The notes below the pieces were generated by a model. The model ran no database searches and was not told where the DNA came from. It saw only the letters and a program-made list of their open reading frames with translations. Shown one piece after another: positions 1 through 64,000 of a DNA stretch of 64,000 nucleotides. The translations under genes were made by a program, and so were the position numbers. Location of the stretch: contig CAVRAD010000009.1 in assembly GCA_963718845.1 (NCBI GenBank), positions 193,360 through 257,359 on the forward strand. Reading direction: 5' to 3'. This DNA comes from an uncultured Acidobacteriota bacterium. GTDB lineage: Bacteria > Acidobacteriota > UBA6911. The stretch's first letter is position 1. Each line of letters starts with the position of its first letter.

Positions 1-350
1 CGTTTGAGTGCTTCACTCTTCAGATTGCGGCAGCATGTGATACGGTCGGCTTTCCCGTCCGGGAACGTTTCCTTGCTGCTCAGGGCAGCTGCGTTTTCCC
101 CATACACCATGTTCAGTTTCCACTCCCTGGCCATCCGGTCGCGGTACGCGATCATTTCCGGTATTTTGAAATGCGTATCGATATGGACCAGGGGGAATGG
201 CACATGACCAAAGAAGGCCCGCCGGGCGAGCCAGAGAAGGACGGTACTGTCCTTCCCGATGGACCAGAGCATACAGAGGCTCTTAAATTCCCGGTATGCC
301 TCCCTGAGAATGTACATGCTCCTGGCTTCCAGCCTGTCGAGCGTATCCAT
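1..350 (-). CDS. cysD: Sulfate adenylyltransferase subunit 2, N-terminal part (runs off the window edge)
   Basis: Manual minus-strand translation from ATG at 350: [41 protein letters not shown]...HIDT. PP-loop SIGKDS; directly downstream of cysH. Not in the ORF track. Confidence 0.92.
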
Positions 351-352
351 AG

Positions 353-1063
353 CTATCCTTTTCGCGGGCGGTTGTGCAGGCCGCATTCCTTATGTTCCGG
401 TTTTTCCCACCACCATCGTCCGGCGCGCAGATCCTCTCCCTGAGCCACCGCCCGTGTGCAAGGAGCACAGCCGATGCTGCGGAATTCTTTGTCATGCAGC
501 GCGTTATACGGAATTTGATGCTCCCGGATATAGGTCCAGACCTGATCTTCCGTCCAGTCATACAACGGGCAGATTTTATAGAGCCCCTGTGCGTCGTCCC
601 ACTCAATCGGTCCCGTCTCAGTGCGCGTGACGGATTGACCCGTGCGGAGTCCGGTGATCCAGGCTTCTAAACCGCGCAGCGCACGCGCGAGTGGCCTCGT
701 TTTGCGGACTTCACAGCAGGACTTCCGTTTCTCCACGCTTTCATAAAAAAGATTCGGGCCATCCGTTTCGATAAGGCGGGCCAGTTCGCCGGCGTCCGGT
801 GCGTACACCTCGCAGCGGATCGAATAGCGCTTCAGCGTGGCTTGCATCACGTCGTACGTCTCCTGGAACAGGCGTCCGGTATCCAAAGTGAAGAGTCGCG
901 CCGGTTTGCCGATGCCGGCCCATAGATGAGTCAACACCTGATCTTCGGCCCCGAAGCTCGTAGCCAGCGAGACGCGCGGTCCGAATTTTTCGGTCGTCCA
1001 TTTCAGGATGGCCGCGGCGTCCAGCCCCTGCAACTCATTGCCATACTCATTGCGTGGGTTCAT
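353..1063 (-). CDS. cysH: APS/PAPS reductase
   Basis: Motifs SFGAED, LDTG, CC pair (KSCCEVRK), SIGCAPCT and C-terminal RWWWE..KECGLH. CC plus CxxC indicates the Fe-S APS-reductase type. Likely start is ATG 1063, overlapping the DUF2061 stop (ATGA). Confidence 0.93.
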
Positions 1064-1287
1064 ATCTGGAAATCTCCCGGCAGTGGTTTGCGTCCGAACG
1101 AAATTTTGTTCCACAACCGTTCGTGAGCGTAGTAGAGAGCGACTTTCGTAAACAACTCCACGAATCCGATAGACAAGGCCCAGCGGATTTGTCCGGTAAT
1201 CAGATACGAAATGAGAATGGTGTCCACCGTACCCGTCACCCGCCACGAGATTGCTTTGGCCAGGCTGCGATAATGTTTGTCCGCCAT
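1060..1287 (-). CDS. DUF2061 small membrane protein
   Basis: RSLAKAISWR...YYAHERLW signature; translationally coupled to both neighbours. Confidence 0.85.
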   Translation of the reverse strand: MADKHYRSLAKAISWRVTGTVDTILISYLITGQIRWALSIGFVELFTKVALYYAHERLWNKISFGRKPLPGDFQI

Positions 1288-3626
1288 CAGTGTTTCTCGA
1301 TCAACACGTACCAATGGTTGCCTTCCATAGTTTGCTCCAGCACCTTGTGCCCCTCACTTTGGATGGAGCGCGGAACATTATGAATGGGAGCGCCGTCATC
1401 CAAAAGTACCGCGAGGTGCTGTCCGGCTTTCATTGTGTCCAGAACGATTTTGGCTTTTACGAAATTCATAGGACATGTCACGCCGCGCAAATCCTTGAAG
1501 ACGACTTCCATCGGCTCGACCGGCACTTCCGGCGCAGCCGCTTCCGACTTGAAATGGAAACTGTCATCCATGCTCTGGTAGAGCGAAACCACCGCAGCCA
1601 GGAAATCGTGCGCCTCTACAGCGTGCGCCTGCAATGCGGCGAAATCCCGGGAGCGGGCCGCTTGCAGAAGCGGGAGAAACCGTGCTTCTGCCAGTCCTGT
1701 GTTTACAAAATGCTCCTGGAATAAATAAAACACGCTGGATTCCCCATGCGGCTCCGCGCCGCGCGTGATGAGCAGGGCTCGGGCTGAAGAGAGGACCGCC
1801 TGATAGACAAGTGCCTCGCGGTTCCCGGCGGCGTTGTTGCTTTCCAGTGCCAAGCAGCTCTCCCGGGCTTTTTTGAGATCGAAATCAATCAAGTCATAAA
1901 GTCCGGCCGAGCATTCGCCCTGCCCGCGATTCGCAATGGAAAATGGTTCCGCCGCGCCCCAGTCCGTATAAAAGCGGGGATCCGTCTCAAAATCGGGCGC
2001 CTCTCCATATTTGCGGCACAAAGCCCGCAAATCCTCTCCACCCTCCGTCTCCAGAAACTCTCGAAATTTGCCGAAGCGGGATTTCTTGTTCAAATAGGAT
2101 TCGATAAATTCCCGGATAAAGGCGGGAAGATGACGGGCTGCCACTTCACCGGCCTTTTTCGCCAGCGCGACTTTTCTGTCCCTTGCTCGTCCCCCGGCCA
2201 CCACGACATAGGCAGGATAGACGCGCCCCCCCTTGTGTGCGGCCCTCCCGTAAAATCCCAGGTCAGCCGTCCAATGGTTGCCGCAGCTATTAGGACAGCC
2301 GGAGAGGTTCATTTGAAAATCCCCCAGGTCATCCAACGGCAGATTCGCCTGTGTAATATTCTCAGTGATGGCAGCCATCGCTGGACGCGGCAGGCAGATG
2401 CCCAGCTTGCAGGTGGAGGCGCCCGTGCAGACGACCGCCCGCCCAAGGAAGGGGGCCGAACCGATCAGCTCATTCCAGCCCTTCAATCGCGCATAGACGT
2501 TGCCCAGATGGGATTCCGGAATGTGGCGCAAGAGGAGATTCTGTTCTCGAGTGCAGCGCAGGACATCCGGCCCGAACGGTTCCAGGAAATCTGCCAGGCC
2601 GATCGCCTGGTCTGCCGGCAGATTGCCGTGCGGCACGGGGAAAAGAACTTGCCGGAAACCGGGGCGCCGGTGCGGAAGGACATAGCGTCGCTTCCATCTC
2701 TCAAATTCTTCGCCATCCTCTGGTACCGGCAGCGGCAGCACTTCTGACGGCTCCGGGGCCACGGACTTCCACTCCAGAGGGGCTGGATTAGTTGCGCGCA
2801 CTTCCGCCCAAAAGAATCGATACTGCTCCAGAAACGCTTGTTCCCCCATGTCTTCCCAGAGAAAGCGCAATCGGTTCCGATGCTTGTTGCGGCGGTTCCC
2901 ATGCCGGTTGAAAAGACGCTTGACCGCTTCCGCCGCGACATAAACCTCCTCGGCCGGCAAAAACTCATGGACGAGTTGTCCGGGGGCGGGTTTGGCTCCG
3001 AGACCTCCGGCCAGATATACGATGAATCCCGGCCGATCATCTTTGCGAGTTGCCACGAAGCCGACATCCTGGAAGGCCGCCAGTTCGGTGTCGGCTTCCG
3101 TATTGGAAAAAGAAATTTTGAATTTGCGTGGCAGCAGCCACGAGTTAGCCTCGGCCAAAAGGCGGCTTGTGAGGGCAAACACATAAGGAGATATGTCAAA
3201 AGGTTCTCCTGGATCCGCTCCCGCGGATGGCGAAGCCGTAATGTTGCGCACCGTGTTGCCGCCGCCTCCTCGCGTCGCCAGACCCGCATCCTTGAGCGTG
3301 CGCATGATTGGGATGATGTTCTGCAACAGGATGTCGTGCAGCTGCAGCTCCTGCCGGGTAGTGATATGAAGCGTGGCGGCGCCAAATTTCTGTGCTAATT
3401 GGGCGGCCGTGCGCAATTGTCGAGGAGTAACCGCGCCGCCGGGACAGCGCATGCGCATCATGTAGGTGTGGCATTTTCGCTGCTCGTAAACGCCGAAAGG
3501 CACGCGGTGAGATTTGAGTTCCTCAAGCTTCATGCGTCCCGAAATGGCATCCTGAATCTTTTTTCCCAGCTCCGCCATTTCCATTTCCAATTGCTGAGGC
3601 AAATTGTAAAACACGATTTCCCCCAT
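1287..3626 (-). CDS. Siroheme sulfite/nitrite reductase fused to a HEPN-like domain and a C-terminal TusA/SirA domain
   Basis: HITTRQ and VRNI motifs, LPRKFK, siroheme/4Fe-4S ligands CTGASTC and SGCPNSC, HEPN-like YQAVLSSARALL...F...FVNTG, TusA-type DLRGVTCPMNFVK. Confidence 0.9.
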   Translation of the reverse strand: MGEIVFYNLPQQLEMEMAELGKKIQDAISGRMKLEELKSHRVPFGVYEQRKCHTYMMRMRCPGGAVTPRQLRTAAQLAQKFGAATLHITTRQELQLHDILLQNIIPIMRTLKDAGLATRGGGGNTVRNITASPSAGADPGEPFDISPYVFALTSRLLAEANSWLLPRKFKISFSNTEADTELAAFQDVGFVATRKDDRPGFIVYLAGGLGAKPAPGQLVHEFLPAEEVYVAAEAVKRLFNRHGNRRNKHRNRLRFLWEDMGEQAFLEQYRFFWAEVRATNPAPLEWKSVAPEPSEVLPLPVPEDGEEFERWKRRYVLPHRRPGFRQVLFPVPHGNLPADQAIGLADFLEPFGPDVLRCTREQNLLLRHIPESHLGNVYARLKGWNELIGSAPFLGRAVVCTGASTCKLGICLPRPAMAAITENITQANLPLDDLGDFQMNLSGCPNSCGNHWTADLGFYGRAAHKGGRVYPAYVVVAGGRARDRKVALAKKAGEVAARHLPAFIREFIESYLNKKSRFGKFREFLETEGGEDLRALCRKYGEAPDFETDPRFYTDWGAAEPFSIANRGQGECSAGLYDLIDFDLKKARESCLALESNNAAGNREALVYQAVLSSARALLITRGAEPHGESSVFYLFQEHFVNTGLAEARFLPLLQAARSRDFAALQAHAVEAHDFLAAVVSLYQSMDDSFHFKSEAAAPEVPVEPMEVVFKDLRGVTCPMNFVKAKIVLDTMKAGQHLAVLLDDGAPIHNVPRSIQSEGHKVLEQTMEGNHWYVLIEKH

Positions 3627-4441
3627 TATCTTTTGTCGTTACGATTGCATGCCGCAGGAGCTTCGTCTTTCAGTTCCGTAATGACCGGATGTGTCCCGCA
3701 AACGGGGCATTCCGGATTCCGTTTGAGCGGAATCTTACGGAAATCCATCGAAAGAGCATCGAAGGTCAATAGAGAGTCCGTTAAAAGGCTCCCGGCGCCG
3801 ATCGCAAATTTTAAAGCTTCTGCCGCCTGGATGGTGCCGAGCATTCCCGCGACTGCGCCTAACACGCCGGCCTCGGAACACGTGGGAACAACGCCCTGCG
3901 GCGGCGGCGCCTGAAATATGCAGCGGTAGCACGCCGACTTTCCCGGCAGAATGGTCATCGTCTGGCCGCTGAACATCAGGATCCCGCCGTGGGAATAGGG
4001 TCGTCCGGCTAACACGCAGGCGTCGTTAATCAAAAACTTTGCGGCGAAGTTGTCCGTGCCGTCGATAGCGAAATCATATTGCTCGATGAGCGGAAGGATG
4101 TTTTCGGCGCGCACGAATTCCGGATGCAGGCGCACGTGAACGTCCGGGTTAATGCGCTTGACCTTGTCCTCTGCGGAAAGGACTTTGGCTTTGCCTACAT
4201 CCTCGGAGAAATGAATGACCTGACGCTGCAGGTTGGATAGTTCCACCGTATCGCCGTCGGCGATGCCGAGCGTTCCCACACCGGCGGCTGCCAGATAGAG
4301 CGCTGCCGGCGCACCCAGGCCGCCTGCGCCGATAATAAGAATTTTGGCGTTCCACAGCCGGCGTTGTCCTTCTACGCCCACGTCCTTTAAAAGAATGTGG
4401 CGGCTGTAGCGCTCCATGCGTTCTTCCGTAAATTCCATCAC
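3626..4441 (-). CDS. MoeB/ThiF/HesA-family adenylyltransferase (sulfur-carrier activating)
   Basis: RYSRH, GAGGLG, SNLQRQ, DGTDN, two CxxC motifs (CYRC, CPVC) and active-site region TCSEAGVLG. Confidence 0.93.
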   Translation of the reverse strand: MMEFTEERMERYSRHILLKDVGVEGQRRLWNAKILIIGAGGLGAPAALYLAAAGVGTLGIADGDTVELSNLQRQVIHFSEDVGKAKVLSAEDKVKRINPDVHVRLHPEFVRAENILPLIEQYDFAIDGTDNFAAKFLINDACVLAGRPYSHGGILMFSGQTMTILPGKSACYRCIFQAPPPQGVVPTCSEAGVLGAVAGMLGTIQAAEALKFAIGAGSLLTDSLLTFDALSMDFRKIPLKRNPECPVCGTHPVITELKDEAPAACNRNDKR

Positions 4442-4460
4442 TATTCCTCAGAAATGAGGG

Positions 4461-5390
4461 CTAACCTTTCAGAAAGCCGGGAAGGCTGCTGTAGCGCTCG
4501 CCTGAATCCGGAAAAATAAGGACGATACAGGAAGACTGGACCTCCGGATGAGTCTTGAGATATTGGGCCGTCCCCGCCGACACTGCGCCGGAAGAGAGAC
4601 CGGCCAGAATTCCTTCGCGGCGGATCAACTCGCGGGTGAAAGTGAACGCCATTTCATTGGTGACCTTGACGATGGCATCGATGCATTTCCTATCCAGAAC
4701 GGACGGCACGAATCCTGCGCCAATGCCTTGAATTACGTGGGCGCCGCAGGCGGCGCCGCTCAAAACCGCCGACGCCGCCGGCTCCACCGCAATCATTTGG
4801 ACCGAGGGCTTCCGCGCTTTTAGTTTTCGTCCCACGCCCGTAAGCGTGCCTCCGGTTCCAATGCCGCACACCACAATGTCCACTTTGCCGTCCGTATCCG
4901 CCCAGATTTCCTCGGCCGTGGTCTCTTCGTGAACGGCAGGATTGGCGGGATTGTCGAACTGGCTGACCAGGAAGGCTCCCTGGGTCTTCCGCTTAATTTC
5001 GAGCGCCCGGTCTATTGCCCCTCTCATGCCAAGGTGCGCGGGGGTCAATTCCAGCTGAACCCCGAACAGTTTCAGAAGATTCCGCCGTTCTACGCTCATG
5101 GAATCGGGCATGGTAATGATCAACGGATATCCGCGCGCCGCCGCGATGAATGCCAGTGCGATGCCGGTATTGCCGCTGGTGGCTTCAATTATAGTCGCCC
5201 CTGGCGTAAGAAGGCCGCGACGTTCCGCATCCTCAATCATGGATATGGCCGGCCGATCCTTTACGGATGAGCACGGATTGAACTGCTCCAGTTTGGCCGC
5301 AATAAGATTGGAGCCCGAGTCGATGATTTTGTTCAGCCGCACCAGCGGAGTGTGGCCGATCAGCTTTGTAATATCTTCTGCTATGCGCAC
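4461..5390 (-). CDS. cysK: Cysteine synthase A
   Basis: PLP lysine in SVKDR, EATSGNTG, GIGTGGT, IQGIGAG, PDSGERY. Confidence 0.95.
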   Translation of the reverse strand: MRIAEDITKLIGHTPLVRLNKIIDSGSNLIAAKLEQFNPCSSVKDRPAISMIEDAERRGLLTPGATIIEATSGNTGIALAFIAAARGYPLIITMPDSMSVERRNLLKLFGVQLELTPAHLGMRGAIDRALEIKRKTQGAFLVSQFDNPANPAVHEETTAEEIWADTDGKVDIVVCGIGTGGTLTGVGRKLKARKPSVQMIAVEPAASAVLSGAACGAHVIQGIGAGFVPSVLDRKCIDAIVKVTNEMAFTFTRELIRREGILAGLSSGAVSAGTAQYLKTHPEVQSSCIVLIFPDSGERYSSLPGFLKG

Positions 5391-5401
5391 GGATGTTTCT
5401 C

Positions 5402-5815
5402 CTATATATGGAACACGATTTGACGATCGAACTTTTCCTGCCGCTGTAATACCTCCGACAGCGGTACATCAAGCGCCTTGCGGATTTGTTCCTCCGCCTG
5501 TCGATAGATCTCCTTCACTGCGTCGTCGGTCGGGTGGCTTTGGGAGAATTCCAGTGGGCCTTCAAGAGCTTCCAGGAGGGCTAGGAGTGTTATTTCGGTG
5601 GGAGGATGCGCGAGGGCATATCCCCCGTTTTTCCCTCGCACTGCGCGAACCAGTCCTGCATGAATGAGGCGGTTCAACAACTGCTCCAGATATTGCTGCG
5701 AAATATCGTGTCGGCCGGCAATGTCTTTAACTTGGAGCAGACCGCCGCCATAGTGGCGAGCCATTTCCATAAGCGCCGACAGGCTATAGCGTGTTTTCGT
5801 CGTCAAAGCAAACAT
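5402..5815 (-). CDS. Rrf2-family regulator, CymR-like (no Fe-S cysteines)
   Basis: YLEQLL...RG..GGY winged-HTH; lacks the IscR Cys ligands; first gene of the cys operon. Confidence 0.88.
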   Translation of the reverse strand: MFALTTKTRYSLSALMEMARHYGGGLLQVKDIAGRHDISQQYLEQLLNRLIHAGLVRAVRGKNGGYALAHPPTEITLLALLEALEGPLEFSQSHPTDDAVKEIYRQAEEQIRKALDVPLSEVLQRQEKFDRQIVFHI

Positions 5816-5822
5816 AATATCA

Positions 5823-5844
5823 CCTTGTTGATTAACAAGGTCAA
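5823..5844. promoter_or_regulatory. Putative Rrf2 operator overlapping the rrf2 RBS
   Basis: Palindrome CCTTGTT-GATT-AACAAGG (5823-5840) overlapping TTGAT-N7-GTCAA, which resembles IscR/Rrf2-type boxes. Confidence 0.45.
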
Positions 5845-5917
5845 GTTATATAGTGTCGACGAATTTGTGTCAAGAATTTTGTATGGATCTCTCCAAAACA
5901 TGGGAGTCGGGGCTGAA

Positions 5918-6159
5918 GAGGCTGTCTCAAAACTCGCATTGGGCGGGCCTTCAGCCCTTGATTTCCTTTTGCTACCTTTTCCTGGGGCTTCGCCCCAGGC
6001 TGGTATGGATCGCGCCTTCGGCGCTTTAAACCCCTAATTATACAGTATCTTAAGCGCCGAAGGCGCTCTATATCAGCCTAGGGCGAAGCCCTAGGAATCT
6101 AGTGACAAACAGAAAAAGGGCTGTAAGCCCGCTCAATGGGCGAGTTTTGAGACAGTCTC
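5918..6159. mobile_element. 242-bp MITE-like element with 4-bp TGAA target duplication, inserted in a REP hairpin loop
   Basis: Ends GAGGCTGTCTCAAAACTCGC / GCGAGTTTTGAGACAGTCTC. TGAA at 5914-5917 and 6160-6163. The flanks rejoin to GTCGGGGC-TGAA-GCCCCGAC, which is intact at 29500-29519. Confidence 0.82.
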
Positions 6160-6359
6160 TGAAGCCCCGACCCACAGGAAGAAGCTTTATAGGGACGCTG
6201 CCTGCATAGATGGGAATTAAATACCCGATCAGGGAAAATTGCCTTCGAAATCTAGATGGATAAAAAAGGGGATTGATGGCTGCGAATTTTCTCAAATATG
6301 CACCGATCGCTATACAATCTGCGTGGGTCTGCAGTGGACAATGAACCCTCCAATCAAAC

Positions 6360-6375
6360 TGGCCCGAACGTTGCA
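6360..6375 (+). promoter_or_regulatory. Putative sigma54 (-24/-12) promoter for the Crp/Fnr gene
   Basis: TGGCCC-GAACG-TTGCA matches TGGCAC-N5-TTGCW, ~50 bp upstream of the ORF. Confidence 0.55.
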
Positions 6376-6424
6376 TAGCAAGAGTCGTGTTTGTTTTTTT
6401 TGAGCAACAACCCCGTGTCCAAGG

Positions 6425-7132
6425 ATGGTTTCAATGACCCTGGCAACCCCGTTGGCTTACTACATGCATCCCCCCGAACTGAACGGCCAAAGCCCTGCCT
6501 CGACTTTGTTTGAAAGCATGGAACAACGTTTCGGAGACACATGCGCTCCAATCTCTGTAAAAAGAAATAGTGTGATTTGCGGTCAGGGAACGAGGATTTC
6601 CTGCTTATATCTGATTAAACAGGGAGAAATCCTGCTGACCCGGGTATCGGCGGACGGTCGCGAGACGTTGATCTCCGTCCTTGGTCCCGGGGATTTCTTC
6701 GGCGAAAGTGCGCTGCTCGGCGGCACCTCCGTAACCTTCAGCGCCAGGACCACAAAGCGGTCCATGCTATTGATGCTTCCCGAGCGAAAGTTCAAGCTCC
6801 TGCTGGAAGATCCCTGGGCTTGCCGCATATTGCTGGAAACCACCGCGCGACGCTGCGATGACGCCTGGACACAGATGGAGCTTCTCGGCTGCACGCATGC
6901 CAGGGATAAGGTTCGCTCGGGATTAATGTGGCTATCCGGGAGATTTGGGGTGGAGACTCAGGACGGAGTCCGCATCGATCTTAATCAGACCCAACTCGCA
7001 CGAATGGTCGGTTGCGCCCGCGAAACTCTCAGCCGCGAGGTGAGCGAACTGAGACGGCTACGCACCATCAAGGTGCATCAAAGCAACGGTCGAAAATCGT
7101 TCTTCGTTGTAAAGCCCGAAGAGCTCTGCTAG
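6425..7132 (+). CDS. Crp/Fnr-family transcriptional regulator
   Basis: cNMP-binding beta-roll (LGPGDFFGESALL) and C-terminal HTH (LARMVGCARETLSR). Confidence 0.9.
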   Translation: MVSMTLATPLAYYMHPPELNGQSPASTLFESMEQRFGDTCAPISVKRNSVICGQGTRISCLYLIKQGEILLTRVSADGRETLISVLGPGDFFGESALLGGTSVTFSARTTKRSMLLMLPERKFKLLLEDPWACRILLETTARRCDDAWTQMELLGCTHARDKVRSGLMWLSGRFGVETQDGVRIDLNQTQLARMVGCARETLSREVSELRRLRTIKVHQSNGRKSFFVVKPEELC

Positions 7133-7388
7133 CCGGCCACGTTTTGTCAGTACCAATGTCTGGCCGCCAATTGATGCGAATTTTGACGCCAGATATCATT
7201 CCCTGCAATTAACAAACGCCATCTATTGCTGCAAGTAAATTGCCTGAACGGTCTCGCCAGCCACGTATCTATGCGCTGAGTTGTAGCGCTCGCCGAAATC
7301 CCCTCATGTGCATGCAGCAGGACTGGAGGATTTAGAGAGGAAGGCTTACTGTGATATATTATTACTTTTCTCAGGAGATAATCAGGCT

Positions 7389-10224
7389 GTGACACTCGAC
7401 ATAAAGAATACTCTTAATCTGCCAAAGACATCCTTCAGCATGAAGGCGAATCTGCCACAGCGCGAACCGGAAATGCTGCGGCACTGGGACAAGATTGATG
7501 TGTACGCCAGGATCCGCAAAGCCCGCGCCGGATCTCCCGGGTATGTCCTTCATGACGGTCCTCCCTACGCCAACGGCGCCATTCACATGGGCACCGCCAT
7601 GAACAAGATCATCAAGGACATAATCGTAAAATCGCGCTCGATGATGGGCTTCGACGCTCCGTACGTCCCCGGATGGGACTGCCACGGGCTCCCCATCGAA
7701 ATCAAAGTCGAGGAACAGCTGGGGCCGAAAAAGGCGCAGATGAGCAAAGTGGCCATCCGCCGCGAGTGCCGCAAATACGCCGAGAAATTTATCGAAGTGC
7801 AGCGCCAGGGATTCAAGCGCCTGGAAGTATTCGGCGAGTGGGCCAATCCCTACCTGACCATGAACTATCAGTACGAAGCGGATATCGCCCGCGCTCTGGG
7901 CGAATTTGTGGACAAGGGTCTGGTATATAAAGGGCTCAAGCCGGTTCACTGGTGCTTCTCCTGCAAAACCGCGCTGGCTGAAGCCGAAGTGGAATATGAA
8001 GACCACACAAGTCCGTCGATCTACGTCGCGTTTCCCGTCGAGTCGGATCTGTCCGATATCGACCCGAATCTCTCCGGCAAAGACTGGTCGGTCGTTATCT
8101 GGACCACGACCCCGTGGACGCTGCCCGCCAATCTCGCAATCGCTTTCCACCCGGAGTATCAGTACTCCGCCGTGCGCGTGAACGGCAAAGGCTACATCAT
8201 TGCCACGGAATTGCTCAAAACCGTTTCCGAAAAACTCGGATGGAGTGAACCCCGGGAAGTGGCCCGGTTCCAGGGCAAGGCGCTTGAAAGGCGCAAGGCG
8301 CGCCATCCCTTTATCGATCGGGAATCGCTATGCGTATTGGGAAATTATGTGACGCTCGATGCCGGCACCGGTTGTGTGCATACGGCTCCCGGACACGGCT
8401 ACGACGACTATGTCACGGGCGTCCACTACGGGCTCGATGTTTTCTGCCCCGTCGATGATGCCGGCAAGTTCCCGAGCAGTGTGGAACGGTTTGCAGGATT
8501 GGAGGTTTTTGAGGCCAATCCGAAGATTGTGAACTACATGCGCGAAACCGGCGTCCTGCTATATACGGAAGATTTCAGCCACACCTATCCTCACTGCTGG
8601 CGTTGCCATAAGCCGGTGATCTTCCGCGCAACCCCGCAATGGTTCATCGCCCTGGATAAAAACAATTTCCGGCAAAACGCGCTGGAAGCGATCCAAAAGG
8701 TACGTTGGATCCCCTCCTGGGGCGAAGAGCGCATCGGCAATATGGTGCGCGAACGGCCCGACTGGTGCATTTCGCGCCAGCGCGCGTGGGGAGTGCCGAT
8801 CGTCGCGTTTTACTGCAAAGCCTGCGACCAGGTCCTGCTGCGCAAAGACATTATCGATCACGTCGCCTCCATCTTTGCGAAGGAGGGAGCGGATGCATGG
8901 TATGCCCATACTCCGGCGGAGCTGCTGCCGCAGGGGACGGTCTGCGCCCAGTGCGGAGAAAACGATTTCCGGCAGGAGTTCGATATCCTTGATGTCTGGT
9001 TTGATTCCGGCAGCAGCCATCTCGCAACCTTGGGTGCCCGCCCGGATCTCCCCTGGCCGGCCGACCTCTATATCGAGGGCGGAGATCAGTACCGCGGCTG
9101 GTTTCAGAGTTCGCTGCTGATCGCAGTGGCCTTGCGCGGCGCGGCGCCCTATCGCGCCGCCATCACGCACGGCTGGACCCTGGATGAAAAAGGCCGGGCG
9201 ATGTCCAAATCGAAAGGGATCGGCATCGATCCGAACGATCTTGTCAAAGCCAGGGGCGCGGAAATCGCGCGCCTCCTTGTGAGCTCCGTAAGCTACGTCG
9301 AAGATGTGCGCATATTCGACGAACTGCTCGACCGGCTCGGCGAAGCGTATAGGAAAATCCGCAACACGTGCCGGTTTATGCTGGGCAACCTGAGCAATCA
9401 GCAGGATGCCAAACATCCGCACTTCAATCCTGAAACCGATCGCGTGCCCTATGACCAGATGCTCGAAATCGACCGCTGGGCGCTGGCGCGGAAAGGAACG
9501 CTCATCCAGAAGTGCCTCAAGGGCTACGAGGACTACCAGTTCCATCAGGTCTACAGTGCCCTGTACAATTTCTGCACTGTCGACATGTCGGCTTTCTATC
9601 TCGATATCCTGAAAGACCGGCTCTACACTTCCGCGACGCATTCCCTGGCACGGCGCTCGGCGCAGACGGCGCTCTGGGAAATCCTCGACGCCTTCACGCG
9701 CCTCATCGCCCCGATCCTGTCGTTTACCAGCGAAGAGGTGTATCACGCCATGTACGAAGGCTGCCCGCCGGAGACCCGGTCCGCTTCCGTGCACGAACTG
9801 CTCTTCCCGAAGTATGACGATGATGCAGGATGCCGAGTACCTCCTGGCGGAATGGGAAAAGCTGCGGACTGTGCGCGAGTCGGTCCTGAAATCCCTGGAG
9901 GAAGTCCGGCAAAGCGGAACCATCGGCAACTCGCTCGAGGCCAAGATAGTGATCCGCGCTTCCGGCGAAACCGCCGCGCTTCTGCGGCGCCATGAAAACG
10001 ATCTGAGATTTATTTTTATCGTCTCCCAGGTTGCCGTCGAGGAGTCTTCGGGGGCAGAGGAAAGCCTGCAAATTGAGGTTTTAAAGGCGGCGGGATCAAA
10101 GTGCGAACGGTGCTGGAACTACTCCGTCGAAATCGGCAAAGACAGCGACTGGCCGACGCTTTGCGAGCGCTGCATACCAGCCATAAACGAAATTGACGAA
10201 TTGACGAATGACGAATACGATTGA
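7389..10224 (+). CDS. ileS: Isoleucyl-tRNA synthetase (type 1), frameshifted near 9820-9830
   Basis: HDGPPYANG/HMGT (HIGH), WCISRQR, AMSKS. The C-terminal Zn finger KCERCW..LCERC is in the second ORF (9814..10224). GTG start at 7389 after an AGGAG. Confidence 0.95.
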
Positions 10225-10272
10225 CGAATGACTCCAATCGTAATCGTAATTCGTAAATCGTAAATCGTAAAT
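10195..10272. repeat. Inverted heptamer cassette (GACGAAT)n ... (AATCGTA)n
   Basis: The left array overlaps the ileS stop and encodes its last residues; the right array is in the opposite orientation. Confidence 0.75.
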
Positions 10273-10284
10273 TGTGACAATTTA

Positions 10285-10806
10285 ATGATAAAAAACAGAT
10301 ATTACTTTGTTGCCTTCATCATTCTCCTTGTCGATTACCTGACAAAATGGGTTGTGCGGGTGAGGCTGGATCCGATTCAGTCCGTCGAAATCATACCGGG
10401 ATATCTGCGACTGTCATACTGGCAGAATTCGGGTGTGGCGTTCGGGTTATTCGATGCGGTCGCGTCCGTTTGGAAACCTTACATTTTGGCTGCGCTGGCA
10501 GTCGTGGCCGTCGTGGCCATTGTCGTCTACGGCGCGCATATGCCGCCGGAACGCAAACTCCTGCGGGCCTCGCTCGCCGTCATCATAGGCGGAATTCTCG
10601 GCAACTTCGTGGACCGCATCGTGCGCGGATACGTCATCGATTTTATTGACTTTCACATCTACGACACTTTTCACTGGCCGACTTTTAATGTGGCGGATTC
10701 GGCCATTACCATCGGCATTGCGCTGCTCCTGATCGACACCGTCAAGAATCCGGCGGTAAATCCTGCTGCAAAGGAAGATGCGGAGACCGTGAGCGGTCGA
10801 GAATAA
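10285..10806 (+). CDS. lspA: Lipoprotein signal peptidase
   Basis: NSGVAFG, GGILGNFVDR, VIDFI, FNVADSAI; ileS-lspA synteny. Confidence 0.96.
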   Translation: MIKNRYYFVAFIILLVDYLTKWVVRVRLDPIQSVEIIPGYLRLSYWQNSGVAFGLFDAVASVWKPYILAALAVVAVVAIVVYGAHMPPERKLLRASLAVIIGGILGNFVDRIVRGYVIDFIDFHIYDTFHWPTFNVADSAITIGIALLLIDTVKNPAVNPAAKEDAETVSGRE

Positions 10807-10854
10807 TGGAGATTGGGAAACGCAGAATTCAGGAGCCAGAATTCAGGAGCCAGA

Positions 10855-11540
10855 ATGCGATCGCTGTTTCATGCCGGATCCTGGGCAGTCTTGCTCCTTT
10901 TCGTCTCCGTGTTCTTTCTGATGATCGCCACACCGATTCCTTCTCTGTCGACCTGGAGGCGGTGGCGGCGGGATTGCAGCAGCGATACGCATCCGCAGTA
11001 ACCATGAGCGGGAGTTTTCAGCAGACGTATCGCGCTCCCGGAATTGAGCAGATCGAATCGGGAGTTTTCCGGATGAAGCGTCCCGGCCTTATGCGCTGGG
11101 AGTATCGCCTGCCTGAGGCAAAACTGTTTGTCGCCGATGGACGAGAAGCCTTCCTCTACGTTCCATCGGATCGCCAGGTCACGATCCAGTCTTTCAGTGC
11201 CTCGGATATGCGCGGCACGCCGCTGGAATTTTTGCTGGGCGGCATGGATATCCGTAAGAGCTTTGTCGTTTCATGGGAAAACAATTTCAGGCCGACAGGG
11301 GAACCGACTCTGCTGATCCGGTTGACGCCCCGCAGCGGCCAAAGCGAATATGAATTCCTGGTCCTGGCGATTGATCCGAAGATCTATGAACTCCGCCGCA
11401 TCACCATGCACGAACACGGAGGCAACACCTCGGAATTCCGTCTGTCGAACCTGACGGCGAATGCAAAGATAGACAACAAAGAATTCCAGTTTAAGCCGCC
11501 GAAGGGAACAGAAGTCATGCGCCTGGAAGAGGGAAAATAG
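10855..11540 (+). CDS. lolA: Outer-membrane lipoprotein carrier LolA, frameshifted near 10945
   Basis: A signal-peptide-like N-terminus (MRSLFHAGSWAVLLLFVSVFFL) joins FQQTY...KRPGLMRWEY..KLFVADG..FQFKPPKG in another frame. Confidence 0.85.
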
Positions 11541-11618
11541 ATTCCAGATTCCAGATTCCAAATTCCAGACTGAACAAACGAATCCGGAATTCGGAATCGG
11601 AATCCGGAATCCGGAATC
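11538..11618. repeat. Inverted heptamer cassette (AGATTCC)n ... (GGAATCC)n
   Basis: Begins at the lolA stop and ends just before the suhB start. Confidence 0.85.
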
Positions 11619-11625
11619 AAATATC

Positions 11626-12457
11626 ATGTTGAATATTGGTGAATGTGCCGAACTTGGAGAGACCGTCGCGCGGGAGGCCGGGCGTATTCTGCTTGAGAGT
11701 TTCCGGACGGATTTTGCCGTAGAGCACAAGGGCACGGTGAATCTAGTGACGGAAGTGGATCTGGCGGCAGAGGAATGGATCGTCTCGCGGATCCGCAAAG
11801 CTTTTCCGTCCCATTCTATTCTTGCCGAAGAGAAGCACAGCAGTGCGCCCGCGGGAGATATTCGCTGGGTCATTGATCCGCTGGATGGGACAACGAATTA
11901 TGCCCACGGATACCCGACATTCGGCGTATCGATCGGGCTCGAAGTGGGCGGGGAACTGGAGTGGGGCGCGTGTATTCGATCCCGTCAGGGACGAACTATA
12001 CACGGCGCGCAGAGGAGGCGGTTCCTTCTGCAATGGTGTGCCGCTGCATGTTTCAAAAGTTGCCGTGCTCGATGCCAGTCTACTTGCGACCGGGTTCCCG
12101 TACGACATCCGGACCGACAGCCAGACCAATCTTGAAAATTTTTGCGCTTTCGCCCTGCGGACGCAGGGACTGCGGCGCAGCGGATCGGCAGCGCTGGATT
12201 TCTGCAGCGTCGCTGCCGGTCGTCTTGACGGCTTTTGGGAACTCAAGCTTAATCCCTGGGATTGTGCCGCAGGATATCTGATGGTGCGCGAGGCTGGCGG
12301 AATGGTGACGAATTTCCGCGGCCAGCCCGGCTCCATCTATGACCGCGAAGTCGTGGCCTCCAACAAGCCTCATTCACGGGGAAATATTGGCGGTATTGGA
12401 AACTACAAGTAAACGGATTCCAGATACGTCTGATTCCGGATTCCGGATTCCGGACTA
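11626..12457 (+). CDS. suhB: Inositol monophosphatase family (SuhB), two apparent frameshifts (~11965, ~12363)
   Basis: WVIDPLDGTTNY, LATGFPY, RRSGSAALD, WDCAAG split over frames. A one-base correction near 12363 restores ASNSLIHGEILAVL; the end coordinate is approximate. Confidence 0.88.
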
Positions 12458-12500
12458 AGCAAACTGGAATCAGGAATCAGGAATCTGGAAATCAGGAATT
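12415..12500. repeat. Inverted heptamer cassette (GATTCCG)n ... (GGAATCA)n
   Basis: Lies between suhB and yqeY. Confidence 0.8.
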
Positions 12501-12508
12501 GAGGGTTT

Positions 12509-12955
12509 ATGCGACTAAGAGATAAGATCAGCGAAGATTTAATCGCGGCTATGAAGGCCAGGGAAGCGGAGCGTCTGAGCGTCCTGCGGATGATGAAAGC
12601 GGCCGTGAGGAACAAGGAAATCGATGGGCGCCAGGAATTGGACGACGCGCAGGCTGTTCAAGTGCTTCTTGGCTTGATAAAGCAGCGGAAGGACTCCATC
12701 GAGCAGTTCACCAAAGGAGGCCGTCTCGAACTGGCCAACAAGGAAGCGGCCGAAATCAAGGTGATCGAGGAGTACCTGCCTTCAGCCGTTACCGATGAGG
12801 AAATTGCGTCTGCCGTCGATGCGGTCATTGCGGAGATGGGCGCGGCTTCGATCAAGGATATGGGAAAAGTCATGAAGGCCTGCATGGCGCGATTCGTCGG
12901 CCGCCCGGTGGATGGCCTAAAAGTCAGCGAATTGGTAAAAGCAAAACTCAACTGA
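12509..12955 (+). CDS. GatB/YqeY domain protein
   Basis: AMKA...IKQRKDSIEQF..GGR.ELA.KE..E...YLP...KDMGKVM. Confidence 0.93.
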   Translation: MRLRDKISEDLIAAMKAREAERLSVLRMMKAAVRNKEIDGRQELDDAQAVQVLLGLIKQRKDSIEQFTKGGRLELANKEAAEIKVIEEYLPSAVTDEEIASAVDAVIAEMGAASIKDMGKVMKACMARFVGRPVDGLKVSELVKAKLN

Positions 12956-13163
12956 ATTACGAATTACGAGTTGACGAATTACGAATTGCAGAATACATCG
13001 CTGCAAGGGCATTTAACCGATGTAAGGGCTTTCACTGCTTGTCTTATCCAAGACCGGGACGTATGTTTCAATTAGTAATTCGTCATAAGCGATTTTCGAG
13101 GTGTCATATCCAAGATCGGGATGTATGTTTCAATTCGTCATTCGTAATTCGTCATTCGTAATT
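12953..13163. repeat. Inverted heptamer cassette (GAATTAC)n ... (TTCGTMA)n with a duplicated core
   Basis: Core TATCCAAGAYCGGGAYGTATGTTTCAATT occurs at 13045 and 13107, each followed by heptamers. Confidence 0.8.
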
Positions 13164-13169
13164 TAGTTT

Positions 13170-14984
13170 ATGGTGTTGGAAAAGATTGAGCATCTGCCGG
13201 CTGAGCCAGGCGTTTATCTCTACAAAGACTCCCAGGGCAAAATTATTTATATAGGGAAGGCGCGTTCGCTGCGCAGCCGGGTGCGCTCCTATTTCCAGGA
13301 AAGTCGACCGCTGGATCCCAAAACGCAGCGACTGGTTGCGGAAGCTGCCGACCTCGAGTACATCGTAACCGACAGCGAAGTGGAAGCCCTGATCCTCGAA
13401 TCGACCCTGGTCAAGAAGCACCAGCCGCGATACAACATCCATCTCAAGGATGACAAGAGCTTTCCCTATTTGAAGCTTACGGTTAACGAACCGTATCCGC
13501 GCATTTTCATCACGCGCCGCATCAGGAAAGACGGCGCTCTGTATTTCGGGCCGTTTTTGCCGGCCGGCAATGCGCGCCGGACAATCAAGCTCATCAATAA
13601 ATATTTCAGACTGCGCGCCTGCAACCTGGAAATCGACGGCAAGGCGGTGCGTCCATGTCTCGACTATCAGATGAAGCGCTGCCTGGGCCCGTGCGTGGAC
13701 GGGCTCTGCACCAAAGAAGAATACGACCGCGCGGTTGAGGACGTGAAACTGCTTCTGTCGGGCAGGACCGAGGATCTCGTCCACCGTCTTGAGGCCCGCA
13801 TGAATGAGGCGGCGGAAAGGATGCACTACGAAGCTGCCGCCATGTACCGGGATTGGACCGCGATGGTGCGCGACATGTCGGAGCGCCAGAAAATGGCGCT
13901 GGAGGGCCAGGACGACTGCGACCTGTTCGGCTATTACCAGGAAGGCTCGCAGCTCGCTATGGAAGTGTTTGTCATGCGCGGCGGCCGGATGGTCGGGCGG
14001 CGCGAGTTCTATTGGGAAGATATGATTACGCTCGATCCGGGCGAGTTCTTTTCCCAGGCGCTTAATCAGTATTATTTGCAGGATACGTTTACACCGAAAG
14101 AGATCTATATCCCGGCTGATATCGAGGATGCCGAAGTGCTCGAATCCTGGCTGTCGGAACGCAAGGGCAGCAGGGTCACCATTAGATCCCCGCGACGGGG
14201 ATTGAAGTCGGAGATGCTGGACCTTGTGATGCGCAATGCGCATTTGTCGTTCGACACGCGCTTCCGCATCCTAAAGGCCAGAGGAGAAGAATTGCTAAAA
14301 CCTTTGCAGGAGGTTCTGGGACTGGAATCTCTGCCCCGGCGCATCGAGACATTCGACATTTCCCATGTGCAGGGGACCGATACGGTAGCCAGCATGGTCG
14401 TGTGCGTCAACGGCGAGATGAAACGGAACGGCTATCGCAAGTTCAAGATAGAGAGCGTGAAGGGGCCCGATGATTTTGCCGCCATGCGCGAAGTCGTGCA
14501 CCGGCACTACGAAAATGTTCTGGAGGAGGATGAGGCGAATTTGCCCGATCTTGTGGTCATTGATGGGGGCAAGGGCCAGCTGTCGGCTGCGATATCGGCG
14601 CTTGATGACCTTGGTCTGGAGAATCAGGCCGTGGCGGCCATCGCAAAAAAAGAAGAGATTCTTTTCGTAAAAGGGAAAGAAGACCATCCCATAGAACTGC
14701 CGAAAGACTCGCCGGTTCTGCATTTGATCCAGATGATGCGGGACGAAGCGCATCGTTTTGCCGTGGCATACCACCGCAAACGTCGGGAATTGCGCGACTT
14801 CGATTCGGAGTTGATGGATGTCCCGGGGATAGGGGAAGTGCGGAAGAAGGTCCTGCTGCGCGCTTTCGGAAGCCTGGACCGCGTCAAGAAGGCCGCATTT
14901 GATGAGCTTGCGCCCTATGTGGGACCCAAGGCCGCCTCCCAGATCGTTGAGTACTTTGCAAACCGGGGCGGGGAGAAGGATTAG
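13170..14984 (+). CDS. uvrC: Excinuclease ABC subunit C
   Basis: GIY-YIG (PGVY..IYIGKA), FDISH, DGGKGQ, RDEAHRFA, HhH. Confidence 0.97.
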   Translation: MVLEKIEHLPAEPGVYLYKDSQGKIIYIGKARSLRSRVRSYFQESRPLDPKTQRLVAEAADLEYIVTDSEVEALILESTLVKKHQPRYNIHLKDDKSFPYLKLTVNEPYPRIFITRRIRKDGALYFGPFLPAGNARRTIKLINKYFRLRACNLEIDGKAVRPCLDYQMKRCLGPCVDGLCTKEEYDRAVEDVKLLLSGRTEDLVHRLEARMNEAAERMHYEAAAMYRDWTAMVRDMSERQKMALEGQDDCDLFGYYQEGSQLAMEVFVMRGGRMVGRREFYWEDMITLDPGEFFSQALNQYYLQDTFTPKEIYIPADIEDAEVLESWLSERKGSRVTIRSPRRGLKSEMLDLVMRNAHLSFDTRFRILKARGEELLKPLQEVLGLESLPRRIETFDISHVQGTDTVASMVVCVNGEMKRNGYRKFKIESVKGPDDFAAMREVVHRHYENVLEEDEANLPDLVVIDGGKGQLSAAISALDDLGLENQAVAAIAKKEEILFVKGKEDHPIELPKDSPVLHLIQMMRDEAHRFAVAYHRKRRELRDFDSELMDVPGIGEVRKKVLLRAFGSLDRVKKAAFDELAPYVGPKAASQIVEYFANRGGEKD

Positions 14985-14997
14985 AGGAATAGAGGAT

Positions 14998-15170
14998 CAA
15001 AGGGGTAAAGGGGTAAAGGGGTAAAGAGGGAAAGGGTACCGTGTCCTGGGAACGCCGCCGTCTCGGCGGCTCTTTGTCGAAAAAGCCGAACAAAGGCCAA
15101 TATTGCACTATTTTGTTTGGAAATTGCGATTGCCAGCAGCCGGCTGGTGGGACGGAGTTCCCAGGACGGT
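14998..15170. repeat. Octamer run (AAAGGGGT)n plus a REP-like inverted pair
   Basis: AAAGGGGT x3-4 after uvrC, then CCTGGGAAC (15046) ... GTTCCCAGG (15157) with an internal GCCGCCG/CGGCGGC hairpin. Confidence 0.65.
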
Positions 15171-15287
15171 ATTAAGGCAAAAAGCATGCACCATTAGGGC
15201 ATTCTCGCCGGCATTTCTGTCAGGAGAGCTGAATTTTTATGGTTTTTTCTGCTAAATCTCGCTCACGCGCCGGCCGATCTGAAAGAC

Positions 15288-16102
15288 ATGCTTACACTAT
15301 TACTGCTGTTTGCGATGAAAGTGGCAATTCCGAGTGAATTGGCCTGTGTCGGATCCATTCAGGAAGGCACGCTGCCTCTGGATACGTACGTTGCAGCTGT
15401 GGAGATGGAAGGTATCGCGACCCTGGCGGTTGAGGGGCAGGTCCTTTATCTCAACGGTCCCAAGGTGTCCGCTCTAAAAGCAGGAACAATTCAACGCGTG
15501 GTGCGTCCCGAAGGGAAAGTTCGCGATCCATTGACGGGCAATGGAGTGGGGTATTATTACAGGGATATCGGAACGATAAAAATTGTTGCGGTGGAACAGA
15601 ATCAGGCAACGGCGCGGGTTCTTGCCTCTTGCCAGGGAATGCTTAAGGGCGACCTGGTGTTGCCCTATGCCCCGAAGCCGGAAGTGGAATTCGGAGGGGA
15701 ACTGTCCTCCGACACAACCGTGCTTCCGCAGCATGGCCTTGCCAGTTCTATCCTGCTTGGTAAGGATGATTTGCGCGAATTGGCTTCGGGGAGCATTTGC
15801 TTTCTCGGCCTCGGAGCGCAGGATGGAGTGAAGGCTGGAGACCGGTTCATCGTCTTCCGTCCCTACCCTGACTTCAATTCAAAAGACATGGCTGCCGTCG
15901 GGACTAATTTCGATGCGAGCTATTCGACGATGAGCACCTGGTCCTATCGCTTTAATCTGAAATGCTTCTTCATGAGCGAAAGCTTCCGCCACAAATATTG
16001 GGAGATATCGTTGTTGTGGAGACCGGGGATAGAACTTCGACGGGCAAGGTCGTCAACAGCCTGTCGGAAATACACATCGGTGACCTTATCGTAAAAAAAT
16101 AA
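15288..16102 (+). CDS. Exported hypothetical protein with two FlgT-C-like beta domains, frameshifted near 15960
   Basis: Hydrophobic N-terminus; repeated IG.I.IV.V...ATA.V...GD motif. The alternative frame gives LPPQILGDIVVVETGDRTSTGKVVNSLSEIHIGDLIVKK*. Confidence 0.65.
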
Positions 16103-16195
16103 TTGGTGTCAGGTTAGAATGCCCCCAATTTCAAATCAAAATATTGGACGGACCATTTTTTAGGGAATTGGGGGCATTCTAACCTGACACCAATT
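16101..16195. repeat. Perfect 30-bp inverted repeat (REP-like; possible bidirectional terminator)
   Basis: AATTGGTGTCAGGTTAGAATGCCCCCAATT (16101-16130) and its exact reverse complement (16166-16195), between convergent genes. Confidence 0.88.
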
Positions 16196-16202
16196 TGCTT
16201 TG

Positions 16203-17243
16203 CTAGATCACGCTGAAATCGGAAACGATAGATTTGTCTCCCAGCACCGTTCCGGGCCTCAGACGCGCTCCTTCTCCGATGTGGCATTGCCTTCCGACAA
16301 TAGCCCTTTCAATCCGTGCATTCGGCAGGATCCGTGTGCCGCTCCAAATAACGGAATCCTTGATCAAAGCACCCTCCTCGATGCGGCAGCCTTCACCCAG
16401 GACAGAGTTTTCGATAGCCACGCCCGGCTTTATGACACATTTTCCGTCAAGAATGGAGACGGTGTCGATGGAAACTTGCTGTTTTTCCCAATTATTGGGA
16501 GTGCAGGATTTCTGAGGATAGGCAGGCATTTTAGAACGGCCTGAGATAACTCCGAAGCTTGCCTCCAGGTATTTCTGCGGATTGCCAATGTCCTGCCAGT
16601 AGCCATGCGTGAGGTATGCGTAGATTGGGGCTCCTTCTTGAGCCATCGCGGGGAAGACATCACGCTCGAAGCTCTGAGCTCCTTCCGCGGGTATGCGGTT
16701 AAAAATGGAGCGCTCCAAAATGTAAATTCCGGCGTTGATCGTATCGCCCGTCACTTCGTCTTCCGGTGGTTTTTCGGTAAAACGTATAACCCGGCCGTCC
16801 TCTGCCGCTTCTACGAGGCCATAGCCGATGGGATTCATTACCCTCGCAGTGACGATGGTCGCTTCAGCCTTTTTCTCGCGGTGATACCGCAGAACGTCGA
16901 GCAAGTCGGTATCTGTGAGGATGTCTCCGTTCAGGACAATGGTCGTATCGTCGATCAGGTTTTCGGAAGTCTTGAAAGCGCCCGCTGTGCCGCGCGGAAG
17001 ATCTTCGTGCGTATAGCGCATGGTAACGCCATACTTCATCCCATCGCCGAAGATATCTGTGATCTTGCGCGGCTGATACGAAAGGCTGAGGATGATCTCG
17101 GTAATTTCGGCCCGCTTTATGCGATCGATCTGAAAAAACAGGAACGGAATGTTAGCGAGCGGCACGATGGGTTTCGGCGTATGCAGAACGAGAGGCCGCA
17201 GCCTTGCTCCTTTTCCTCCCGCAAGTATGAGAGCTTTAATCAC
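16203..17243 (-). CDS. NDP-sugar pyrophosphorylase (mannose-1-phosphate guanylyltransferase-like)
   Basis: LILAGGKGARLRPL..PKP, NGDIL, EKP, INAGIY, WQDIG and a C-terminal hexapeptide beta-helix. Confidence 0.9.
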   Translation of the reverse strand: MIKALILAGGKGARLRPLVLHTPKPIVPLANIPFLFFQIDRIKRAEITEIILSLSYQPRKITDIFGDGMKYGVTMRYTHEDLPRGTAGAFKTSENLIDDTTIVLNGDILTDTDLLDVLRYHREKKAEATIVTARVMNPIGYGLVEAAEDGRVIRFTEKPPEDEVTGDTINAGIYILERSIFNRIPAEGAQSFERDVFPAMAQEGAPIYAYLTHGYWQDIGNPQKYLEASFGVISGRSKMPAYPQKSCTPNNWEKQQVSIDTVSILDGKCVIKPGVAIENSVLGEGCRIEEGALIKDSVIWSGTRILPNARIERAIVGRQCHIGEGARLRPGTVLGDKSIVSDFSVI

Positions 17244-17368
17244 GATGCCTCCATCAGTCAAATATAATACCATGATTCCAGACATCCAGAATCCGGAATC
17301 AGGAATCCGGAATCATTTTAGATTCTATCATTCAGTATTTATGATTATGTGATACCCTACTAATAGTT

Positions 17369-18043
17369 ATGAACCTGCCAAACAGCCTTACACTTGCCCG
17401 AATCTTTCTGGTACCAATCGTCGTGGCTATGCTGCTGACCAAGGAAATCCGAACGTGGGCTTTTTGGGGCGCCAGCCTTTTCCTGGCGGCCGCGTTGACC
17501 GACATGCTGGATGGGTATCTGGCCCGGCGCAGAAAGCAGGTCACGACTTTGGGGCGACTCCTGGACCCGATAGCAGACAAGCTGCTGATCTCGTCGGCGC
17601 TGGTTTCTCTCGTTCAGCTGAAGATCGCGCCGGCATGGATGGTCGTTATTATTCTCGGCAGGGAATTTGCGGTAAGCGGGCTGCGCAGCATCGCTGCTCA
17701 CGAAGGATTTACCATCAATGTATCGACGCTGGGCAAAGGCAAAATGGTTACCCAGGTTGCCGCAGTCGTAGGCCTGATTTTGGGGCAAAAGTATGGCGGA
17801 TGGGTACAATACACCGCAAAGATGCTTCTATGGGCGGTCGTGTTTTTTGCCCTGATCTCGATGGTGCAATACTTCCGTGAATTTTGGTCTAAGCTGGACA
17901 GCAGTATCAAATACCGCGAACGCCGCCGCCAGAAGTTCCTGATGCGGCGACAGCGACGGGCAGCCGAGCGCCGCGAATTGGGACGCTTGCGGGAAATGGA
18001 GCGCATGCGCAAGCAGGAATTAGAGCCTCCGACTCCGAGTTAA
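17369..18043 (+). CDS. pgsA: CDP-diacylglycerol--glycerol-3-phosphate 3-phosphatidyltransferase
   Basis: MNLPNSLT.AR and the CDP-alcohol motif DMLDGYLARR...GRLLDPIADK. Confidence 0.95.
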   Translation: MNLPNSLTLARIFLVPIVVAMLLTKEIRTWAFWGASLFLAAALTDMLDGYLARRRKQVTTLGRLLDPIADKLLISSALVSLVQLKIAPAWMVVIILGREFAVSGLRSIAAHEGFTINVSTLGKGKMVTQVAAVVGLILGQKYGGWVQYTAKMLLWAVVFFALISMVQYFREFWSKLDSSIKYRERRRQKFLMRRQRRAAERRELGRLREMERMRKQELEPPTPS

Positions 18044-18069
18044 CGAAACTTGCGAACAGGGGGAGATGA

Positions 18070-18627
18070 ATGCTCGATACCGACAAAGCTGAGCTCCTGA
18101 AACTGGCAAGAACAACACTTGAAACCTACCTCGCGAACGGAAAAATCCCCTCTCATCAAACTTCCAGTGAGGCGTTGTCGGAGCAAAAGGGAGCCTTTGT
18201 TTCCTTGCACCAGGGAGACGAACTGCGCGGCTGCATCGGCATACTGGTCGCAGACCAGGAACTCTTCAAGATTGTGCAGCACTGCGTCCTGAGCGCCGCG
18301 CTGGAGGATACGCGCTTCATCTCCGTGGCACGGGATGAAGTGGACAGCCTGAGCATAGAGATTTCCGTCCTGACCCCATTTCGCCGCATCCAAGATATCC
18401 ATGAAATTGAAGTGGGGAAGCACGGACTCTACATAGTCCGCGGAGAATACCGCGGATTGCTGCTGCCGCAGGTCGCAACCCAGTATCGCTGGGATCGACT
18501 AACATTTCTCAAACATACGTGCCTGAAATCCGGCCTGCCGGAATCCGCCTGGCGCGACCCTCAGACGGCAATTTACACTTTCGAAGCCGAAGTTTTTTCG
18601 GACGGCTCCATTTCCAACTCAAATTAA
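18070..18627 (+). CDS. amrA: AMMECR1-domain protein (AmmeMemoRadiSam protein A)
   Basis: GAFVSL...LRGCIG, D.RF, IEISVLTP, GLLLPQV, CLKSGL. Confidence 0.92.
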   Translation: MLDTDKAELLKLARTTLETYLANGKIPSHQTSSEALSEQKGAFVSLHQGDELRGCIGILVADQELFKIVQHCVLSAALEDTRFISVARDEVDSLSIEISVLTPFRRIQDIHEIEVGKHGLYIVRGEYRGLLLPQVATQYRWDRLTFLKHTCLKSGLPESAWRDPQTAIYTFEAEVFSDGSISNSN

Positions 18628-18641
18628 GCCGCCCTATTGCG

Positions 18642-18742
18642 ATTGTCGATATCGGAATCGGTATCGCTATCGGTATCGATCATCGCAATCGGTCATCGGC
18701 CTTTGCCAATGATCGAAAACCGATCCCGATACCGATCCCGAC
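18642..18742. repeat. Inverted hexamer cassette (ATCGGW)n ... (CCGATM)n
   Basis: Shares a ~45-bp core GATCATCGCAATCGGTCATCGG..TTTGC...TGATCGAAAACCGAT with 49191-49248. Confidence 0.82.
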
Positions 18743-18783
18743 TTCCTTTGGATGTTGCGCAGTAGCGTGATATATCTACATGC

Positions 18784-19911
18784 ATGAAACGTGGCGGATT
18801 TAGGTTGATGCGGATTGGCGGGATCGAGGTGATCGTTGATTACTCATGGCTTGTTATTCTTGCGGTCTTTGCCATTGTGGGGGGATACTTCCCGCAGGCG
18901 CGCCCGAGCTATGCCGCGTCGCAATACTGGACTATGGGCGCGGCCGCAGCGGTGCTGTTCTTCCTCTCGATCCTGATCCACGAACTCGCTCATTCCTACG
19001 TCGCCATAAAGCATGGTGTCAAGGTTACAAGCATCCGGCTGCTGATATTTGGAGGATTGGCGCAAGCCACGTCGGAACCCAAAACCGGCAAGCACGAATT
19101 CCTGATAGCACTTTCCGGTCCCGCTGCGAGCATGGTTCTGGGAATGTTCTTCCTGATCGCGTATGCATCTTTTTATATGACTAACCCGATGCATCCGGCG
19201 GCCCGAGTGGCGGAATTTCTAGCCTGGGCGAATATTCTTCTGGCCGGCCTCAACCTGATTCCCGGATTTCCATTCGATGGAGGCCGCATTTTGCGCGCTT
19301 TTCTGTGGGATCGCTGGGACGATATGGCTCGTGCGACAAAGGTCGTCAGCCAGATCGGGAACGGGTGCGCGCTATTTCTGATCATCTTCGGAATCCTGCA
19401 GTTCCTGGCAACCCAAAGCCTTGGCCTGGGCATGCTGTTTGTTTTCCTGGGGTTGTTCATGAGGCATTCGGCGGCAGGCAGTTATCAGACGGTAATGCTG
19501 CGCCGCACATTGACCGGCGTGCAGGTGAAGCAGGTGATGGACGAGAATGTCGTGTCGGTGGATTGGCTGGCTTCCGTCAGCGATTTCGTCCAGGATTACA
19601 TCTATAAGCACAAGCTTACGGATTTCCCGGTTTTCAACCGCGATGAATTCGTCGGGATGGTTTCACTGGAAGGGGTTAAAACGATTTCCAAAGAGTTATG
19701 GGGCTTCAAACAGGTGCGCGACATCCTGACGCCGGTCGAAATGGTGCCCTTTTTATTGCCTGCCGATGATGCCGCCGAAGCGCTTTCCAGGATGCTCGCT
19801 GGCGATTTGGAGCAGATGGCGGTTATGGAGGATGGCCACTTCCTGGGAATCGTCTCCCGGCGTGATATCATGAATCTGTTTAAAATCAAATCCGATCTTG
19901 GAGTTGCATGA
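18784..19911 (+). CDS. Site-2 protease (M50) with a CBS pair
   Basis: HELAH, NLIPGFPFDGG, multiple TM segments, C-terminal CBS domains. Confidence 0.93.
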   Translation: MKRGGFRLMRIGGIEVIVDYSWLVILAVFAIVGGYFPQARPSYAASQYWTMGAAAAVLFFLSILIHELAHSYVAIKHGVKVTSIRLLIFGGLAQATSEPKTGKHEFLIALSGPAASMVLGMFFLIAYASFYMTNPMHPAARVAEFLAWANILLAGLNLIPGFPFDGGRILRAFLWDRWDDMARATKVVSQIGNGCALFLIIFGILQFLATQSLGLGMLFVFLGLFMRHSAAGSYQTVMLRRTLTGVQVKQVMDENVVSVDWLASVSDFVQDYIYKHKLTDFPVFNRDEFVGMVSLEGVKTISKELWGFKQVRDILTPVEMVPFLLPADDAAEALSRMLAGDLEQMAVMEDGHFLGIVSRRDIMNLFKIKSDLGVA

Positions 19912-19986
19912 CAACGCATCCATTATAAAACTCAGGGCGCCGCACAAGATACTGAACGGCGTACCGACCGTTCCCTGGAGGGTACC

Positions 19987-20844
19987 ATGATACGCTCCAT
20001 ATTAATTGCCTTAGCTGAATCCCCCTACGATGCAGGCGCCAAGAATGTCGCTTTCTGGCTCGCCAAGAAAGAGGGCAGCCACCTCCACGCGCTTGCGGTT
20101 GTCGATCTCACAGCCTTTGAAGTGCCAGTGCTGAGCGGCCCGGACAGCTTTATGCCTTCAGTGCTGTCCCCTCCTTTAAGCGAAAGCCAGTCTTTGATGA
20201 ATGATCTGATGGCGGATGCCAAGAAGCGGCTGGATTTGTTCGCCGGGCAGTGCGCGGCAAGGGGCATCCCGGTATTTACAGAAGCGAAGACGGGCATTCC
20301 GGGAGAAGTCATCAGCCAGACGGCAGTAGCCCACGATATTGTGATCGTTTCGCGGACCGGCTACAGCCGCATTGCCAGCGCGCAGGAAACCGTGGATGCA
20401 TGGATTGCCCCGGCGGTGCGGAGATCGGTCCGGCCTGTCCTGGTAGCAGGCACGGAATTCAAGGAAGGGAACGATGTTCGCAACATTCTCGTCGCGTATG
20501 ACGGCAGCGCACACGCAGCACGCGCGCTACTCGCGGTTGCCGAGCTAGCCGCCCGTCCGGGAGTCCAGTGCAGCCTGGTCACAGTGGCGCAGTCGGAGGA
20601 TCTAGGCAGGGAAGTGCTGGACCCGGCGGAAGCCTTTCTCTCGCACCATGGTGTGGGTGCCAAAAAGCAAATCATCATCAATGACAGACCTTCGGATGTC
20701 ATCTGTGAACTGGCGTCGTCGGGCGGATTCGATATTGTAGTTATTGGTGCCTACGGGCATAGCCCGATACGCGAGGCGCTGTTCGGCAGCACAACGGAGC
20801 GGATCCTTTCCCACTGCGCGGCGAACGTTATCCTGCAATCCTGA
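19987..20844 (+). CDS. Tandem universal stress protein
   Basis: ILVAYDGS, IGAYGHS..REALFGSTTERIL. Confidence 0.92.
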   Translation: MIRSILIALAESPYDAGAKNVAFWLAKKEGSHLHALAVVDLTAFEVPVLSGPDSFMPSVLSPPLSESQSLMNDLMADAKKRLDLFAGQCAARGIPVFTEAKTGIPGEVISQTAVAHDIVIVSRTGYSRIASAQETVDAWIAPAVRRSVRPVLVAGTEFKEGNDVRNILVAYDGSAHAARALLAVAELAARPGVQCSLVTVAQSEDLGREVLDPAEAFLSHHGVGAKKQIIINDRPSDVICELASSGGFDIVVIGAYGHSPIREALFGSTTERILSHCAANVILQS

Positions 20845-21096
20845 AACCCGGGATGATGCGGAAAAACGAGAAGTTTGAAAATTGAGTGAAATGAAATCCG
20901 CTCGCACGAAACATTAGGAGTATAGGCTCCATCGTCCCGGCGGCGGGTGAAATCCAACCTCCAACCTCCGACAACCTCAACAACAAAGCCGCCGGGCGGA
21001 GCCACATTCTTTCCCTTCATTGCAAAAAGATGTCTTCTCAACAAATGTGAGTCGGCGCTAAAGCCCAGAGCCTGTCCAAATACAAGGCAGCCAATA

Positions 21097-21226
21097 ACGT
21101 GGACGTGGACTTGGGCCTGGACGTGGTCCTGGACCCGCTTTTCTCCACAAGAAAAATTCATAAAAACCACTGGCTTTAAAGAGGTCCACGACCAAGTCCA
21201 GGACTAGGTCCACGTCCAGGTCCAAG
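21097..21226. repeat. Inverted hexamer cassette (GTGGAC)n ... (GTCCAM)n
   Basis: Arrays at 21097-21136 and 21183-21226, between convergent genes. Confidence 0.82.
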
Positions 21227-21280
21227 CGTGTTGGTCGGGCTTCAAGCCCGGATCCACTTGTTTTTCAAGGTAACCCGCTA

Positions 21281-21984
21281 TTACCCCGATGATGCCGAAC
21301 TCTCCGGCTTTTCAGGTAAAGATTTCTTCGTCTCCTCCGATTTTTTGCCCCGGCTTGGCTTCATTTGTCTCAGGCTGGATGCCGCCTCTGGTCCGTATCC
21401 GTACTTGGCGAGCGCTTCCGCGAGCTTCTTGCGCCCGCGATGAAGACGGTTGATCACATTTTGATAGCGGACAGGATGCAGCTCTTCCGTAATTTCCTTC
21501 GCATTGAGGCCTGCGATCATTAGCTCCAGCGCCTGGCGCTGGTAGGGAGGAATTTGAGTCAGTGCTTCATCTACGATACCCTTCAGCTCTTCATGGAATA
21601 ATTTCCCTTCCGGTGATGCGGCGGAATCGACTGCCGGGCGGGAGAGGTCTTCTCCTCAAGCGGCGCATGCCGCTGCGACTTGCGATAATAGTTGCCTACC
21701 TTCCGCCGCAGAATCCCCATGCTCCATACAAGGGGACCCTTTTCCAGTTCCGCTCCGGGATGCTTCGAAATCATCGTGAGCAGCGTTTCCTGTACAAGGT
21801 CCTCGACATCGCTGGAGTTCATGATTCGGATTGAGGTGAGCTTCTTCAGTACGATGCGGATTGCCTCAATTTCATCATCCGTCCGTTCGAAGCGCCCAGG
21901 TTTGAACGCATAGGGTTCGCGAGACGAACCGTCCGAGATAAAAGAGGATGGGTATTCTATATACAAATAGGCGGGATTGCGCAC
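21281..21984 (-). CDS. ECF-type sigma-70 factor, frameshifted near 21600-21640
   Basis: Region 2 DVEDLVQETLL..W..GILRRK..NYYR in one ORF; region 4 AKEI...VINRLHRGRKKL in the other. Confidence 0.8.
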
Positions 21985-22121
21985 GGGTGGCCCTCCAAAT
22001 TCAAATGCTGAAATTGATTTGAATTCGAGGGCACTATTGGGGGCAATCAGAAGCTAAAGGGTGCAGCTACTTTCTGTCAAGCATTTTTTGGCTTAGTTCC
22101 AAAATTGGGAACGGACCCTAT

Positions 22122-23129
22122 TCAATTTGCATCGCCCCCGCCGCGGGCGTCGGGGGCATAGTAGCCGGGGCGGGCGGAGATATCTGCGCCCTTCTCCTTC
22201 ACCGCTACCGTGATCTTTCTGTAGCTGCCGTCCTTGATCGCATTGCTCGAGATATAGCCGAGAGTGTATTGGTTGCGCAGTTCCTCGTCGACCTCGGCGT
22301 AAATATTATTCAGCTGGCCGAAGGTATTGGGGTACAACACGCGGCCGCCCGTTTCATAGGCCAGCTTGCGCAGGACGAGATCCGCTTGCACAAAGACTTC
22401 GTTCGGAATGCCGCCGTAATAGGATCCTTTACTCGACGATATGTAAAGCTGGCGAATGGCTTCCGTTTTGCTGACAACGTAAATGGCAGCCTCCGAGTGG
22501 ACCGCCGCCTGCAGCGCGTTTTCATACGACACGGCGCTCTCGTTGTCCATGCCGTCGCTCATGATGATTATGGCTTTTTTTTCTTTAATGCCTTTGAAAA
22601 CGTCGTTGCTGACGACATAGATAGCGTCCCACAGCTTCGTATTGCCTTTGCAGTAAATAGAAGTCAGGACCGAATCGATCCGGTCGGTCTTCCGTCCCCA
22701 GTCCATCTTTAACTTGATCTCGGTATTAAAGCTGATCAACGCAAACTTGTCTTCCGGCTTGAGGTGTTCGACAAACCTCTTCGTCGCATACTTGATCGTG
22801 CCCCATTCCGAGACCACGCTGCCGCTGGCATCCAGCACAAGGGCTATGCGCGTCGGGAGTCCTTCCTGCGCAAAAAAGACTATTTCCTGCGGTTCCCCGT
22901 CTTCGAAGACCCGGAAGTCGTTCTGCGAAAGGCCCTTTATAAAGCCTCCTTCGGGACGCCGGACTGTCACCGGCACATCGATCGTGTTTACTTCCACGCG
23001 GATCTTATAGCCTTCCTGATCCTTGCCCGCTGTATTGGACTGATCGGACTGCTGCCGTCCCCACAAAAACATCGCTGTGAGTGCAGTGCAGCTCAATAGC
23101 AGCAATACCATGTTTAATTTTCTTCTCAT
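22122..23129 (-). CDS. Exported VWA-domain protein (Acidobacteria VWFA-related type)
   Basis: Signal peptide, FEDGEPQ, MIDAS DASGS, T.LWDAI, SDGMD, ETGG, ELRNQYTLGY, ARPGYYA. Confidence 0.92.
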   Translation of the reverse strand: MRRKLNMVLLLLSCTALTAMFLWGRQQSDQSNTAGKDQEGYKIRVEVNTIDVPVTVRRPEGGFIKGLSQNDFRVFEDGEPQEIVFFAQEGLPTRIALVLDASGSVVSEWGTIKYATKRFVEHLKPEDKFALISFNTEIKLKMDWGRKTDRIDSVLTSIYCKGNTKLWDAIYVVSNDVFKGIKEKKAIIIMSDGMDNESAVSYENALQAAVHSEAAIYVVSKTEAIRQLYISSSKGSYYGGIPNEVFVQADLVLRKLAYETGGRVLYPNTFGQLNNIYAEVDEELRNQYTLGYISSNAIKDGSYRKITVAVKEKGADISARPGYYAPDARGGGDAN

Positions 23130-23161
23130 CCTTACGCTCTTTCCGCGGGACAGGGCCCGGA

Positions 23162-23344
23162 CTAGCCCGCATTTCTCACGGGCTTTCTACTGCGGCGGCG
23201 GATCCGGGCATGTCTACTGCGTGGCGCTCCGTCGGGCTCCTCGACGTACTGTGGAGTACGTCTGCGGGGCCCTCGGTCGCGCGCCTTGTATCCACGCCCG
23301 TCTGCGCCGCCTCGCTACAAAAGCCCGTGAGAAATGAGGGCTAG
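23162..23344. mobile_element. 183-bp MITE-like element bounded by CTAG
   Basis: CTAGCCCGCATTTCTCACGGGCTTT ... AAAGCCCGTGAGAAATGAGGGCTAG. The right end recurs at 29631-29661, and its CTA is the mpl stop codon. Confidence 0.75.
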
Positions 23345-24753
23345 CGCTTTGCCAAAGCAGCCGGAAGCTTCTCGTAGATACCGCCAAATCCGCCATTGGA
23401 CAAAATAACGATCAAGTCTCCTGAGCGGCCTTCTTCGCACACTTTCTGTATTATACCGTCCACATTTCCAAGATTCCAGGCGGCGCATCCCATGCGGCGC
23501 AGGTCCTCGACCAGTTGTGCTTCGTTCAAACGCTCCTTTTCAGGCACTTTCTCCGGCTTGAAAAGGTCCGGAATCGCCACGCAGTCCGCCAGTCCGAGCG
23601 CTTCCGCCATTTCTCTCTGGAAAACGTTGCGACGGCTGGTTGCGGAGCGCGGTTCATAAATAGCCCAGATGCGTTTCGGGCGAAACGTGTCCCGCAAGGT
23701 CTGCAGGGTCTCACGGACCGCCGTAGGGTGATGCGCAAAATCTTCGTAAATTCGAATCCCGTCGATCTCGGACCTCAACTGCAGTCGCCGCCGCACGCCT
23801 GAAAACGTTTCCAGCCCCTCGCGGATTGTCTCCTCCGAAACGCCCAGATGATTCAGTGTCGCGATAGCCGCCAGTGCGTTTCGGACATTGTAGTGTCCCA
23901 AGACGCCCAGGCGCATACGCCCAAAAAGCTTCTTGCGATACACGACATCGAAGCATAAGCGGTTGTCTTCGAGCGCAATCCGGTGCGCGCTCCAGTCGTT
24001 CTCCGCGTGTGTGCCAAAGGTCTCTTTCCGGCACAGGCCGTTCGCGCTGACTTCCAGGGCCGCGGGACTGTCCGCTCCGATCGCCAGGTAGCCGTTCCGG
24101 GGTATGAGATTGACCAGGCGCCGGAATTGAAGCTTGATCGCGTCCAGGTCCGCGTAGATGTCCGCATGATCGAACTCGACGTTGCCGATGACTGCCAGGT
24201 ACGGGAGGTAGTGGAGAAACTTCGGGCCCTTATCGAAAAACGCCGAATCGTATTCGTCCCCTTCGACCACAAAATGAGCGCCGCCTTCCATCCCGTAGCT
24301 TGACCGGAAATTTTCCGCAATGCCTCCAATCAGGAAATTCGGCCGGAGGCCGGCTGCCTGTAATCCCCAGGATATCATCGAGGTCGTGGTTGTTTTTCCG
24401 TGTGTCCCCGTTACAACTATGGGCATTTTGTCGCGGAGAAAAAATGTTTTGAGCGTTTCCGGGAAAGACAGGAACGGAATCCTGCAATCCAGAACGTGCT
24501 CGATCTCAGGATTCCCGCGCGACAGGGCGTTCCCCACCACGACAAGATCGGGCGCAGGCTGCAGGTTCTTAGCGGAGTACCCCTGATACACCGGGATTCG
24601 TTTTTCAGCCAGGAAATCGCTCATCGGGGGATAGACCCCCTCATCCGATCCCGTCACTTCGAAGCCGCTGGTTTGCAGCATGGCGGCAAGCGACGCCATG
24701 CCGGTGCCGCAAATTCCAATCAGGTGAATTTTGTGAATCGCATCGGTCCGCAT
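23341..24753 (-). CDS. mpl: UDP-MurNAc:tripeptide ligase (murein peptide ligase)
   Basis: GICGTGM, GTHGKTTT, EGDEYDSAFFDK, FDHADIY, DFAHHPTA, EPRS, SNGGFGG. Confidence 0.94.
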   Translation of the reverse strand: MRTDAIHKIHLIGICGTGMASLAAMLQTSGFEVTGSDEGVYPPMSDFLAEKRIPVYQGYSAKNLQPAPDLVVVGNALSRGNPEIEHVLDCRIPFLSFPETLKTFFLRDKMPIVVTGTHGKTTTTSMISWGLQAAGLRPNFLIGGIAENFRSSYGMEGGAHFVVEGDEYDSAFFDKGPKFLHYLPYLAVIGNVEFDHADIYADLDAIKLQFRRLVNLIPRNGYLAIGADSPAALEVSANGLCRKETFGTHAENDWSAHRIALEDNRLCFDVVYRKKLFGRMRLGVLGHYNVRNALAAIATLNHLGVSEETIREGLETFSGVRRRLQLRSEIDGIRIYEDFAHHPTAVRETLQTLRDTFRPKRIWAIYEPRSATSRRNVFQREMAEALGLADCVAIPDLFKPEKVPEKERLNEAQLVEDLRRMGCAAWNLGNVDGIIQKVCEEGRSGDLIVILSNGGFGGIYEKLPAALAKR

Positions 24754-24782
24754 AATGGGGAAATGTATCAGAATGTGACGCC

Positions 24783-26090
24783 TCAATAGCGCTGATAATC
24801 ATGAAAATGAATGGTTTCTTTGATGGTGACTCTGCGAATGCGATCGCCCGGGGCGAGCCTGTCTGCAACCTGGATCCCGCTGAGAACATGCCCGAAACAT
24901 GTGTTTATGCCGTCCAGGTAAGGCTGAGGCGCCAGGGCAATGAAAAATTTTCCGGCATCCGAACCTCCCGCGGCAAGCGCCATCCCGATACTGCCGCGTT
25001 CGAATGGCCGCATATTCACTTCGCTTCGTATCGTACGGCTCAGCCCCGGCCATTCCATGGGATTGCTGCCCTCGATCACCTCAAACGGAGCGGTTTTTGT
25101 AAACTCCGTATCGTCGTAAACTCCTCTTTTGGCCATCGCCACGAAACGCTCTGCCGTGACCGGGGCGTCTTCGCGAAAGAGCTCGATTTCGATCGTTCCC
25201 CGGGTCGTTTCTATTTGCGCGATCGTGCTGTTCTTCCGATATGCCGCGAGCGCATAGGAGACGGCATCGGTGATGGAATCGGCTCCCGGTTCCGGCTCCC
25301 CCGATGCTTTCATGCCGCAGGGCGAAAGCGATGCCGCGTCCGGATGCGGAGCGTTATTTGCCGGCTGAGGGCTGGATGCTCCGGATTGCAGGCGCATGCG
25401 CGCCTCCAAAGCGCGCCGCTGAATTTCGCGATCGCGGACGCCGGCCAGGCGTTCCAGGAACGGGATTGCCGCCGGATCTCCCAGACGTGACAAAGCCGTG
25501 ATTGCAGCGCTCAGATACGCATTCTCGAAGGCGGATCCGCTGTAGGAGAAATGCTCCAGCCGACGGACGATGTCGACCGCTTCCGCGCGGGACCCGGTTT
25601 TCCCCAGCGCCTCAATCGCGCGCATGCGCACCGTAATGGAAGAATCGTTGAGGAGACGGAACAATTCAAACTGCGCGCGCGGATCTGGAACCGAACACCG
25701 CAGATCGAGAAGCGCCCTGTCTTCTATTTCGCCTAGTGCGAATGCAGATGCGGCGCGAACCTCCGCATCTCCCGTATGAAGCGCGCCATACAAAAGCGGC
25801 AGTGCCCGGGGGTCGGCAATGCGGCCAAGGGCGACTGCGCACCAGCGGCGGACTTCAGGGTCGCGGTTTCCCGTAAGGTTGTCCTTGAAGAACCCATCCT
25901 CTCCAATCGCTCGCAGGTCCTCGCGCTTCAGGATTTCAGCGAAGGACTGAATTTTCTGAAGTGCCTTGCGCTCCTTGTAGCGGCCACAGGCGATGAGTGG
26001 AAGCAGCAGCAGAATGAGGATCAGTAATTGAAATTGACGATTGACGATTGACGATTGACGATTGAAAAAGCGCTGATCTGCAAACGGCAT
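24783..26090 (-). CDS. HEAT-repeat plus cyclophilin-like domain lipoprotein
   Basis: Lipobox LIAC, HEAT/PBS repeats (VRAASAFALG), C-terminal cyclophilin fold (IETTRG.I.IEL..APVT, GMA, FFI, FG.V..G). Start is uncertain. Confidence 0.82.
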   Translation of the reverse strand: MPFADQRFFNRQSSIVNRQFQLLILILLLLPLIACGRYKERKALQKIQSFAEILKREDLRAIGEDGFFKDNLTGNRDPEVRRWCAVALGRIADPRALPLLYGALHTGDAEVRAASAFALGEIEDRALLDLRCSVPDPRAQFELFRLLNDSSITVRMRAIEALGKTGSRAEAVDIVRRLEHFSYSGSAFENAYLSAAITALSRLGDPAAIPFLERLAGVRDREIQRRALEARMRLQSGASSPQPANNAPHPDAASLSPCGMKASGEPEPGADSITDAVSYALAAYRKNSTIAQIETTRGTIEIELFREDAPVTAERFVAMAKRGVYDDTEFTKTAPFEVIEGSNPMEWPGLSRTIRSEVNMRPFERGSIGMALAAGGSDAGKFFIALAPQPYLDGINTCFGHVLSGIQVADRLAPGDRIRRVTIKETIHFHDYQRY

Positions 26091-26141
26091 ATAAGAGATT
26101 CCCTTCCAGATGGTGGATATTTTTAAATCGTCAATCGTCAA

Positions 26142-26663
26142 TTATTTATACTTCAGGCCGGTTATTTCGTACGCAACCTGCTTCGGATTCCAATAATATT
26201 CCACGGATTCGATCCCGATGGTGAACGACCGCTTTTCCAAAGGCTCCATCGGCTTCTTTTGGAATCCGGTCCCGGGACGCAGGGCAAAAGCGGTGCGTTC
26301 TTTGGAAAGCTTTCCCCACATGTCAAAAAGCGTGATGTGCAGTTCCAACGCCTCAAGCTTGCGGCTTCCGTCGTTGACGATAAAGCCCGATATCATTGCG
26401 ATGCGGGCGTTCGAAAAACTGACCCCAAGCGTGGCCTTTACCCCCTCGATTCGAATTCTGTTTTTGTAATATTCGAAATCGGTGTTGCCCGGCCGCAACA
26501 GGCCGGGGACCGTGACGGAGGCGCTGCCGGTTTGAGGCGGCATGTTGCGCTGATGGCGGACATACAAAAAGATCGCGCCCAGCAGAACGATGCAAACTCC
26601 AAGGGCAACAAGCAGTTTGACTAAAGGAAACGTCTTTTGCGGTTCCGATGTGAACTCAACCAT
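26142..26663 (-). CDS. Membrane-anchored Ig-like protein (DUF2393/DUF3426/FxLYD-like)
   Basis: One N-terminal TM; ISG.IVNDG.R.L..LEL.ITLFD..G; MEPLEKRSF.I. Confidence 0.7.
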   Translation of the reverse strand: MVEFTSEPQKTFPLVKLLVALGVCIVLLGAIFLYVRHQRNMPPQTGSASVTVPGLLRPGNTDFEYYKNRIRIEGVKATLGVSFSNARIAMISGFIVNDGSRKLEALELHITLFDMWGKLSKERTAFALRPGTGFQKKPMEPLEKRSFTIGIESVEYYWNPKQVAYEITGLKYK

Positions 26664-26888
26664 TGTGATAACCTTTGGTCGCGCCCATCTTTCCAGAGAT
26701 CTCCACCGTGAAATCCCGGGAAAGATGCAGGCCAGGTGAATACGGAAAAATACAATTATAGCAGATCCTGAAAAAGCCCGAGCGCAAAGGCTGCGGCGCC
26801 ATTGCATATTTCCCCGACCCGGCTGTGGTCCGTTGCGTCCTGGAGCCTTGAAGGTTAATATGATAGCTTTCAGTTCATAGGGATAACC

Positions 26889-28250
26889 ATGAGACAGACC
26901 AACATGCGCCATCTATCGATTTTGACAGCGACGTTTCTTTTGTGTTCCATTACGGCGTTTTCTCAGCAACCCAGGCCGTTGCCGGAATTGACCTCGAAAA
27001 GGCTTTTAAACGACCTGCAAATCACGGTCGCGCCGACTCCGTATCTGGGCAGCAATATGGCTATAGGGCTGCTAGTCCGGTATGGAGCCTATTTTGACCC
27101 GGCCGGGAAAGGCGGAGTGGCGAGCTTTCTTTCGCGCATGTTCCTGAAAGCCGCCATAGACAAGACGGCCAAAGATATCCAGGATGAACTGGCTTATCTT
27201 GAAGCCAGCATCGACATCCGTTGCGATTGGGATGGGTTCCGCTTTATTTTGCGGGGGCCGAGTGCGAAATTCGAGCGGTGCCTGCTCCTGCTCTATCAGG
27301 TGGTGGGAGAAGCGGAGTTCAGCGACGCGGATTTTGCCGCAGTGAAGCAGTCCGTTCTGGAGGACATGCAGAAATCTTCAGACCCGCGGCGGCGCATTCA
27401 CGCGCAATTTGAAAACGTGTTGTTCAGCGGGACGAGTCATGGGAGGCCCCTGGAAGGCACTCCGAAGAGCCTTGCGGCCATTACGGCGGGGGATGTCCGC
27501 TTTTTTTATCGCAAATTCATGTCGCCCAATCAGGCTTCGTTGATCGTCGTGGGCGATGTTTCCGCGCCGGAAGTGCTTCAGCGCGCTTCGCGGATATGGG
27601 GGGTATGGGTCCGCAACGACGTGATCCCTTTCACTTTTATGCAGCCGCGCAAGCCCGCCGGACGGCAGATGTATATGGAAGATGACCCGGCTTCTCCTGC
27701 AGCGCAGTTTATTATGGGAAATCTGTTCCCTCCCAGGGAGGATCCTGCCTATGCAAATGCGCTGCTGGCCGCGAGCATTTTCCAGGAACGCCTGACGAAA
27801 GCGCTGCCGACTTCTCTGCTGACGGTAGGCAGCGCGGGCAGGCGTATGGCAAGCCCCTTTTATGTTCAGGGGCAGGCGGCTGCCGACCAGGTGATTGAGC
27901 AGCTTCTCAAGATCGAGAGCGTGGCCGAGGAAATGAAGCTTTCCCTTGTTACGAAAGAAGAATTGGATGCTGCCCGGAATAAGGTGATGGAAGAGTTTAA
28001 CCGCGAACTGGGATCCGCCGAGGGATTATGCGGCATTATGCTGGAGGCCGAACTATATCAACTGGGCAGCAACTATGCTTCGATGTATCCGGACCTGCTC
28101 CGCCGCGGTGACGCCGATGCAATCAAACAAGCTGCGAAAAATATTCTTTTCCCGGATGGAGAAGTACTTCTGATACGCGGTCCCGCGGTCGTACTAAAGC
28201 CTGTGCTCAGCCCGCTCGGCACGCTACGGTCGCAGATACCTGAATTTTGA
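26889..28250 (+). CDS. M16 (insulinase) family protein, catalytically degenerate
   Basis: Signal peptide, [24 protein letters not shown]; HxxEH is replaced by SFLSR. Confidence 0.85.
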
Positions 28251-28384
28251 TTCCAGATTCCGGATCTCTGACTGTGTATTTCTTAGAGGCTGATTGTTGG
28301 ATATTGGTGTGTTTTTTTTCTATATTGATCTGCCCATGGCAGGATTCGGAGTGAGGACGGCTGAAGGCTGAACAGGAGGCAACG

Positions 28385-29338
28385 ATGAGAGTTGTAATCA
28401 CGGGTGGAGCCGGATTCCTGGGAAGCCATTTATGCGACCGTCTGTTGGATGCGGGAAACGAGGTGATCTGCCTTGACAACCTTTCGACTGGAAGCGTGGA
28501 CAACATTGCGCACTTGCTGGGACATGAACGTTTTCGCTTCTATAACCACGACGTTACAGAATACATCTTTATCGGACAACCCGTGGACGCCGTCCTGCAT
28601 TTTGCCTCCCCGGCCAGCCCGCGCGATTATCTGGAGATGCCGATACAGACTCTGAAGGTCGGGGCTCTCGGCACGCACAAAACCATCGGCCTGGCAAAAC
28701 ACGCAAAGGCTCGATTCCTGATGGCGAGCACTTCGGAAACATACGGGGATCCTCTTGTGAATCCGCAACCGGAGAGCTATTGGGGCAACGTGAATCCCAT
28801 TGGCAGCCGGGGCGTCTACGACGAAGCGAAGCGCTTCGCGGAAGCACTGGTGATGGCCTATCACCGGTATCATGGCGTTGATACGCGCATTGCGCGCATC
28901 TTCAATACCTATGGGCCACGCATGCGTCCTCACGACGGCCGCGTGGTGTCGAACTTCATCGTGCAGGCGCTCCAGGGCGAGCCGTTGACTGTCTACGGCA
29001 GTGGTGAGCAAACGCGCAGCTTTTGTTTCGTGGAGGATGAAGTCGAGGGACTGGTCCGACTTCTGATGGCGCCGAACGCCGAAGATGTTCATCTGCCCGT
29101 GAACATCGGCAATCCGCATGAATTGACGGTGCTTGGAATTGCCGAAAAAATCATCGAGCTCAGTGGTTCGAAGAGCAGAATACTATTTGAGCCCTTGCCT
29201 GAAGACGATCCCAAAGTCCGCCGCCCCGATATTTCCCGCGCGAACCAACTGCTCGGCTGGAGCCCCAAAATATCTTTGGACGAAGGTCTGCAGCACACCA
29301 TCGACTACTTTCGCTTAAAGCTCAAGAATACAGAATAA
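28385..29338 (+). CDS. UDP-glucuronate decarboxylase-like extended SDR
   Basis: [46 protein letters not shown]. Confidence 0.93.
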
Positions 29339-29397
29339 TCAGAGTACGGAATGCCTCATAGTTTTTTGGGGGCGAAGCCTTCGGAGTGCGTCAGCAA

Positions 29398-29567
29398 GCT
29401 CTGAACCTTATACGCATCTCCGGCATCCTAAACCAGCAAATCATGTGGGTCGGGGCTTCAGCCCCGACGCTTTGGAGATGTCAAGCATGGTCGGAAAGTG
29501 TCGGGGCTGAAGCCCCGACCCACATGTTCTTGTTTACAATGAGCAAGATGCGTATAAGGTTCAGAGC
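29398..29567. repeat. REPIN-like element: two inverted REPs inside a 22-bp perfect inverted repeat
   Basis: GCTCTGAACCTTATACGCATCT / AGATGCGTATAAGGTTCAGAGC enclosing ATGTGGGTCGGGGCTTCAGCCCCGAC and GTCGGGGCTGAAGCCCCGACCCACAT. Confidence 0.82.
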
Positions 29568-29715
29568 AATCTGTCTCTGAAGGCGCCCTATGGGCGCAAT
29601 AACTATGCGGCATTAGGCGCCGCGCCGCCCGCTACAAAAGCCCGTGAGAAATGTGGGCTAGTGTGTGGTCTGGGCCGTTTTATTCTGTGATATGATCCAT
29701 CCCCGGAGGCGATGC

Positions 29716-30885
29716 ATGAACGTACCGTTATTGGATCTGCAAGCTCAATATGCGACGATTAAAGACAAAGTACGGGCGGCTGTTGATGAAGTATTGGGGA
29801 GCCAGCACTTCGTGTTGGGGGCGCAGGTTTCCGCCCTGGAAGAGGAAATCGCAAAACTATGCGAGGTCCCGTTTGCCGTAGGCGTCGCGTCCGGCACCGA
29901 CGCTCTGCTGCTGTCCCTCAAAGCTCTTGGCGTGGGACCCGGCGATTCCGTCGTGACTGTGCCGTTCACCTTTTTTGCGACGGCAGGCACCGTCGTCAAT
30001 CTCGGCGCCCGACCGATATTCGTGGATATCGAGCCGGCAGGATTCGAGATGGACCCGGAAAAACTATCGTCGTTCCTCGCCCGGGAATGCACTTTCAACC
30101 CGGCCGAAAAGAAAATGGTGCACAAGGCTTCCGGCACAATCGTTAAAGCGATCGTGCCCGTGCATCTCTACGGCCAGTGCGCGGATATGGATGAGATCCT
30201 GGAAGTCGCGCGGCGCTACGGCCTCCCGGTTGTCGAAGATGCCTGCCAGGCAATCGGCGCGACATACAAGAGCCGCAAGGCCGGAGCCATGGGCGATCTC
30301 GGCTGTTTCAGCTTCTTTCCTTCTAAAAATCTTGGCGGAGCCGGGGATGGCGGGATGGTTGTCACCTCGAATCCTCAGCTGGCCGAGCGTGTGCGGTTGC
30401 TCCGTACACACGGCGCGCATCCCAAATATTTTCATGCCATCGTTGGATTCAACAGCCGCCTGGATGAGCTTCAGGCTGCCATCCTGCGCGTGAAGCTCCC
30501 CTATCTGCAGGCGTGGTCCGACGCCCGTTGTGAAAATGCGCTGAAATATATCAGGGATTTTGCGGCAGCGGACCTGCTCTCCTGTGTGACTCCTCCGGTG
30601 GTGCTTTCAAGCCGGACTCACATTTATCACCAGTTTGTCATTCGCTGCCGGAAGCGCGATGCGCTGCTGCAATTCCTAAAAGCCGCAGGCGTCGGCACGG
30701 AGATTTATTACCCCGTGTCCATGCACGAACAGGAATGCTTCCGCTACCTGGGCTACGCTGCCGCGGACATGCCTCATTCGTATGCCGCATCGAAAGAAAC
30801 TCTGGCATTGCCCATATATCCCGAGCTTTCGGATGAGCAACGGGGGCATGTTGTGAAGTCGATCGCCGAGTTTTTCGGGAAGTAA
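29716..30885 (+). CDS. DegT/DnrJ/EryC1/StrS sugar aminotransferase
   Basis: SGTDAL, PVHLYGQ, EDACQA, SFFPSKNLG, NSRLDELQAA. Confidence 0.95.
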   Translation: MNVPLLDLQAQYATIKDKVRAAVDEVLGSQHFVLGAQVSALEEEIAKLCEVPFAVGVASGTDALLLSLKALGVGPGDSVVTVPFTFFATAGTVVNLGARPIFVDIEPAGFEMDPEKLSSFLARECTFNPAEKKMVHKASGTIVKAIVPVHLYGQCADMDEILEVARRYGLPVVEDACQAIGATYKSRKAGAMGDLGCFSFFPSKNLGGAGDGGMVVTSNPQLAERVRLLRTHGAHPKYFHAIVGFNSRLDELQAAILRVKLPYLQAWSDARCENALKYIRDFAAADLLSCVTPPVVLSSRTHIYHQFVIRCRKRDALLQFLKAAGVGTEIYYPVSMHEQECFRYLGYAAADMPHSYAASKETLALPIYPELSDEQRGHVVKSIAEFFGK

Positions 30886-31010
30886 CTTGCTTCTATCCGA
30901 CTGAAAAATCGGGGTCGGGTATAGAGTTTTGAAGCTGCAAAACAATTCCGATAGCGATACCGATTCCGAAAACCCGGAGTGATGGTTCTTAATTAGTGAG
31001 AAGGAGTTGG

Positions 31011-32738
31011 ATGGCGACATACATACTGGGTATTAATGCCTATCACGCGGATGCATCCGCGGTGCTGCTGAAAGATGGCGGGATCGTGGCTGCGGTCGAA
31101 GAAGAACGTCTGAGTCGCGTGAAGCATGCCGCGGGTTTCCCGGCGCTGGCCATACAATATTGTCTGCAGCGGGCCGGAATACAAATCCAGGACGTCGCCC
31201 ATATCGGGATTGCGCAAATCCCGAATGCGCACCTGATAAACGATATTACGTTCGTCCTTCATAATCGCCTGATGTTTTCCCACCAGGGACTGGACCGCTT
31301 GCGCAGCGTGGAGCGAATCCGCAATATAAAAACAGTGCTTTCCGATCTGCTGCATGTCCCTGAATCCGATTTGGCCATGGCGTTTCACAACCTGGAGCAT
31401 CATGTCGCCCATATGGCCAGCGCATTCCTGGTTTCGCCCTTTCAGCAGTCGGCGATCCTTTCAATTGATGGCTTCGGTGATTTTTGCAGCACGATGCAGG
31501 GCTTTGGTTCAGGTTCTCAGATTGAGAAACTCGGCTCCGTCCTGTTCCCGCATTCGCTGGGGCTTTTTTACACCTCTGTGTCCCAATATCTTGGATTCGA
31601 AAAGTATGGCGATGAAGGGAAAGTAATGGGACTGGCACCGTATGGCGAGCCGGACTATATCGGCAAAATGCTGGAAATCGCGCAGCCGGCAGATCCGGGA
31701 GCTTTTGAATTGAATCTCGACTATTTCACGCACCATCTCCACGGTGTTGAAATGAGCTGGGATGAAGGGGCTCCCCACATCGGGCGGATTTATTCCGATA
31801 AGTTTTGCGATGCATTCGGCCCGCCGCGGCAGCCGAATACCGAAATCACGGATCACCATCGAAACATTGCGGCTTCGCTGCAAAAATGCCTCGAGTTCCA
31901 TTTGTTCCGCATCCTCAACGATCTGCATCAACGCACGGGTTCCACCAATCTCTGCGTAGCGGGCGGTGTGGCGTATAACAGCGTGGCGAATGGTCTGATT
32001 CAGAAAAACACGCCGTTCCGCGAATGCTTTATACAGCCTGCGGCCGGCGACAGCGGGACCGCGCTCGGAGTGGCCTTTCACGTCTGGAATACTCTGCTCG
32101 GACATCCGCGCGAGTACGTAATGCAGCATGCGTATCTCGGGCCGGAGAGCAGCGAAGCCGAAATGGCACAGGCGCTGCATTCTTTTGGCGCATCCTATCA
32201 GCGGTATGACGATATCGAAGAAAGGGCTGCCGATCTTCTCGCGTCAGGAAAGATCGTCGGGTGGTTCCAGGACAGGATGGAATTCGGGCCGCGTGCCCTC
32301 GGGAACCGGAGCATACTCGCAGATCCAAGACAGGAAGAAATCAAAGATACTTTGAACCGGCGCATCAAGCATCGGGAAAGCTTCAGGCCCTTTGCCCCTT
32401 CCGTGCTGGAAGAGTATGTGGATGCGTATTTCGAGGACGCCTTCGCATCGCCTTTCATGCAGATGGTATTCAAAGTGCGGCCGGAACAGCGGGCCAAAAT
32501 TCCGGCTATCAGGCATGTCGATCAAACCGGTCGCGTTCAATCCGTGTCCAAATCGGTCAACCCAAAGTTCTGGAGACTGATTGAGGCATTCCGGCAGCGC
32601 ACCGGGATCCCGCTTCTGCTTAACACTTCGTTTAACGAAAGCGAGCCCATCGTCTGTTCGCCGCAGGATGCGCTGCACTGCTTTGCCACTACGAAGATGG
32701 ATGCTCTGGTGCTGGGAAACTTCCTGCTTTTGCGCTAG
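31011..32738 (+). CDS. Carbamoyltransferase (NodU/CmcH family)
   Basis: HDA-like YHADAS..EEER..R.KH, EHH.AH, EGKVMGLA.YG, GPRALGNRS, FRPFAP, LNTSFN. Confidence 0.95.
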   Translation: MATYILGINAYHADASAVLLKDGGIVAAVEEERLSRVKHAAGFPALAIQYCLQRAGIQIQDVAHIGIAQIPNAHLINDITFVLHNRLMFSHQGLDRLRSVERIRNIKTVLSDLLHVPESDLAMAFHNLEHHVAHMASAFLVSPFQQSAILSIDGFGDFCSTMQGFGSGSQIEKLGSVLFPHSLGLFYTSVSQYLGFEKYGDEGKVMGLAPYGEPDYIGKMLEIAQPADPGAFELNLDYFTHHLHGVEMSWDEGAPHIGRIYSDKFCDAFGPPRQPNTEITDHHRNIAASLQKCLEFHLFRILNDLHQRTGSTNLCVAGGVAYNSVANGLIQKNTPFRECFIQPAAGDSGTALGVAFHVWNTLLGHPREYVMQHAYLGPESSEAEMAQALHSFGASYQRYDDIEERAADLLASGKIVGWFQDRMEFGPRALGNRSILADPRQEEIKDTLNRRIKHRESFRPFAPSVLEEYVDAYFEDAFASPFMQMVFKVRPEQRAKIPAIRHVDQTGRVQSVSKSVNPKFWRLIEAFRQRTGIPLLLNTSFNESEPIVCSPQDALHCFATTKMDALVLGNFLLLR

Positions 32739-32761
32739 TTCGTTCGGACAGGACGGAGTGG

Positions 32762-33916
32762 CTACTTCTTGCGGAACTCTGCAAGGAATTCATTCGGGTA
32801 TTTGCCGATGATCCTGTTCAAGAGCTTGATGGTTTGCGGTTTCAGGGGAATCATAGGGCCGTCGCTCAGCAGAGCAGTGATGGGCTTCAGCGTGCTGTCG
32901 TCGACCTGTAAAGCCTGAACTTCGACCATGATCATAGGACCGCACCGGCGCAGATGGGTGCGAAAGTATTCAATGCCATCCTGAATTGTCCCGTTGATCA
33001 AGGCCGCCGCATCCGCAGGTTGCTGGTGGCTGCATGGGTTGAAGTTGCAGTAACAGCGCGGATATGTTTCCAGTATCTGCCGCAGCGGCAGGTTGCATTG
33101 GTTGTGCTGCACCCACTTTCCGAGCAGCTTCACGCGGTTTAAAAACCGCTTGTCCATGTACTGCAGTCCGGAGAGCAGGTCCAGATTGCGCAAGGACACC
33201 GGATCGATCTTGATGTCATCTTTCTTCAAGCCGCTCATGATGTGCAGCGCATCTTCGTGGAGCAGGTAATAGGCCTCAGAGTAGAGCTTTTTGAACTGCG
33301 AAAACTTTTCATCAAATTCGCGGCGTGCGCGGTCTTCCAGGAAACAGTGCGACTCGTCGATCGATTGCAGCAGGGATTCCCGGATACGATCGATTTCTTC
33401 GCGGCCAAGCGGGAACGCCGTCATTACGTAGTCGCGGACCGGCACAAACGACGGCAGCCATTCCAAGAGCTCTGCCAGGCTTTCCAGCCCGCGCTTCCAG
33501 CGCAACAGCGTATCCTTGTTCCATCCAAAATTGCGCCCCAGATGATCCATGGCTTCCCAAAATGAGGATTCTCCTGCGCACAGGCTGTCGAAGGCAGGTT
33601 TCAGAGCCGCCAGGGGGCCTTCGATAAACCTGATTTCTCTGCTGAAACGCGTGGTCCTGAAGGATTCCGGGAAATCGGGCCGCTTTCTGGAAAGCCCTTC
33701 GGCTGAATGGCGCCACCAATCAATCATTCCGAACTGGACATATTCAGGGCTTTGGTCTCTGATCTCGGGATGGCCTGTTACAAGAACCGCCCATTGGAGA
33801 GCGCGGCTTTGATCGGCAGTTTCTGTGGTCGAGGAGTTGGCCGGCAGGCCGGTACCCGGGGGAGATAGATTGGGGCTAGCTAGACTCGGGATTGTCCACG
33901 GATCGCCGGTTTTCAT
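32762..33916 (-). CDS. Hypothetical protein with a Cys cluster (possibly DUF6079 C-terminal-like)
   Basis: 384-aa ORF in operon with the PBP gene; FKKLYSEAYYLLH and C-x10-PRCYCNFNP. Confidence 0.7.
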   Translation of the reverse strand: MKTGDPWTIPSLASPNLSPPGTGLPANSSTTETADQSRALQWAVLVTGHPEIRDQSPEYVQFGMIDWWRHSAEGLSRKRPDFPESFRTTRFSREIRFIEGPLAALKPAFDSLCAGESSFWEAMDHLGRNFGWNKDTLLRWKRGLESLAELLEWLPSFVPVRDYVMTAFPLGREEIDRIRESLLQSIDESHCFLEDRARREFDEKFSQFKKLYSEAYYLLHEDALHIMSGLKKDDIKIDPVSLRNLDLLSGLQYMDKRFLNRVKLLGKWVQHNQCNLPLRQILETYPRCYCNFNPCSHQQPADAAALINGTIQDGIEYFRTHLRRCGPMIMVEVQALQVDDSTLKPITALLSDGPMIPLKPQTIKLLNRIIGKYPNEFLAEFRKK

Positions 33917-33927
33917 AACAAGTCATT

Positions 33928-36328
33928 TCATCGAGTGCTGGGTTCTTTCTGAGCACCAGGTTCTTTCTTGTTATCGGCGCCAGATGGCGTTTCTTTAGAA
34001 GGGGTTGCGTAGATGCTTGCGGGTGCGCCGCGGCCGACGGCCTGCTCGTAATTATTCCCGTAGCATTTCAATAGGGGTTCTGTTCCTTTGACAAAGTATT
34101 CCATCTCCTGCTGCAGGCAATGATCTGTCGCCAGCAGGCCGGTGGTCGGATCGATTTCCACTTCCAGGATCTCTTCGGGTATAGCAAAAGCCTCGCCTCT
34201 CAAGGGCCGGAGGGAGACGGCTTTTTTCATGAAGTCCGCCCATATGGGCAGCGCGGATTGGGATCCGGATAGATTCAATTCGCGGTTGTCGTCGAATCCC
34301 ACCCAGACGATGCAAAGAAGGTCGGGAGTATAGCCGGCAAACCATCCGTCATGCGATGTTCCCGTCTTGCCCGCAGCCGGCAGGGTGAATCCGCGTTCGC
34401 GAGCGCCGTACCCGGTTCCATGATCGATGACCGATTGAAGCAGGGACGTTACTAGAAAGGCGATCTGGGGTGTGAGGACCTGCCTGGTTTTCGGTTGTGC
34501 CATAAAAATCGGATTGGCATTGCTGTCGTACACCGCAAGCGTTGCCGTCAAATCGGACAACAAGCCTCCATTCGCAAACGCGGTGTAGGCCCGCACCATT
34601 TCGAGGGGGGTAATTTCGAAGCTGCCGATCGCCATGGCAGGGTAAGGTTTTATCTTTTCATTCAGCCCAAGTCTTTGAGCCAGTTCGGCAACCTTGTTGA
34701 AACCGACCTTCTCGGCGAGCTTTATGGTGGCGATATTCAGCGATTTGGTAATCGCCTGGCGCATCGTGACCTGGCCCGAGGTATTCCTCTTTGAAATTTT
34801 TGGGCTCATATTCAAGGTCGTCGAATGTGAATTGCGTAGGCTGATCGAGCACTGTCGAGGCGGCCGTCAGCGGAGTCGTGCTGTGGTAGGCCGTCTCCAG
34901 CGCCGTCGCGTATACAAACGGTTTGAAAATGCTGCCCGGCTGGCGTTTTGACTGGGTGATGCGGTTGAACTGGCTGGCGCCGTAACTTCTCCCGCCGATC
35001 ATGGCGAGGATGTGTCCGTTTTTCGGATCGACTGCAATCAGGCTGGCCTGGACGGTGCCCGGCGGAATCGGCTGCTTGCGCTTGGCAAAATTGGCGTCCA
35101 GTTCATTCATCCCGGACTGAATCGACTCGAAGGCCGCCTGCTGAAGGTCCGTGTTGAGAGATGTGTGGACTTTCAACTTGGAGTGAGCCAGCGATGCGTC
35201 GCCATACTTTTCCAGCAGCATGTTCTGGACGTAATCCACGAAATAGGGGGCATCCGAATAATTCAGGAAGGAAGCCGGTTTGACAATCAGCGGCTTGGCT
35301 TTGGCTGCGTCGCGCTCCTTTTCGGAGATCATGTCGTAATCCGCCATCTGGTCCAGCACAAGGTTGCGCCGCACCATGGCGCGGTCCTTATAGCGCAGCG
35401 GCGTGTGCCGGTTGGGTGCGGTAATCATCCCGGCTATCGTCGCAGCTTCTTCGAGCGTGAGATCTCTGACGTTTTTATCGAAAAATGCATCCGCCGCTTT
35501 GCCGAAACCCACGATGCTGAAGGAGCCCGCCTGGCCAAGGTACACTTCGTTGCTGTAAAGCTCGAAAATTTCAGTTTTTGATAGCCGCTGTTCCAGCAGG
35601 ATCGACATGTATGCATCCGCAAACTTGCGACGCCAGGTGCGCTCGGGAGTCAGGAAATAGTTTTTCACGAACTGCTGCGTCAGTGTGCTGGCGCCCTGAG
35701 CGGTATCCCCTTCGCGGATGTCCACGATTAGAGCCTGAATGATGCGAATGGGATCGATTCCTCTGTGGCTGAAAAACCGTCTGTCTTCCGCGGCGAGCAC
35801 GGCGTTGATCAATACCTGGGGCATTTCCTGATAGGACACGTACCGGCGCTTTTCGCGACTCTTGTCAATTGCGTTGCTGAGCAATTCCGGTTTCAGCGAA
35901 AACTGAGTTAGTTCTGTCTGGCTTGCGGGATCTTTAATAGAGTGAATGGTATTTCCTGCGCATTTGATTTCCGCTGTCCGGCTGGCGTCACTCGGAACGG
36001 AACCTTCGTTGTGGATTAGCAGCGTATCGGCTTTGCCGACCTGGTAATAGGAAGCCCCGGCGCTATTTTCCTCATACCCCAGCCGGCGGATTCTCGATAC
36101 GAGTTCGGAACAACCGATGCGTTTCCCCGGATAGAGAACTGTGGGAGCGGAAAAAATCTTTGTCTCAGCCATCTGGTTGCGCCGGCCAAGTTTCATTTCG
36201 ATGGTTCCATCGAAAATGTAGTAATAGCGTATTAAAAATACGGCGGCCGCAATCACGGGGATGAGGATCAGTATTAAAAGGATTTTAATAAATAGGGATC
36301 GTCTGGAAGGCGAGGGTTTTTTTCGCAT
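33928..36328 (-). CDS. Class A penicillin-binding protein (transglycosylase/transpeptidase), frameshifted near 34775
   Basis: EDRRF..H.GID, GASTLTQQ.VKN, SIFK (SxxK), SLN, GKTGT split over two ORFs. Confidence 0.92.
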
Positions 36329-36466
36329 TAGGACGTTTTATTTTTAGTTGGGGCATACCGTGTCCACATATTCAAAACGAATTATCATAGCAGCATTCCC
36401 CGAACCCCAAATAAAGAGGCTTCAGAATACAATCATACTGAGCCGACAGCCGACAGCTGATAGCTT

Positions 36467-38390
36467 TTAGAGGGCAATCAGCCTGCCGGTTTCCTCGACT
36501 TCGTAACCGCCCAGGGCAAGCACCTGCTCGATGAATGCGGAAGAACGTATGATTTCGAGCAGGAGGCGTATGCGCTCGTCTTTTAGCAAGTCTGCAGGGA
36601 GGACCAGGTCATAGCGTTCGCGCGCAACCGGAATGAAGTCGAGATTTAATGCCTGAGCCGCCGCCATAATGCCCATGCCGACATCCGCTCTGCCCGAAGC
36701 AACGGCCATGGCCACGCTCATGTGCGTATATTCCTCGCTTCGATATCCGGCGATGGAGGCAGAATGCATTCCCGCCCGCTCCAGTTCATAATCCAGCAAA
36801 ATGCGAGTGCCGGATCCTGCCTGGCGATTAATGAGCGCGACCTCGGGGCGGGTCAAGGTCGGAAATTCCCTGAATGCCTTTGGGATTGCTCTTGGCGATC
36901 ATAAGTCCCTGCCAGCGGTGGACAAGGGTTATGAGAGTAACGGGCGTGCTCTTGATATAGCGTGGAATGTAGGAACAGTTGTACTCGCCGGTTCGCGTGT
37001 CGAGAAGATGCGAGCCGGCAAAGTGTGCAATCCCTCTTTCAATGGCAAGCAAGCCACCCATGCTGCCGACGTTGCTGGATGAAATCGTTATTCGGCCTTC
37101 GGAGCGTTCCTTGATGCAGCTTGCCAGCAGATCGACGGTGAGGTCATGGGAGCCGATCGCGAGCAACCTGTGGTGGAGCGCTTTTTCGGAAGTGAGAAGC
37201 TCGACCGTCGCCTTCTCCCCTTCGGAGTAACCGCTGACTTCCGGTGCTATCCGCAGAATTCCGTCCGCGCGCACAAGAGACGTCATCATGCCGGCGCCGC
37301 CTGCAAGCGGGATCGCGATCACGCGCTCCCCGACTTTCCCGAGAATGACGCGGACATGCTCTTCAAGGCCGGGCTTGGAAGGCAGCTTCCTGCCCAGGAA
37401 CGCTTCGATCTTTTCCGGTTCCGGAGTTTGTAGCCCCTGGATCTTATAAAGCAGCGGCCGAACGAATTCGCGGAATGAAACGACTGCGGATACCGGGTAG
37501 CCCGGAACTCCCACGACTGGACGGTCCTGCACCGCCGCGAGCAGGGTCGGTTTGCCGGGCATTACCGTCACTCCGTGGACCAGCAGCTCTCCCAATTGGG
37601 ACAAAGCCTTGGGTGTAAAATCCTCCGATCCGGCAGAGGATCCGGCGATAGTGAGGATGACGTCATATCCTGCCGCGATACCGTCGGTGATCGCCTCCTT
37701 GACCTTTTCAAGATCATCAGGGACCGTCTTTGCCAGCGTGCTTTCAGCTCCGCATTCAGAAACCATGGAAGACAGGACTTGGCCATTGACCTCAAGAATT
37801 GTGCCGGGTTGAATCGGATCCCGGACCTCTTCGGGCGGCACGATTTCGTCGCCGGTGGGAATGATGAGCACGCGCGGTTTCCGAAAAACCGGGACGGAGA
37901 GAATGCCCGCTGCCAGCAAAGCTCCCTGATCGTAGGAACGGATCCGGTGGTACGCAGGAAGAAGAATCTCGCCCTTTACGATGTCTTCTCCCGTCTTCCG
38001 AACGTTCTGCCAGGGATAGACGGATTCCCGTATTTCGCACCTGTCGTTTTCCAGCTCTACTTTTTCGATCATGACCACGGAATCGGTTCCGTCGGGGAGC
38101 GGATCTCCCGTGTTGACGGGAATGGCTTCGGTCCCAGCGGACAGAAATACCGGCGATTCCGGGAATGCGGAAAAGGTGGAGACGGCACGGACGGCCATTC
38201 CATCAACAGCCGCCGCATTATATGCGGGGACAGATCTTGCCGCTTTCACGGGACTTACCAGCAGGCGGCCAAGCGCCTGGCGCACTGCGACGGTCTCCGG
38301 TTGCATGAGAAAACTTGCGAATCGGGAGAAAAAAATCTCCTGTGCTTCTGCAAGGGGCTTCAAATTTCGATACGTCTGTCGTTTTGGCAT
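36467..38390 (-). CDS. MoeA fused to a PBP (molybdate/tungstate-binding) domain, frameshifted near 36860
   Basis: DGMAV, AGSSAG.ED, PGKP, PGYPVS, then GSHD, GSMGGL, GSHLLD and NRQ.GSGTR.LLD in the second ORF. Confidence 0.9.
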
Positions 38391-38414
38391 TAGTCTTCGT
38401 ATTCCTGAAACATT

Positions 38415-39650
38415 CTAATACTGGATAACCTGCACAACCTCTCCGCCGGACAATCCTTCTGCGTTCACAGGAATCATAACAATTCCGTTGGCTTTGACCA
38501 TCGTGGAAATCATTCCCGATTTTCCAAAAATGGGATGGGCCGTAGCCACGCCGTGCGCATCTTCTTCGATTCGTACCCGGACATATTCCTCCAGCCCGAT
38601 CGTGGAATGGATCGAAGTGGCAAGGCTTGCGCGTGTCCGCTGTCCGACGGGGCCCTTTTCCAAACTGCCGCCCTGAAGATAAAGCAGGAAAGGAGCCAGG
38701 AAAACCTGCGCCACGATCAGCGCGGAGACCGGGTGCCCCGGCAATCCGATGATCGGTTTGCCCCGTTGACTTGCAAGCAGCGTGGGTTTTCCCGGGCGTA
38801 TCGCCACGCCGTGCGCAAGGACTTCGACGCCCGAAAGACCGGAAACGGCGTCGACCATCAGATCCCGTGTGCCAACCGAGCTGCCGCCGGAAAGAACGAC
38901 AACGTCCGCTAGTGCCAGCCCGCTGCGGAGGGCTTCTGCCAGCATGTCGGCATTGTCGGGAACGATGTCCAGAACGATAGGCTCCGCGCCGCAAGCTCGA
39001 ACAAGACCGGAAATGGCATGGCTGTTCGCGTCGCGGATTTGTCCCAGGCCGGGTTTGCGGTCGATCGGGACGACTTCATCGCCTGAGGAAATAACGGCGA
39101 CTCGCGGCTTTCGGTAGGCCGCAACCTCTGTGATGCCCAGGGCTGCGAGGAATCCCAGCTCTTGCGCGCGCAGTTTTTTGCCCTTCGGGAGCAGGATTTC
39201 TCCTGATTTCGCATCCTCTCCTTTTTCGAGAACGTTGGTCCTGACGGTCACAGGCCGGGTCACTTCGATGTTGCCGGCGCCTGCCTGGTTTGTGTATTCC
39301 ACCATGACTACGGCGTCGGCACCCCGTGGCAGAAAGCCTCCAGTCGGAATCGGCGCGGCTTGTCCTGCAAGAATTTCAAACTCAGGCAGCGTTCCCATCG
39401 TAACGGCAGCGACAACTGCCAGAAAGGCAGGGATTGAATCGGAAGCGCCGAAGGTGTCCTCCGCTCGCACTGCGTAACCATCGACAGTGGAGCGCGCCCC
39501 TTCGGGCAGATCTTCGCCTGCGAGGATGTCTTCGGACAGGATTCTGTCCAGCGAAGCATCCAACGAAACGGACTCAGCGGAAAGCCTGGAAAAACGGCCC
39601 AGCAGTTGAACCAGTTGATCCGCAGTGATCACGTGCAGAAACTCAGCCAA
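38415..39650 (-). CDS. moeA: Molybdopterin metal-insertase MoeA
   Basis: STVDGYAV, TGG.LP.GADAVVMVE, SGDE, SGGSSVG.RD, PGKP, LPGHPVS; TTG start. Confidence 0.93.
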   Translation of the reverse strand: MAEFLHVITADQLVQLLGRFSRLSAESVSLDASLDRILSEDILAGEDLPEGARSTVDGYAVRAEDTFGASDSIPAFLAVVAAVTMGTLPEFEILAGQAAPIPTGGFLPRGADAVVMVEYTNQAGAGNIEVTRPVTVRTNVLEKGEDAKSGEILLPKGKKLRAQELGFLAALGITEVAAYRKPRVAVISSGDEVVPIDRKPGLGQIRDANSHAISGLVRACGAEPIVLDIVPDNADMLAEALRSGLALADVVVLSGGSSVGTRDLMVDAVSGLSGVEVLAHGVAIRPGKPTLLASQRGKPIIGLPGHPVSALIVAQVFLAPFLLYLQGGSLEKGPVGQRTRASLATSIHSTIGLEEYVRVRIEEDAHGVATAHPIFGKSGMISTMVKANGIVMIPVNAEGLSGGEVVQVIQY

Positions 39651-39660
39651 TCCCCCCCCC

Positions 39661-40477
39661 TATCGAATTACGAATTACGAATGACGAATGACGAATTATT
39701 TGTATCCGGCATTATCCGGATCGTAGCCGCTTCATGCAAAGGTATGTTTCAATTCGTCATTTGTCATTCGTAACTCGTCTCGTAATTCAGTTCCCTATTG
39801 TTCGGAATAATCAGAATGCAACGGTTTCATGCAAAAGTATGTTTCAATTCGTCATTCGTCATTCGTAACTCGTACATTCGTAATTCAGTTCCTGTATTGT
39901 CCTGAATAATCAGAATGCAACGGTTTCATGCAAAAGTATGTTTCAATTCGTCATTCGTCATGCGTCATTCGTAATTCAGTTCCTGTATTGTCCTGAATGA
40001 TCAGAATGCAACGGTTTCATGCAAAAGTATGTTTCAATTCGTCATTCGTCATGCGTCATTCGTAATTCAGTTCCTGTATTGTCCTGAATGATCAGAATGC
40101 AACGGTTTCATGCAAAAGTATGTTTCAATTGTCATTCGTCATGCGTCATTCGTAATTCAGAATTCCCTTTGTCCGGTGAATGATCAGAATGCAACGGTTT
40201 CATGCGAAAAGTATGTTTCAATTCGTCATTCGTCATGCGTCATTCGTAATTCAGTTCCCTATTGTCCTGAATAATAGAATGCAACGGTTTCATGCAAACG
40301 TCATGCTCAATTCGTCCTCCATTATCGAATTACGAATTACGAATTACGAATTACGAATTACGAATTACGAATTACGAATGACGAATGCTCACGAATTACG
40401 AATTAATTGTTTCCGGCATTATCCGGATGCAACCGCTTCATGCAAAAGTATGTTTCAATTCGTAATTCGTCATTCAG
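39661..40477. repeat. ~820-bp compound repeat: two copies of an inverted-heptamer cassette bracketing about six tandem ~91-bp units
   Basis: CAGAATGCAACGGTTTCATGC recurs at ~39812, 39911, 40002, 40093, 40185 and 40275; (GAATTAC)n runs at 39664 and 40327. Confidence 0.93.
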
Positions 40478-41368
40478 TTACGCTATTTCCGGCAGGCAAA
40501 ACGATGTTTCCAGCTGCTTACCACAATGGGAACATCTCCAGTCAATGTTGAGCTTCTGGCATTTAACGCCTTTTTCCGTCGACCAGCCCATATCCCAACT
40601 CCCTCCGCATTCCGGACACGTGCGAGAAACGACCAGCCTTATCGTCAATGACTGATGGATGCGCGAGGGGTATGGAATCCTGACCGGTCGAATCTCAAGA
40701 TCGGCTATCCGCGCCTCCCGCAACTCATCCAGGAGAGAACGGAAAAATTTTACGGAATCCCTGGCCTTCCTGTTCGCCAGTTTTTTCCCTGCAGCCGTAT
40801 GCATGTTTAGCGGAAGGCATGCCGCATAGGTCAGTTCTTTGCTCAGATAGCCGATGACTGCCGAGCGGAGTGTATGGCCGCGCAGCGTGGCTTTGGTAAA
40901 AAAACTGGCGACTCCCATGGCGCCGAACTTGGAGAGGAAGTCGGCGTCGTGGAGGATTGCCCCGACGCGATTCCTCCGGTTTTTTTCGTTGTACAGCGCT
41001 TGTACGCCAGACAGCACCTTGCGGATATCGGAGACTTTCATCCCGAACTGACGGAGAAGAGGCTCGGCAATGCGCGCGGACTCTTCTTCTTCGATCGTCC
41101 CGTCGCTGTGATAGTGTCCCTCGGCGAACTTGCCGGCATCATGAAAAAGAGCCGCAACCACCGGGATCATGGGATCCATTCCCTCTGCCTGTGCCAGTCG
41201 GTTGGCGATTGAGGCGACGTGCAAGGTGTGTTCCCACAAAAAGCTCTCCTGTGAGTCGCTGCCTTCATACGCATTTTCGGAGTCCCTGAAGACCTGGTGG
41301 ACTTTTTCCAGGAGCCCGGGGAAGCGGGATTTGATCTCTGCGAAAGAAAAGGTTCCTTTGTCGGTCAT
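40478..41368 (-). CDS. HD-domain phosphohydrolase with a C-terminal Cys-rich (Zn-ribbon-like) domain
   Basis: H..HV, ALFHDAGK, LHDADFL.K.GA.G (YedJ-like), then CPEC...C...CSHC...C. Likely start MTDKG at 41368. Confidence 0.85.
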   Translation of the reverse strand: MTDKGTFSFAEIKSRFPGLLEKVHQVFRDSENAYEGSDSQESFLWEHTLHVASIANRLAQAEGMDPMIPVVAALFHDAGKFAEGHYHSDGTIEEEESARIAEPLLRQFGMKVSDIRKVLSGVQALYNEKNRRNRVGAILHDADFLSKFGAMGVASFFTKATLRGHTLRSAVIGYLSKELTYAACLPLNMHTAAGKKLANRKARDSVKFFRSLLDELREARIADLEIRPVRIPYPSRIHQSLTIRLVVSRTCPECGGSWDMGWSTEKGVKCQKLNIDWRCSHCGKQLETSFCLPEIA

Positions 41369-41642
41369 AGAGGCGGCATTATCCCGCGTGTGCCGCAGGA
41401 GCGTCAAGAGGGGATGCGATGGGTATGCTACGGCGTGCCTTAGTCGGGTATTCGGTAAAGGATGGGAATTTCGTTGTTTTCGGGACAAGGAGTCAGGAGC
41501 CAGAAGTTGGGAGTCAGAATTGAATCCAGAATCCAGCCGAATAATCCGCTGTAACTTTTTGGAGTTTTGATATAAAAGCAACGGGATTGAGAACCAAACA
41601 GGGCACAGAATCATAGTAAATAGAACAAAAGGAGGATCCTCC

Positions 41643-43651
41643 ATGAAACGAGCGCTTTTTATTCTTATATGGCTGTGTGCTTTGGTTATGCCTCTCATCG
41701 CACAACAGCCGCCGATCATCGATCGCGAGCTTTTTTCGGCGACCCCGAAATAACCAATGCTCAGATATCGCCCGACGGAAAGTACATCGCCTTTATCAAG
41801 CCATGGAACAGCACGCGGAATATCTGGGTAAAAAAAACCGAGGAGCCGTTTGACAAGGCCAAATTGGTAAGTGTCGATACGAAGAGGCCAATCCCAGGAT
41901 ACATGTGGAGCCGCGACGGCAAATACATTCTCTTCGTCCAGGATAAAGCGGGCGATGAGAATTATAACGTTTTTGCCGTCAATCCATCCGATGCTCCCCC
42001 TCCAGGCGAAGCAGCACCTTCTGCCCGGAATATCACGCCAGTGTCGGGTGTGCGCGCTACGCTCTATGCCGTCCCACGGTCGGAGCCTGATGCTCTTTAT
42101 GTGGGACTGAATGACCGCGATAAAGCCTGGCACGATCTCTATAAAATTAAAATCTCTACGGGAGAGCGGACACTCCTCAGGCAGAATAAAGATCGCATTA
42201 CGGGCTGGATTTTCGACAACAAAGACCAACTCCGCCTAGCGACGCGTTCTACCGATGCGGGAGACACAGAGATCCTTCGCGTCGATTCGGGAGAATTGAA
42301 GAAGATCTATGCATGCAGCGTTTTCGAGTCGTGCGATCCCAAGGTTTTCAGCAAAGATGACCAACATGTCTACATCGCGACCAATCATGGGAATAACGTG
42401 GATCTCGTGGGGCTAGAGTTGCTCGATCCGCAGACGGGAGCGACTCAAGTTTTTGAATCCGATCCACTGAAGCGGATGGATTTGGGGGGTGTTCTGGTAT
42501 CGGAACTGAACCATGAGCTGCTTGCTACCGCGTATGCTGACGACAGAGTTCGGCTTTACTGGAAAGATAAATCCTATGAAGCCGATTATAAACTTCTCCA
42601 GAAGAAACTGGGTGATAAACAAATCGAATTCGGTTCACATACCGATGATGAGCGCCTCTGGCTGATCGGCGCTTCCAGCGACACAGAGCCGGGCGAGACG
42701 TACCTGTTCGATCGCCGGACCAAACAGTTGACGCTGCAATACCGCATTCGCGAAAGACTTGAGCGGAAATATCTGGCATCGATGCAGCCGATCCGATTCA
42801 AGTCATCCGATGGTATGGAGATTCCTGCGTACTTGACCCTCCCAAAAGGTTTAGCGCATAAAAATCTGCCTGCAATCCTTGTGCCCCATGGCGGGCCATG
42901 GGCGCGTGACAGTTGGGGATATAACGAACTTGTCCAGTTTCTTGCCAACCGGGGCTATGCCATTCTGCAACCCAATTTCCGCGGATCGACCGGTTACGGT
43001 AAAAAATTCTTAAACGCCGGAAATCTGCAGTGGGGCGAGAAAATGCAGGACGATATTACCTGGGGGGCCAGATATCTCACAGAGAAAGGCATCGCCGACC
43101 CGAAGCGCATCGGGATTATGGGCGGATCCTATGGAGGCTATGCAGCGCTTGCAGGCGTGACCTTCACACCAGACGTATATGCTGCCGCTGTGGCCTACGT
43201 CGCGCCATCCAACCTTATTACGCTGATGGAGTCTATTCCTCCATACTGGGAACCGGTTCGCATCATGTTTTATAAACGCATGGGTGATCCGAACACCCCT
43301 CAGGGGAAGGCACAATTGGAACGTCAGTCTCCGCTGAACTCTGCCGCAAAGATCAAAACGCCCCTCCTGGTTGTTCAAGGAGCCAACGATCCTCGAGTCA
43401 ATAAACGCGAATCCGATCAGATCGTCATTGCGTTACGCGACCGGAAATTTCCGGTTGAGTATATTGTGGCCCCCGATGAAGGGCACGGCTTTGCGCGGCC
43501 GGTGAACGACATGGCGATGTATACGGCTGCAGAAAAGTTCCTTGCCAAACACCTGGGCGCACGTTATCAGGCGGGAGGGACGCCGGAAGTGATGACCCAT
43601 CTCAAAGAAATCACGGTGGATCCGGCCACGGTCGTTATATCCAAGCGATGA
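41643..43651 (+). CDS. S9 (prolyl oligopeptidase/acylaminoacyl) peptidase, frameshifted in the T-run near 41733
   Basis: Signal peptide MKRALFILIWLCALVMPLIAQQPPIIDREL joins FFGDPEI; HGGPW, GGSYGG, GANDPRV, DEGHG triad. Confidence 0.93.
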
Positions 43652-44050
43652 AGGCAAAACAGGAGAAAAGGAAATTGGATGTAGATTAGGGCTGACAAAG
43701 AGATGCGATTGAGTCTCTTATGTTTCTCTTAAATCCCCGAAAGTATTTTCAAGGGCGATGCAGGCAGACTGCGCCGCCCGTTCAGGGCGTACATATTTTC
43801 GCTCCCAACCCAGGGCTCTGAGATGCAGCCGCTTTGAGGCTGTCTCTTGTCTGACTCCTGTCTTCTGACTCCTGAATTCTGGCTTCTGACTCCTGTCTTC
43901 CAATGGTTTTTGTGGCAAAAAAGCGACAATCCGACTATATTGAGTGCGGACAGGCCCTGTTGAGTCGCAAGGGGCGGATGGTGTTTGGTAGGAAAGTACT
44001 TATATCGAAATATTGGAAATGGAAGCAACATTCAGTGCGAGGGATTGCCA

Positions 44051-45771
44051 ATGGCTAAATTATTAAGAATCAATTTGTCGGCTTTGAGCGCAACGACCGA
44101 GGATGTTCCGGAAGCGTATCGGAAATTCGGGGGCAGGGGGTTGACGGCGTGCATTATAGATCGTGAAGTGCCTCCGACCTGCGATCCCTTGGGCGCCGAA
44201 AACAAGCTTATCTGGGCGCCGGGGCTGATGGGCGGGACCACCGCTCCATGCAGCGGCAGGCTTTCGGTGGGAGCCAAAAGCCCGATGACCAAGGGAATCA
44301 AAGAATCGAATACGGGCGGAGCCATGGGCCAGAAATTGGCCAGGCTGGGATTCAAAGCGGTGATTTTTGAAGGGAAAGCAAAAGAACCGACCACGGTCAA
44401 AATAGATAAGTCGGGCGTGAGTTTCTGCTCCTCCGCTCCTCTTGCCGGTCTCGGATGCTATGAAATTATCGAAAAGCTGAGAAGCGAATATGGCGAAAAT
44501 GCCTGCTTTGGCTGTATCGGGCCGGCCGGCGATATGGGTCTTACGGCTGCATCGATCATGTTTACCACTCCCGATTTTCACATCCGGGTTGCCGCCCGAG
44601 GCGGATTGGGCGCCGTCATGGGCTCCAAAAACATGAAGGCCGTGGTCGTCGATGATGCCGGATCCAATCTTCTGGAAATAAAGGATCCGCAAAAGCTGAA
44701 AGGAAAACGTCTCTGCTATGACCAAAGGCGTTCTCGGGAACGCACTTCCTCGAAGGATTGAGACATCTGGGCACGCCGCAGATCGTCATGATCACGCAGA
44801 CCGCCGGCGCTTTGCCCACCAAGAACTTCACCATGGGACAGTTCGACAAAGCGGAGAGCCTCTCCGGCGAGTACATGGAGGAGTTGCTTAAGAAGCGGGC
44901 GAACGCGGAAACGGTGCACGCCTGCATGAAGGGCTGCATAATCAGCTGCTCCAATATCTATACGGATGAGAACGGCAAGTTTATTGTTGCCAGCATCGAG
45001 TACGAAACCATTGCATTGATCGGATCGAACTGCCTCATCGGGGACCTCGACATGGTTGCTCGCATCAACCGCGCCTGCAACGATGCCGGCGTGGACACCA
45101 TGGATGTAGGGTCCGCGCTCGCCGTCGCGATGGAGGGCGGATTGCTGCCGTGGGGAGACGCGGAAGGAGCTCTCAAGCTGGTGCAGGAGATCAATGTCGG
45201 AACGGAAAACGGCCGGATGATTGGCAGCGGAGCGAAAGTAACCGGTGAAAAGCTGGGAGTGAAGCGGATTCCGCACGTCAAAGGTCAGGCCCTGTCGGCC
45301 TATGATCCGAGAATCCTCAAGGGAACGGGCGTGACATTTGCCACGTCCCCTCAGGGCGCCGACCACACGGCCGGAATTGTGTTGCCCGGACCGCATCATC
45401 CTCAATACAGCCCGGTCGAACCCACCGGACAGGCGCCGGAATCGCGGTTCATGCAGCAATGGATGGCTGCCATCGATACGCTCGGCTACTGCATGATGAT
45501 CGGCATGACGTTTATGGAGGAGAAGGCCCAAAAACATCTTGACCTCAATATGATCGGGGGCTTATCTGCGGTCACCGGCGAGACGTATCCGGAAACGTAC
45601 GTCACGGATCTGGGCGCCGCGGTTCTCGAAATCGAGAGAAGGTTCAACAAAGCCGCGGGATTGACGGAAAAAGACGACCGTCTGCCGAAATTCTTTACGG
45701 AAGAAAAGTTCGGACCGGGTCAGTTTGTTTTTGATGTATCCACGGAAGAAATAGACAGCGTCCACAAATAG
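44051..45771 (+). CDS. aor: Tungsten-dependent aldehyde:ferredoxin oxidoreductase family, frameshifted around 44700-44750
   Basis: KSP.T.GIKESN.GG, AARGGLGAVMGSKN.KA, C..GC...C, EYET, D.G.DT, HVKGQ..AYDPR, GADHT, D.LG.C, DDRLP. Confidence 0.92.
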
Positions 45772-45791
45772 TAACGCTGACGCACCGCACA

Positions 45792-45819
45792 TGGAGTCCC
45801 GGGGAAGCCCGGGACTCCA
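45792..45819. terminator. GC-rich hairpin between the convergent aor and tupC
   Basis: TGGAGTCCCGGG-GAAG-CCCGGGACTCCA, a perfect 12-bp stem. Confidence 0.7.
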
Positions 45820-45824
45820 GCCTT

Positions 45825-46483
45825 TCACGATTCCAGTATTTTCCCAGCCTCCAGCCGGACAATCCGCTTTGTTAAGGATGATACAAAGCTCGTATCGTGT
45901 GTCGCGATGACGATCGTGGTGCCGCGCGTTTCGGCGGCTTTGCCCAGCAGATCCCGCAGCGTCGGCCTGGATGCCTCGTCCAGGGAATTGGTGGGTTCAT
46001 CCAGCAGAATAATCGGAGTTTCCAGCACCAATGCGCGAGCCAGTACGGCACGCTGCGCCTCGCCGCCCGACAGCTTTCGGCTCAGCTTATCCGCCACCGT
46101 CGTGAGATTCGTTTCTTCGAGGATAGCCTGGACTCGACGCCGGATCTCTTGCGCATGAAGTCCTGCCGCGTGCAACCCGTACGCTATATTGTTCCGGACA
46201 GTAGTGGAAAACAGGACCGGCTTCTGATGCACCAGGGTTACTTTTTTGCGCGCATCCCTGTCACAGCTGCGCACGGTTTCCGTTCCATGCAGGAGCACGC
46301 TTCCGGAAACCGGCTGGAGAAGAAGAGCCAGTATGGAGAGCAGCGTGGTTTTGCCGCAGCCGTTGGGTCCGACAATGGCACAGATCTGGCCGGATGGGAT
46401 GTCCAGTCGCGGAATGTCCAGCACGATCCTTCCGTCATAGGAGTGCACCAGCGAGCGGATGCTGTATGCAGGCGCATGCTCAT
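45825..46483 (-). CDS. tupC: Tungstate ABC transporter ATPase (probable 5' frameshift near 46470)
   Basis: GPNGCGKT, LSGGE, LLDEP; the ATG overlaps the tupB stop. Confidence 0.85.
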
Positions 46484-47172
46484 GAAGATTTTCTCCCGAT
46501 CAGCCGCGCGGCGATGTTGACGCCAAAAGCCGCTAAAATCAAAATGATTCCCAGCGCCAATCCCAGGGCGAATTCGCCTCTGCTGGTCTGAAGGGATATG
46601 GCTGTCGTGATCGTCCGCGTATAGCCCAGAATATTTCCGCCAAGGATCAGGGATATCCCGACTTCCCCAATAACGCGGCCGAAGCCTGTGATGCACGCCA
46701 CCAACAGCGCAGCGTGTGCCTCCGAGGCGATCGTCATAGTCGTTCTGAATCTGCCGGCGCCCAGGGTCAGGGCGGTCTCGCGCACGACCGGATTTACCAT
46801 TGAGACGGCACTGCACGCCAGCGACGCGATGAGCGGGATGATCAGCACTGTCTGGCCGATGACGATCGCGGCCGGTGAAAATAAAAGCTGAAACCTGCCC
46901 AATGGCCCCTGGCTGAACAGCAGCGTATAGACAAAAAGCCCGACCACCACGGTGGGGATTGCGAGCGTGGTATTCAGTATGTCTTCAGCAAGCTTTTTGA
47001 AGCGGAATTGCGAAGATGCCAGCGCGATGCCCGCGGGGATGCCGATCAGCGATGCGAGCACCGTACTGCTCAAAGAAAACCGCAGCGACGCAAATACGAT
47101 CGTCGTCACTTCCGCATCTGCCGAAAGGATCAGGCGGATCGCTTCTTTAAATGCGAATCCCAGGTCATTCAC
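46480..47172 (-). CDS. tupB: Tungstate ABC transporter permease
   Basis: PTVVVGL, GPLG..LLF, GFGRVIGEVG...GGNI..YTR.ITTAI.L. Confidence 0.92.
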   Translation of the reverse strand: MNDLGFAFKEAIRLILSADAEVTTIVFASLRFSLSSTVLASLIGIPAGIALASSQFRFKKLAEDILNTTLAIPTVVVGLFVYTLLFSQGPLGRFQLLFSPAAIVIGQTVLIIPLIASLACSAVSMVNPVVRETALTLGAGRFRTTMTIASEAHAALLVACITGFGRVIGEVGISLILGGNILGYTRTITTAISLQTSRGEFALGLALGIILILAAFGVNIAARLIGRKSS

Positions 47173-47176
47173 GCAG

Positions 47177-47994
47177 TTACTTTCCGTGGATGTACGCAGG
47201 CTTGAACAGCTGATGCCCGCCTACCGTATAGCTGCCGATGAGTTTCTGACCTTCATCGGAACAGAGCCAGTCGATCAGCTGCCGCGAAAGATCGGACTTT
47301 ACCGACGGAAAACGTTTGGGATTGACCTGTATCAACGAGTAATAGTTGATCAGATCCGGGTCTCCTTCCACGAGCACTTTCAGCTTCAATTGGCTCATGC
47401 GCGTGAGATACGTGGCCCTATCGCAAATCGTATACCCATTCTTTTCGTTCGCCATGGTCAATACCGCACCCATGCCCTGGCCAATGTCCAGATACCACGA
47501 TCCGGCCGGAGCAATCCCCGCTTTTTTCCAGAAGAAATTTTTCCTTCTGGTGCGTTCCGGATGCGTCGCCCCGCGAAACAAAAGGCGCGCCGGATTCCTG
47601 AATTTTGGCAAATGCGCGGGATGCGTCTTTCGTCCCCATGATTCCGGCGGGATCTCGAAGCGGGACCCAGGATCACAAAGTCATTCACCATGAAGGTCTT
47701 CCGATTAATCCCGAATCCGTCGCCCACGAATTTTTCTTCGGAGGCCGGGTCGTGGACCAGTACCATGTCGACATCACCGTTGGATGCAAGCTTTAATGCC
47801 TGCCCGCTCCCAACGGCGATTACATCCGCTTTGCAGCCGCATTTCTTTTCGAAATAAGACATCAGGTAGGGCATAAGACCCGAATCCTGAACCGATGTCG
47901 TAGTCGCCAGGCGCAGCCGTTCCTGGGCTTGCAACGGCACAAGAATAAGCGGAATGATCACCAGGAAAGCGGGTGCTACAAGTTTCCATTTCAT
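47177..47994 (-). CDS. tupA: Tungstate-binding protein, two frameshifts (~47660, ~47535)
   Basis: Tungstate-selective TTTS motif ([12 protein letters not shown]), [30 protein letters not shown] across three frames. Confidence 0.9.
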
Positions 47995-48033
47995 AGGTAA
48001 TTCTCCAAAATTGCAAATGCCGTCAGGCGGCTC

Positions 48034-48945
48034 CTAAGCCCTCTCGTAGACAATCTTGCCCGTGTCCCGTGTTTCGTAGCCGCCCATTTTCCGCTATATG
48101 GGATTTGAATTCTTCGAGCCCAGGACTTCGCGCAGGGCTTTGACGGCGCCTGTCGCATAGTTTTCGGTGGGGATGACCAGGTCAAATCGTTCGGTGGCAA
48201 GCGGAATAAAATCCAGGTCCAGCATTCTGGCCGCGGCAAGAATGCCGATTCCCACATCGGCAGATCCGCTGAAAACCTCCAGCGCCACGTCCATGTGCGT
48301 GAGGGCAATCCTCGCGTAGCCCGGGATTTCCGCAGGATCAATCTCAAGCTCCTTCAGCCGGTAGTCCAAAAGGACGCGCGTCCCGGAGCCTTCCTGCCGG
48401 TTGACGAAGGTCAACGCTTTGTTGGCCAGGTGTGTGAGCGTTTTTATTCCCAAAGGATTTCCCTTTTTGACAATCAATCCCTGTTCGCGGTGCGCCAGAT
48501 TCAGCAGCACGATTTTTAAATTTGAAAAATGCTTTTTGATAAAGGAGCTGTTGTATTCGCCGGTTTCCAGGTCCAGTAGATGGGAAGCGGCTATATGGCA
48601 GTTGCCTTTTTGCAGAGCGATCAATCCTGCAAGGCTTCCCACGTTCGATATGGAGATCGTATAGCGGGGATGCTGAACGGCCGTATTCTTGGCAAGGAGC
48701 TCCAAGGCGAGGTCATTGCTGCCGGCTATCACCACCTGGTTTTCCGGAGCACTTCTCTGGGTGGAGATGTTGACGCTCTCCCGGGCGCTTGCCATGACCC
48801 ATTCGTCGATCACATTCTTTGGAAAAAGCCATTTGCCGGTGATTCGTGTGGCGGGTATCTTCTTCTCTTTGATCAGCCGGTAAACCTGCTTTTCGTTGAT
48901 GCTGAGGTACTCCGCAACCTCTTTTGTGGTGAGCATCTCTTTCAT
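48034..48945 (-). CDS. Excisionase-like HTH plus PBP-domain (Mo/W-sensing) transcriptional regulator, 3' frameshifted
   Basis: LTTKEVAEYL.INEKQVYRL..ITGKWLFP; GSND, GSLAGL, NRQEGSGTR. The C-terminus MGGYETRDTGKIVYERA* is in another frame. Confidence 0.87.
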
Positions 48946-49100
48946 AATCTGCCTGGCCCCCATTACAAATACAAATATGACTTATTGCGACAAATAATAA
49001 CCACCAGCAACAATCTGTCAACAGTATTGTAGGATAGGGCCTGGATCGGCGCAAATCCAATAAATGATGCAAATCCTCCTGCCGCAGCCCCATCACGTCC

Positions 49101-49248
49101 CTATCGGAATCGCTATCGCTATCCCGACCCACATGTTTATTTCTTCACTGCATGTCCTTTGTAGCAGTGGGTTGCGTCGCAATCGCGATCGATCATCGCA
49201 ATCGGTCATCGGTTTTGCTTGTGATCGAAAACCGATATAGATACCGAT
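49101..49248. repeat. Hexamer cassette related to 18642-18742
   Basis: ATCGCT/ATCGGA units plus the shared core at 49191-49248. Confidence 0.75.
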
Positions 49249-49314
49249 GAGGGAGCATGGGGAAATATCGAGAAAAGCGTGGATATTCTTTTGCCTTGGC
49301 GCTATTTTAACACG

Positions 49315-50679
49315 ATGAAAAATAGGTTGTTGCTGCTGATTCTTGTCTTCCTGCTGGCAGGGAATACCTCGTTTGCCGCTGAATCCTCCAGTCACGGCGA
49401 TCCGATAGCGCACGTGCTTATCATCTTGATTGCGATTTTGGCCGCAGCCAAAGTGGGCGGCGCCGTTGTAGAGCGTTTTGGCATGCCGGCGGTGCTTGGT
49501 GAACTCATCGGCGGAATTATCCTGGGAAACCTCGTACTGGTGAATCCCGCCTGGAGCTTTTTGGAGCCTTTGCGCATCACTCCCGTTGAGACGTACTGGG
49601 CGATTGCGGTGGACAGCCTGGCTCGCATCGGCGTGATTATTCTGCTATTTGAAGTCGGGCTGGAGTCGAGCCTTAAAGTGATGATGAAGGTAGGCGGCTC
49701 TTCCATGCTGGTCGCCGTAATGGGAGTTATCGCGCCATTCTTCCTGGGGTATTGGGCGAGCTGGCTTTTCATCGATCGTCTTCCGGCGGGGCTTGCGGGG
49801 CACGTCTCTGCCGGATTCAGCACTCACTATATCCATCTGTTTATCGGCGCCGTGCTTTGTGCCACGAGCGTGGGAATTACGGCGCGCGTATTCAAGGACC
49901 TTGGAAAGCTTCAGATGAAGGAGGCCCAGATCGTTCTGGGCGCGGCCGTCATCGACGATGTCCTGGGATTGATCGTTCTGGCTGTGGTTTCCGGAATCGT
50001 CTCCGCCGCGGAATTCGGCCAGCCTCTCGCACTTGGCGCCGTGATCCGCCTGGTTCTGGTGGCGCTGCTTTTCCTGGGCGGGACTTTGTTTGCCGGCTCA
50101 TTTCTTGTCCCGCGGATAATGAAGCAATTGTCCAGGCTGCGCACGAGCGGCATGATGCTTATTTCCGCATTGGGTTGTTGTTTTGCCCTGGCATATCTTG
50201 CCGATCTTACCGGATTGGCCCCGATTGTCGGCGCATTTGCTGCCGGCCTGCTGCTGGAGACGGTTCATTTCCGCGGATTCAACGAGGACATCCCGATTGA
50301 AAAGCTGATCAAGCCCGTCTCCACTTTTCTTGTCCCGATCTTTTTTGTGGTGATGGGGATTCAGGTGCGGCTTGAATCCTTTGCCAACATACCTGTGCTC
50401 GGACTGGCTGCCGCCCTGACTGTAGCCGCTATTGCAGGGAAGCAGATTTGTGGATTCGGGGTATTGGAAAAGAACCTGGATCGCCTCAGCATCGGCGTGG
50501 CCATGATTCCAAGAGGGGAAGTCGGCCTCATTTTTGCCAGCATCGGCAAGAATATGAAAGTGGTCGACGATTCAACCTTCTCGGCAATCGTCATCATGAT
50601 TATCGTAACAACCCTGATCACGCCGCCGATCCTCAAGCTGACGCTCGCGCGAAGCCAAAAGAAAATAGCCACCCATTGA
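49315..50679 (+). CDS. Cation:proton antiporter (CPA2, NapA-like)
   Basis: PAVLGEL, ATSVGITAR, AAVIDDVLG, GAFAAGL, MIPRGEVGL. Confidence 0.93.
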   Translation: MKNRLLLLILVFLLAGNTSFAAESSSHGDPIAHVLIILIAILAAAKVGGAVVERFGMPAVLGELIGGIILGNLVLVNPAWSFLEPLRITPVETYWAIAVDSLARIGVIILLFEVGLESSLKVMMKVGGSSMLVAVMGVIAPFFLGYWASWLFIDRLPAGLAGHVSAGFSTHYIHLFIGAVLCATSVGITARVFKDLGKLQMKEAQIVLGAAVIDDVLGLIVLAVVSGIVSAAEFGQPLALGAVIRLVLVALLFLGGTLFAGSFLVPRIMKQLSRLRTSGMMLISALGCCFALAYLADLTGLAPIVGAFAAGLLLETVHFRGFNEDIPIEKLIKPVSTFLVPIFFVVMGIQVRLESFANIPVLGLAAALTVAAIAGKQICGFGVLEKNLDRLSIGVAMIPRGEVGLIFASIGKNMKVVDDSTFSAIVIMIIVTTLITPPILKLTLARSQKKIATH

Positions 50680-50801
50680 TTCCTGATTCCGAATTCCAGA
50701 TTCCAAATTAACTAAAGCTTTTTGTTCGCTACCCAAAATCCGGAATCCAAAATCCGGAATCCGGAATCCGGAATCCGGAATCCGGAATCGGAATCGGAAT
50801 C
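50678..50801. repeat. Inverted heptamer cassette (GATTCCN)n ... (GGAATCC)n
   Basis: Starts at the antiporter stop; long AATCCGG run at 50737-50801. Confidence 0.87.
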
Positions 50802-50833
50802 AACCTGCTGTCCCGATTTCTTCTAATACCAGG

Positions 50834-51169
50834 TTAGGCCGTTGCCGAAGCTTTGCGCAGCGAACGACGGAGTTCGTGCAGTTGGCGGCGTATTGCTTTC
50901 AGCCCGGCGTGATCGTGCGCCTCAAGCGCGGCATCGCGTTTACCCTTTAGCTCTTTCATGTGCGCTTTGATCTCAATCTTGCCGCGACCGGCGACTTTGC
51001 TCTTATGGCGCGTGTGCGTGTCGATATTGAGAGAAGTGCAGATTGCTGTGAGGAGATGCTCTTTGTTCAGCTGCGTATAGCCCTTAACCGCTTCATTTTC
51101 GATTCCGGCAGCGATTTCCCTCAACTCTGCCACCGTCAAACCCTTCAATTGATCGAATGTGTATTGCAT
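50834..51169 (-). CDS. Small basic protein with a Rho N-terminal-like (HeH) domain
   Basis: L...TVAELREIA....VKGYTQLNKE.L..AI, followed by a basic coiled coil. Confidence 0.72.
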   Translation of the reverse strand: MQYTFDQLKGLTVAELREIAAGIENEAVKGYTQLNKEHLLTAICTSLNIDTHTRHKSKVAGRGKIEIKAHMKELKGKRDAALEAHDHAGLKAIRRQLHELRRSLRKASATA

Positions 51170-51426
51170 AATTGAAATTCTCCTTCCCGATCAGCGTACT
51201 CACTGGTTTCCATGGCAATGCACGGCTTTGAACGTGATTATAGGATATTCTTTTTCAGGCCGGGAGAAAATTCTTCTCTGTGGTATTCTTTTAAGGAGCA
51301 AGGCTGAGCGGCCCTGCCGGAGGGTTTGAAGGATTTGAAGTTTTGAGAATCCCTTGGGATTGACTCTCCCGGAATCTTGAATCCGGAATCTGGAATCAGT
51401 TCCCTTTTAAATTATCTGGAAAGTTT

Positions 51427-52188
51427 ATGAAAAAGCTATTGCTGATGTTTTCTCTCGTGATGGTGTTTGCTCCTCTTTCCAGCGGCCAGGACGAGGAAAA
51501 GATTCAAAGATTGTTCCAGGAAGCCATCCAGGCTATGGGTGGAGATGCCTACCTGAATGTGATCGATATGGTTTCTGAGGGACAGACTTTTTCGTTTAGC
51601 TATGAAGGGGGCTCGTCGCTCCCGGTCAAGTTTACGGACTATACCAAATTTCCCGATAAAAGCCGTTTTGAATTAGGGAACAGGAAGAAAGAGCTTGAAA
51701 TCACTGTCTTTGATCTCGGGAAAAATGAAGGGTGGATCCTGGAAGGACAGAAGGAAACTCGCGACGCCAAGCCCGGTGAGATGGATAGTTTTAAAAATTC
51801 GGTGAAGCACAGCATCGATATGATATTTCGCTTCCGGTACAAGGATCCGGGAACCAGACTGTTCTATTTGGGCGCAGGCGAAGGAAAAGACGTAACGCTT
51901 GAAATAGTCAAGCTGGTGGATCCGGAGAACGATGATGTGCTTCTATACTTCGACCGCATATCCAAGCTGCCTGCGAAGATCGAATATCGCGACATCAACG
52001 ACCGGGGTGTTCGCCAGCAGCATGTCAGAGAGTTCAGCCAGTGGTTCATGAAACAGGGAGTGAATACGCCTCTGCGTATGGACGGGTACCTCAACGGCCG
52101 GCGCTTGTCGCAGCATTTCCTGCTCAAGGTTACGTACAACAATAATTTGCCGGACAGTTTTTTCTCAAAACCCGTTCCTCTTAAGTGA
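51427..52188 (+). CDS. Exported hypothetical protein (LolA-like fold suspected)
   Basis: Signal peptide, AIQAMGG..Y, PDK.R.E, LYFD..SKLP.K, N.NLPDSFFSKP. Confidence 0.72.
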   Translation: MKKLLLMFSLVMVFAPLSSGQDEEKIQRLFQEAIQAMGGDAYLNVIDMVSEGQTFSFSYEGGSSLPVKFTDYTKFPDKSRFELGNRKKELEITVFDLGKNEGWILEGQKETRDAKPGEMDSFKNSVKHSIDMIFRFRYKDPGTRLFYLGAGEGKDVTLEIVKLVDPENDDVLLYFDRISKLPAKIEYRDINDRGVRQQHVREFSQWFMKQGVNTPLRMDGYLNGRRLSQHFLLKVTYNNNLPDSFFSKPVPLK

Positions 52189-52197
52189 TTTTGCGCG

Positions 52198-52820
52198 ATG
52201 GAAATCTACGATATCTCCCGGACGCTGTGTCGGGGAATTGCCGTTTGGCCGGGCGATCCGGAATTCCACAGTCGCCGGGTGATGCGCATTCGTGAAGGAG
52301 CCTCCTCCAACGTCTCGGCTGTCGACCTGTGCGTGCATACGGGGACCCATGTCGACGCCCCACTTCACCTGGATGACTCGCGGATACGATATTGCAGATG
52401 CCCCGCTGGCTCGGTTTATCGGTTCCGCCCGGGTTCTTGCGGTCCCTGTGGCGAAATCCATCCGTGCTTCCGACCTTTCGGGTCTGGACTGGACCAACGT
52501 GGAGCGAGTGCTTTTCAAGACCCGCAGCAGCAGCCTGCCGGAGCAGCGCTTCGATGAGAATTACGTTTATATCGAGAAGGATGCTGCCGCTTTCCTGGTG
52601 CGAAAGGGGATACTGCTTGTCGGCACCGATGCCCCTTCAGTGGACGATTTCGCCGAGCACGGATCTTCCGTCCCACCGTATACTGCTGCAACACGGGATT
52701 GTGATTCTGGAAGGCGCGCGGCTGCAGCATGTCCCGCCGGGGGACTATGAGCTGATATGCCTGCCCCTAAAACTCGCAGGAATGGATGGTTCTCCGGTCC
52801 GCGCCATCCTGCGAAAATAA
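52198..52820 (+). CDS. Cyclase / kynurenine formamidase (KynB) family, two frameshifts (~52380, ~52655)
   Basis: WPGDP, HTGTHVDAPLH, VGTDAPSVD, H..LL..GI.ILE, LPLKL.G.DGSPVRA across three frames. Confidence 0.88.
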
Positions 52821-52930
52821 GACACAGATTGCACAGATTGCACAGACAAGATTGCACAGAACTCATAAAATGCAGCAATGATTTGCGAAATCCGTGCAAT
52901 CTGTCTGTGCAATCCGTGTAATCTGTGTCT
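52820..52930. repeat. Inverted nonamer cassette (CACAGATTG)n ... (AATCYGTGY)n
   Basis: Ends AGACACAGAT / ATCTGTGTCT; fills the gap between the convergent cyclase and lpxC. Confidence 0.87.
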
Positions 52931-52934
52931 GCTT

Positions 52935-53825
52935 TTATATCGCTTTGGCCTGCACGGGTTCCAGCTCCAACGCTGTGCAGATCTGATGATGATCCTTGAG
53001 CCGGGCGATCTGGTCGACGAGAGCCGTGTGGATTGCATGTCCGGCCCGTTCGGCGTAGAGGTGTCCGATAATGGGATATCCGATGAGGGAAATGTCTCCG
53101 AGCAGATCCAGGAGTTTATGGCGCACAAACTCGTTGGGAAATCGAAGATGATTGTTGACGATTCCCGAGGAGTCGAGAACGACCGCGTTTTCGAGAGATC
53201 CGCCCCGGATGAGGCCTAAGCCCTTGAGATATTCGATGTCCGATACGAAGCCGAAAGTGCGCGCCATCGCTATTTCCCGGCAATACGATTCGGGCGTCAG
53301 CTCCATTTCGATCTTCTGATGGCCGATTGCGCTGTGCTCGAATTCGATGATGTACGTGGCTCTGGGAATGCTGTCGGGATACACGCCGGCGACCTTATTG
53401 TCGTGACGCACTTCGATCGGTTTTCGGATCACGAGGTATTTGCGCAAAGCGTTCTGTTCCGCGATCCCTGTCCTGCAAATTTCCTCGGTAAAACTCCTGC
53501 TGCTTCCGTCCAGGATCGGGACTTCCATAGAATCGATGTCCAGATAAACGTTGTCGATCCCCAGGCCGTATAGTGTCGAAAGGAGATGCTCGACCGTGGA
53601 GATCATGACCCCTTTTTTCATCAGCGTGGTCGCATAGCTGACCTTGGCCACGTGCGTGCGAATGGCCTCGATTTCGAAGTTCTTCAGATCGGTGCGGCGG
53701 AAGCGGATTCCCGTTTCGGGAGGGGCCGGTACCAGCGTTAACTGGACAGGATAGCCTGTGTGCAGGCCGATCCCTTCAAAGTGAATCGCTTGTTTCAGCG
53801 TTCTCTGGTGTAGGAACATACGCAT
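52935..53825 (-). CDS. lpxC: UDP-3-O-acyl-GlcNAc deacetylase
   Basis: QRTL, GIGLHTG, TVEHLLS, EVPILDGSS, ARTFGF, RHKLLDLLGD, GH. Confidence 0.97.
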   Translation of the reverse strand: MRMFLHQRTLKQAIHFEGIGLHTGYPVQLTLVPAPPETGIRFRRTDLKNFEIEAIRTHVAKVSYATTLMKKGVMISTVEHLLSTLYGLGIDNVYLDIDSMEVPILDGSSRSFTEEICRTGIAEQNALRKYLVIRKPIEVRHDNKVAGVYPDSIPRATYIIEFEHSAIGHQKIEMELTPESYCREIAMARTFGFVSDIEYLKGLGLIRGGSLENAVVLDSSGIVNNHLRFPNEFVRHKLLDLLGDISLIGYPIIGHLYAERAGHAIHTALVDQIARLKDHHQICTALELEPVQAKAI

Positions 53826-53881
53826 CCGCCTGTCCTAAATAAGCCACGGCTTGCCAACTAAATGGATATCATTTGTAAGAT

Positions 53882-54010
53882 AGCAAATTTGGGGCCATTG
53901 GAAGCGGTTCATGTTGGAATGCTGTAAGTAGTTGATATATAAACTATTGTAATAATGCAGGGCCTCAAGCCGAAATCGACAACCGCCGGCTTTGTTGCAG
54001 AATAGACACA
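53882..54010 (-). promoter_or_regulatory. Putative sigma54 promoter, IHF site and enhancer upstream of lpxC
   Basis: Minus-strand TGGCCC-CAAAT-TTGCT (53897-53882); TATCAA-CTAC-TTA, matching the IHF consensus (53937-53925); TGT-N12-ACA (53993-54010). Confidence 0.68.
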
Positions 54011-54078
54011 GTTTTACTGCAGGCGGGACAAACTACTGGATCATGCGTGGTACCGTGCGGTTTTAGACGTATTCGCTA

Positions 54079-56376
54079 TCAGTACCGATACGAGAGACTC
54101 ACGAAGAAATTCCTTCCCGGTTCGAAAACACGCGCGCCGGAACGGAACGGGTCCCGCTGATAGGAAAGATGTTCGATATATTGCCTGCCAAAGATATTGT
54201 TCAATCCCAACCTGAGTGAGGCGCGTTTATAGTTCAGGCCGCCTTTAATATTGGCGATTCCGTATCCCGGAGTGCGCTGTTCTCCCAATGTTGAGTCCAC
54301 ATTCGTTTGTGCTCCCGTGAACAGTGCCTCAATTTCGCCGAAAAGCTTTCCGATGTCGTAGCGCATCGTTGTCCTTGAGCGCATCGGGGGTATTTCGGCG
54401 AGGTCGGAATCCAGAATTCCTAATTGCGGCACGATATCTCGGATGCCCCGAACGTAGGAAAGGTCGCTGGAAAAGAACAGCTGGCGCGAGAGAAGGTATG
54501 AAACGAGAAATTCGCCGCCGTAAAATTTGGCATTTACATTCTGATAGGAACGCGCATTTTTGTTCATCACACCCGCAACCATGTTCGCTTTTGCCTGCGG
54601 GACCACCGTGACGAAATCATTGATGTAGTTTAAGTAGAGATTCGATTCCAGCAGGAGGCCTTCGTGGCGGAAAGAAAGGACTCCGTCGAACCCGGTATTT
54701 CGGCTTGGCGTCAACTCAGGATTTCCCACCCAGTCAGACCCCATTCTTTTCAGAGCAAAATAACGCTCCCTGGCATCCGGCACCCGGACGGTGTGTCCGA
54801 CACCGCCACTGACCTGAATTCCCATGGGCGCTTTGAAGCTGAGGCGGACGTTGCCGGAGGGATAGTTATTGGTTTTGGAGGTCAATCGTGTGGAGTGATA
54901 GGCATAGTACAGATTTGTGTTTGCCTTGGAATCATCCGCCGCAGTCGTGACGGTGTCCACCCGGCCGCCGAAACTGACTTTAATCCGGTCCGAGAGGGAC
55001 CTGGCGTATTCGGAATAGATGCCGAAGCTATCCGTGCTCACGTCCGGGATGGAATACTGGGGCGCATAACCGCTTCCCGCCATGCGGGTCGTTCCGTCCC
55101 ATTCGCGGTGATAGGCTTCGAGGCCCACCTTGACGTTGTTGAGCATCGTTTCTATTTTTCCGCCGAGCGCCTGCGTCCCTGCAAGCGTTCCCATCGAGTA
55201 TTCCTGCAAAAGGTTCATCGAAGACGTCCGATACTGGTCCGTCATCCAGTGGTCCACTTGTGTAAAATATCCTTGTATCCGCAAGGAACGCACGAATCCC
55301 GAAAGATCATTGATCTGATAGCCGGCGTTGACTCGGTCCGTATTGTCATATGCGGCATCCATCTGCAGATAGGGATACAGGACATGATCCGCTTCCTGAT
55401 GGGCGTAGGACAATTGCGCGACGTGTCCTGCGAATGGATTGACGGATACGGTGCCCCAAGCCGACCCGACTCTGAACGCATCGCTATCCACGGCATCCGA
55501 GCGGTAATTCAGGCCTTCCGTAAATTGTTTTCCCGAGCCATCCGTATAGGGAGACGAGAGGCGGTATGAATAGCCGCCAAGAATAGAGAAGGCATTCCCG
55601 CCATACGACACCGTCGCCGAAGGGTTGATGTAGCCATAGGAACCCGCAGAGAAATTTCCGGCGGCATGCAATCCCTGTTCGGCCTTTTTGGTTACGATAT
55701 TCACGACCCCTCCGAGGCTGCCCTGGTTATTGATGTCGAAGGGGCCTTTTGCTATTTCAATTCGATCCACCTCTGCAAAGTCGACGTGGAAAGACGGCGG
55801 ATCCATATGATTGGGACACGCTCCGTAGATCCTCTGCCCGTCGATCAAAACATTCAGGTCATCGCTAGGAAATCCCCGGAGCACTAGGTCGCTCGCAATC
55901 CCGCCTCTCCTGACTTTTGAAATCGCGGCTTCGTGGGTGAGCGCTTCACCGACATCCCGGGCGGAACTTTCACGAGTTTCCGAGGCCTCCATGCTGTTTT
56001 TGGGCGTTAAGCCCGTGACTGTGATGATCTCACGGACCGTGGCCACCTTGAGTTCAAAATCAACGACCTTGCTGGCTCCGGAAGGAATGGCGAGACTAGC
56101 CAGATTATACGGTTCGAAGCCGGACAGTTCTGCAATAAGCTGGTAACTTCCCGCTTCCAGTTCCGGCACGCGATACATCCCGGTGGAATTGCTGACTACC
56201 TGGGCGACTTCTTCCTTTCCCTCCATCCGGGCTGTGACCAGGGCTCCCGGCAACCTGGCTCCATCCGGTCCGGTGATGACTCCCGTAATAGAGGCGGAAC
56301 GCGGCGCTGCGCCGGCAGCTACTGCACACAAAGCTATACACACTATGACGGCGATGTATACATGACGCCTTCGCAT
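54079..56376 (-). CDS. TonB-dependent receptor, OprC/NosA-like copper type, with an N-terminal carboxypeptidase-regulatory-like domain
   Basis: Plug motif GACPNHMDPP (CxxxM), barrel DHWM (HxM), C-terminal EPGRNFFVSLSYRY. Confidence 0.87.
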   Translation of the reverse strand: MRRRHVYIAVIVCIALCAVAAGAAPRSASITGVITGPDGARLPGALVTARMEGKEEVAQVVSNSTGMYRVPELEAGSYQLIAELSGFEPYNLASLAIPSGASKVVDFELKVATVREIITVTGLTPKNSMEASETRESSARDVGEALTHEAAISKVRRGGIASDLVLRGFPSDDLNVLIDGQRIYGACPNHMDPPSFHVDFAEVDRIEIAKGPFDINNQGSLGGVVNIVTKKAEQGLHAAGNFSAGSYGYINPSATVSYGGNAFSILGGYSYRLSSPYTDGSGKQFTEGLNYRSDAVDSDAFRVGSAWGTVSVNPFAGHVAQLSYAHQEADHVLYPYLQMDAAYDNTDRVNAGYQINDLSGFVRSLRIQGYFTQVDHWMTDQYRTSSMNLLQEYSMGTLAGTQALGGKIETMLNNVKVGLEAYHREWDGTTRMAGSGYAPQYSIPDVSTDSFGIYSEYARSLSDRIKVSFGGRVDTVTTAADDSKANTNLYYAYHSTRLTSKTNNYPSGNVRLSFKAPMGIQVSGGVGHTVRVPDARERYFALKRMGSDWVGNPELTPSRNTGFDGVLSFRHEGLLLESNLYLNYINDFVTVVPQAKANMVAGVMNKNARSYQNVNAKFYGGEFLVSYLLSRQLFFSSDLSYVRGIRDIVPQLGILDSDLAEIPPMRSRTTMRYDIGKLFGEIEALFTGAQTNVDSTLGEQRTPGYGIANIKGGLNYKRASLRLGLNNIFGRQYIEHLSYQRDPFRSGARVFEPGRNFFVSLSYRY

Positions 56377-56443
56377 AAACAGACCTCCTGATGTTTTCGA
56401 ATAGACTCTAAGGAAAACTCAGCTGCTTCTATAGATAGGTCTG

Positions 56444-56962
56444 CTATTTAGGCGGCGGCGAAGGTTTGGTGGGGTAGCGCGTTGTCTCGAGCTCAGGTTT
56501 ATGGGAGATCCAGCCGATCGGATTGAGAGAAGGCAAACGATACTCAGTCTCCGGGGCGGTGGCCAGAGTTGTAACGAGCACCGGATTCACACCCGATTCA
56601 TCGGCCGAAGCTCTTCCTGTACAAGCATCACTGTGCTTGTGCACACAATGATGGACTCCGTGCTCGTCAACATAGCATAGAGCTGTGCAGCAGGTCTTTG
56701 TGTCGCACCCTTCCGTTACGACAGCGGCATTTGCGCTGATGAGCAGAAATGCGACCGGTAAGGGGAGGGCGGATGTCTGCATAAGCAGGGTCAGGCTAAG
56801 CAGAAAGGATAGGAACGGGGCAGGCCGCAGGCCGGGCAGACCTCTGGGGTGCGCCAATCGCAACTTCGATTGGAACGAGGATGAGCGGATTTGGATAGCG
56901 GGCACTACCAGCGCTGACGATTTTTCAAATGCGCGCCGGATATGTGCCATTGCCCTAAACAT
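56444..56962 (-). CDS. Cys/His-rich upstream ORF with a proline-rich C-terminus (DUF2946/CruR-like); start uncertain (56962, 56950 or 56782)
   Basis: Hydrophobic stretch, then CDTKTCCTALCYVDEHGVHHCVHKHSDAC, ending YPTKPSPPPK*, 67 bp before the receptor. Confidence 0.65.
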   Translation of the reverse strand: MFRAMAHIRRAFEKSSALVVPAIQIRSSSFQSKLRLAHPRGLPGLRPAPFLSFLLSLTLLMQTSALPLPVAFLLISANAAVVTEGCDTKTCCTALCYVDEHGVHHCVHKHSDACTGRASADESGVNPVLVTTLATAPETEYRLPSLNPIGWISHKPELETTRYPTKPSPPPK

Positions 56963-57110
56963 TCCGTTTCCTTGCGAAACAAGGCTGCGAAAAGTCTGCC
57001 TCGGATTTCGCAGATCTTTGAAATCTATTCCGTCGAGACCTGATTTGCTAAAGGCTTAAGGCTCATTTGTAGACCAATTCGAATCTAAACACAATCAGGG
57101 CGTTTCCTAA

Positions 57111-57431
57111 GACGTTCAGAAATCGCAGCGCGAAAAGCTGGAGCAACTGCGGAAAATTATCGCAGCTATCGCTCCTGACGTCGTGGAACGCATCAGCTAT
57201 GGAATTCCATATTATGGCTACAAGGGGCAGTTGCCATATTTTCGCCTGTGCAAAACTCATATAGGTCTATATGTGCCCCCTCCTGTCATCGCGGAACACA
57301 GGCGCGAGTTGATGGGATATGAGACTGCGGAAGCGACCGTGCGTTTTCCTCTCGATAAAAAGCTTCTAGTCGGACTCATTCGAATGCTGATCAAGGCACG
57401 GAAGAAGAAAAACGAAACCGGTAGACCCTAA
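57111..57431 (+). pseudogene. DUF1801 (YdhG-like) gene, 5'-truncated or frameshifted
   Basis: Frame reads QREKLEQLRKII..IAPD..ERISYGIP..Y..HIGLY..TVRFPLDK, but has an in-frame TAA at 57108 and no start codon for the N-terminal helix. Confidence 0.65.
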
Positions 57432-57538
57432 GAGCAGCACAATCTCCAGTTGACCTGGCCCGATGAAGAGCCCCGTTAAGCTTGCGCGGTGGGCGGGTTT
57501 TATGGTAAGTATCTTCAGCTAATTTATTGGGCGGATTA

Positions 57539-57628
57539 ATGAACTGCGAAACAAGACTTCAGATTAGAAATTGGCTTTGGTGGTGTGCGACCACGGTTGT
57601 CCGGGTCGGTTGGCCGCCAGTCCCCTGA
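57539..57628 (+). CDS. trpL: trp operon leader peptide
   Basis: 29-aa ORF MNCETRLQIRNWLWWCATTVVRVGWPPVP* with four Trp codons (three clustered), directly upstream of a terminator and trpE. Confidence 0.85.
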   Translation: MNCETRLQIRNWLWWCATTVVRVGWPPVP

Positions 57629-57651
57629 ACAAAAAACTTATAGGGGTGAGG

Positions 57652-57695
57652 AAGCCGTGAGCGACTCGAGACGTTCACGGCTTTTTTGTTTTTTA
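57652..57695 (+). terminator. trp attenuator terminator
   Basis: AAGCCGTGAGCG ... CGTTCACGGCTT followed by TTTTGTTTTTT. Confidence 0.87.
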
Positions 57696-57714
57696 TTGGT
57701 TCCGAGATAACACC

Positions 57715-59194
57715 ATGATTCAGCCATCGTTAGACGAAGTAAAAGCAATTGCCGAGAAGGGATCCATTATTCCTGTCTGCAAGGATATTCTCGGAGATAT
57801 TCTCACTCCTGCCGCCGCATTCTTGCGCGTCGCCCACGGCCGCCGCAGAGTCTTTCTCCTGGAGAGCGTTGAAGGGGGCGAGCGACTGGCGCGGTATTCC
57901 TTCATCGGCTGGGATCCCTTTGTGGTGGTGCGCGGGAAGGGGAATTCCGTATCGATTGAGCGCCAGGGCGAGACTGTCTGCGAGGAAGCGCGAGGATTCG
58001 ACAAGCTCCGGCAGATATCCGGCAGCTTCAAGCCGGTGCCGATACCGGATCTGCCTCCATTCCTCGGCGGCGGTGTCGGGTATTTCGCCTACGATATCGT
58101 CCGCCAGTTTGAAAAACTTCCATCGGCAGCCGAGGATGATTTGGGATTGGATGATTACCAGGTGATGTATTTTTCCACCATCCTCGCTTTCGATCACCTG
58201 CAGCATCGAATTCACATCATCACCAATATCTTCAACGAACACGGGGTGAAAGGCATTGAAGCCAGGTACCAGGACGCTTTGCTGCGCATCGAGCAGATCG
58301 AAAAACGCCTGACGAGTCCCCTCTCGCTGCCTTCGCCGGTTCCCCAGACGTCGATTCCGGAACCGGAGTCCAACGTGAGCGAGGCTCAGTATTACGCCAA
58401 TATCGAAACAGCCAAATCTCATATTCTAGGCGGGCGATATTTTCCAGGTTGTATTATCGCAGCGCTTCGCGATGCAGATTAGTTGCGATCCCTTCGACAT
58501 CTATCGGGCGCTGCGCTTCATCAATCCCTCTCCGTATATGTTTTTTCTGCGGATCGACAATCTGCATCTCGTAGGCGCTTCTCCGGAGATGCTGGTCAAG
58601 GTGCGCGACGGGCGCGTCGAATACGGGCCGATCGCCGGCACGCGCCCGCGCGGCAGAACGCCGGAAGAAGACGCGCAACTCGGTCGGGAACTGCTGGCCG
58701 ACGAGAAGGAGCGGGCGGAACACATCATGCTGGTGGACTTGGGGCGGAACGACCTGGGCCGCGTCTGCGATTTCGGAACCGTCAAGGTGACCGATCTCAT
58801 GCGCATCGAAAAGTACAGCCACGTGATGCATCTCGTCAGCAGCGTCGAAGGCGTGCTGCGCAAAGATCTCGATTGCTTTCACGCGCTGGAATCCTGTCTC
58901 CCGGCCGGCACCGTGTCGGGGGCACCTAAGGTTCGCGCTATGGAAATTATCGAGGCGCTGGAGCCCCGTCGCAGAGGCGTTTATGGCGGAGCCGTAGGCT
59001 ATGTCGATTTCTCCGGGAATCTCGACACCTGTATCGCCCTGCGCACGCTTGTCATCAAGGATGGTGTTGCCTATATTCAGGCGGGAGGTGGAATCGTCGC
59101 CGATTCCCAGCCCCAAAAGGAACGAGAAGAATCGATTAACAAGGCCAGCGCACTGATTCGCGCCGTCAAATTTGCGCATGAAGGCCTAAAATGA
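57715..59194 (+). CDS. trpE: Anthranilate synthase component I, frameshifted near 58430
   Basis: [15 protein letters not shown], ([12 protein letters not shown]), [41 protein letters not shown]. Confidence 0.95.
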
Positions 59195-59318
59195 ATTACG
59201 AATTACGAATTACGAATGACGAATTAAAACATACAGTCTTTGAAGGGGTAACCTGGCTGCCAAAAAGTAACAGCTATTAGTCCATTATTTTTCAATTCGT
59301 CATTCGTCATTCGTCATT
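59193..59318. repeat. Inverted heptamer cassette between trpE and trpG
   Basis: (GAATTAC)3 GAATGAC, then AATTAAAACATAC (reverse complement of the GTATGTTTYAATT core) ... (TTCGTCA)3. Confidence 0.87.
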
Positions 59319-59333
59319 TGGTTGGGGGGGTAA

Positions 59334-59912
59334 ATGATTCTGGTTATTGATAATTATGATTCGTTTACGTTCAACCTGGTGCAATACCTGGGATCCATGG
59401 GGCAGGAGCTGAAGGTTTTTCGCAACGATGCCATTACGCTGGATGAGATTGAACGGCTGGCGCCGGAACGCATCGTCATTTCTCCCGGACCGGGCCGCCC
59501 GGAAAATTCCGGCATCATCATCCAGGTGATCGGGGAATTTTCCGGCAGAATACCAATCCTGGGCGTATGCCTGGGGCATCAGGCGATTGGCGCCGCCTTT
59601 GGCGGAGACGTCGTTTCAGCGCCGCAGATCATGCACGGAAAGACCAGTGAAATATTCCATGACGGCCGGACGATTTTCAAAGATCTGGCGTCGCCGTTTC
59701 GCGCGACGCGCTACCACTCCCTGGTGGTGTCGCCCTTAAACCTGCCGGACTGTCTGGAGATATCCGCGAAAACCGCCGATGGCGTCATTATGGGACTCCG
59801 TCATCGCGAACTGACTGTCGAGGGTGTGCAGTTTCATCCGGAGTCCATCCTGACGGATGTGGGAATGAAGCTGATTGCAAATTTTGTGAATTTAGGAACG
59901 ACGGTGCAATAA
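59334..59912 (+). CDS. trpG: Anthranilate synthase component II (glutamine amidotransferase)
   Basis: [33 protein letters not shown]. Confidence 0.95.
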
Positions 59913-59931
59913 AAAAAGATCGGATTTTGAT

Positions 59932-60819
59932 ATGCTGAAGACCCCAAGCGATTATCGGTTGCCCGCAGCCCTGAAGGATACGATCCTTGAAAAGATCATG
60001 CATGCCAAGGTGCGTGAACTCAAAGCAGCAATGAGCAAGTTTCCTGCCGGTTCCCTTGAAGAAGCGCTGGACCGGGCGCCGGAAATTCGTCCATTCAAAA
60101 AGGCGCTGGCGTCGCATGCGCCGGCCATTATTGCCGAAATTAAAAGAGCGTCTCCCTCGGCGGGAGTGATCCGGGAAGACTTCGATCCCGTGACGATCGC
60201 GGAGGAATACCGGAAATCCGGCGCAGCGGCGATTTCCGTTATTACGGAAGTGCATCACTTCCACGGCAGCCTGGAAATACTGGCGCGCCTGCGCTGGAAC
60301 GTCAAAATTCCTTTGCTGCGCAAGGATTTCATCGTCGATCCCTATCAGCTCCTCGAGGCGCGTCACGCGGGAGCGGATGCGGTACTGCTGATTGTCGCGC
60401 TCCTGGACACGGCTGCGCTGAAAAGCCTGCGCATGGAAGCGGAACGGTTGGGGATGGAGGCGCTGGTCGAAGTGCATAATGAATCAGAGCTGCAGTGTGC
60501 CCTGGATTCCGGCGCCACCCTGATCGGCGTCAATAGCCGCAACCTGCGCACTTTTGAGGTTTCTCTCGACATCTCTTTCGATCTTGCGCGCAGGATGCCC
60601 AAAAATGTGCTGGCAGTGGCGGAAAGCGGCATCCGCACATCCGATGATTTGCGCAGGCTTGCCGACGCCGGCTATCGGGGATTCCTCATAGGGGAGCATT
60701 TTATGCGCGCTCCGTCCCCTGGGGCGGCGCTGGCGGAGATGATTCGAAGATTCCAGATTCCTAGATTCCGAGATGAAAAACCACATGCAGACTGGGTGTC
60801 GTTTTTAGAAAATTGCTAA
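59932..60819 (+). CDS. trpC: Indole-3-glycerol phosphate synthase
   Basis: IAEIKRASPS.G, LRKDF, LVEVH, GVNSRNL, AESGI. The C-terminal tail runs into a repeat cassette. Confidence 0.95.
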   Translation: MLKTPSDYRLPAALKDTILEKIMHAKVRELKAAMSKFPAGSLEEALDRAPEIRPFKKALASHAPAIIAEIKRASPSAGVIREDFDPVTIAEEYRKSGAAAISVITEVHHFHGSLEILARLRWNVKIPLLRKDFIVDPYQLLEARHAGADAVLLIVALLDTAALKSLRMEAERLGMEALVEVHNESELQCALDSGATLIGVNSRNLRTFEVSLDISFDLARRMPKNVLAVAESGIRTSDDLRRLADAGYRGFLIGEHFMRAPSPGAALAEMIRRFQIPRFRDEKPHADWVSFLENC

Positions 60820-60907
60820 TTTGTCAGAGAGTATCTTCAATTCTGATCTCATGAGTGTTGTTAGTCTCGAATCTGGAATCTCGGAATCTCGGAATCAAGG
60901 TGCCCCT

Positions 60908-61543
60908 ATGAAGGTTAAAGTTTGCGGCATAACTAACTATGACGATGCCGCCATGGCCCTTGATGAGGGCGTGGATGCGCTGGGATTCAATTTTTTTTCG
61001 CGCAGCCCGAGATACATGCGTCCGGAAGATGCCCGGTCGATTATTCGGCGCATTCCGCCGCTTGTGGTCACGGTTGGACTTTTCGTAAATGTGGATGAGC
61101 CGGATCAGGTTTCCATGGCGGCACGCGCAGCCGGGGTCCAGGTCCTGCAGCTCCATGGCGATGAGACTCCGGAGTACTGCCGGGCGTTGGCGGACTGGAC
61201 ATTGATCAAGGCGGTACGCATAGGCGAAAACGGCATTCCATCCGGTCTCGAAGAATATCCCGTGCAGGCATTTTTGTTGGATGCCAGGGACGACGTTCTT
61301 TTCGGCGGGACAGGAAAATCATTTGACTGGAGTCTTGCGCGGGAGATGCAGTGCATCCGTCCCATCATATTGGCGGGAGGGCTCCGGCCCGACAATGTGA
61401 GGGAAGCGATCCGGGTGGTGGCGCCGTATGGCGTGGATGTCTGCAGCGGCGTCGAATGCGCGCCCGGGAAAAAAGATGCCGCCAGGTTAAGGCAATTTAT
61501 GGATGAGGTGAGAAATGTCGACAGTGTGCTTCACCGGCCCTGA
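60908..61543 (+). CDS. trpF: Phosphoribosylanthranilate isomerase
   Basis: [34 protein letters not shown]. Confidence 0.95.
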
Positions 61544-62723
61544 TGAACGTGGGCGTTATGGTTCCTACGGGGGACGATTCGTCCCCGAGACGTTGATGGG
61601 GCCTCTCCAGGAGCTCGAAGATGCGTATCGCGCGGCGGCCCAAGATCCGCGCTTCCATGCGGAGTTGAACGATCTGCTGCGGAATTACGTGGGCCGCCCG
61701 ACGCCGCTTTCGCCGGCGCGGCGCATCGCTTCTCACATAGGCAAAGGACGCATCTATCTCAAGCGCGAAGACCTGACTCACACGGGCGCGCACAAGATCA
61801 ACAACGCGATCGGCCAGATCCTGCTTGCCCGGCGCATGGGCAAAACGCGTATCATCGCCGAAACCGGGGCGGGGCAGCACGGAGTGGCGACCGCGACGGC
61901 GGCGGCTCTTTTCGGCATGGAATGCGAGATTTATATGGGAACGGAGGATATGCGCCGCCAGTCCCTGAACGTTTTCCGGATGCGTTTGCTGGGCGCGAAG
62001 GTCAGGCCGGTGGACTCAGGCAGCTGCACGCTCAAGGATGCCATCAACGAAGCGATGCGGGATTGGGTGACCAACGTGGCCAATACCCATTACCTGCTGG
62101 GATCGGTCCTGGGAGCTCATCCGTATCCGTGGATCGTGCGCGATTTTCAATCCATCATCGGCAGGGAAGCGCGCGCTCAAATCCTCGAGGCCGAAGGGCG
62201 CCTGCCGGATCTGCTCATCGCCTGCGTAGGCGGAGGGAGCAATGCGATCGGGCTCTTCCACGATTTTTTGCGCGAGCCGGACATTCGCATGATAGGCGTG
62301 GAAGCGGGAGGCAGAGGAACGGCTTTGGGCGAACATGCCGCCCGTTTCAGCGGCGGCCGGACAGGCGTTTTGCAGGGAACCTACAGTTATGTTCTGCAGG
62401 ACGAGAATGGACAGGTTGCGGGTACCCATTCCGTTTCAGCCGGGCTGGACTACCCCGCGGTAGGTCCCGAGCATTCTTGTCTGCATGATCAGGGCCGCGT
62501 GCAATATACCTCCATCACGGATGACCTTGCGCTGGAGGCATTCCAGCTCCTGAGCCGAAAAGAAGGAATCATTCCGGCGCTGGAAAGCGCGCATGCGATC
62601 GCGGAACTGATCCGCATGGCTCCGGAACTGGAAAAGGACACGCTCGTTATCGTGAACCTTTCGGGCCGCGGCGATAAGGATGTGAATCAGGTGGCCGAAT
62701 TACTTGCAGCCGATAGTCGTTAG
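61515..62723 (+). CDS. trpB: Tryptophan synthase beta chain
   Basis: [44 protein letters not shown]. Confidence 0.97.
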
Positions 62724-62801
62724 TCGAGTCGGCATGAAAGCTTATGGTTGTCACTGCCGACTGCCGACTTTTTTCCTTTTTCCAAAGAAGGAACATGTGA
62801 G

Positions 62802-63599
62802 ATGGAGCGACGAATTGGAAAGAAGTTTCGGGAACTCGAAACCCGCGGAGCGAAGGCATTCATTCCATTTATCATGGCGGGCGATCCCGATCTGGAAACC
62901 ACTATCCGGCTGGTGCCGGAACTGGAGCGAGCCGGTTCTCACATTATTGAATTGGGAATACCATTCTCTGATCCTGTGGCCGATGGGCCTGTAATTCAGC
63001 GCGCCGGCTCCCGGGCGCTGCTTCACCGGTACAGGATGTCCGACTATTTGCAGGCGGTTGAAAGCATCCGCAAAAAGACGGATGTGCCGCTGCTGCTTTT
63101 CAGCTATTTCAATCCCATACTCCAGTATGGGCTGGAAAAGTTGTCTCGCGATGCGCGCGCGGCGGGAGTGGATGGCATCCTGGTGACCGATATCATTCCG
63201 GAAGAGGGTGAACAGTACTGCGCTTGCATGGAAGCGAACGAACTGGATTGCATTTTCCTGGCGGCTCCCACCAGCAGTGAGCAGCGGATTGCCAAAATAG
63301 CAAAATGCTCCCGCGGTTTTGTCTATGTCGTTTCGAGGACCGGCGTCACGGGAGTGCAGCAGGAGCTTTCCGCTTCGGTGCTTCCCACGGTGGAGCGCGT
63401 GCGCAGGTTCACGCAGCTTCCGGTGGCCGTCGGTTTTGGCATTTCTCGGCCGGAGCAGGTTCAGGCTATATGGGAGATTTCGGATGCTGCCGTCGTCGGG
63501 AGCGCCATTGTCGCAGAGATGGAAAAGGCCGGTAGTCTGCAAGAAATCTGCGCCCAAATCGGCCAGTTCTGCCGCTGGCTTACCGGCACCCCCTCCTAG
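62802..63599 (+). CDS. trpA: Tryptophan synthase alpha chain
   Basis: AGDP, ELGIPFSDPVADGPVIQ, Y.NP, SRTGVTG, VGFGI, VVGSA. Confidence 0.96.
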   Translation: MERRIGKKFRELETRGAKAFIPFIMAGDPDLETTIRLVPELERAGSHIIELGIPFSDPVADGPVIQRAGSRALLHRYRMSDYLQAVESIRKKTDVPLLLFSYFNPILQYGLEKLSRDARAAGVDGILVTDIIPEEGEQYCACMEANELDCIFLAAPTSSEQRIAKIAKCSRGFVYVVSRTGVTGVQQELSASVLPTVERVRRFTQLPVAVGFGISRPEQVQAIWEISDAAVVGSAIVAEMEKAGSLQEICAQIGQFCRWLTGTPS

Positions 63600-63644
63600 C
63601 TTCGGTGCCAATCCCTCATATCCCAATAGTATTCCACCAGATGG

Positions 63645-63789
63645 AATTACGGTGACAGTCACCATAACCTCGAATTACCACCAGGTGGAACTCCGGTAAC
63701 AGGTTCTAGAACCTTGAATTGCCGTGGGATGGGACCCCAGTTATTGTCTCTATAATAATTTCGAGGTTATGGCGCCTGTCACCGAAATT
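63645..63789. repeat. REP-like inverted repeat
   Basis: AATTACGGTGACAGTCACCATAACCTCGAA / TTCGAGGTTATGGCGCCTGTCACCGAAATT; ends resemble the 16101 element. Confidence 0.75.
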
Positions 63790-63841
63790 GGTATAAAATG
63801 TGGCCCATTGTTGATTGTTGGATGTCGGAAGGAGCAGGCTG

Positions 63842-64000
63842 TTGTTTGCGATTGAATTTGAACCGGTGGGGCGGCGCGGCGAGGGTACAGGAGAACAGTC
63901 TTTGCTGGACTGCGCGCGCCAGTTGAATGTGGATCTCGTGAGTATCTGCGGTGGCGGCGGCATTTGCGGCCGCTGCAAAGTCCAGGTGATTTCCGGAGAC
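63842..64000 (+). CDS. N-terminus of a 2Fe-2S ferredoxin-domain protein, probably ASKHA/RACo (DUF4445) type; truncated by the window edge
   Basis: AAGGAG RBS, TTG start; FEPVGRR...SLLDCAR...ICGGGGICGRCKVQV. Confidence 0.75.
   Translation, partial: MFAIEFEPVGRRGEGTGEQSLLDCARQLNVDLVSICGGGGICGRCKVQVISGD

Follow-up and report, generated by a model that had tools for sequence, protein, structure and literature searches.

Inverted heptamer-array cassettes behind stop codons in an Acidobacteriota genome: possible gene-less relatives of cassettes enclosing a four-helix-bundle gene

We analysed the inverted short-repeat cassettes of a 64,000-nucleotide stretch (the window) from an uncultured Acidobacteriota bacterium. 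We judge it about as likely as not that these cassettes are the gene-less form of a genome-wide family of hairpin-bounded insertion cassettes whose gene-bearing members enclose a PF05635/TIGR02436 gene. We are equally divided on whether their design is the "small gene inside a long stem" of the ORF-bearing 23S rRNA intervening sequences. In this model, each of two facing arms would consist of a 7-base unit repeated about 4.5 times, with a polarity fixed by family. Cassettes sit just behind stop codons, operon interiors included; their arms grow and shrink, their units drift by single-base steps (GAATTAC, GAATGAC, GATTGAC), and they are gained and lost between species.

Cassettes of the window

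Arrays were sought with TRF and by reading the sequence by eye. A preliminary description had placed cassettes at more than 15 loci; nearly all of its coordinates have a TRF array no more than about 20 bp away, and at least 16 inverted cassettes were counted by eye. A strict script detects 8, and genome-wide cassette counts are therefore underestimates. The window contains 47 arrays of period 6-9; the genome averages 23 per 64 kb. The sites, with their evidence in brackets, are:

10191..10272: ileS-lspA cassette; left arm 10191-10232, a GAATKAC/GATTGAC mix, 3-nt loop, right arm 10236-10272, AATCGTA-type (TRF, RNA fold z -3.35)
11539..11618: lolA/suhB-like gene cassette, starting at a TAG stop codon; arms 11539-11569/11580-11618, (AGATTCC)x4.4, 10-nt loop, (GAATCCG)x5.7 (TRF, RNA fold z -5.28)
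12432..12499: cassette; (GATTCCG)x3.3 12432-12454, (GGAATCA)x4.7 12466-12499 (TRF, RNA fold z -4.86)
12954..13163: cassette upstream of uvrC; (GAATTAC)x4.7 12954-12994, 145-nt spacer, (AATTCGT)x4.6 13132-13163 (TRF, strict script)
17277..17315: nearly one-armed site in a divergent intergenic region; (GAATCNG)x5, left arm about one GATTCCA unit (TRF, reading)
18646..18741: hexamer cassette; (ATCGGN)x8.7 18646-18699, (ACCGAT)x3.8 18719-18741 (TRF, reading, script)
21097..21224: hexamer cassette; (GTGGAC-type)x6.3 21097-21134, (GTCCAC-type)x7.2 21182-21224 (TRF, reading, script)
26033..26142: cassette; (ATTGACG)x4.7 26033-26065, 60-nt spacer, (AATCGTC)x2.4 26126-26142 (TRF, script, RNA fold z -4.58)
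about 30907..30969: weak hexamer pair; ATCGGG-type, CCGATA-type (TRF, reading)
36441..36457: lone short arm; (AGCCGAC)x2.4, no partner seen (TRF, reading)
39664..40475: composite; (CGAATTA)x5, spacer, a 91-bp higher-order unit in five copies (each a heptamer arm and 63 nt), then (ATTACGA)x11.6, spacer, (AATTCGT)x2.7 (TRF, reading, script)
41490..43900: arrays around a peptidase gene; degenerate (GGAGTCA) 41490-41536, (CTGACTC-type)x7 43850-43900 (TRF, reading)
49101..49211: hexamer/13-mer pair; CTATCG-type 49101-49123, ATCGCAATCGATC 49182-49211 (TRF)
50678..50801: cassette with expanded right arm; (GATTCCA)x4.6 50678-50709, (AATCCGG)x9.6 50737-50801 (TRF)
51369..51397: one-armed site; (CCGGAAT)x4.1 (TRF)
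52823..52928: 9-mer cassette; (CACAGATTG)x2.7 52823-52846, (CAATCTGTG-type)x2.8 52904-52928 (TRF, reading)
59193..59318: trpE-trpG cassette, starting at a TGA stop codon; (GAATTAC)x4.9 59193-59226, 68-nt spacer, (ATTCGTC)x3.4 59295-59318 (TRF, RNA fold z -5.12)
60748..60896: trpC-trpF cassette; GATTCC-type arms 60748-60774/60865-60896, spacer 90 nt between TRF arm ends, 100 nt by script (TRF, script, RNA fold z -3.69)
about 62718..62769: small trpB-trpA pair; AGTCG-type, (ACTGCCG)x2.4, then a T-run (TRF, reading)

The operon junctions named in the preliminary description (ileS-lspA, trpE-trpG, trpC-trpF, trpB-trpA) do carry cassettes, and the sites at 17277-17315, 36441-36457 and 51369-51397 are one-armed or nearly so. 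The arrays at 41490 and 43850, listed there under one unit (CTGACTC-type), are not one short cassette: they lie 2.3 kb apart with a 660-aa peptidase gene (41669-43651) between them. The arrays of the 9-mer cassette are of the kind found flanking GxxExxY genes in relatives.

Arrays across the genome

Period 7 accounts for 902 of the 2120 tandem arrays in the 4.2-Mb assembly, and 740 of these 902 are intergenic. Among 1169 arrays of period 6-9 with at least 2.5 copies, an exact (period+3)-mer match within 400 bp gave a reverse-complement partner to 486 and a direct partner to 76; reverse-only and complement-only controls gave 8 matches each. Adjacent arrays were inverted in 259 cases versus direct in 42. 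Polarity is fixed for each unit family (235 versus 5 across 26 families with at least 2 cassettes; CCAGATT 50:0, AATTACG 31:2, CCTGATT 19:0). Arms hold 4.25-4.75 copies in 257 of 817 heptamer arrays, the lengths of the two arms are uncorrelated (r = 0.04), and copy number reaches 24 units in a heptamer and 85 in an 8-mer. By crude in-house gene calls, the median distance from stop codon to arm is 14 bp versus 77 bp from arm to next start (143 co-directional cassettes); 49 of the 143 lie -4 to +4 from the end of the stop codon, in keeping with the claim that cassettes often begin there.

One possible explanation for such arrays is local replication slippage favouring heptamers, with no element and no protein, the inverted pairs arising by chance or by hairpin-templated copying; slippage as the source of heptamers is a hypothesis quoted in passages of PMC4679880 and PMC4692102. 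Uncorrelated variation of arm length would fit, as would units that change by single-base steps and are mixed within arrays, a search that found neither transposase nor target duplication, and the long (GATTCCC) arrays elsewhere, which are solitary in 75 of 80 cases. Against slippage, however, stand the polarity, the excess of reverse-complement partners over direct partners and controls, the modal arm length of about 4.5 units, the near all-or-none distribution of arrays among congeners, the strict periods of 7 and 9 beside two gene families, and the conservation of inner repeats and spacers, and we think it quite improbable. The preliminary description's "not simple slippage" gains support from the fixed polarity, the preferred arm length and the way period and gene family go together, while the dedicated spreading mechanism that it read from the single architecture is for now a suggestion.

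Another possibility is that the stem itself is selected as RNA, being a terminator, a 3'-end stabiliser or an RNase III site. In support of this, six window cassettes are predicted to fold into long stems (RNA fold z -3.4 to -5.3), cassettes follow stop codons and are somewhat commoner between convergent genes (10.9% of regions, versus 6.6% tandem and 6.3% divergent), and T-runs are found behind 19 of 143 co-directional cassettes, compared with 190 of 2610 intergenic positions taken at random. Yet 87% of the co-directional cassettes lack a T-run, and cassettes occur in divergent regions too. Arm mismatch is no lower within a cassette than between cassettes of one family (GAATKAC, 5.2% versus 5.3%; GATTGAC, 8.9% versus 8.9%), suggesting that each arm is an array of sites and not half of a selected stem, and sense-strand mismatches are of G.U type in 88 cases and A.C type in 85, so that wobble pairs are not preferred. 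Nothing in the arm complementarity points to selection for pairing in RNA, and selected hairpins appear to us very unlikely.

Enclosed genes, spacers and relatives

The preliminary description noted that similar arrays flank TIGR02436 and TIGR04256 genes in other genomes, and stated correctly that the window contains neither. The first link holds: 7 of the 8 TIGR02436 four-helix-bundle matches in the genome lie between inverted arrays of empty-cassette unit families (GATTCCA, TGATTCC, GAATTAC, GTTGCAG, AAAGGATT and GCAGTCG, all abundant in empty cassettes, and GCGTGAT as the seventh). PF05635 membership of these genes is borne out, bAvd Pfam hits are also seen, and the product is a 110-130-aa helical bundle. 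Among relatives, 32 of 33 four-helix-bundle loci have a flanking array and 16 of 28 a strict inverted pair. The second link holds in relatives, where arrays flank GxxExxY genes but with units of about 9 bases, never 7-mers: 0 of 47 arrays beside TIGR04256 genes have period 7 (9 in 28, 8 in 9, 10 in 8, 6 in 2), as against 67 of 80 beside TIGR02436 genes. The period of the arrays therefore corresponds to the family of the gene enclosed. Cassettes without a gene are the more numerous (at least 250 short cassettes versus 8 gene matches), and tblastn detected nothing left of the four-helix-bundle gene in 185 spacers. A literature search found no published link between this gene and inverted heptamer arrays.

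That the enclosed protein binds its arrays is a wholly inferential part of our model. A pentamer-forming Avd relative, it would recognise its own array and thereby keep unit sequence and period, and arrays of about 9 bases would play the same role for GxxExxY genes. The family may have spread from founder cassettes by copying or array-guided recombination. If intervening sequences are a guide, the arms would form 25-35 bp stems in the transcript; cleavage or stabilisation there would uncouple the parts of an operon on either side.

The cassettes are non-coding and dispersed, with terminal inverted repeats and sub-families sharing interiors, and we infer that they are mobile. Interiors are mostly unrelated, and the ends are arrays of variable length. 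Spacer subfamilies are dispersed and found in both orientations, and GAATKAC-family spacers have an inner inverted repeat (GAAACATAC...GTATGTTTC). Identity between spacers of different loci reaches 87% over 122 nt; this comparison revealed no recent copies. No target-site duplication was recognised at the junctions compared, no transposase-encoding insertion sequence was found as a parent of the cassettes, arrays do not flank the genome's Y1-transposase-like and RT-like matches, and its 23S rRNA gene has no insertion of cassette kind. An enzyme adding units to both 3' ends of a DNA break (X...rc(X), with filler between the arms) would account for fixed polarity and variable spacers, and the enclosed fold is related to Avd, a reverse transcriptase partner. 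We give this very little credence: the sole RT is one weak fragment without adjoining arrays, inner repeats and spacer subfamilies are conserved, and the sister unit GATTCCC has the opposite polarity in 5 of 5 paired cases from other phyla, which argues that polarity is not set by unit sequence.

Relatives vary in both cassette presence and unit, as the suggested comparison of orthologous junctions reveals. Across 17 congeners, the arms at the trpE-trpG junction are of GAATKAC in 2 and of GATTGAC in 5, the arrays have decayed in 2-3, and 7 have no cassette (15-64 bp); the neighbouring trpG-trpC junction is short in all 17. Genome G005 has one 136-bp cassette with GATTGAC arms at the composite site, a shorter cassette at 50678..50801, and lacks the 2.6-kb segment with the peptidase gene and its arrays. 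Its trpC-trpF cassette has the same arms and an unrelated spacer; orthologous G000 and G005 spacers are unrelated, which at about 80% genome identity may be plain divergence. Array count, taken with a GRWT pattern derived from this genome, correlates with TIGR02436 matches (Spearman 0.74 in 31 genomes, 0.84 within the genus), a correlation confounded by kinship, since it is mostly the closest congeners that are rich in arrays. The 7 genomes with zero TIGR02436 matches all have at most 8 array matches; elsewhere there are up to 1439. The preliminary description would have been contradicted by a lack of genome-wide enrichment, enclosed genes or polymorphism; all three were examined, and inverted pairing and junction position are enriched genome-wide, a gene family is enclosed and relatives are polymorphic.

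Alternatively, the units could be sites for a DNA-binding factor, kept by host selection with nothing moving. The factor might be the four-helix-bundle protein, regulating or insulating gene ends; the sites flanking its own gene would then serve autoregulation. Unit and head-to-head layout kept at trpC-trpF in G000 and G005 across a fully diverged spacer would fit, as would complementarity no better within than between cassettes of a family, sites near stop codons and the link between period and gene family. The cassette-free trpE-trpG junctions and 5 congeners almost without arrays indicate, however, that arrays are dispensable, and spacers shared by dispersed copies and the highly variable copy numbers also count against binding sites, which we consider rather unlikely. 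We continue to favour insertion cassettes.

Known systems compared

REP/BIME and REPIN-RAYT systems comprise hundreds of short intergenic palindromic elements at gene ends, with a few copies flanking a Y1 transposase gene that is credited with their maintenance. In the present genome, Y1-like genes lack arrays and the flanked gene encodes a helical bundle; REP arms are a single palindrome, whereas ours are tandem repeats. Cyanobacterial STRR heptamers are intergenic tandem heptamers. Passages of PMC4679880 describe TAACTGA repeats as direct arrays, mostly upstream of start codons, with 169 direct sets and 1 inverted in a Beggiatoaceae genome. As far as these accounts go, both resemble our arrays in being many-copy, intergenic and phylogenetically patchy, but they are direct, while the cassettes are inverted and lie behind stop codons.

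Inverted heptamer pairs near ORF ends are already known from Xanthomonas (Rehm et al. 2015, PLoS One, PMC4692102), and the "uncharacterised mobile or regulatory system" of the preliminary description, which does enclose a gene family, is for this reason only partly uncharacterised. Passages of that paper report paired GGGAATC heptamers, 89-93% intergenic, 28 nt from the upstream and 160 nt from the downstream ORF, with 70-75 inverted pairs per genome having stem-loop potential, length and sequence differing between close species, and no general association with mobile elements. The likeness extends to tandem, intergenic, inverted heptamers nearer the upstream ORF, and GGGAATC is the fourth member of the GATTCCN series found here. 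Xanthomonas is there described with one G-rich unit, read as a G-quadruplex former, unlike the dozens of units here, mostly without G-runs, and polarity is opposite to ours in the 5 paired GATTCCC cases examined. The S23/four-helix-bundle gene is unnamed in the searched text of PMC4692102; the solved structure 2gsc is of an X. campestris PF05635 protein, suggesting that the gene-array link may hold there too.

Close to the gene-bearing design are the 23S intervening sequences. According to passages of PMC4990558, that of Coxiella burnetii has a 28-bp stem, cut mid-stem by RNase III, with an S23p ORF in its loop; Leptospira ORF-bearing 23S intervening sequences are cited there, and such elements are considered selfish and of unknown origin. 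On that account, intervening sequences sit in 23S helix 45 (or 25), whereas our cassettes lie between protein genes and have tandem arrays for arms, unlike intervening-sequence terminal repeats; the likeness is in the PF05635-family ORF in the loop and the stem of about 28 bp formed by terminal inverted repeats.

Inverted arrays in the window and in the genome

The short tandem arrays of the window belong to a genome-wide family of inverted cassettes, and our analysis confirms the pattern that the preliminary description had observed: a tandem array (arm), a spacer and then the reverse-complement array, situated at gene junctions. That design is visible on reading the sequence, essentially all of the array coordinates reported there were recovered by Tandem Repeats Finder (TRF), and the operon junctions it named (ileS-lspA, trpE-trpG, trpC-trpF and trpB-trpA) are correct. 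By eye, the window contains at least 16 inverted cassettes, together with a few sites where a single arm is present (17277, 36441 and 51369). It carries 47 arrays of period 6-9 versus a mean of 23 per 64 kb for the genome, an approximately twofold density. The assembly comprises 4.21 Mb in 23 contigs, with 54% G+C and 84% completeness; the window spans positions 193360-257359 of its contig C9.

Genome-wide TRF yielded 2120 merged arrays, 902 of period 7, and 740 of these 902 lie mostly outside our own gene calls, which are crude and cover 79% of the genome. Pairing was scored as an exact (period+3)-mer match for 1169 arrays, whose periods were 6-9 and whose copy numbers were 2.5 or higher. A reverse-complement match occurs within 400 bp of 486 of them and a direct match of 76, while the reverse-only and complement-only controls each returned 8. 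Neighbouring arrays up to 300 bp apart are likewise predominantly inverted (259 pairs); 42 pairs are direct and 8 are both, 101 consist of unrelated arrays and 88 of arrays that differ in period. A strict script retrieved 250 short cassettes (spacer below 250 bp), a lower bound because the script overlooks cassettes whose arms are sister units, such as those at 11539, 50678 and 59193.

Particular features of the window
5981-6025 (+) and 6053-6095 (-): two matches to the Acido-Lenti-1 sRNA (43 and 38 bits), facing each other
14999-15036: 8-mer array (AAAGGGGT)x4.8, directly behind uvrC
29337-29677: 339-bp junction with a long palindrome made up of GTCGGGGCTTCAGCCCCGAC and the inverted stretches that flank it, and no tandem-array cassette
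39664-40475: composite in which a 91-bp higher-order unit (a heptamer arm together with roughly 63 nt of constant sequence) is repeated five times, the tandem region being 39731-40316
41428-44033: 2.6-kb segment in which inverted (GGAGTCA)-type and (CTGACTC)-type arrays bound an S9-type peptidase gene of 660 aa
52823-52928: 9-mer cassette
63634-63720: two copies of a 44-bp unit (76% match) behind trpA, a kind of repeat that differs from the cassettes

The array pair at 41490 and 43850 encloses the whole peptidase gene instead of a short spacer. The counterpart of this segment in the closest species (G005) measures 209 bp and retains just one right-arm-like stretch; the segment may be large cargo between arms, or the difference may reflect a deletion ending at an array. 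Two loci have higher-order repeats of roughly 91-bp period, the window composite and positions 4795-5909 of contig C20. The AAAGGGGT unit forms seven arrays genome-wide and also adjoins GATTCC cassettes on contig C17. In G005, the junction at 29337-29677 holds 128 unrelated bases, and that around 63634-63720 is 18 bp long versus 165 bp in the window.

The two Acido-Lenti-1 RNAs are the only Rfam matches in the window, and no Rfam family was found at any window cassette. Like that RNA, a match to an acidobacterial VWA family (1e-57) probably indicates Acidobacteriota. Cyanobacterial origin or HIP1 was rejected, since GCGATCGC is not enriched and both of these matches favour Acidobacteriota. Three genes are each split into two overlapping frames: trpE (57715-59194), a suhB-like gene (11626-12412) and an aldehyde:ferredoxin oxidoreductase-like gene (43985-45771). 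Metagenome contigs aligned to the window omit one base at 58427/58428 and one at 44699; therefore at least two of the three splits look like single-base assembly errors and not pseudogenes. In sequencing runs, the best of which share no more than 0.22 of the sampled words and do so as assembled contigs, joints at 59216-59301 derive from cassettes elsewhere, identical in their arms but with short spacers of another sequence, and not from the trpE-trpG locus.

Architecture of the cassettes and tests of RNA function and mobility

The arms are inverted copies of one tandem unit and would form stems of about 25 bp or more; across the 250 cassettes the aligned stem has a median of 29 bp with 8.9% mismatches. 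Within each unit family, one strand of the unit consistently occupies the left arm (235 versus 5 cassettes in the 26 families with at least two cassettes). Because an X...rc(X) cassette is identical on both strands, this polarity is independent of gene orientation.

Polarity by unit (cassettes with the unit in the left arm : reverse)
CCAGATT 50:0
AATTACG 31:2
CCTGATT 19:0
ACAGGTT 17:0
AATGACG 16:1
GACGATT 15:0
CCGGATT 11:0

Heptamer copy number has a mode of 4.25-4.75 (257 of 817 arrays) and a tail of up to 24 copies. The cassettes also sit close to the upstream gene. For 143 co-directional cassettes, an arm lies at a median of 14 bp past the stop codon and 77 bp before the next start, and it falls within 4 bp of the stop-codon end in 49 but within 5 bp of the start in only 4. 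At trpE-trpG, the TGA stop opens the first unit and a G-rich ribosome-binding stretch is retained behind the right arm. Of the intergenic regions, 10.9% of convergent, 6.6% of tandem and 6.3% of divergent ones contain cassettes. Pure slippage, and the addition of repeats at break ends, fit less well than the reading we develop below.

The pattern G-R-W-T occurs in 614 of 817 heptamer units, compared with 19% of random heptamers, and the main units can be ordered in single steps (GATTCCN, GATTCGA, GATTGAC, GAATGAC and GAATTAC, plus GGTTNCA). When one genome per species was searched for (GATTCCC)x4, at least 125 stretches were returned. The 80 loci listed (Xanthomonadales, Gemmatimonadaceae, cyanobacteria, Thermoanaerobaculia and other groups) comprise 75 solitary and 5 paired ones, and all five pairs have GGGAATC on the left, opposite to the GATTCCN-left order of our genome. 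The unit sequence therefore does not dictate polarity, and the reversal is more consistent with descent from founders particular to each lineage than with a chemical constraint that applies everywhere. We accordingly dropped a general rule that would tie polarity to the GRWT core: GATTC/GAATC bears GRWT on both strands, and the GATTCCC pairs elsewhere are reversed.

Spacers are mostly unrelated. Among the 185 of at least 25 nt, 83 fall into 10 similarity clusters, which partly reflect array spill-over, and no spacer pair exceeds 87% identity. True sub-families exist, in both orientations. The interior of the GAATKAC family contains an inverted repeat, GAAACATAC...GTATGTTTC, plus at least two recurring 45-nt interiors, and a 120-nt interior is common to eight to nine GATTCC-armed cassettes on contigs C6 and C9 (e.g. 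C6:99347-99572), at 77-87% identity and in both orientations. As a gene or RNA this interior was rejected, with no frame open in all copies and a weak consensus fold; two peptides read from the sub-family had no NCBIfam match.

That the cassettes are RNA hairpins under selection is a rival explanation to which predicted folding lends some support, since six window cassettes give stems with z of -3.4 to -5.3. Arm mismatches on the transcribed strand, however, are divided between 88 G.U-compatible and 85 A.C-type, and an arm mismatches its own partner about as often as it does partners from other cassettes of its family (5.2% versus 5.3% for GAATKAC, 8.9% versus 8.9% for GATTGAC and 9.6% versus 10.5% for GGTTACA; the 6.7% versus 10.9% of the lumped GATTCCN family reflects only a shared sub-unit). 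With no better pairing to the own partner and no G.U excess, complementarity is a by-product of both arms sharing one unit, and selected hairpins are the poorer fit. A T-run follows 19 of 143 co-directional cassettes versus 190 of 2610 random intergenic positions; given so few T-runs, most cassettes are not intrinsic terminators.

Known agents of mobility were sought in the same genome. Three weak PF01797 (Y1, RAYT transposase) matches have no heptamer arrays within 1.5 kb, and the one weak reverse-transcriptase fragment has no adjoining arrays. No target-site duplication was recognisable at trpE-trpG or at junctions compared with G005, where at about 80% identity the exact ends are not definable. 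The 23S rRNA gene (C20:146637-149650) has no array, no inverted repeat reaching 16 nt and no insert. About 285 nt behind it, C20:149935-150054 carries (GCGTTCA)x4.9 and (TGAAACC)x6, roughly inverted.

Enclosed genes and comparison with relatives

A profile search of the genome identified eight matches to TIGR02436, the four-helix-bundle family, five of them full length and none inside the window. Inverted arrays flank seven of the eight. The copies at C9:49442, C12:55011 and C10:300607 have GATTCC, GAATTAC and GGTTGCA arms, respectively.

Array pairs flanking four-helix-bundle genes
(AAAGGATT) / (CCTTTAAT)
(GTTGCAG)x12 / (TGCAACC)x24
(TGATTCC) / (GGAATCT)
(GATTCCA) / (TCTGGAA)
(GAATTAC)... / (TAATTCG)
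(GCAGTCG) / (ACTGCCG), with extra DNA
(GCGTGAT) / (ACGCAAC)

Six of these seven flanking units are abundant units of empty, gene-less cassettes: GATTCCA, GATTCCT, GAATTAC, GGTTGCA, AAAGGATT and GCAGTCG are common to both, with identical polarity. In Pfam the enclosed genes belong to PF05635 (23S rRNA intervening sequence protein), bAvd matches being weaker; among solved structures, 2gsc (Xanthomonas campestris XCC0516) and 2rld are the nearest, both deposited with five chains. No remnant of a four-helix-bundle gene was recognised by tblastn in 185 empty spacers. Since no PF05635/TIGR02436 ORF lies between arms in the window, its cassettes are filed as gene-less relatives of these elements and not as gene-bearing members.

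Other enclosed families were considered and rejected. Small ORFs in intervals of 250-1200 bp between matching arrays proved to be rpsQ, xseB, queF and a thioesterase gene; each of these is an ordinary gene with a separate cassette on either side. Three further, seemingly enclosed ORFs have no family, and one 185-aa ORF has a Pfam match far below threshold. The largest expansion seen, an 8-mer (AGGATTAG) of about 85 copies at C6:104759-105451 (693 bp), lies 360 bp upstream of the four-helix-bundle gene armed with the 8-mer AAAGGATT.

TIGR02436 matches occur in 23 of 30 relatives. At 28 fetched loci, including two from one relative (G028) that both lack a pair, we found a strict inverted pair at 16, a one-sided array or non-matching pair at 11 (several of these at contig ends) and no array at one. 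The link to GxxExxY (TIGR04256) genes that the preliminary description mentioned for other genomes holds in relatives, where arrays flank such genes; no such gene was found in our 84%-complete genome. TIGR04256 is multi-copy in 13 of 30 relatives, and with G028 left out, 23 of 28 GxxExxY loci have flanking arrays and 9 of 28 a strict inverted pair. The two gene families differ in array period. Beside GxxExxY genes, 28 arrays have period 9, nine period 8, eight period 10, two period 6 and none period 7, whereas beside four-helix-bundle genes (80 arrays from 33 loci, two of these from G028) period 7 accounts for 67 of 80 and period 9 for one. The window cassette at 52823-52928 has arms of the GxxExxY-type period and, given this split, is a candidate for the GxxExxY type. 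In addition, AATCCGTGG arrays in our genome have a unit identical to that around a GxxExxY gene of another relative, G002.

Comparison of junctions revealed turnover between species. In 17 congeners, trpE-trpG spacing ranges from 15 to 285 bp. The arms there are GAATKAC in two (our genome and G005) and GATTGAC in five; two to three have decayed arrays and seven nothing recognisable, and these seven include G010, an otherwise array-rich congener. All 17 have a short trpG-trpC junction next to it. A G005 contig, C82, is collinear with window positions 24029-64000 at about 80% identity, and cassettes stand at the same junctions in both species yet differ: the trpC-trpF cassette of G005 has another spacer, one GATTGAC cassette replaces the 760-bp GAATTAC composite of the window, and at some junctions only one of the two species has a cassette. 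Across 31 genomes, including G028, matches to a four-unit GRWT pattern derived from our genome range from 0 to 1439. Their number rises with the TIGR02436 match count (Spearman 0.74, or 0.84 for the genus alone), and the seven genomes without a TIGR02436 match have 0-8. Related genomes do not count as independent observations here, and congeners rich in arrays are for the most part those closest to ours.

Interpretation and known systems

Pairing, polarity, the size mode, stop-proximal position, the units common to empty and gene-bearing copies, interspecies turnover and the match between period and gene best support the view that the window cassettes are the gene-less part of a family in which other copies enclose a four-helix-bundle gene. 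The association with gene-bearing cassettes proposed in the preliminary description thus stands; the mobility it also proposed is something we infer. The family may have spread by copying, or by recombination guided by its many identical arrays, the small proteins would recognise their own arrays, and the stems may be sites of transcript processing. In the main rival, the link between protein and array is retained without mobility, so that the arrays would be host-selected binding sites.

The excess of tandem heptamers in many bacterial genomes has been known for years and, to our knowledge, has no accepted cause, and we know of no function for the PF05635 or GxxExxY families. With hundreds of fixed-polarity cassettes and a few gene-bearing copies with the same units, this genome offers a handle on both questions; sister species span none to more than 1000 array matches, and period follows the enclosed gene family. 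A broader reading, which we hold tentatively and consider rather doubtful, is that PF05635 and GxxExxY proteins, two unrelated families, are each the recognition or maintenance factor of their own cassette class (7-base and approximately 9-base units), gene-bearing and the far commoner gene-less copies together forming an unrecognised, protein-dependent selfish repeat system. ORF-bearing rRNA intervening sequences would be one special form of this system, which would also explain the heptamer excess. If the proteins do recognise arrays, two orphan families would gain a testable function and rRNA intervening sequences an origin. Within housekeeping operons (trp, ileS-lspA), long stems could change mRNA processing, and cassettes are likely to break short-read assemblies.

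Our literature search, which covered few subscription journals, found no paper that connects PF05635 or GxxExxY genes with inverted heptamer arrays. For the heptamer excess, two reports quote slippage and G-quadruplex ideas (PMC4679880, PMC4692102). The former includes direct TAACTGA heptamers in Beggiatoaceae and cyanobacteria; the latter, from 2015, describes paired inverted GGGAATC arrays near the upstream ORF in Xanthomonas, interpreted as G-quadruplex formers. Our cassettes resemble the Xanthomonas type in being tandem, intergenic, nearer the upstream ORF and often inverted pairs, but lack its G-quadruplex tracts, as none of the main units GATTCCA, GAATTAC, GATTGAC and GGTTACA contains three consecutive G; G-quadruplexes hence fit less well here. 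In REP/REPIN-RAYT systems repeats flank a Y1 gene, whereas the Y1-like matches of this genome have no heptamer arrays, and MITEs have a target-site duplication and a transposase-bearing relative; no transposase link was seen here. The 23S rRNA intervening sequence (IVS) has the same design of a small ORF in a stem, but lies in helix 25 or 45 of 23S, whereas the window cassettes lie between protein genes. In Coxiella, the IVS has a 28-bp stem with the S23p ORF in its loop and is cut mid-stem by RNase III, its origin being unexplained (PMC4990558). Compared with such ORF-bearing IVSs, the design here stands outside rRNA and its arms are tandem arrays. The cassettes appear to belong with both paired intergenic heptamer repeats and IVS-type gene-in-hairpin elements, as a variant.
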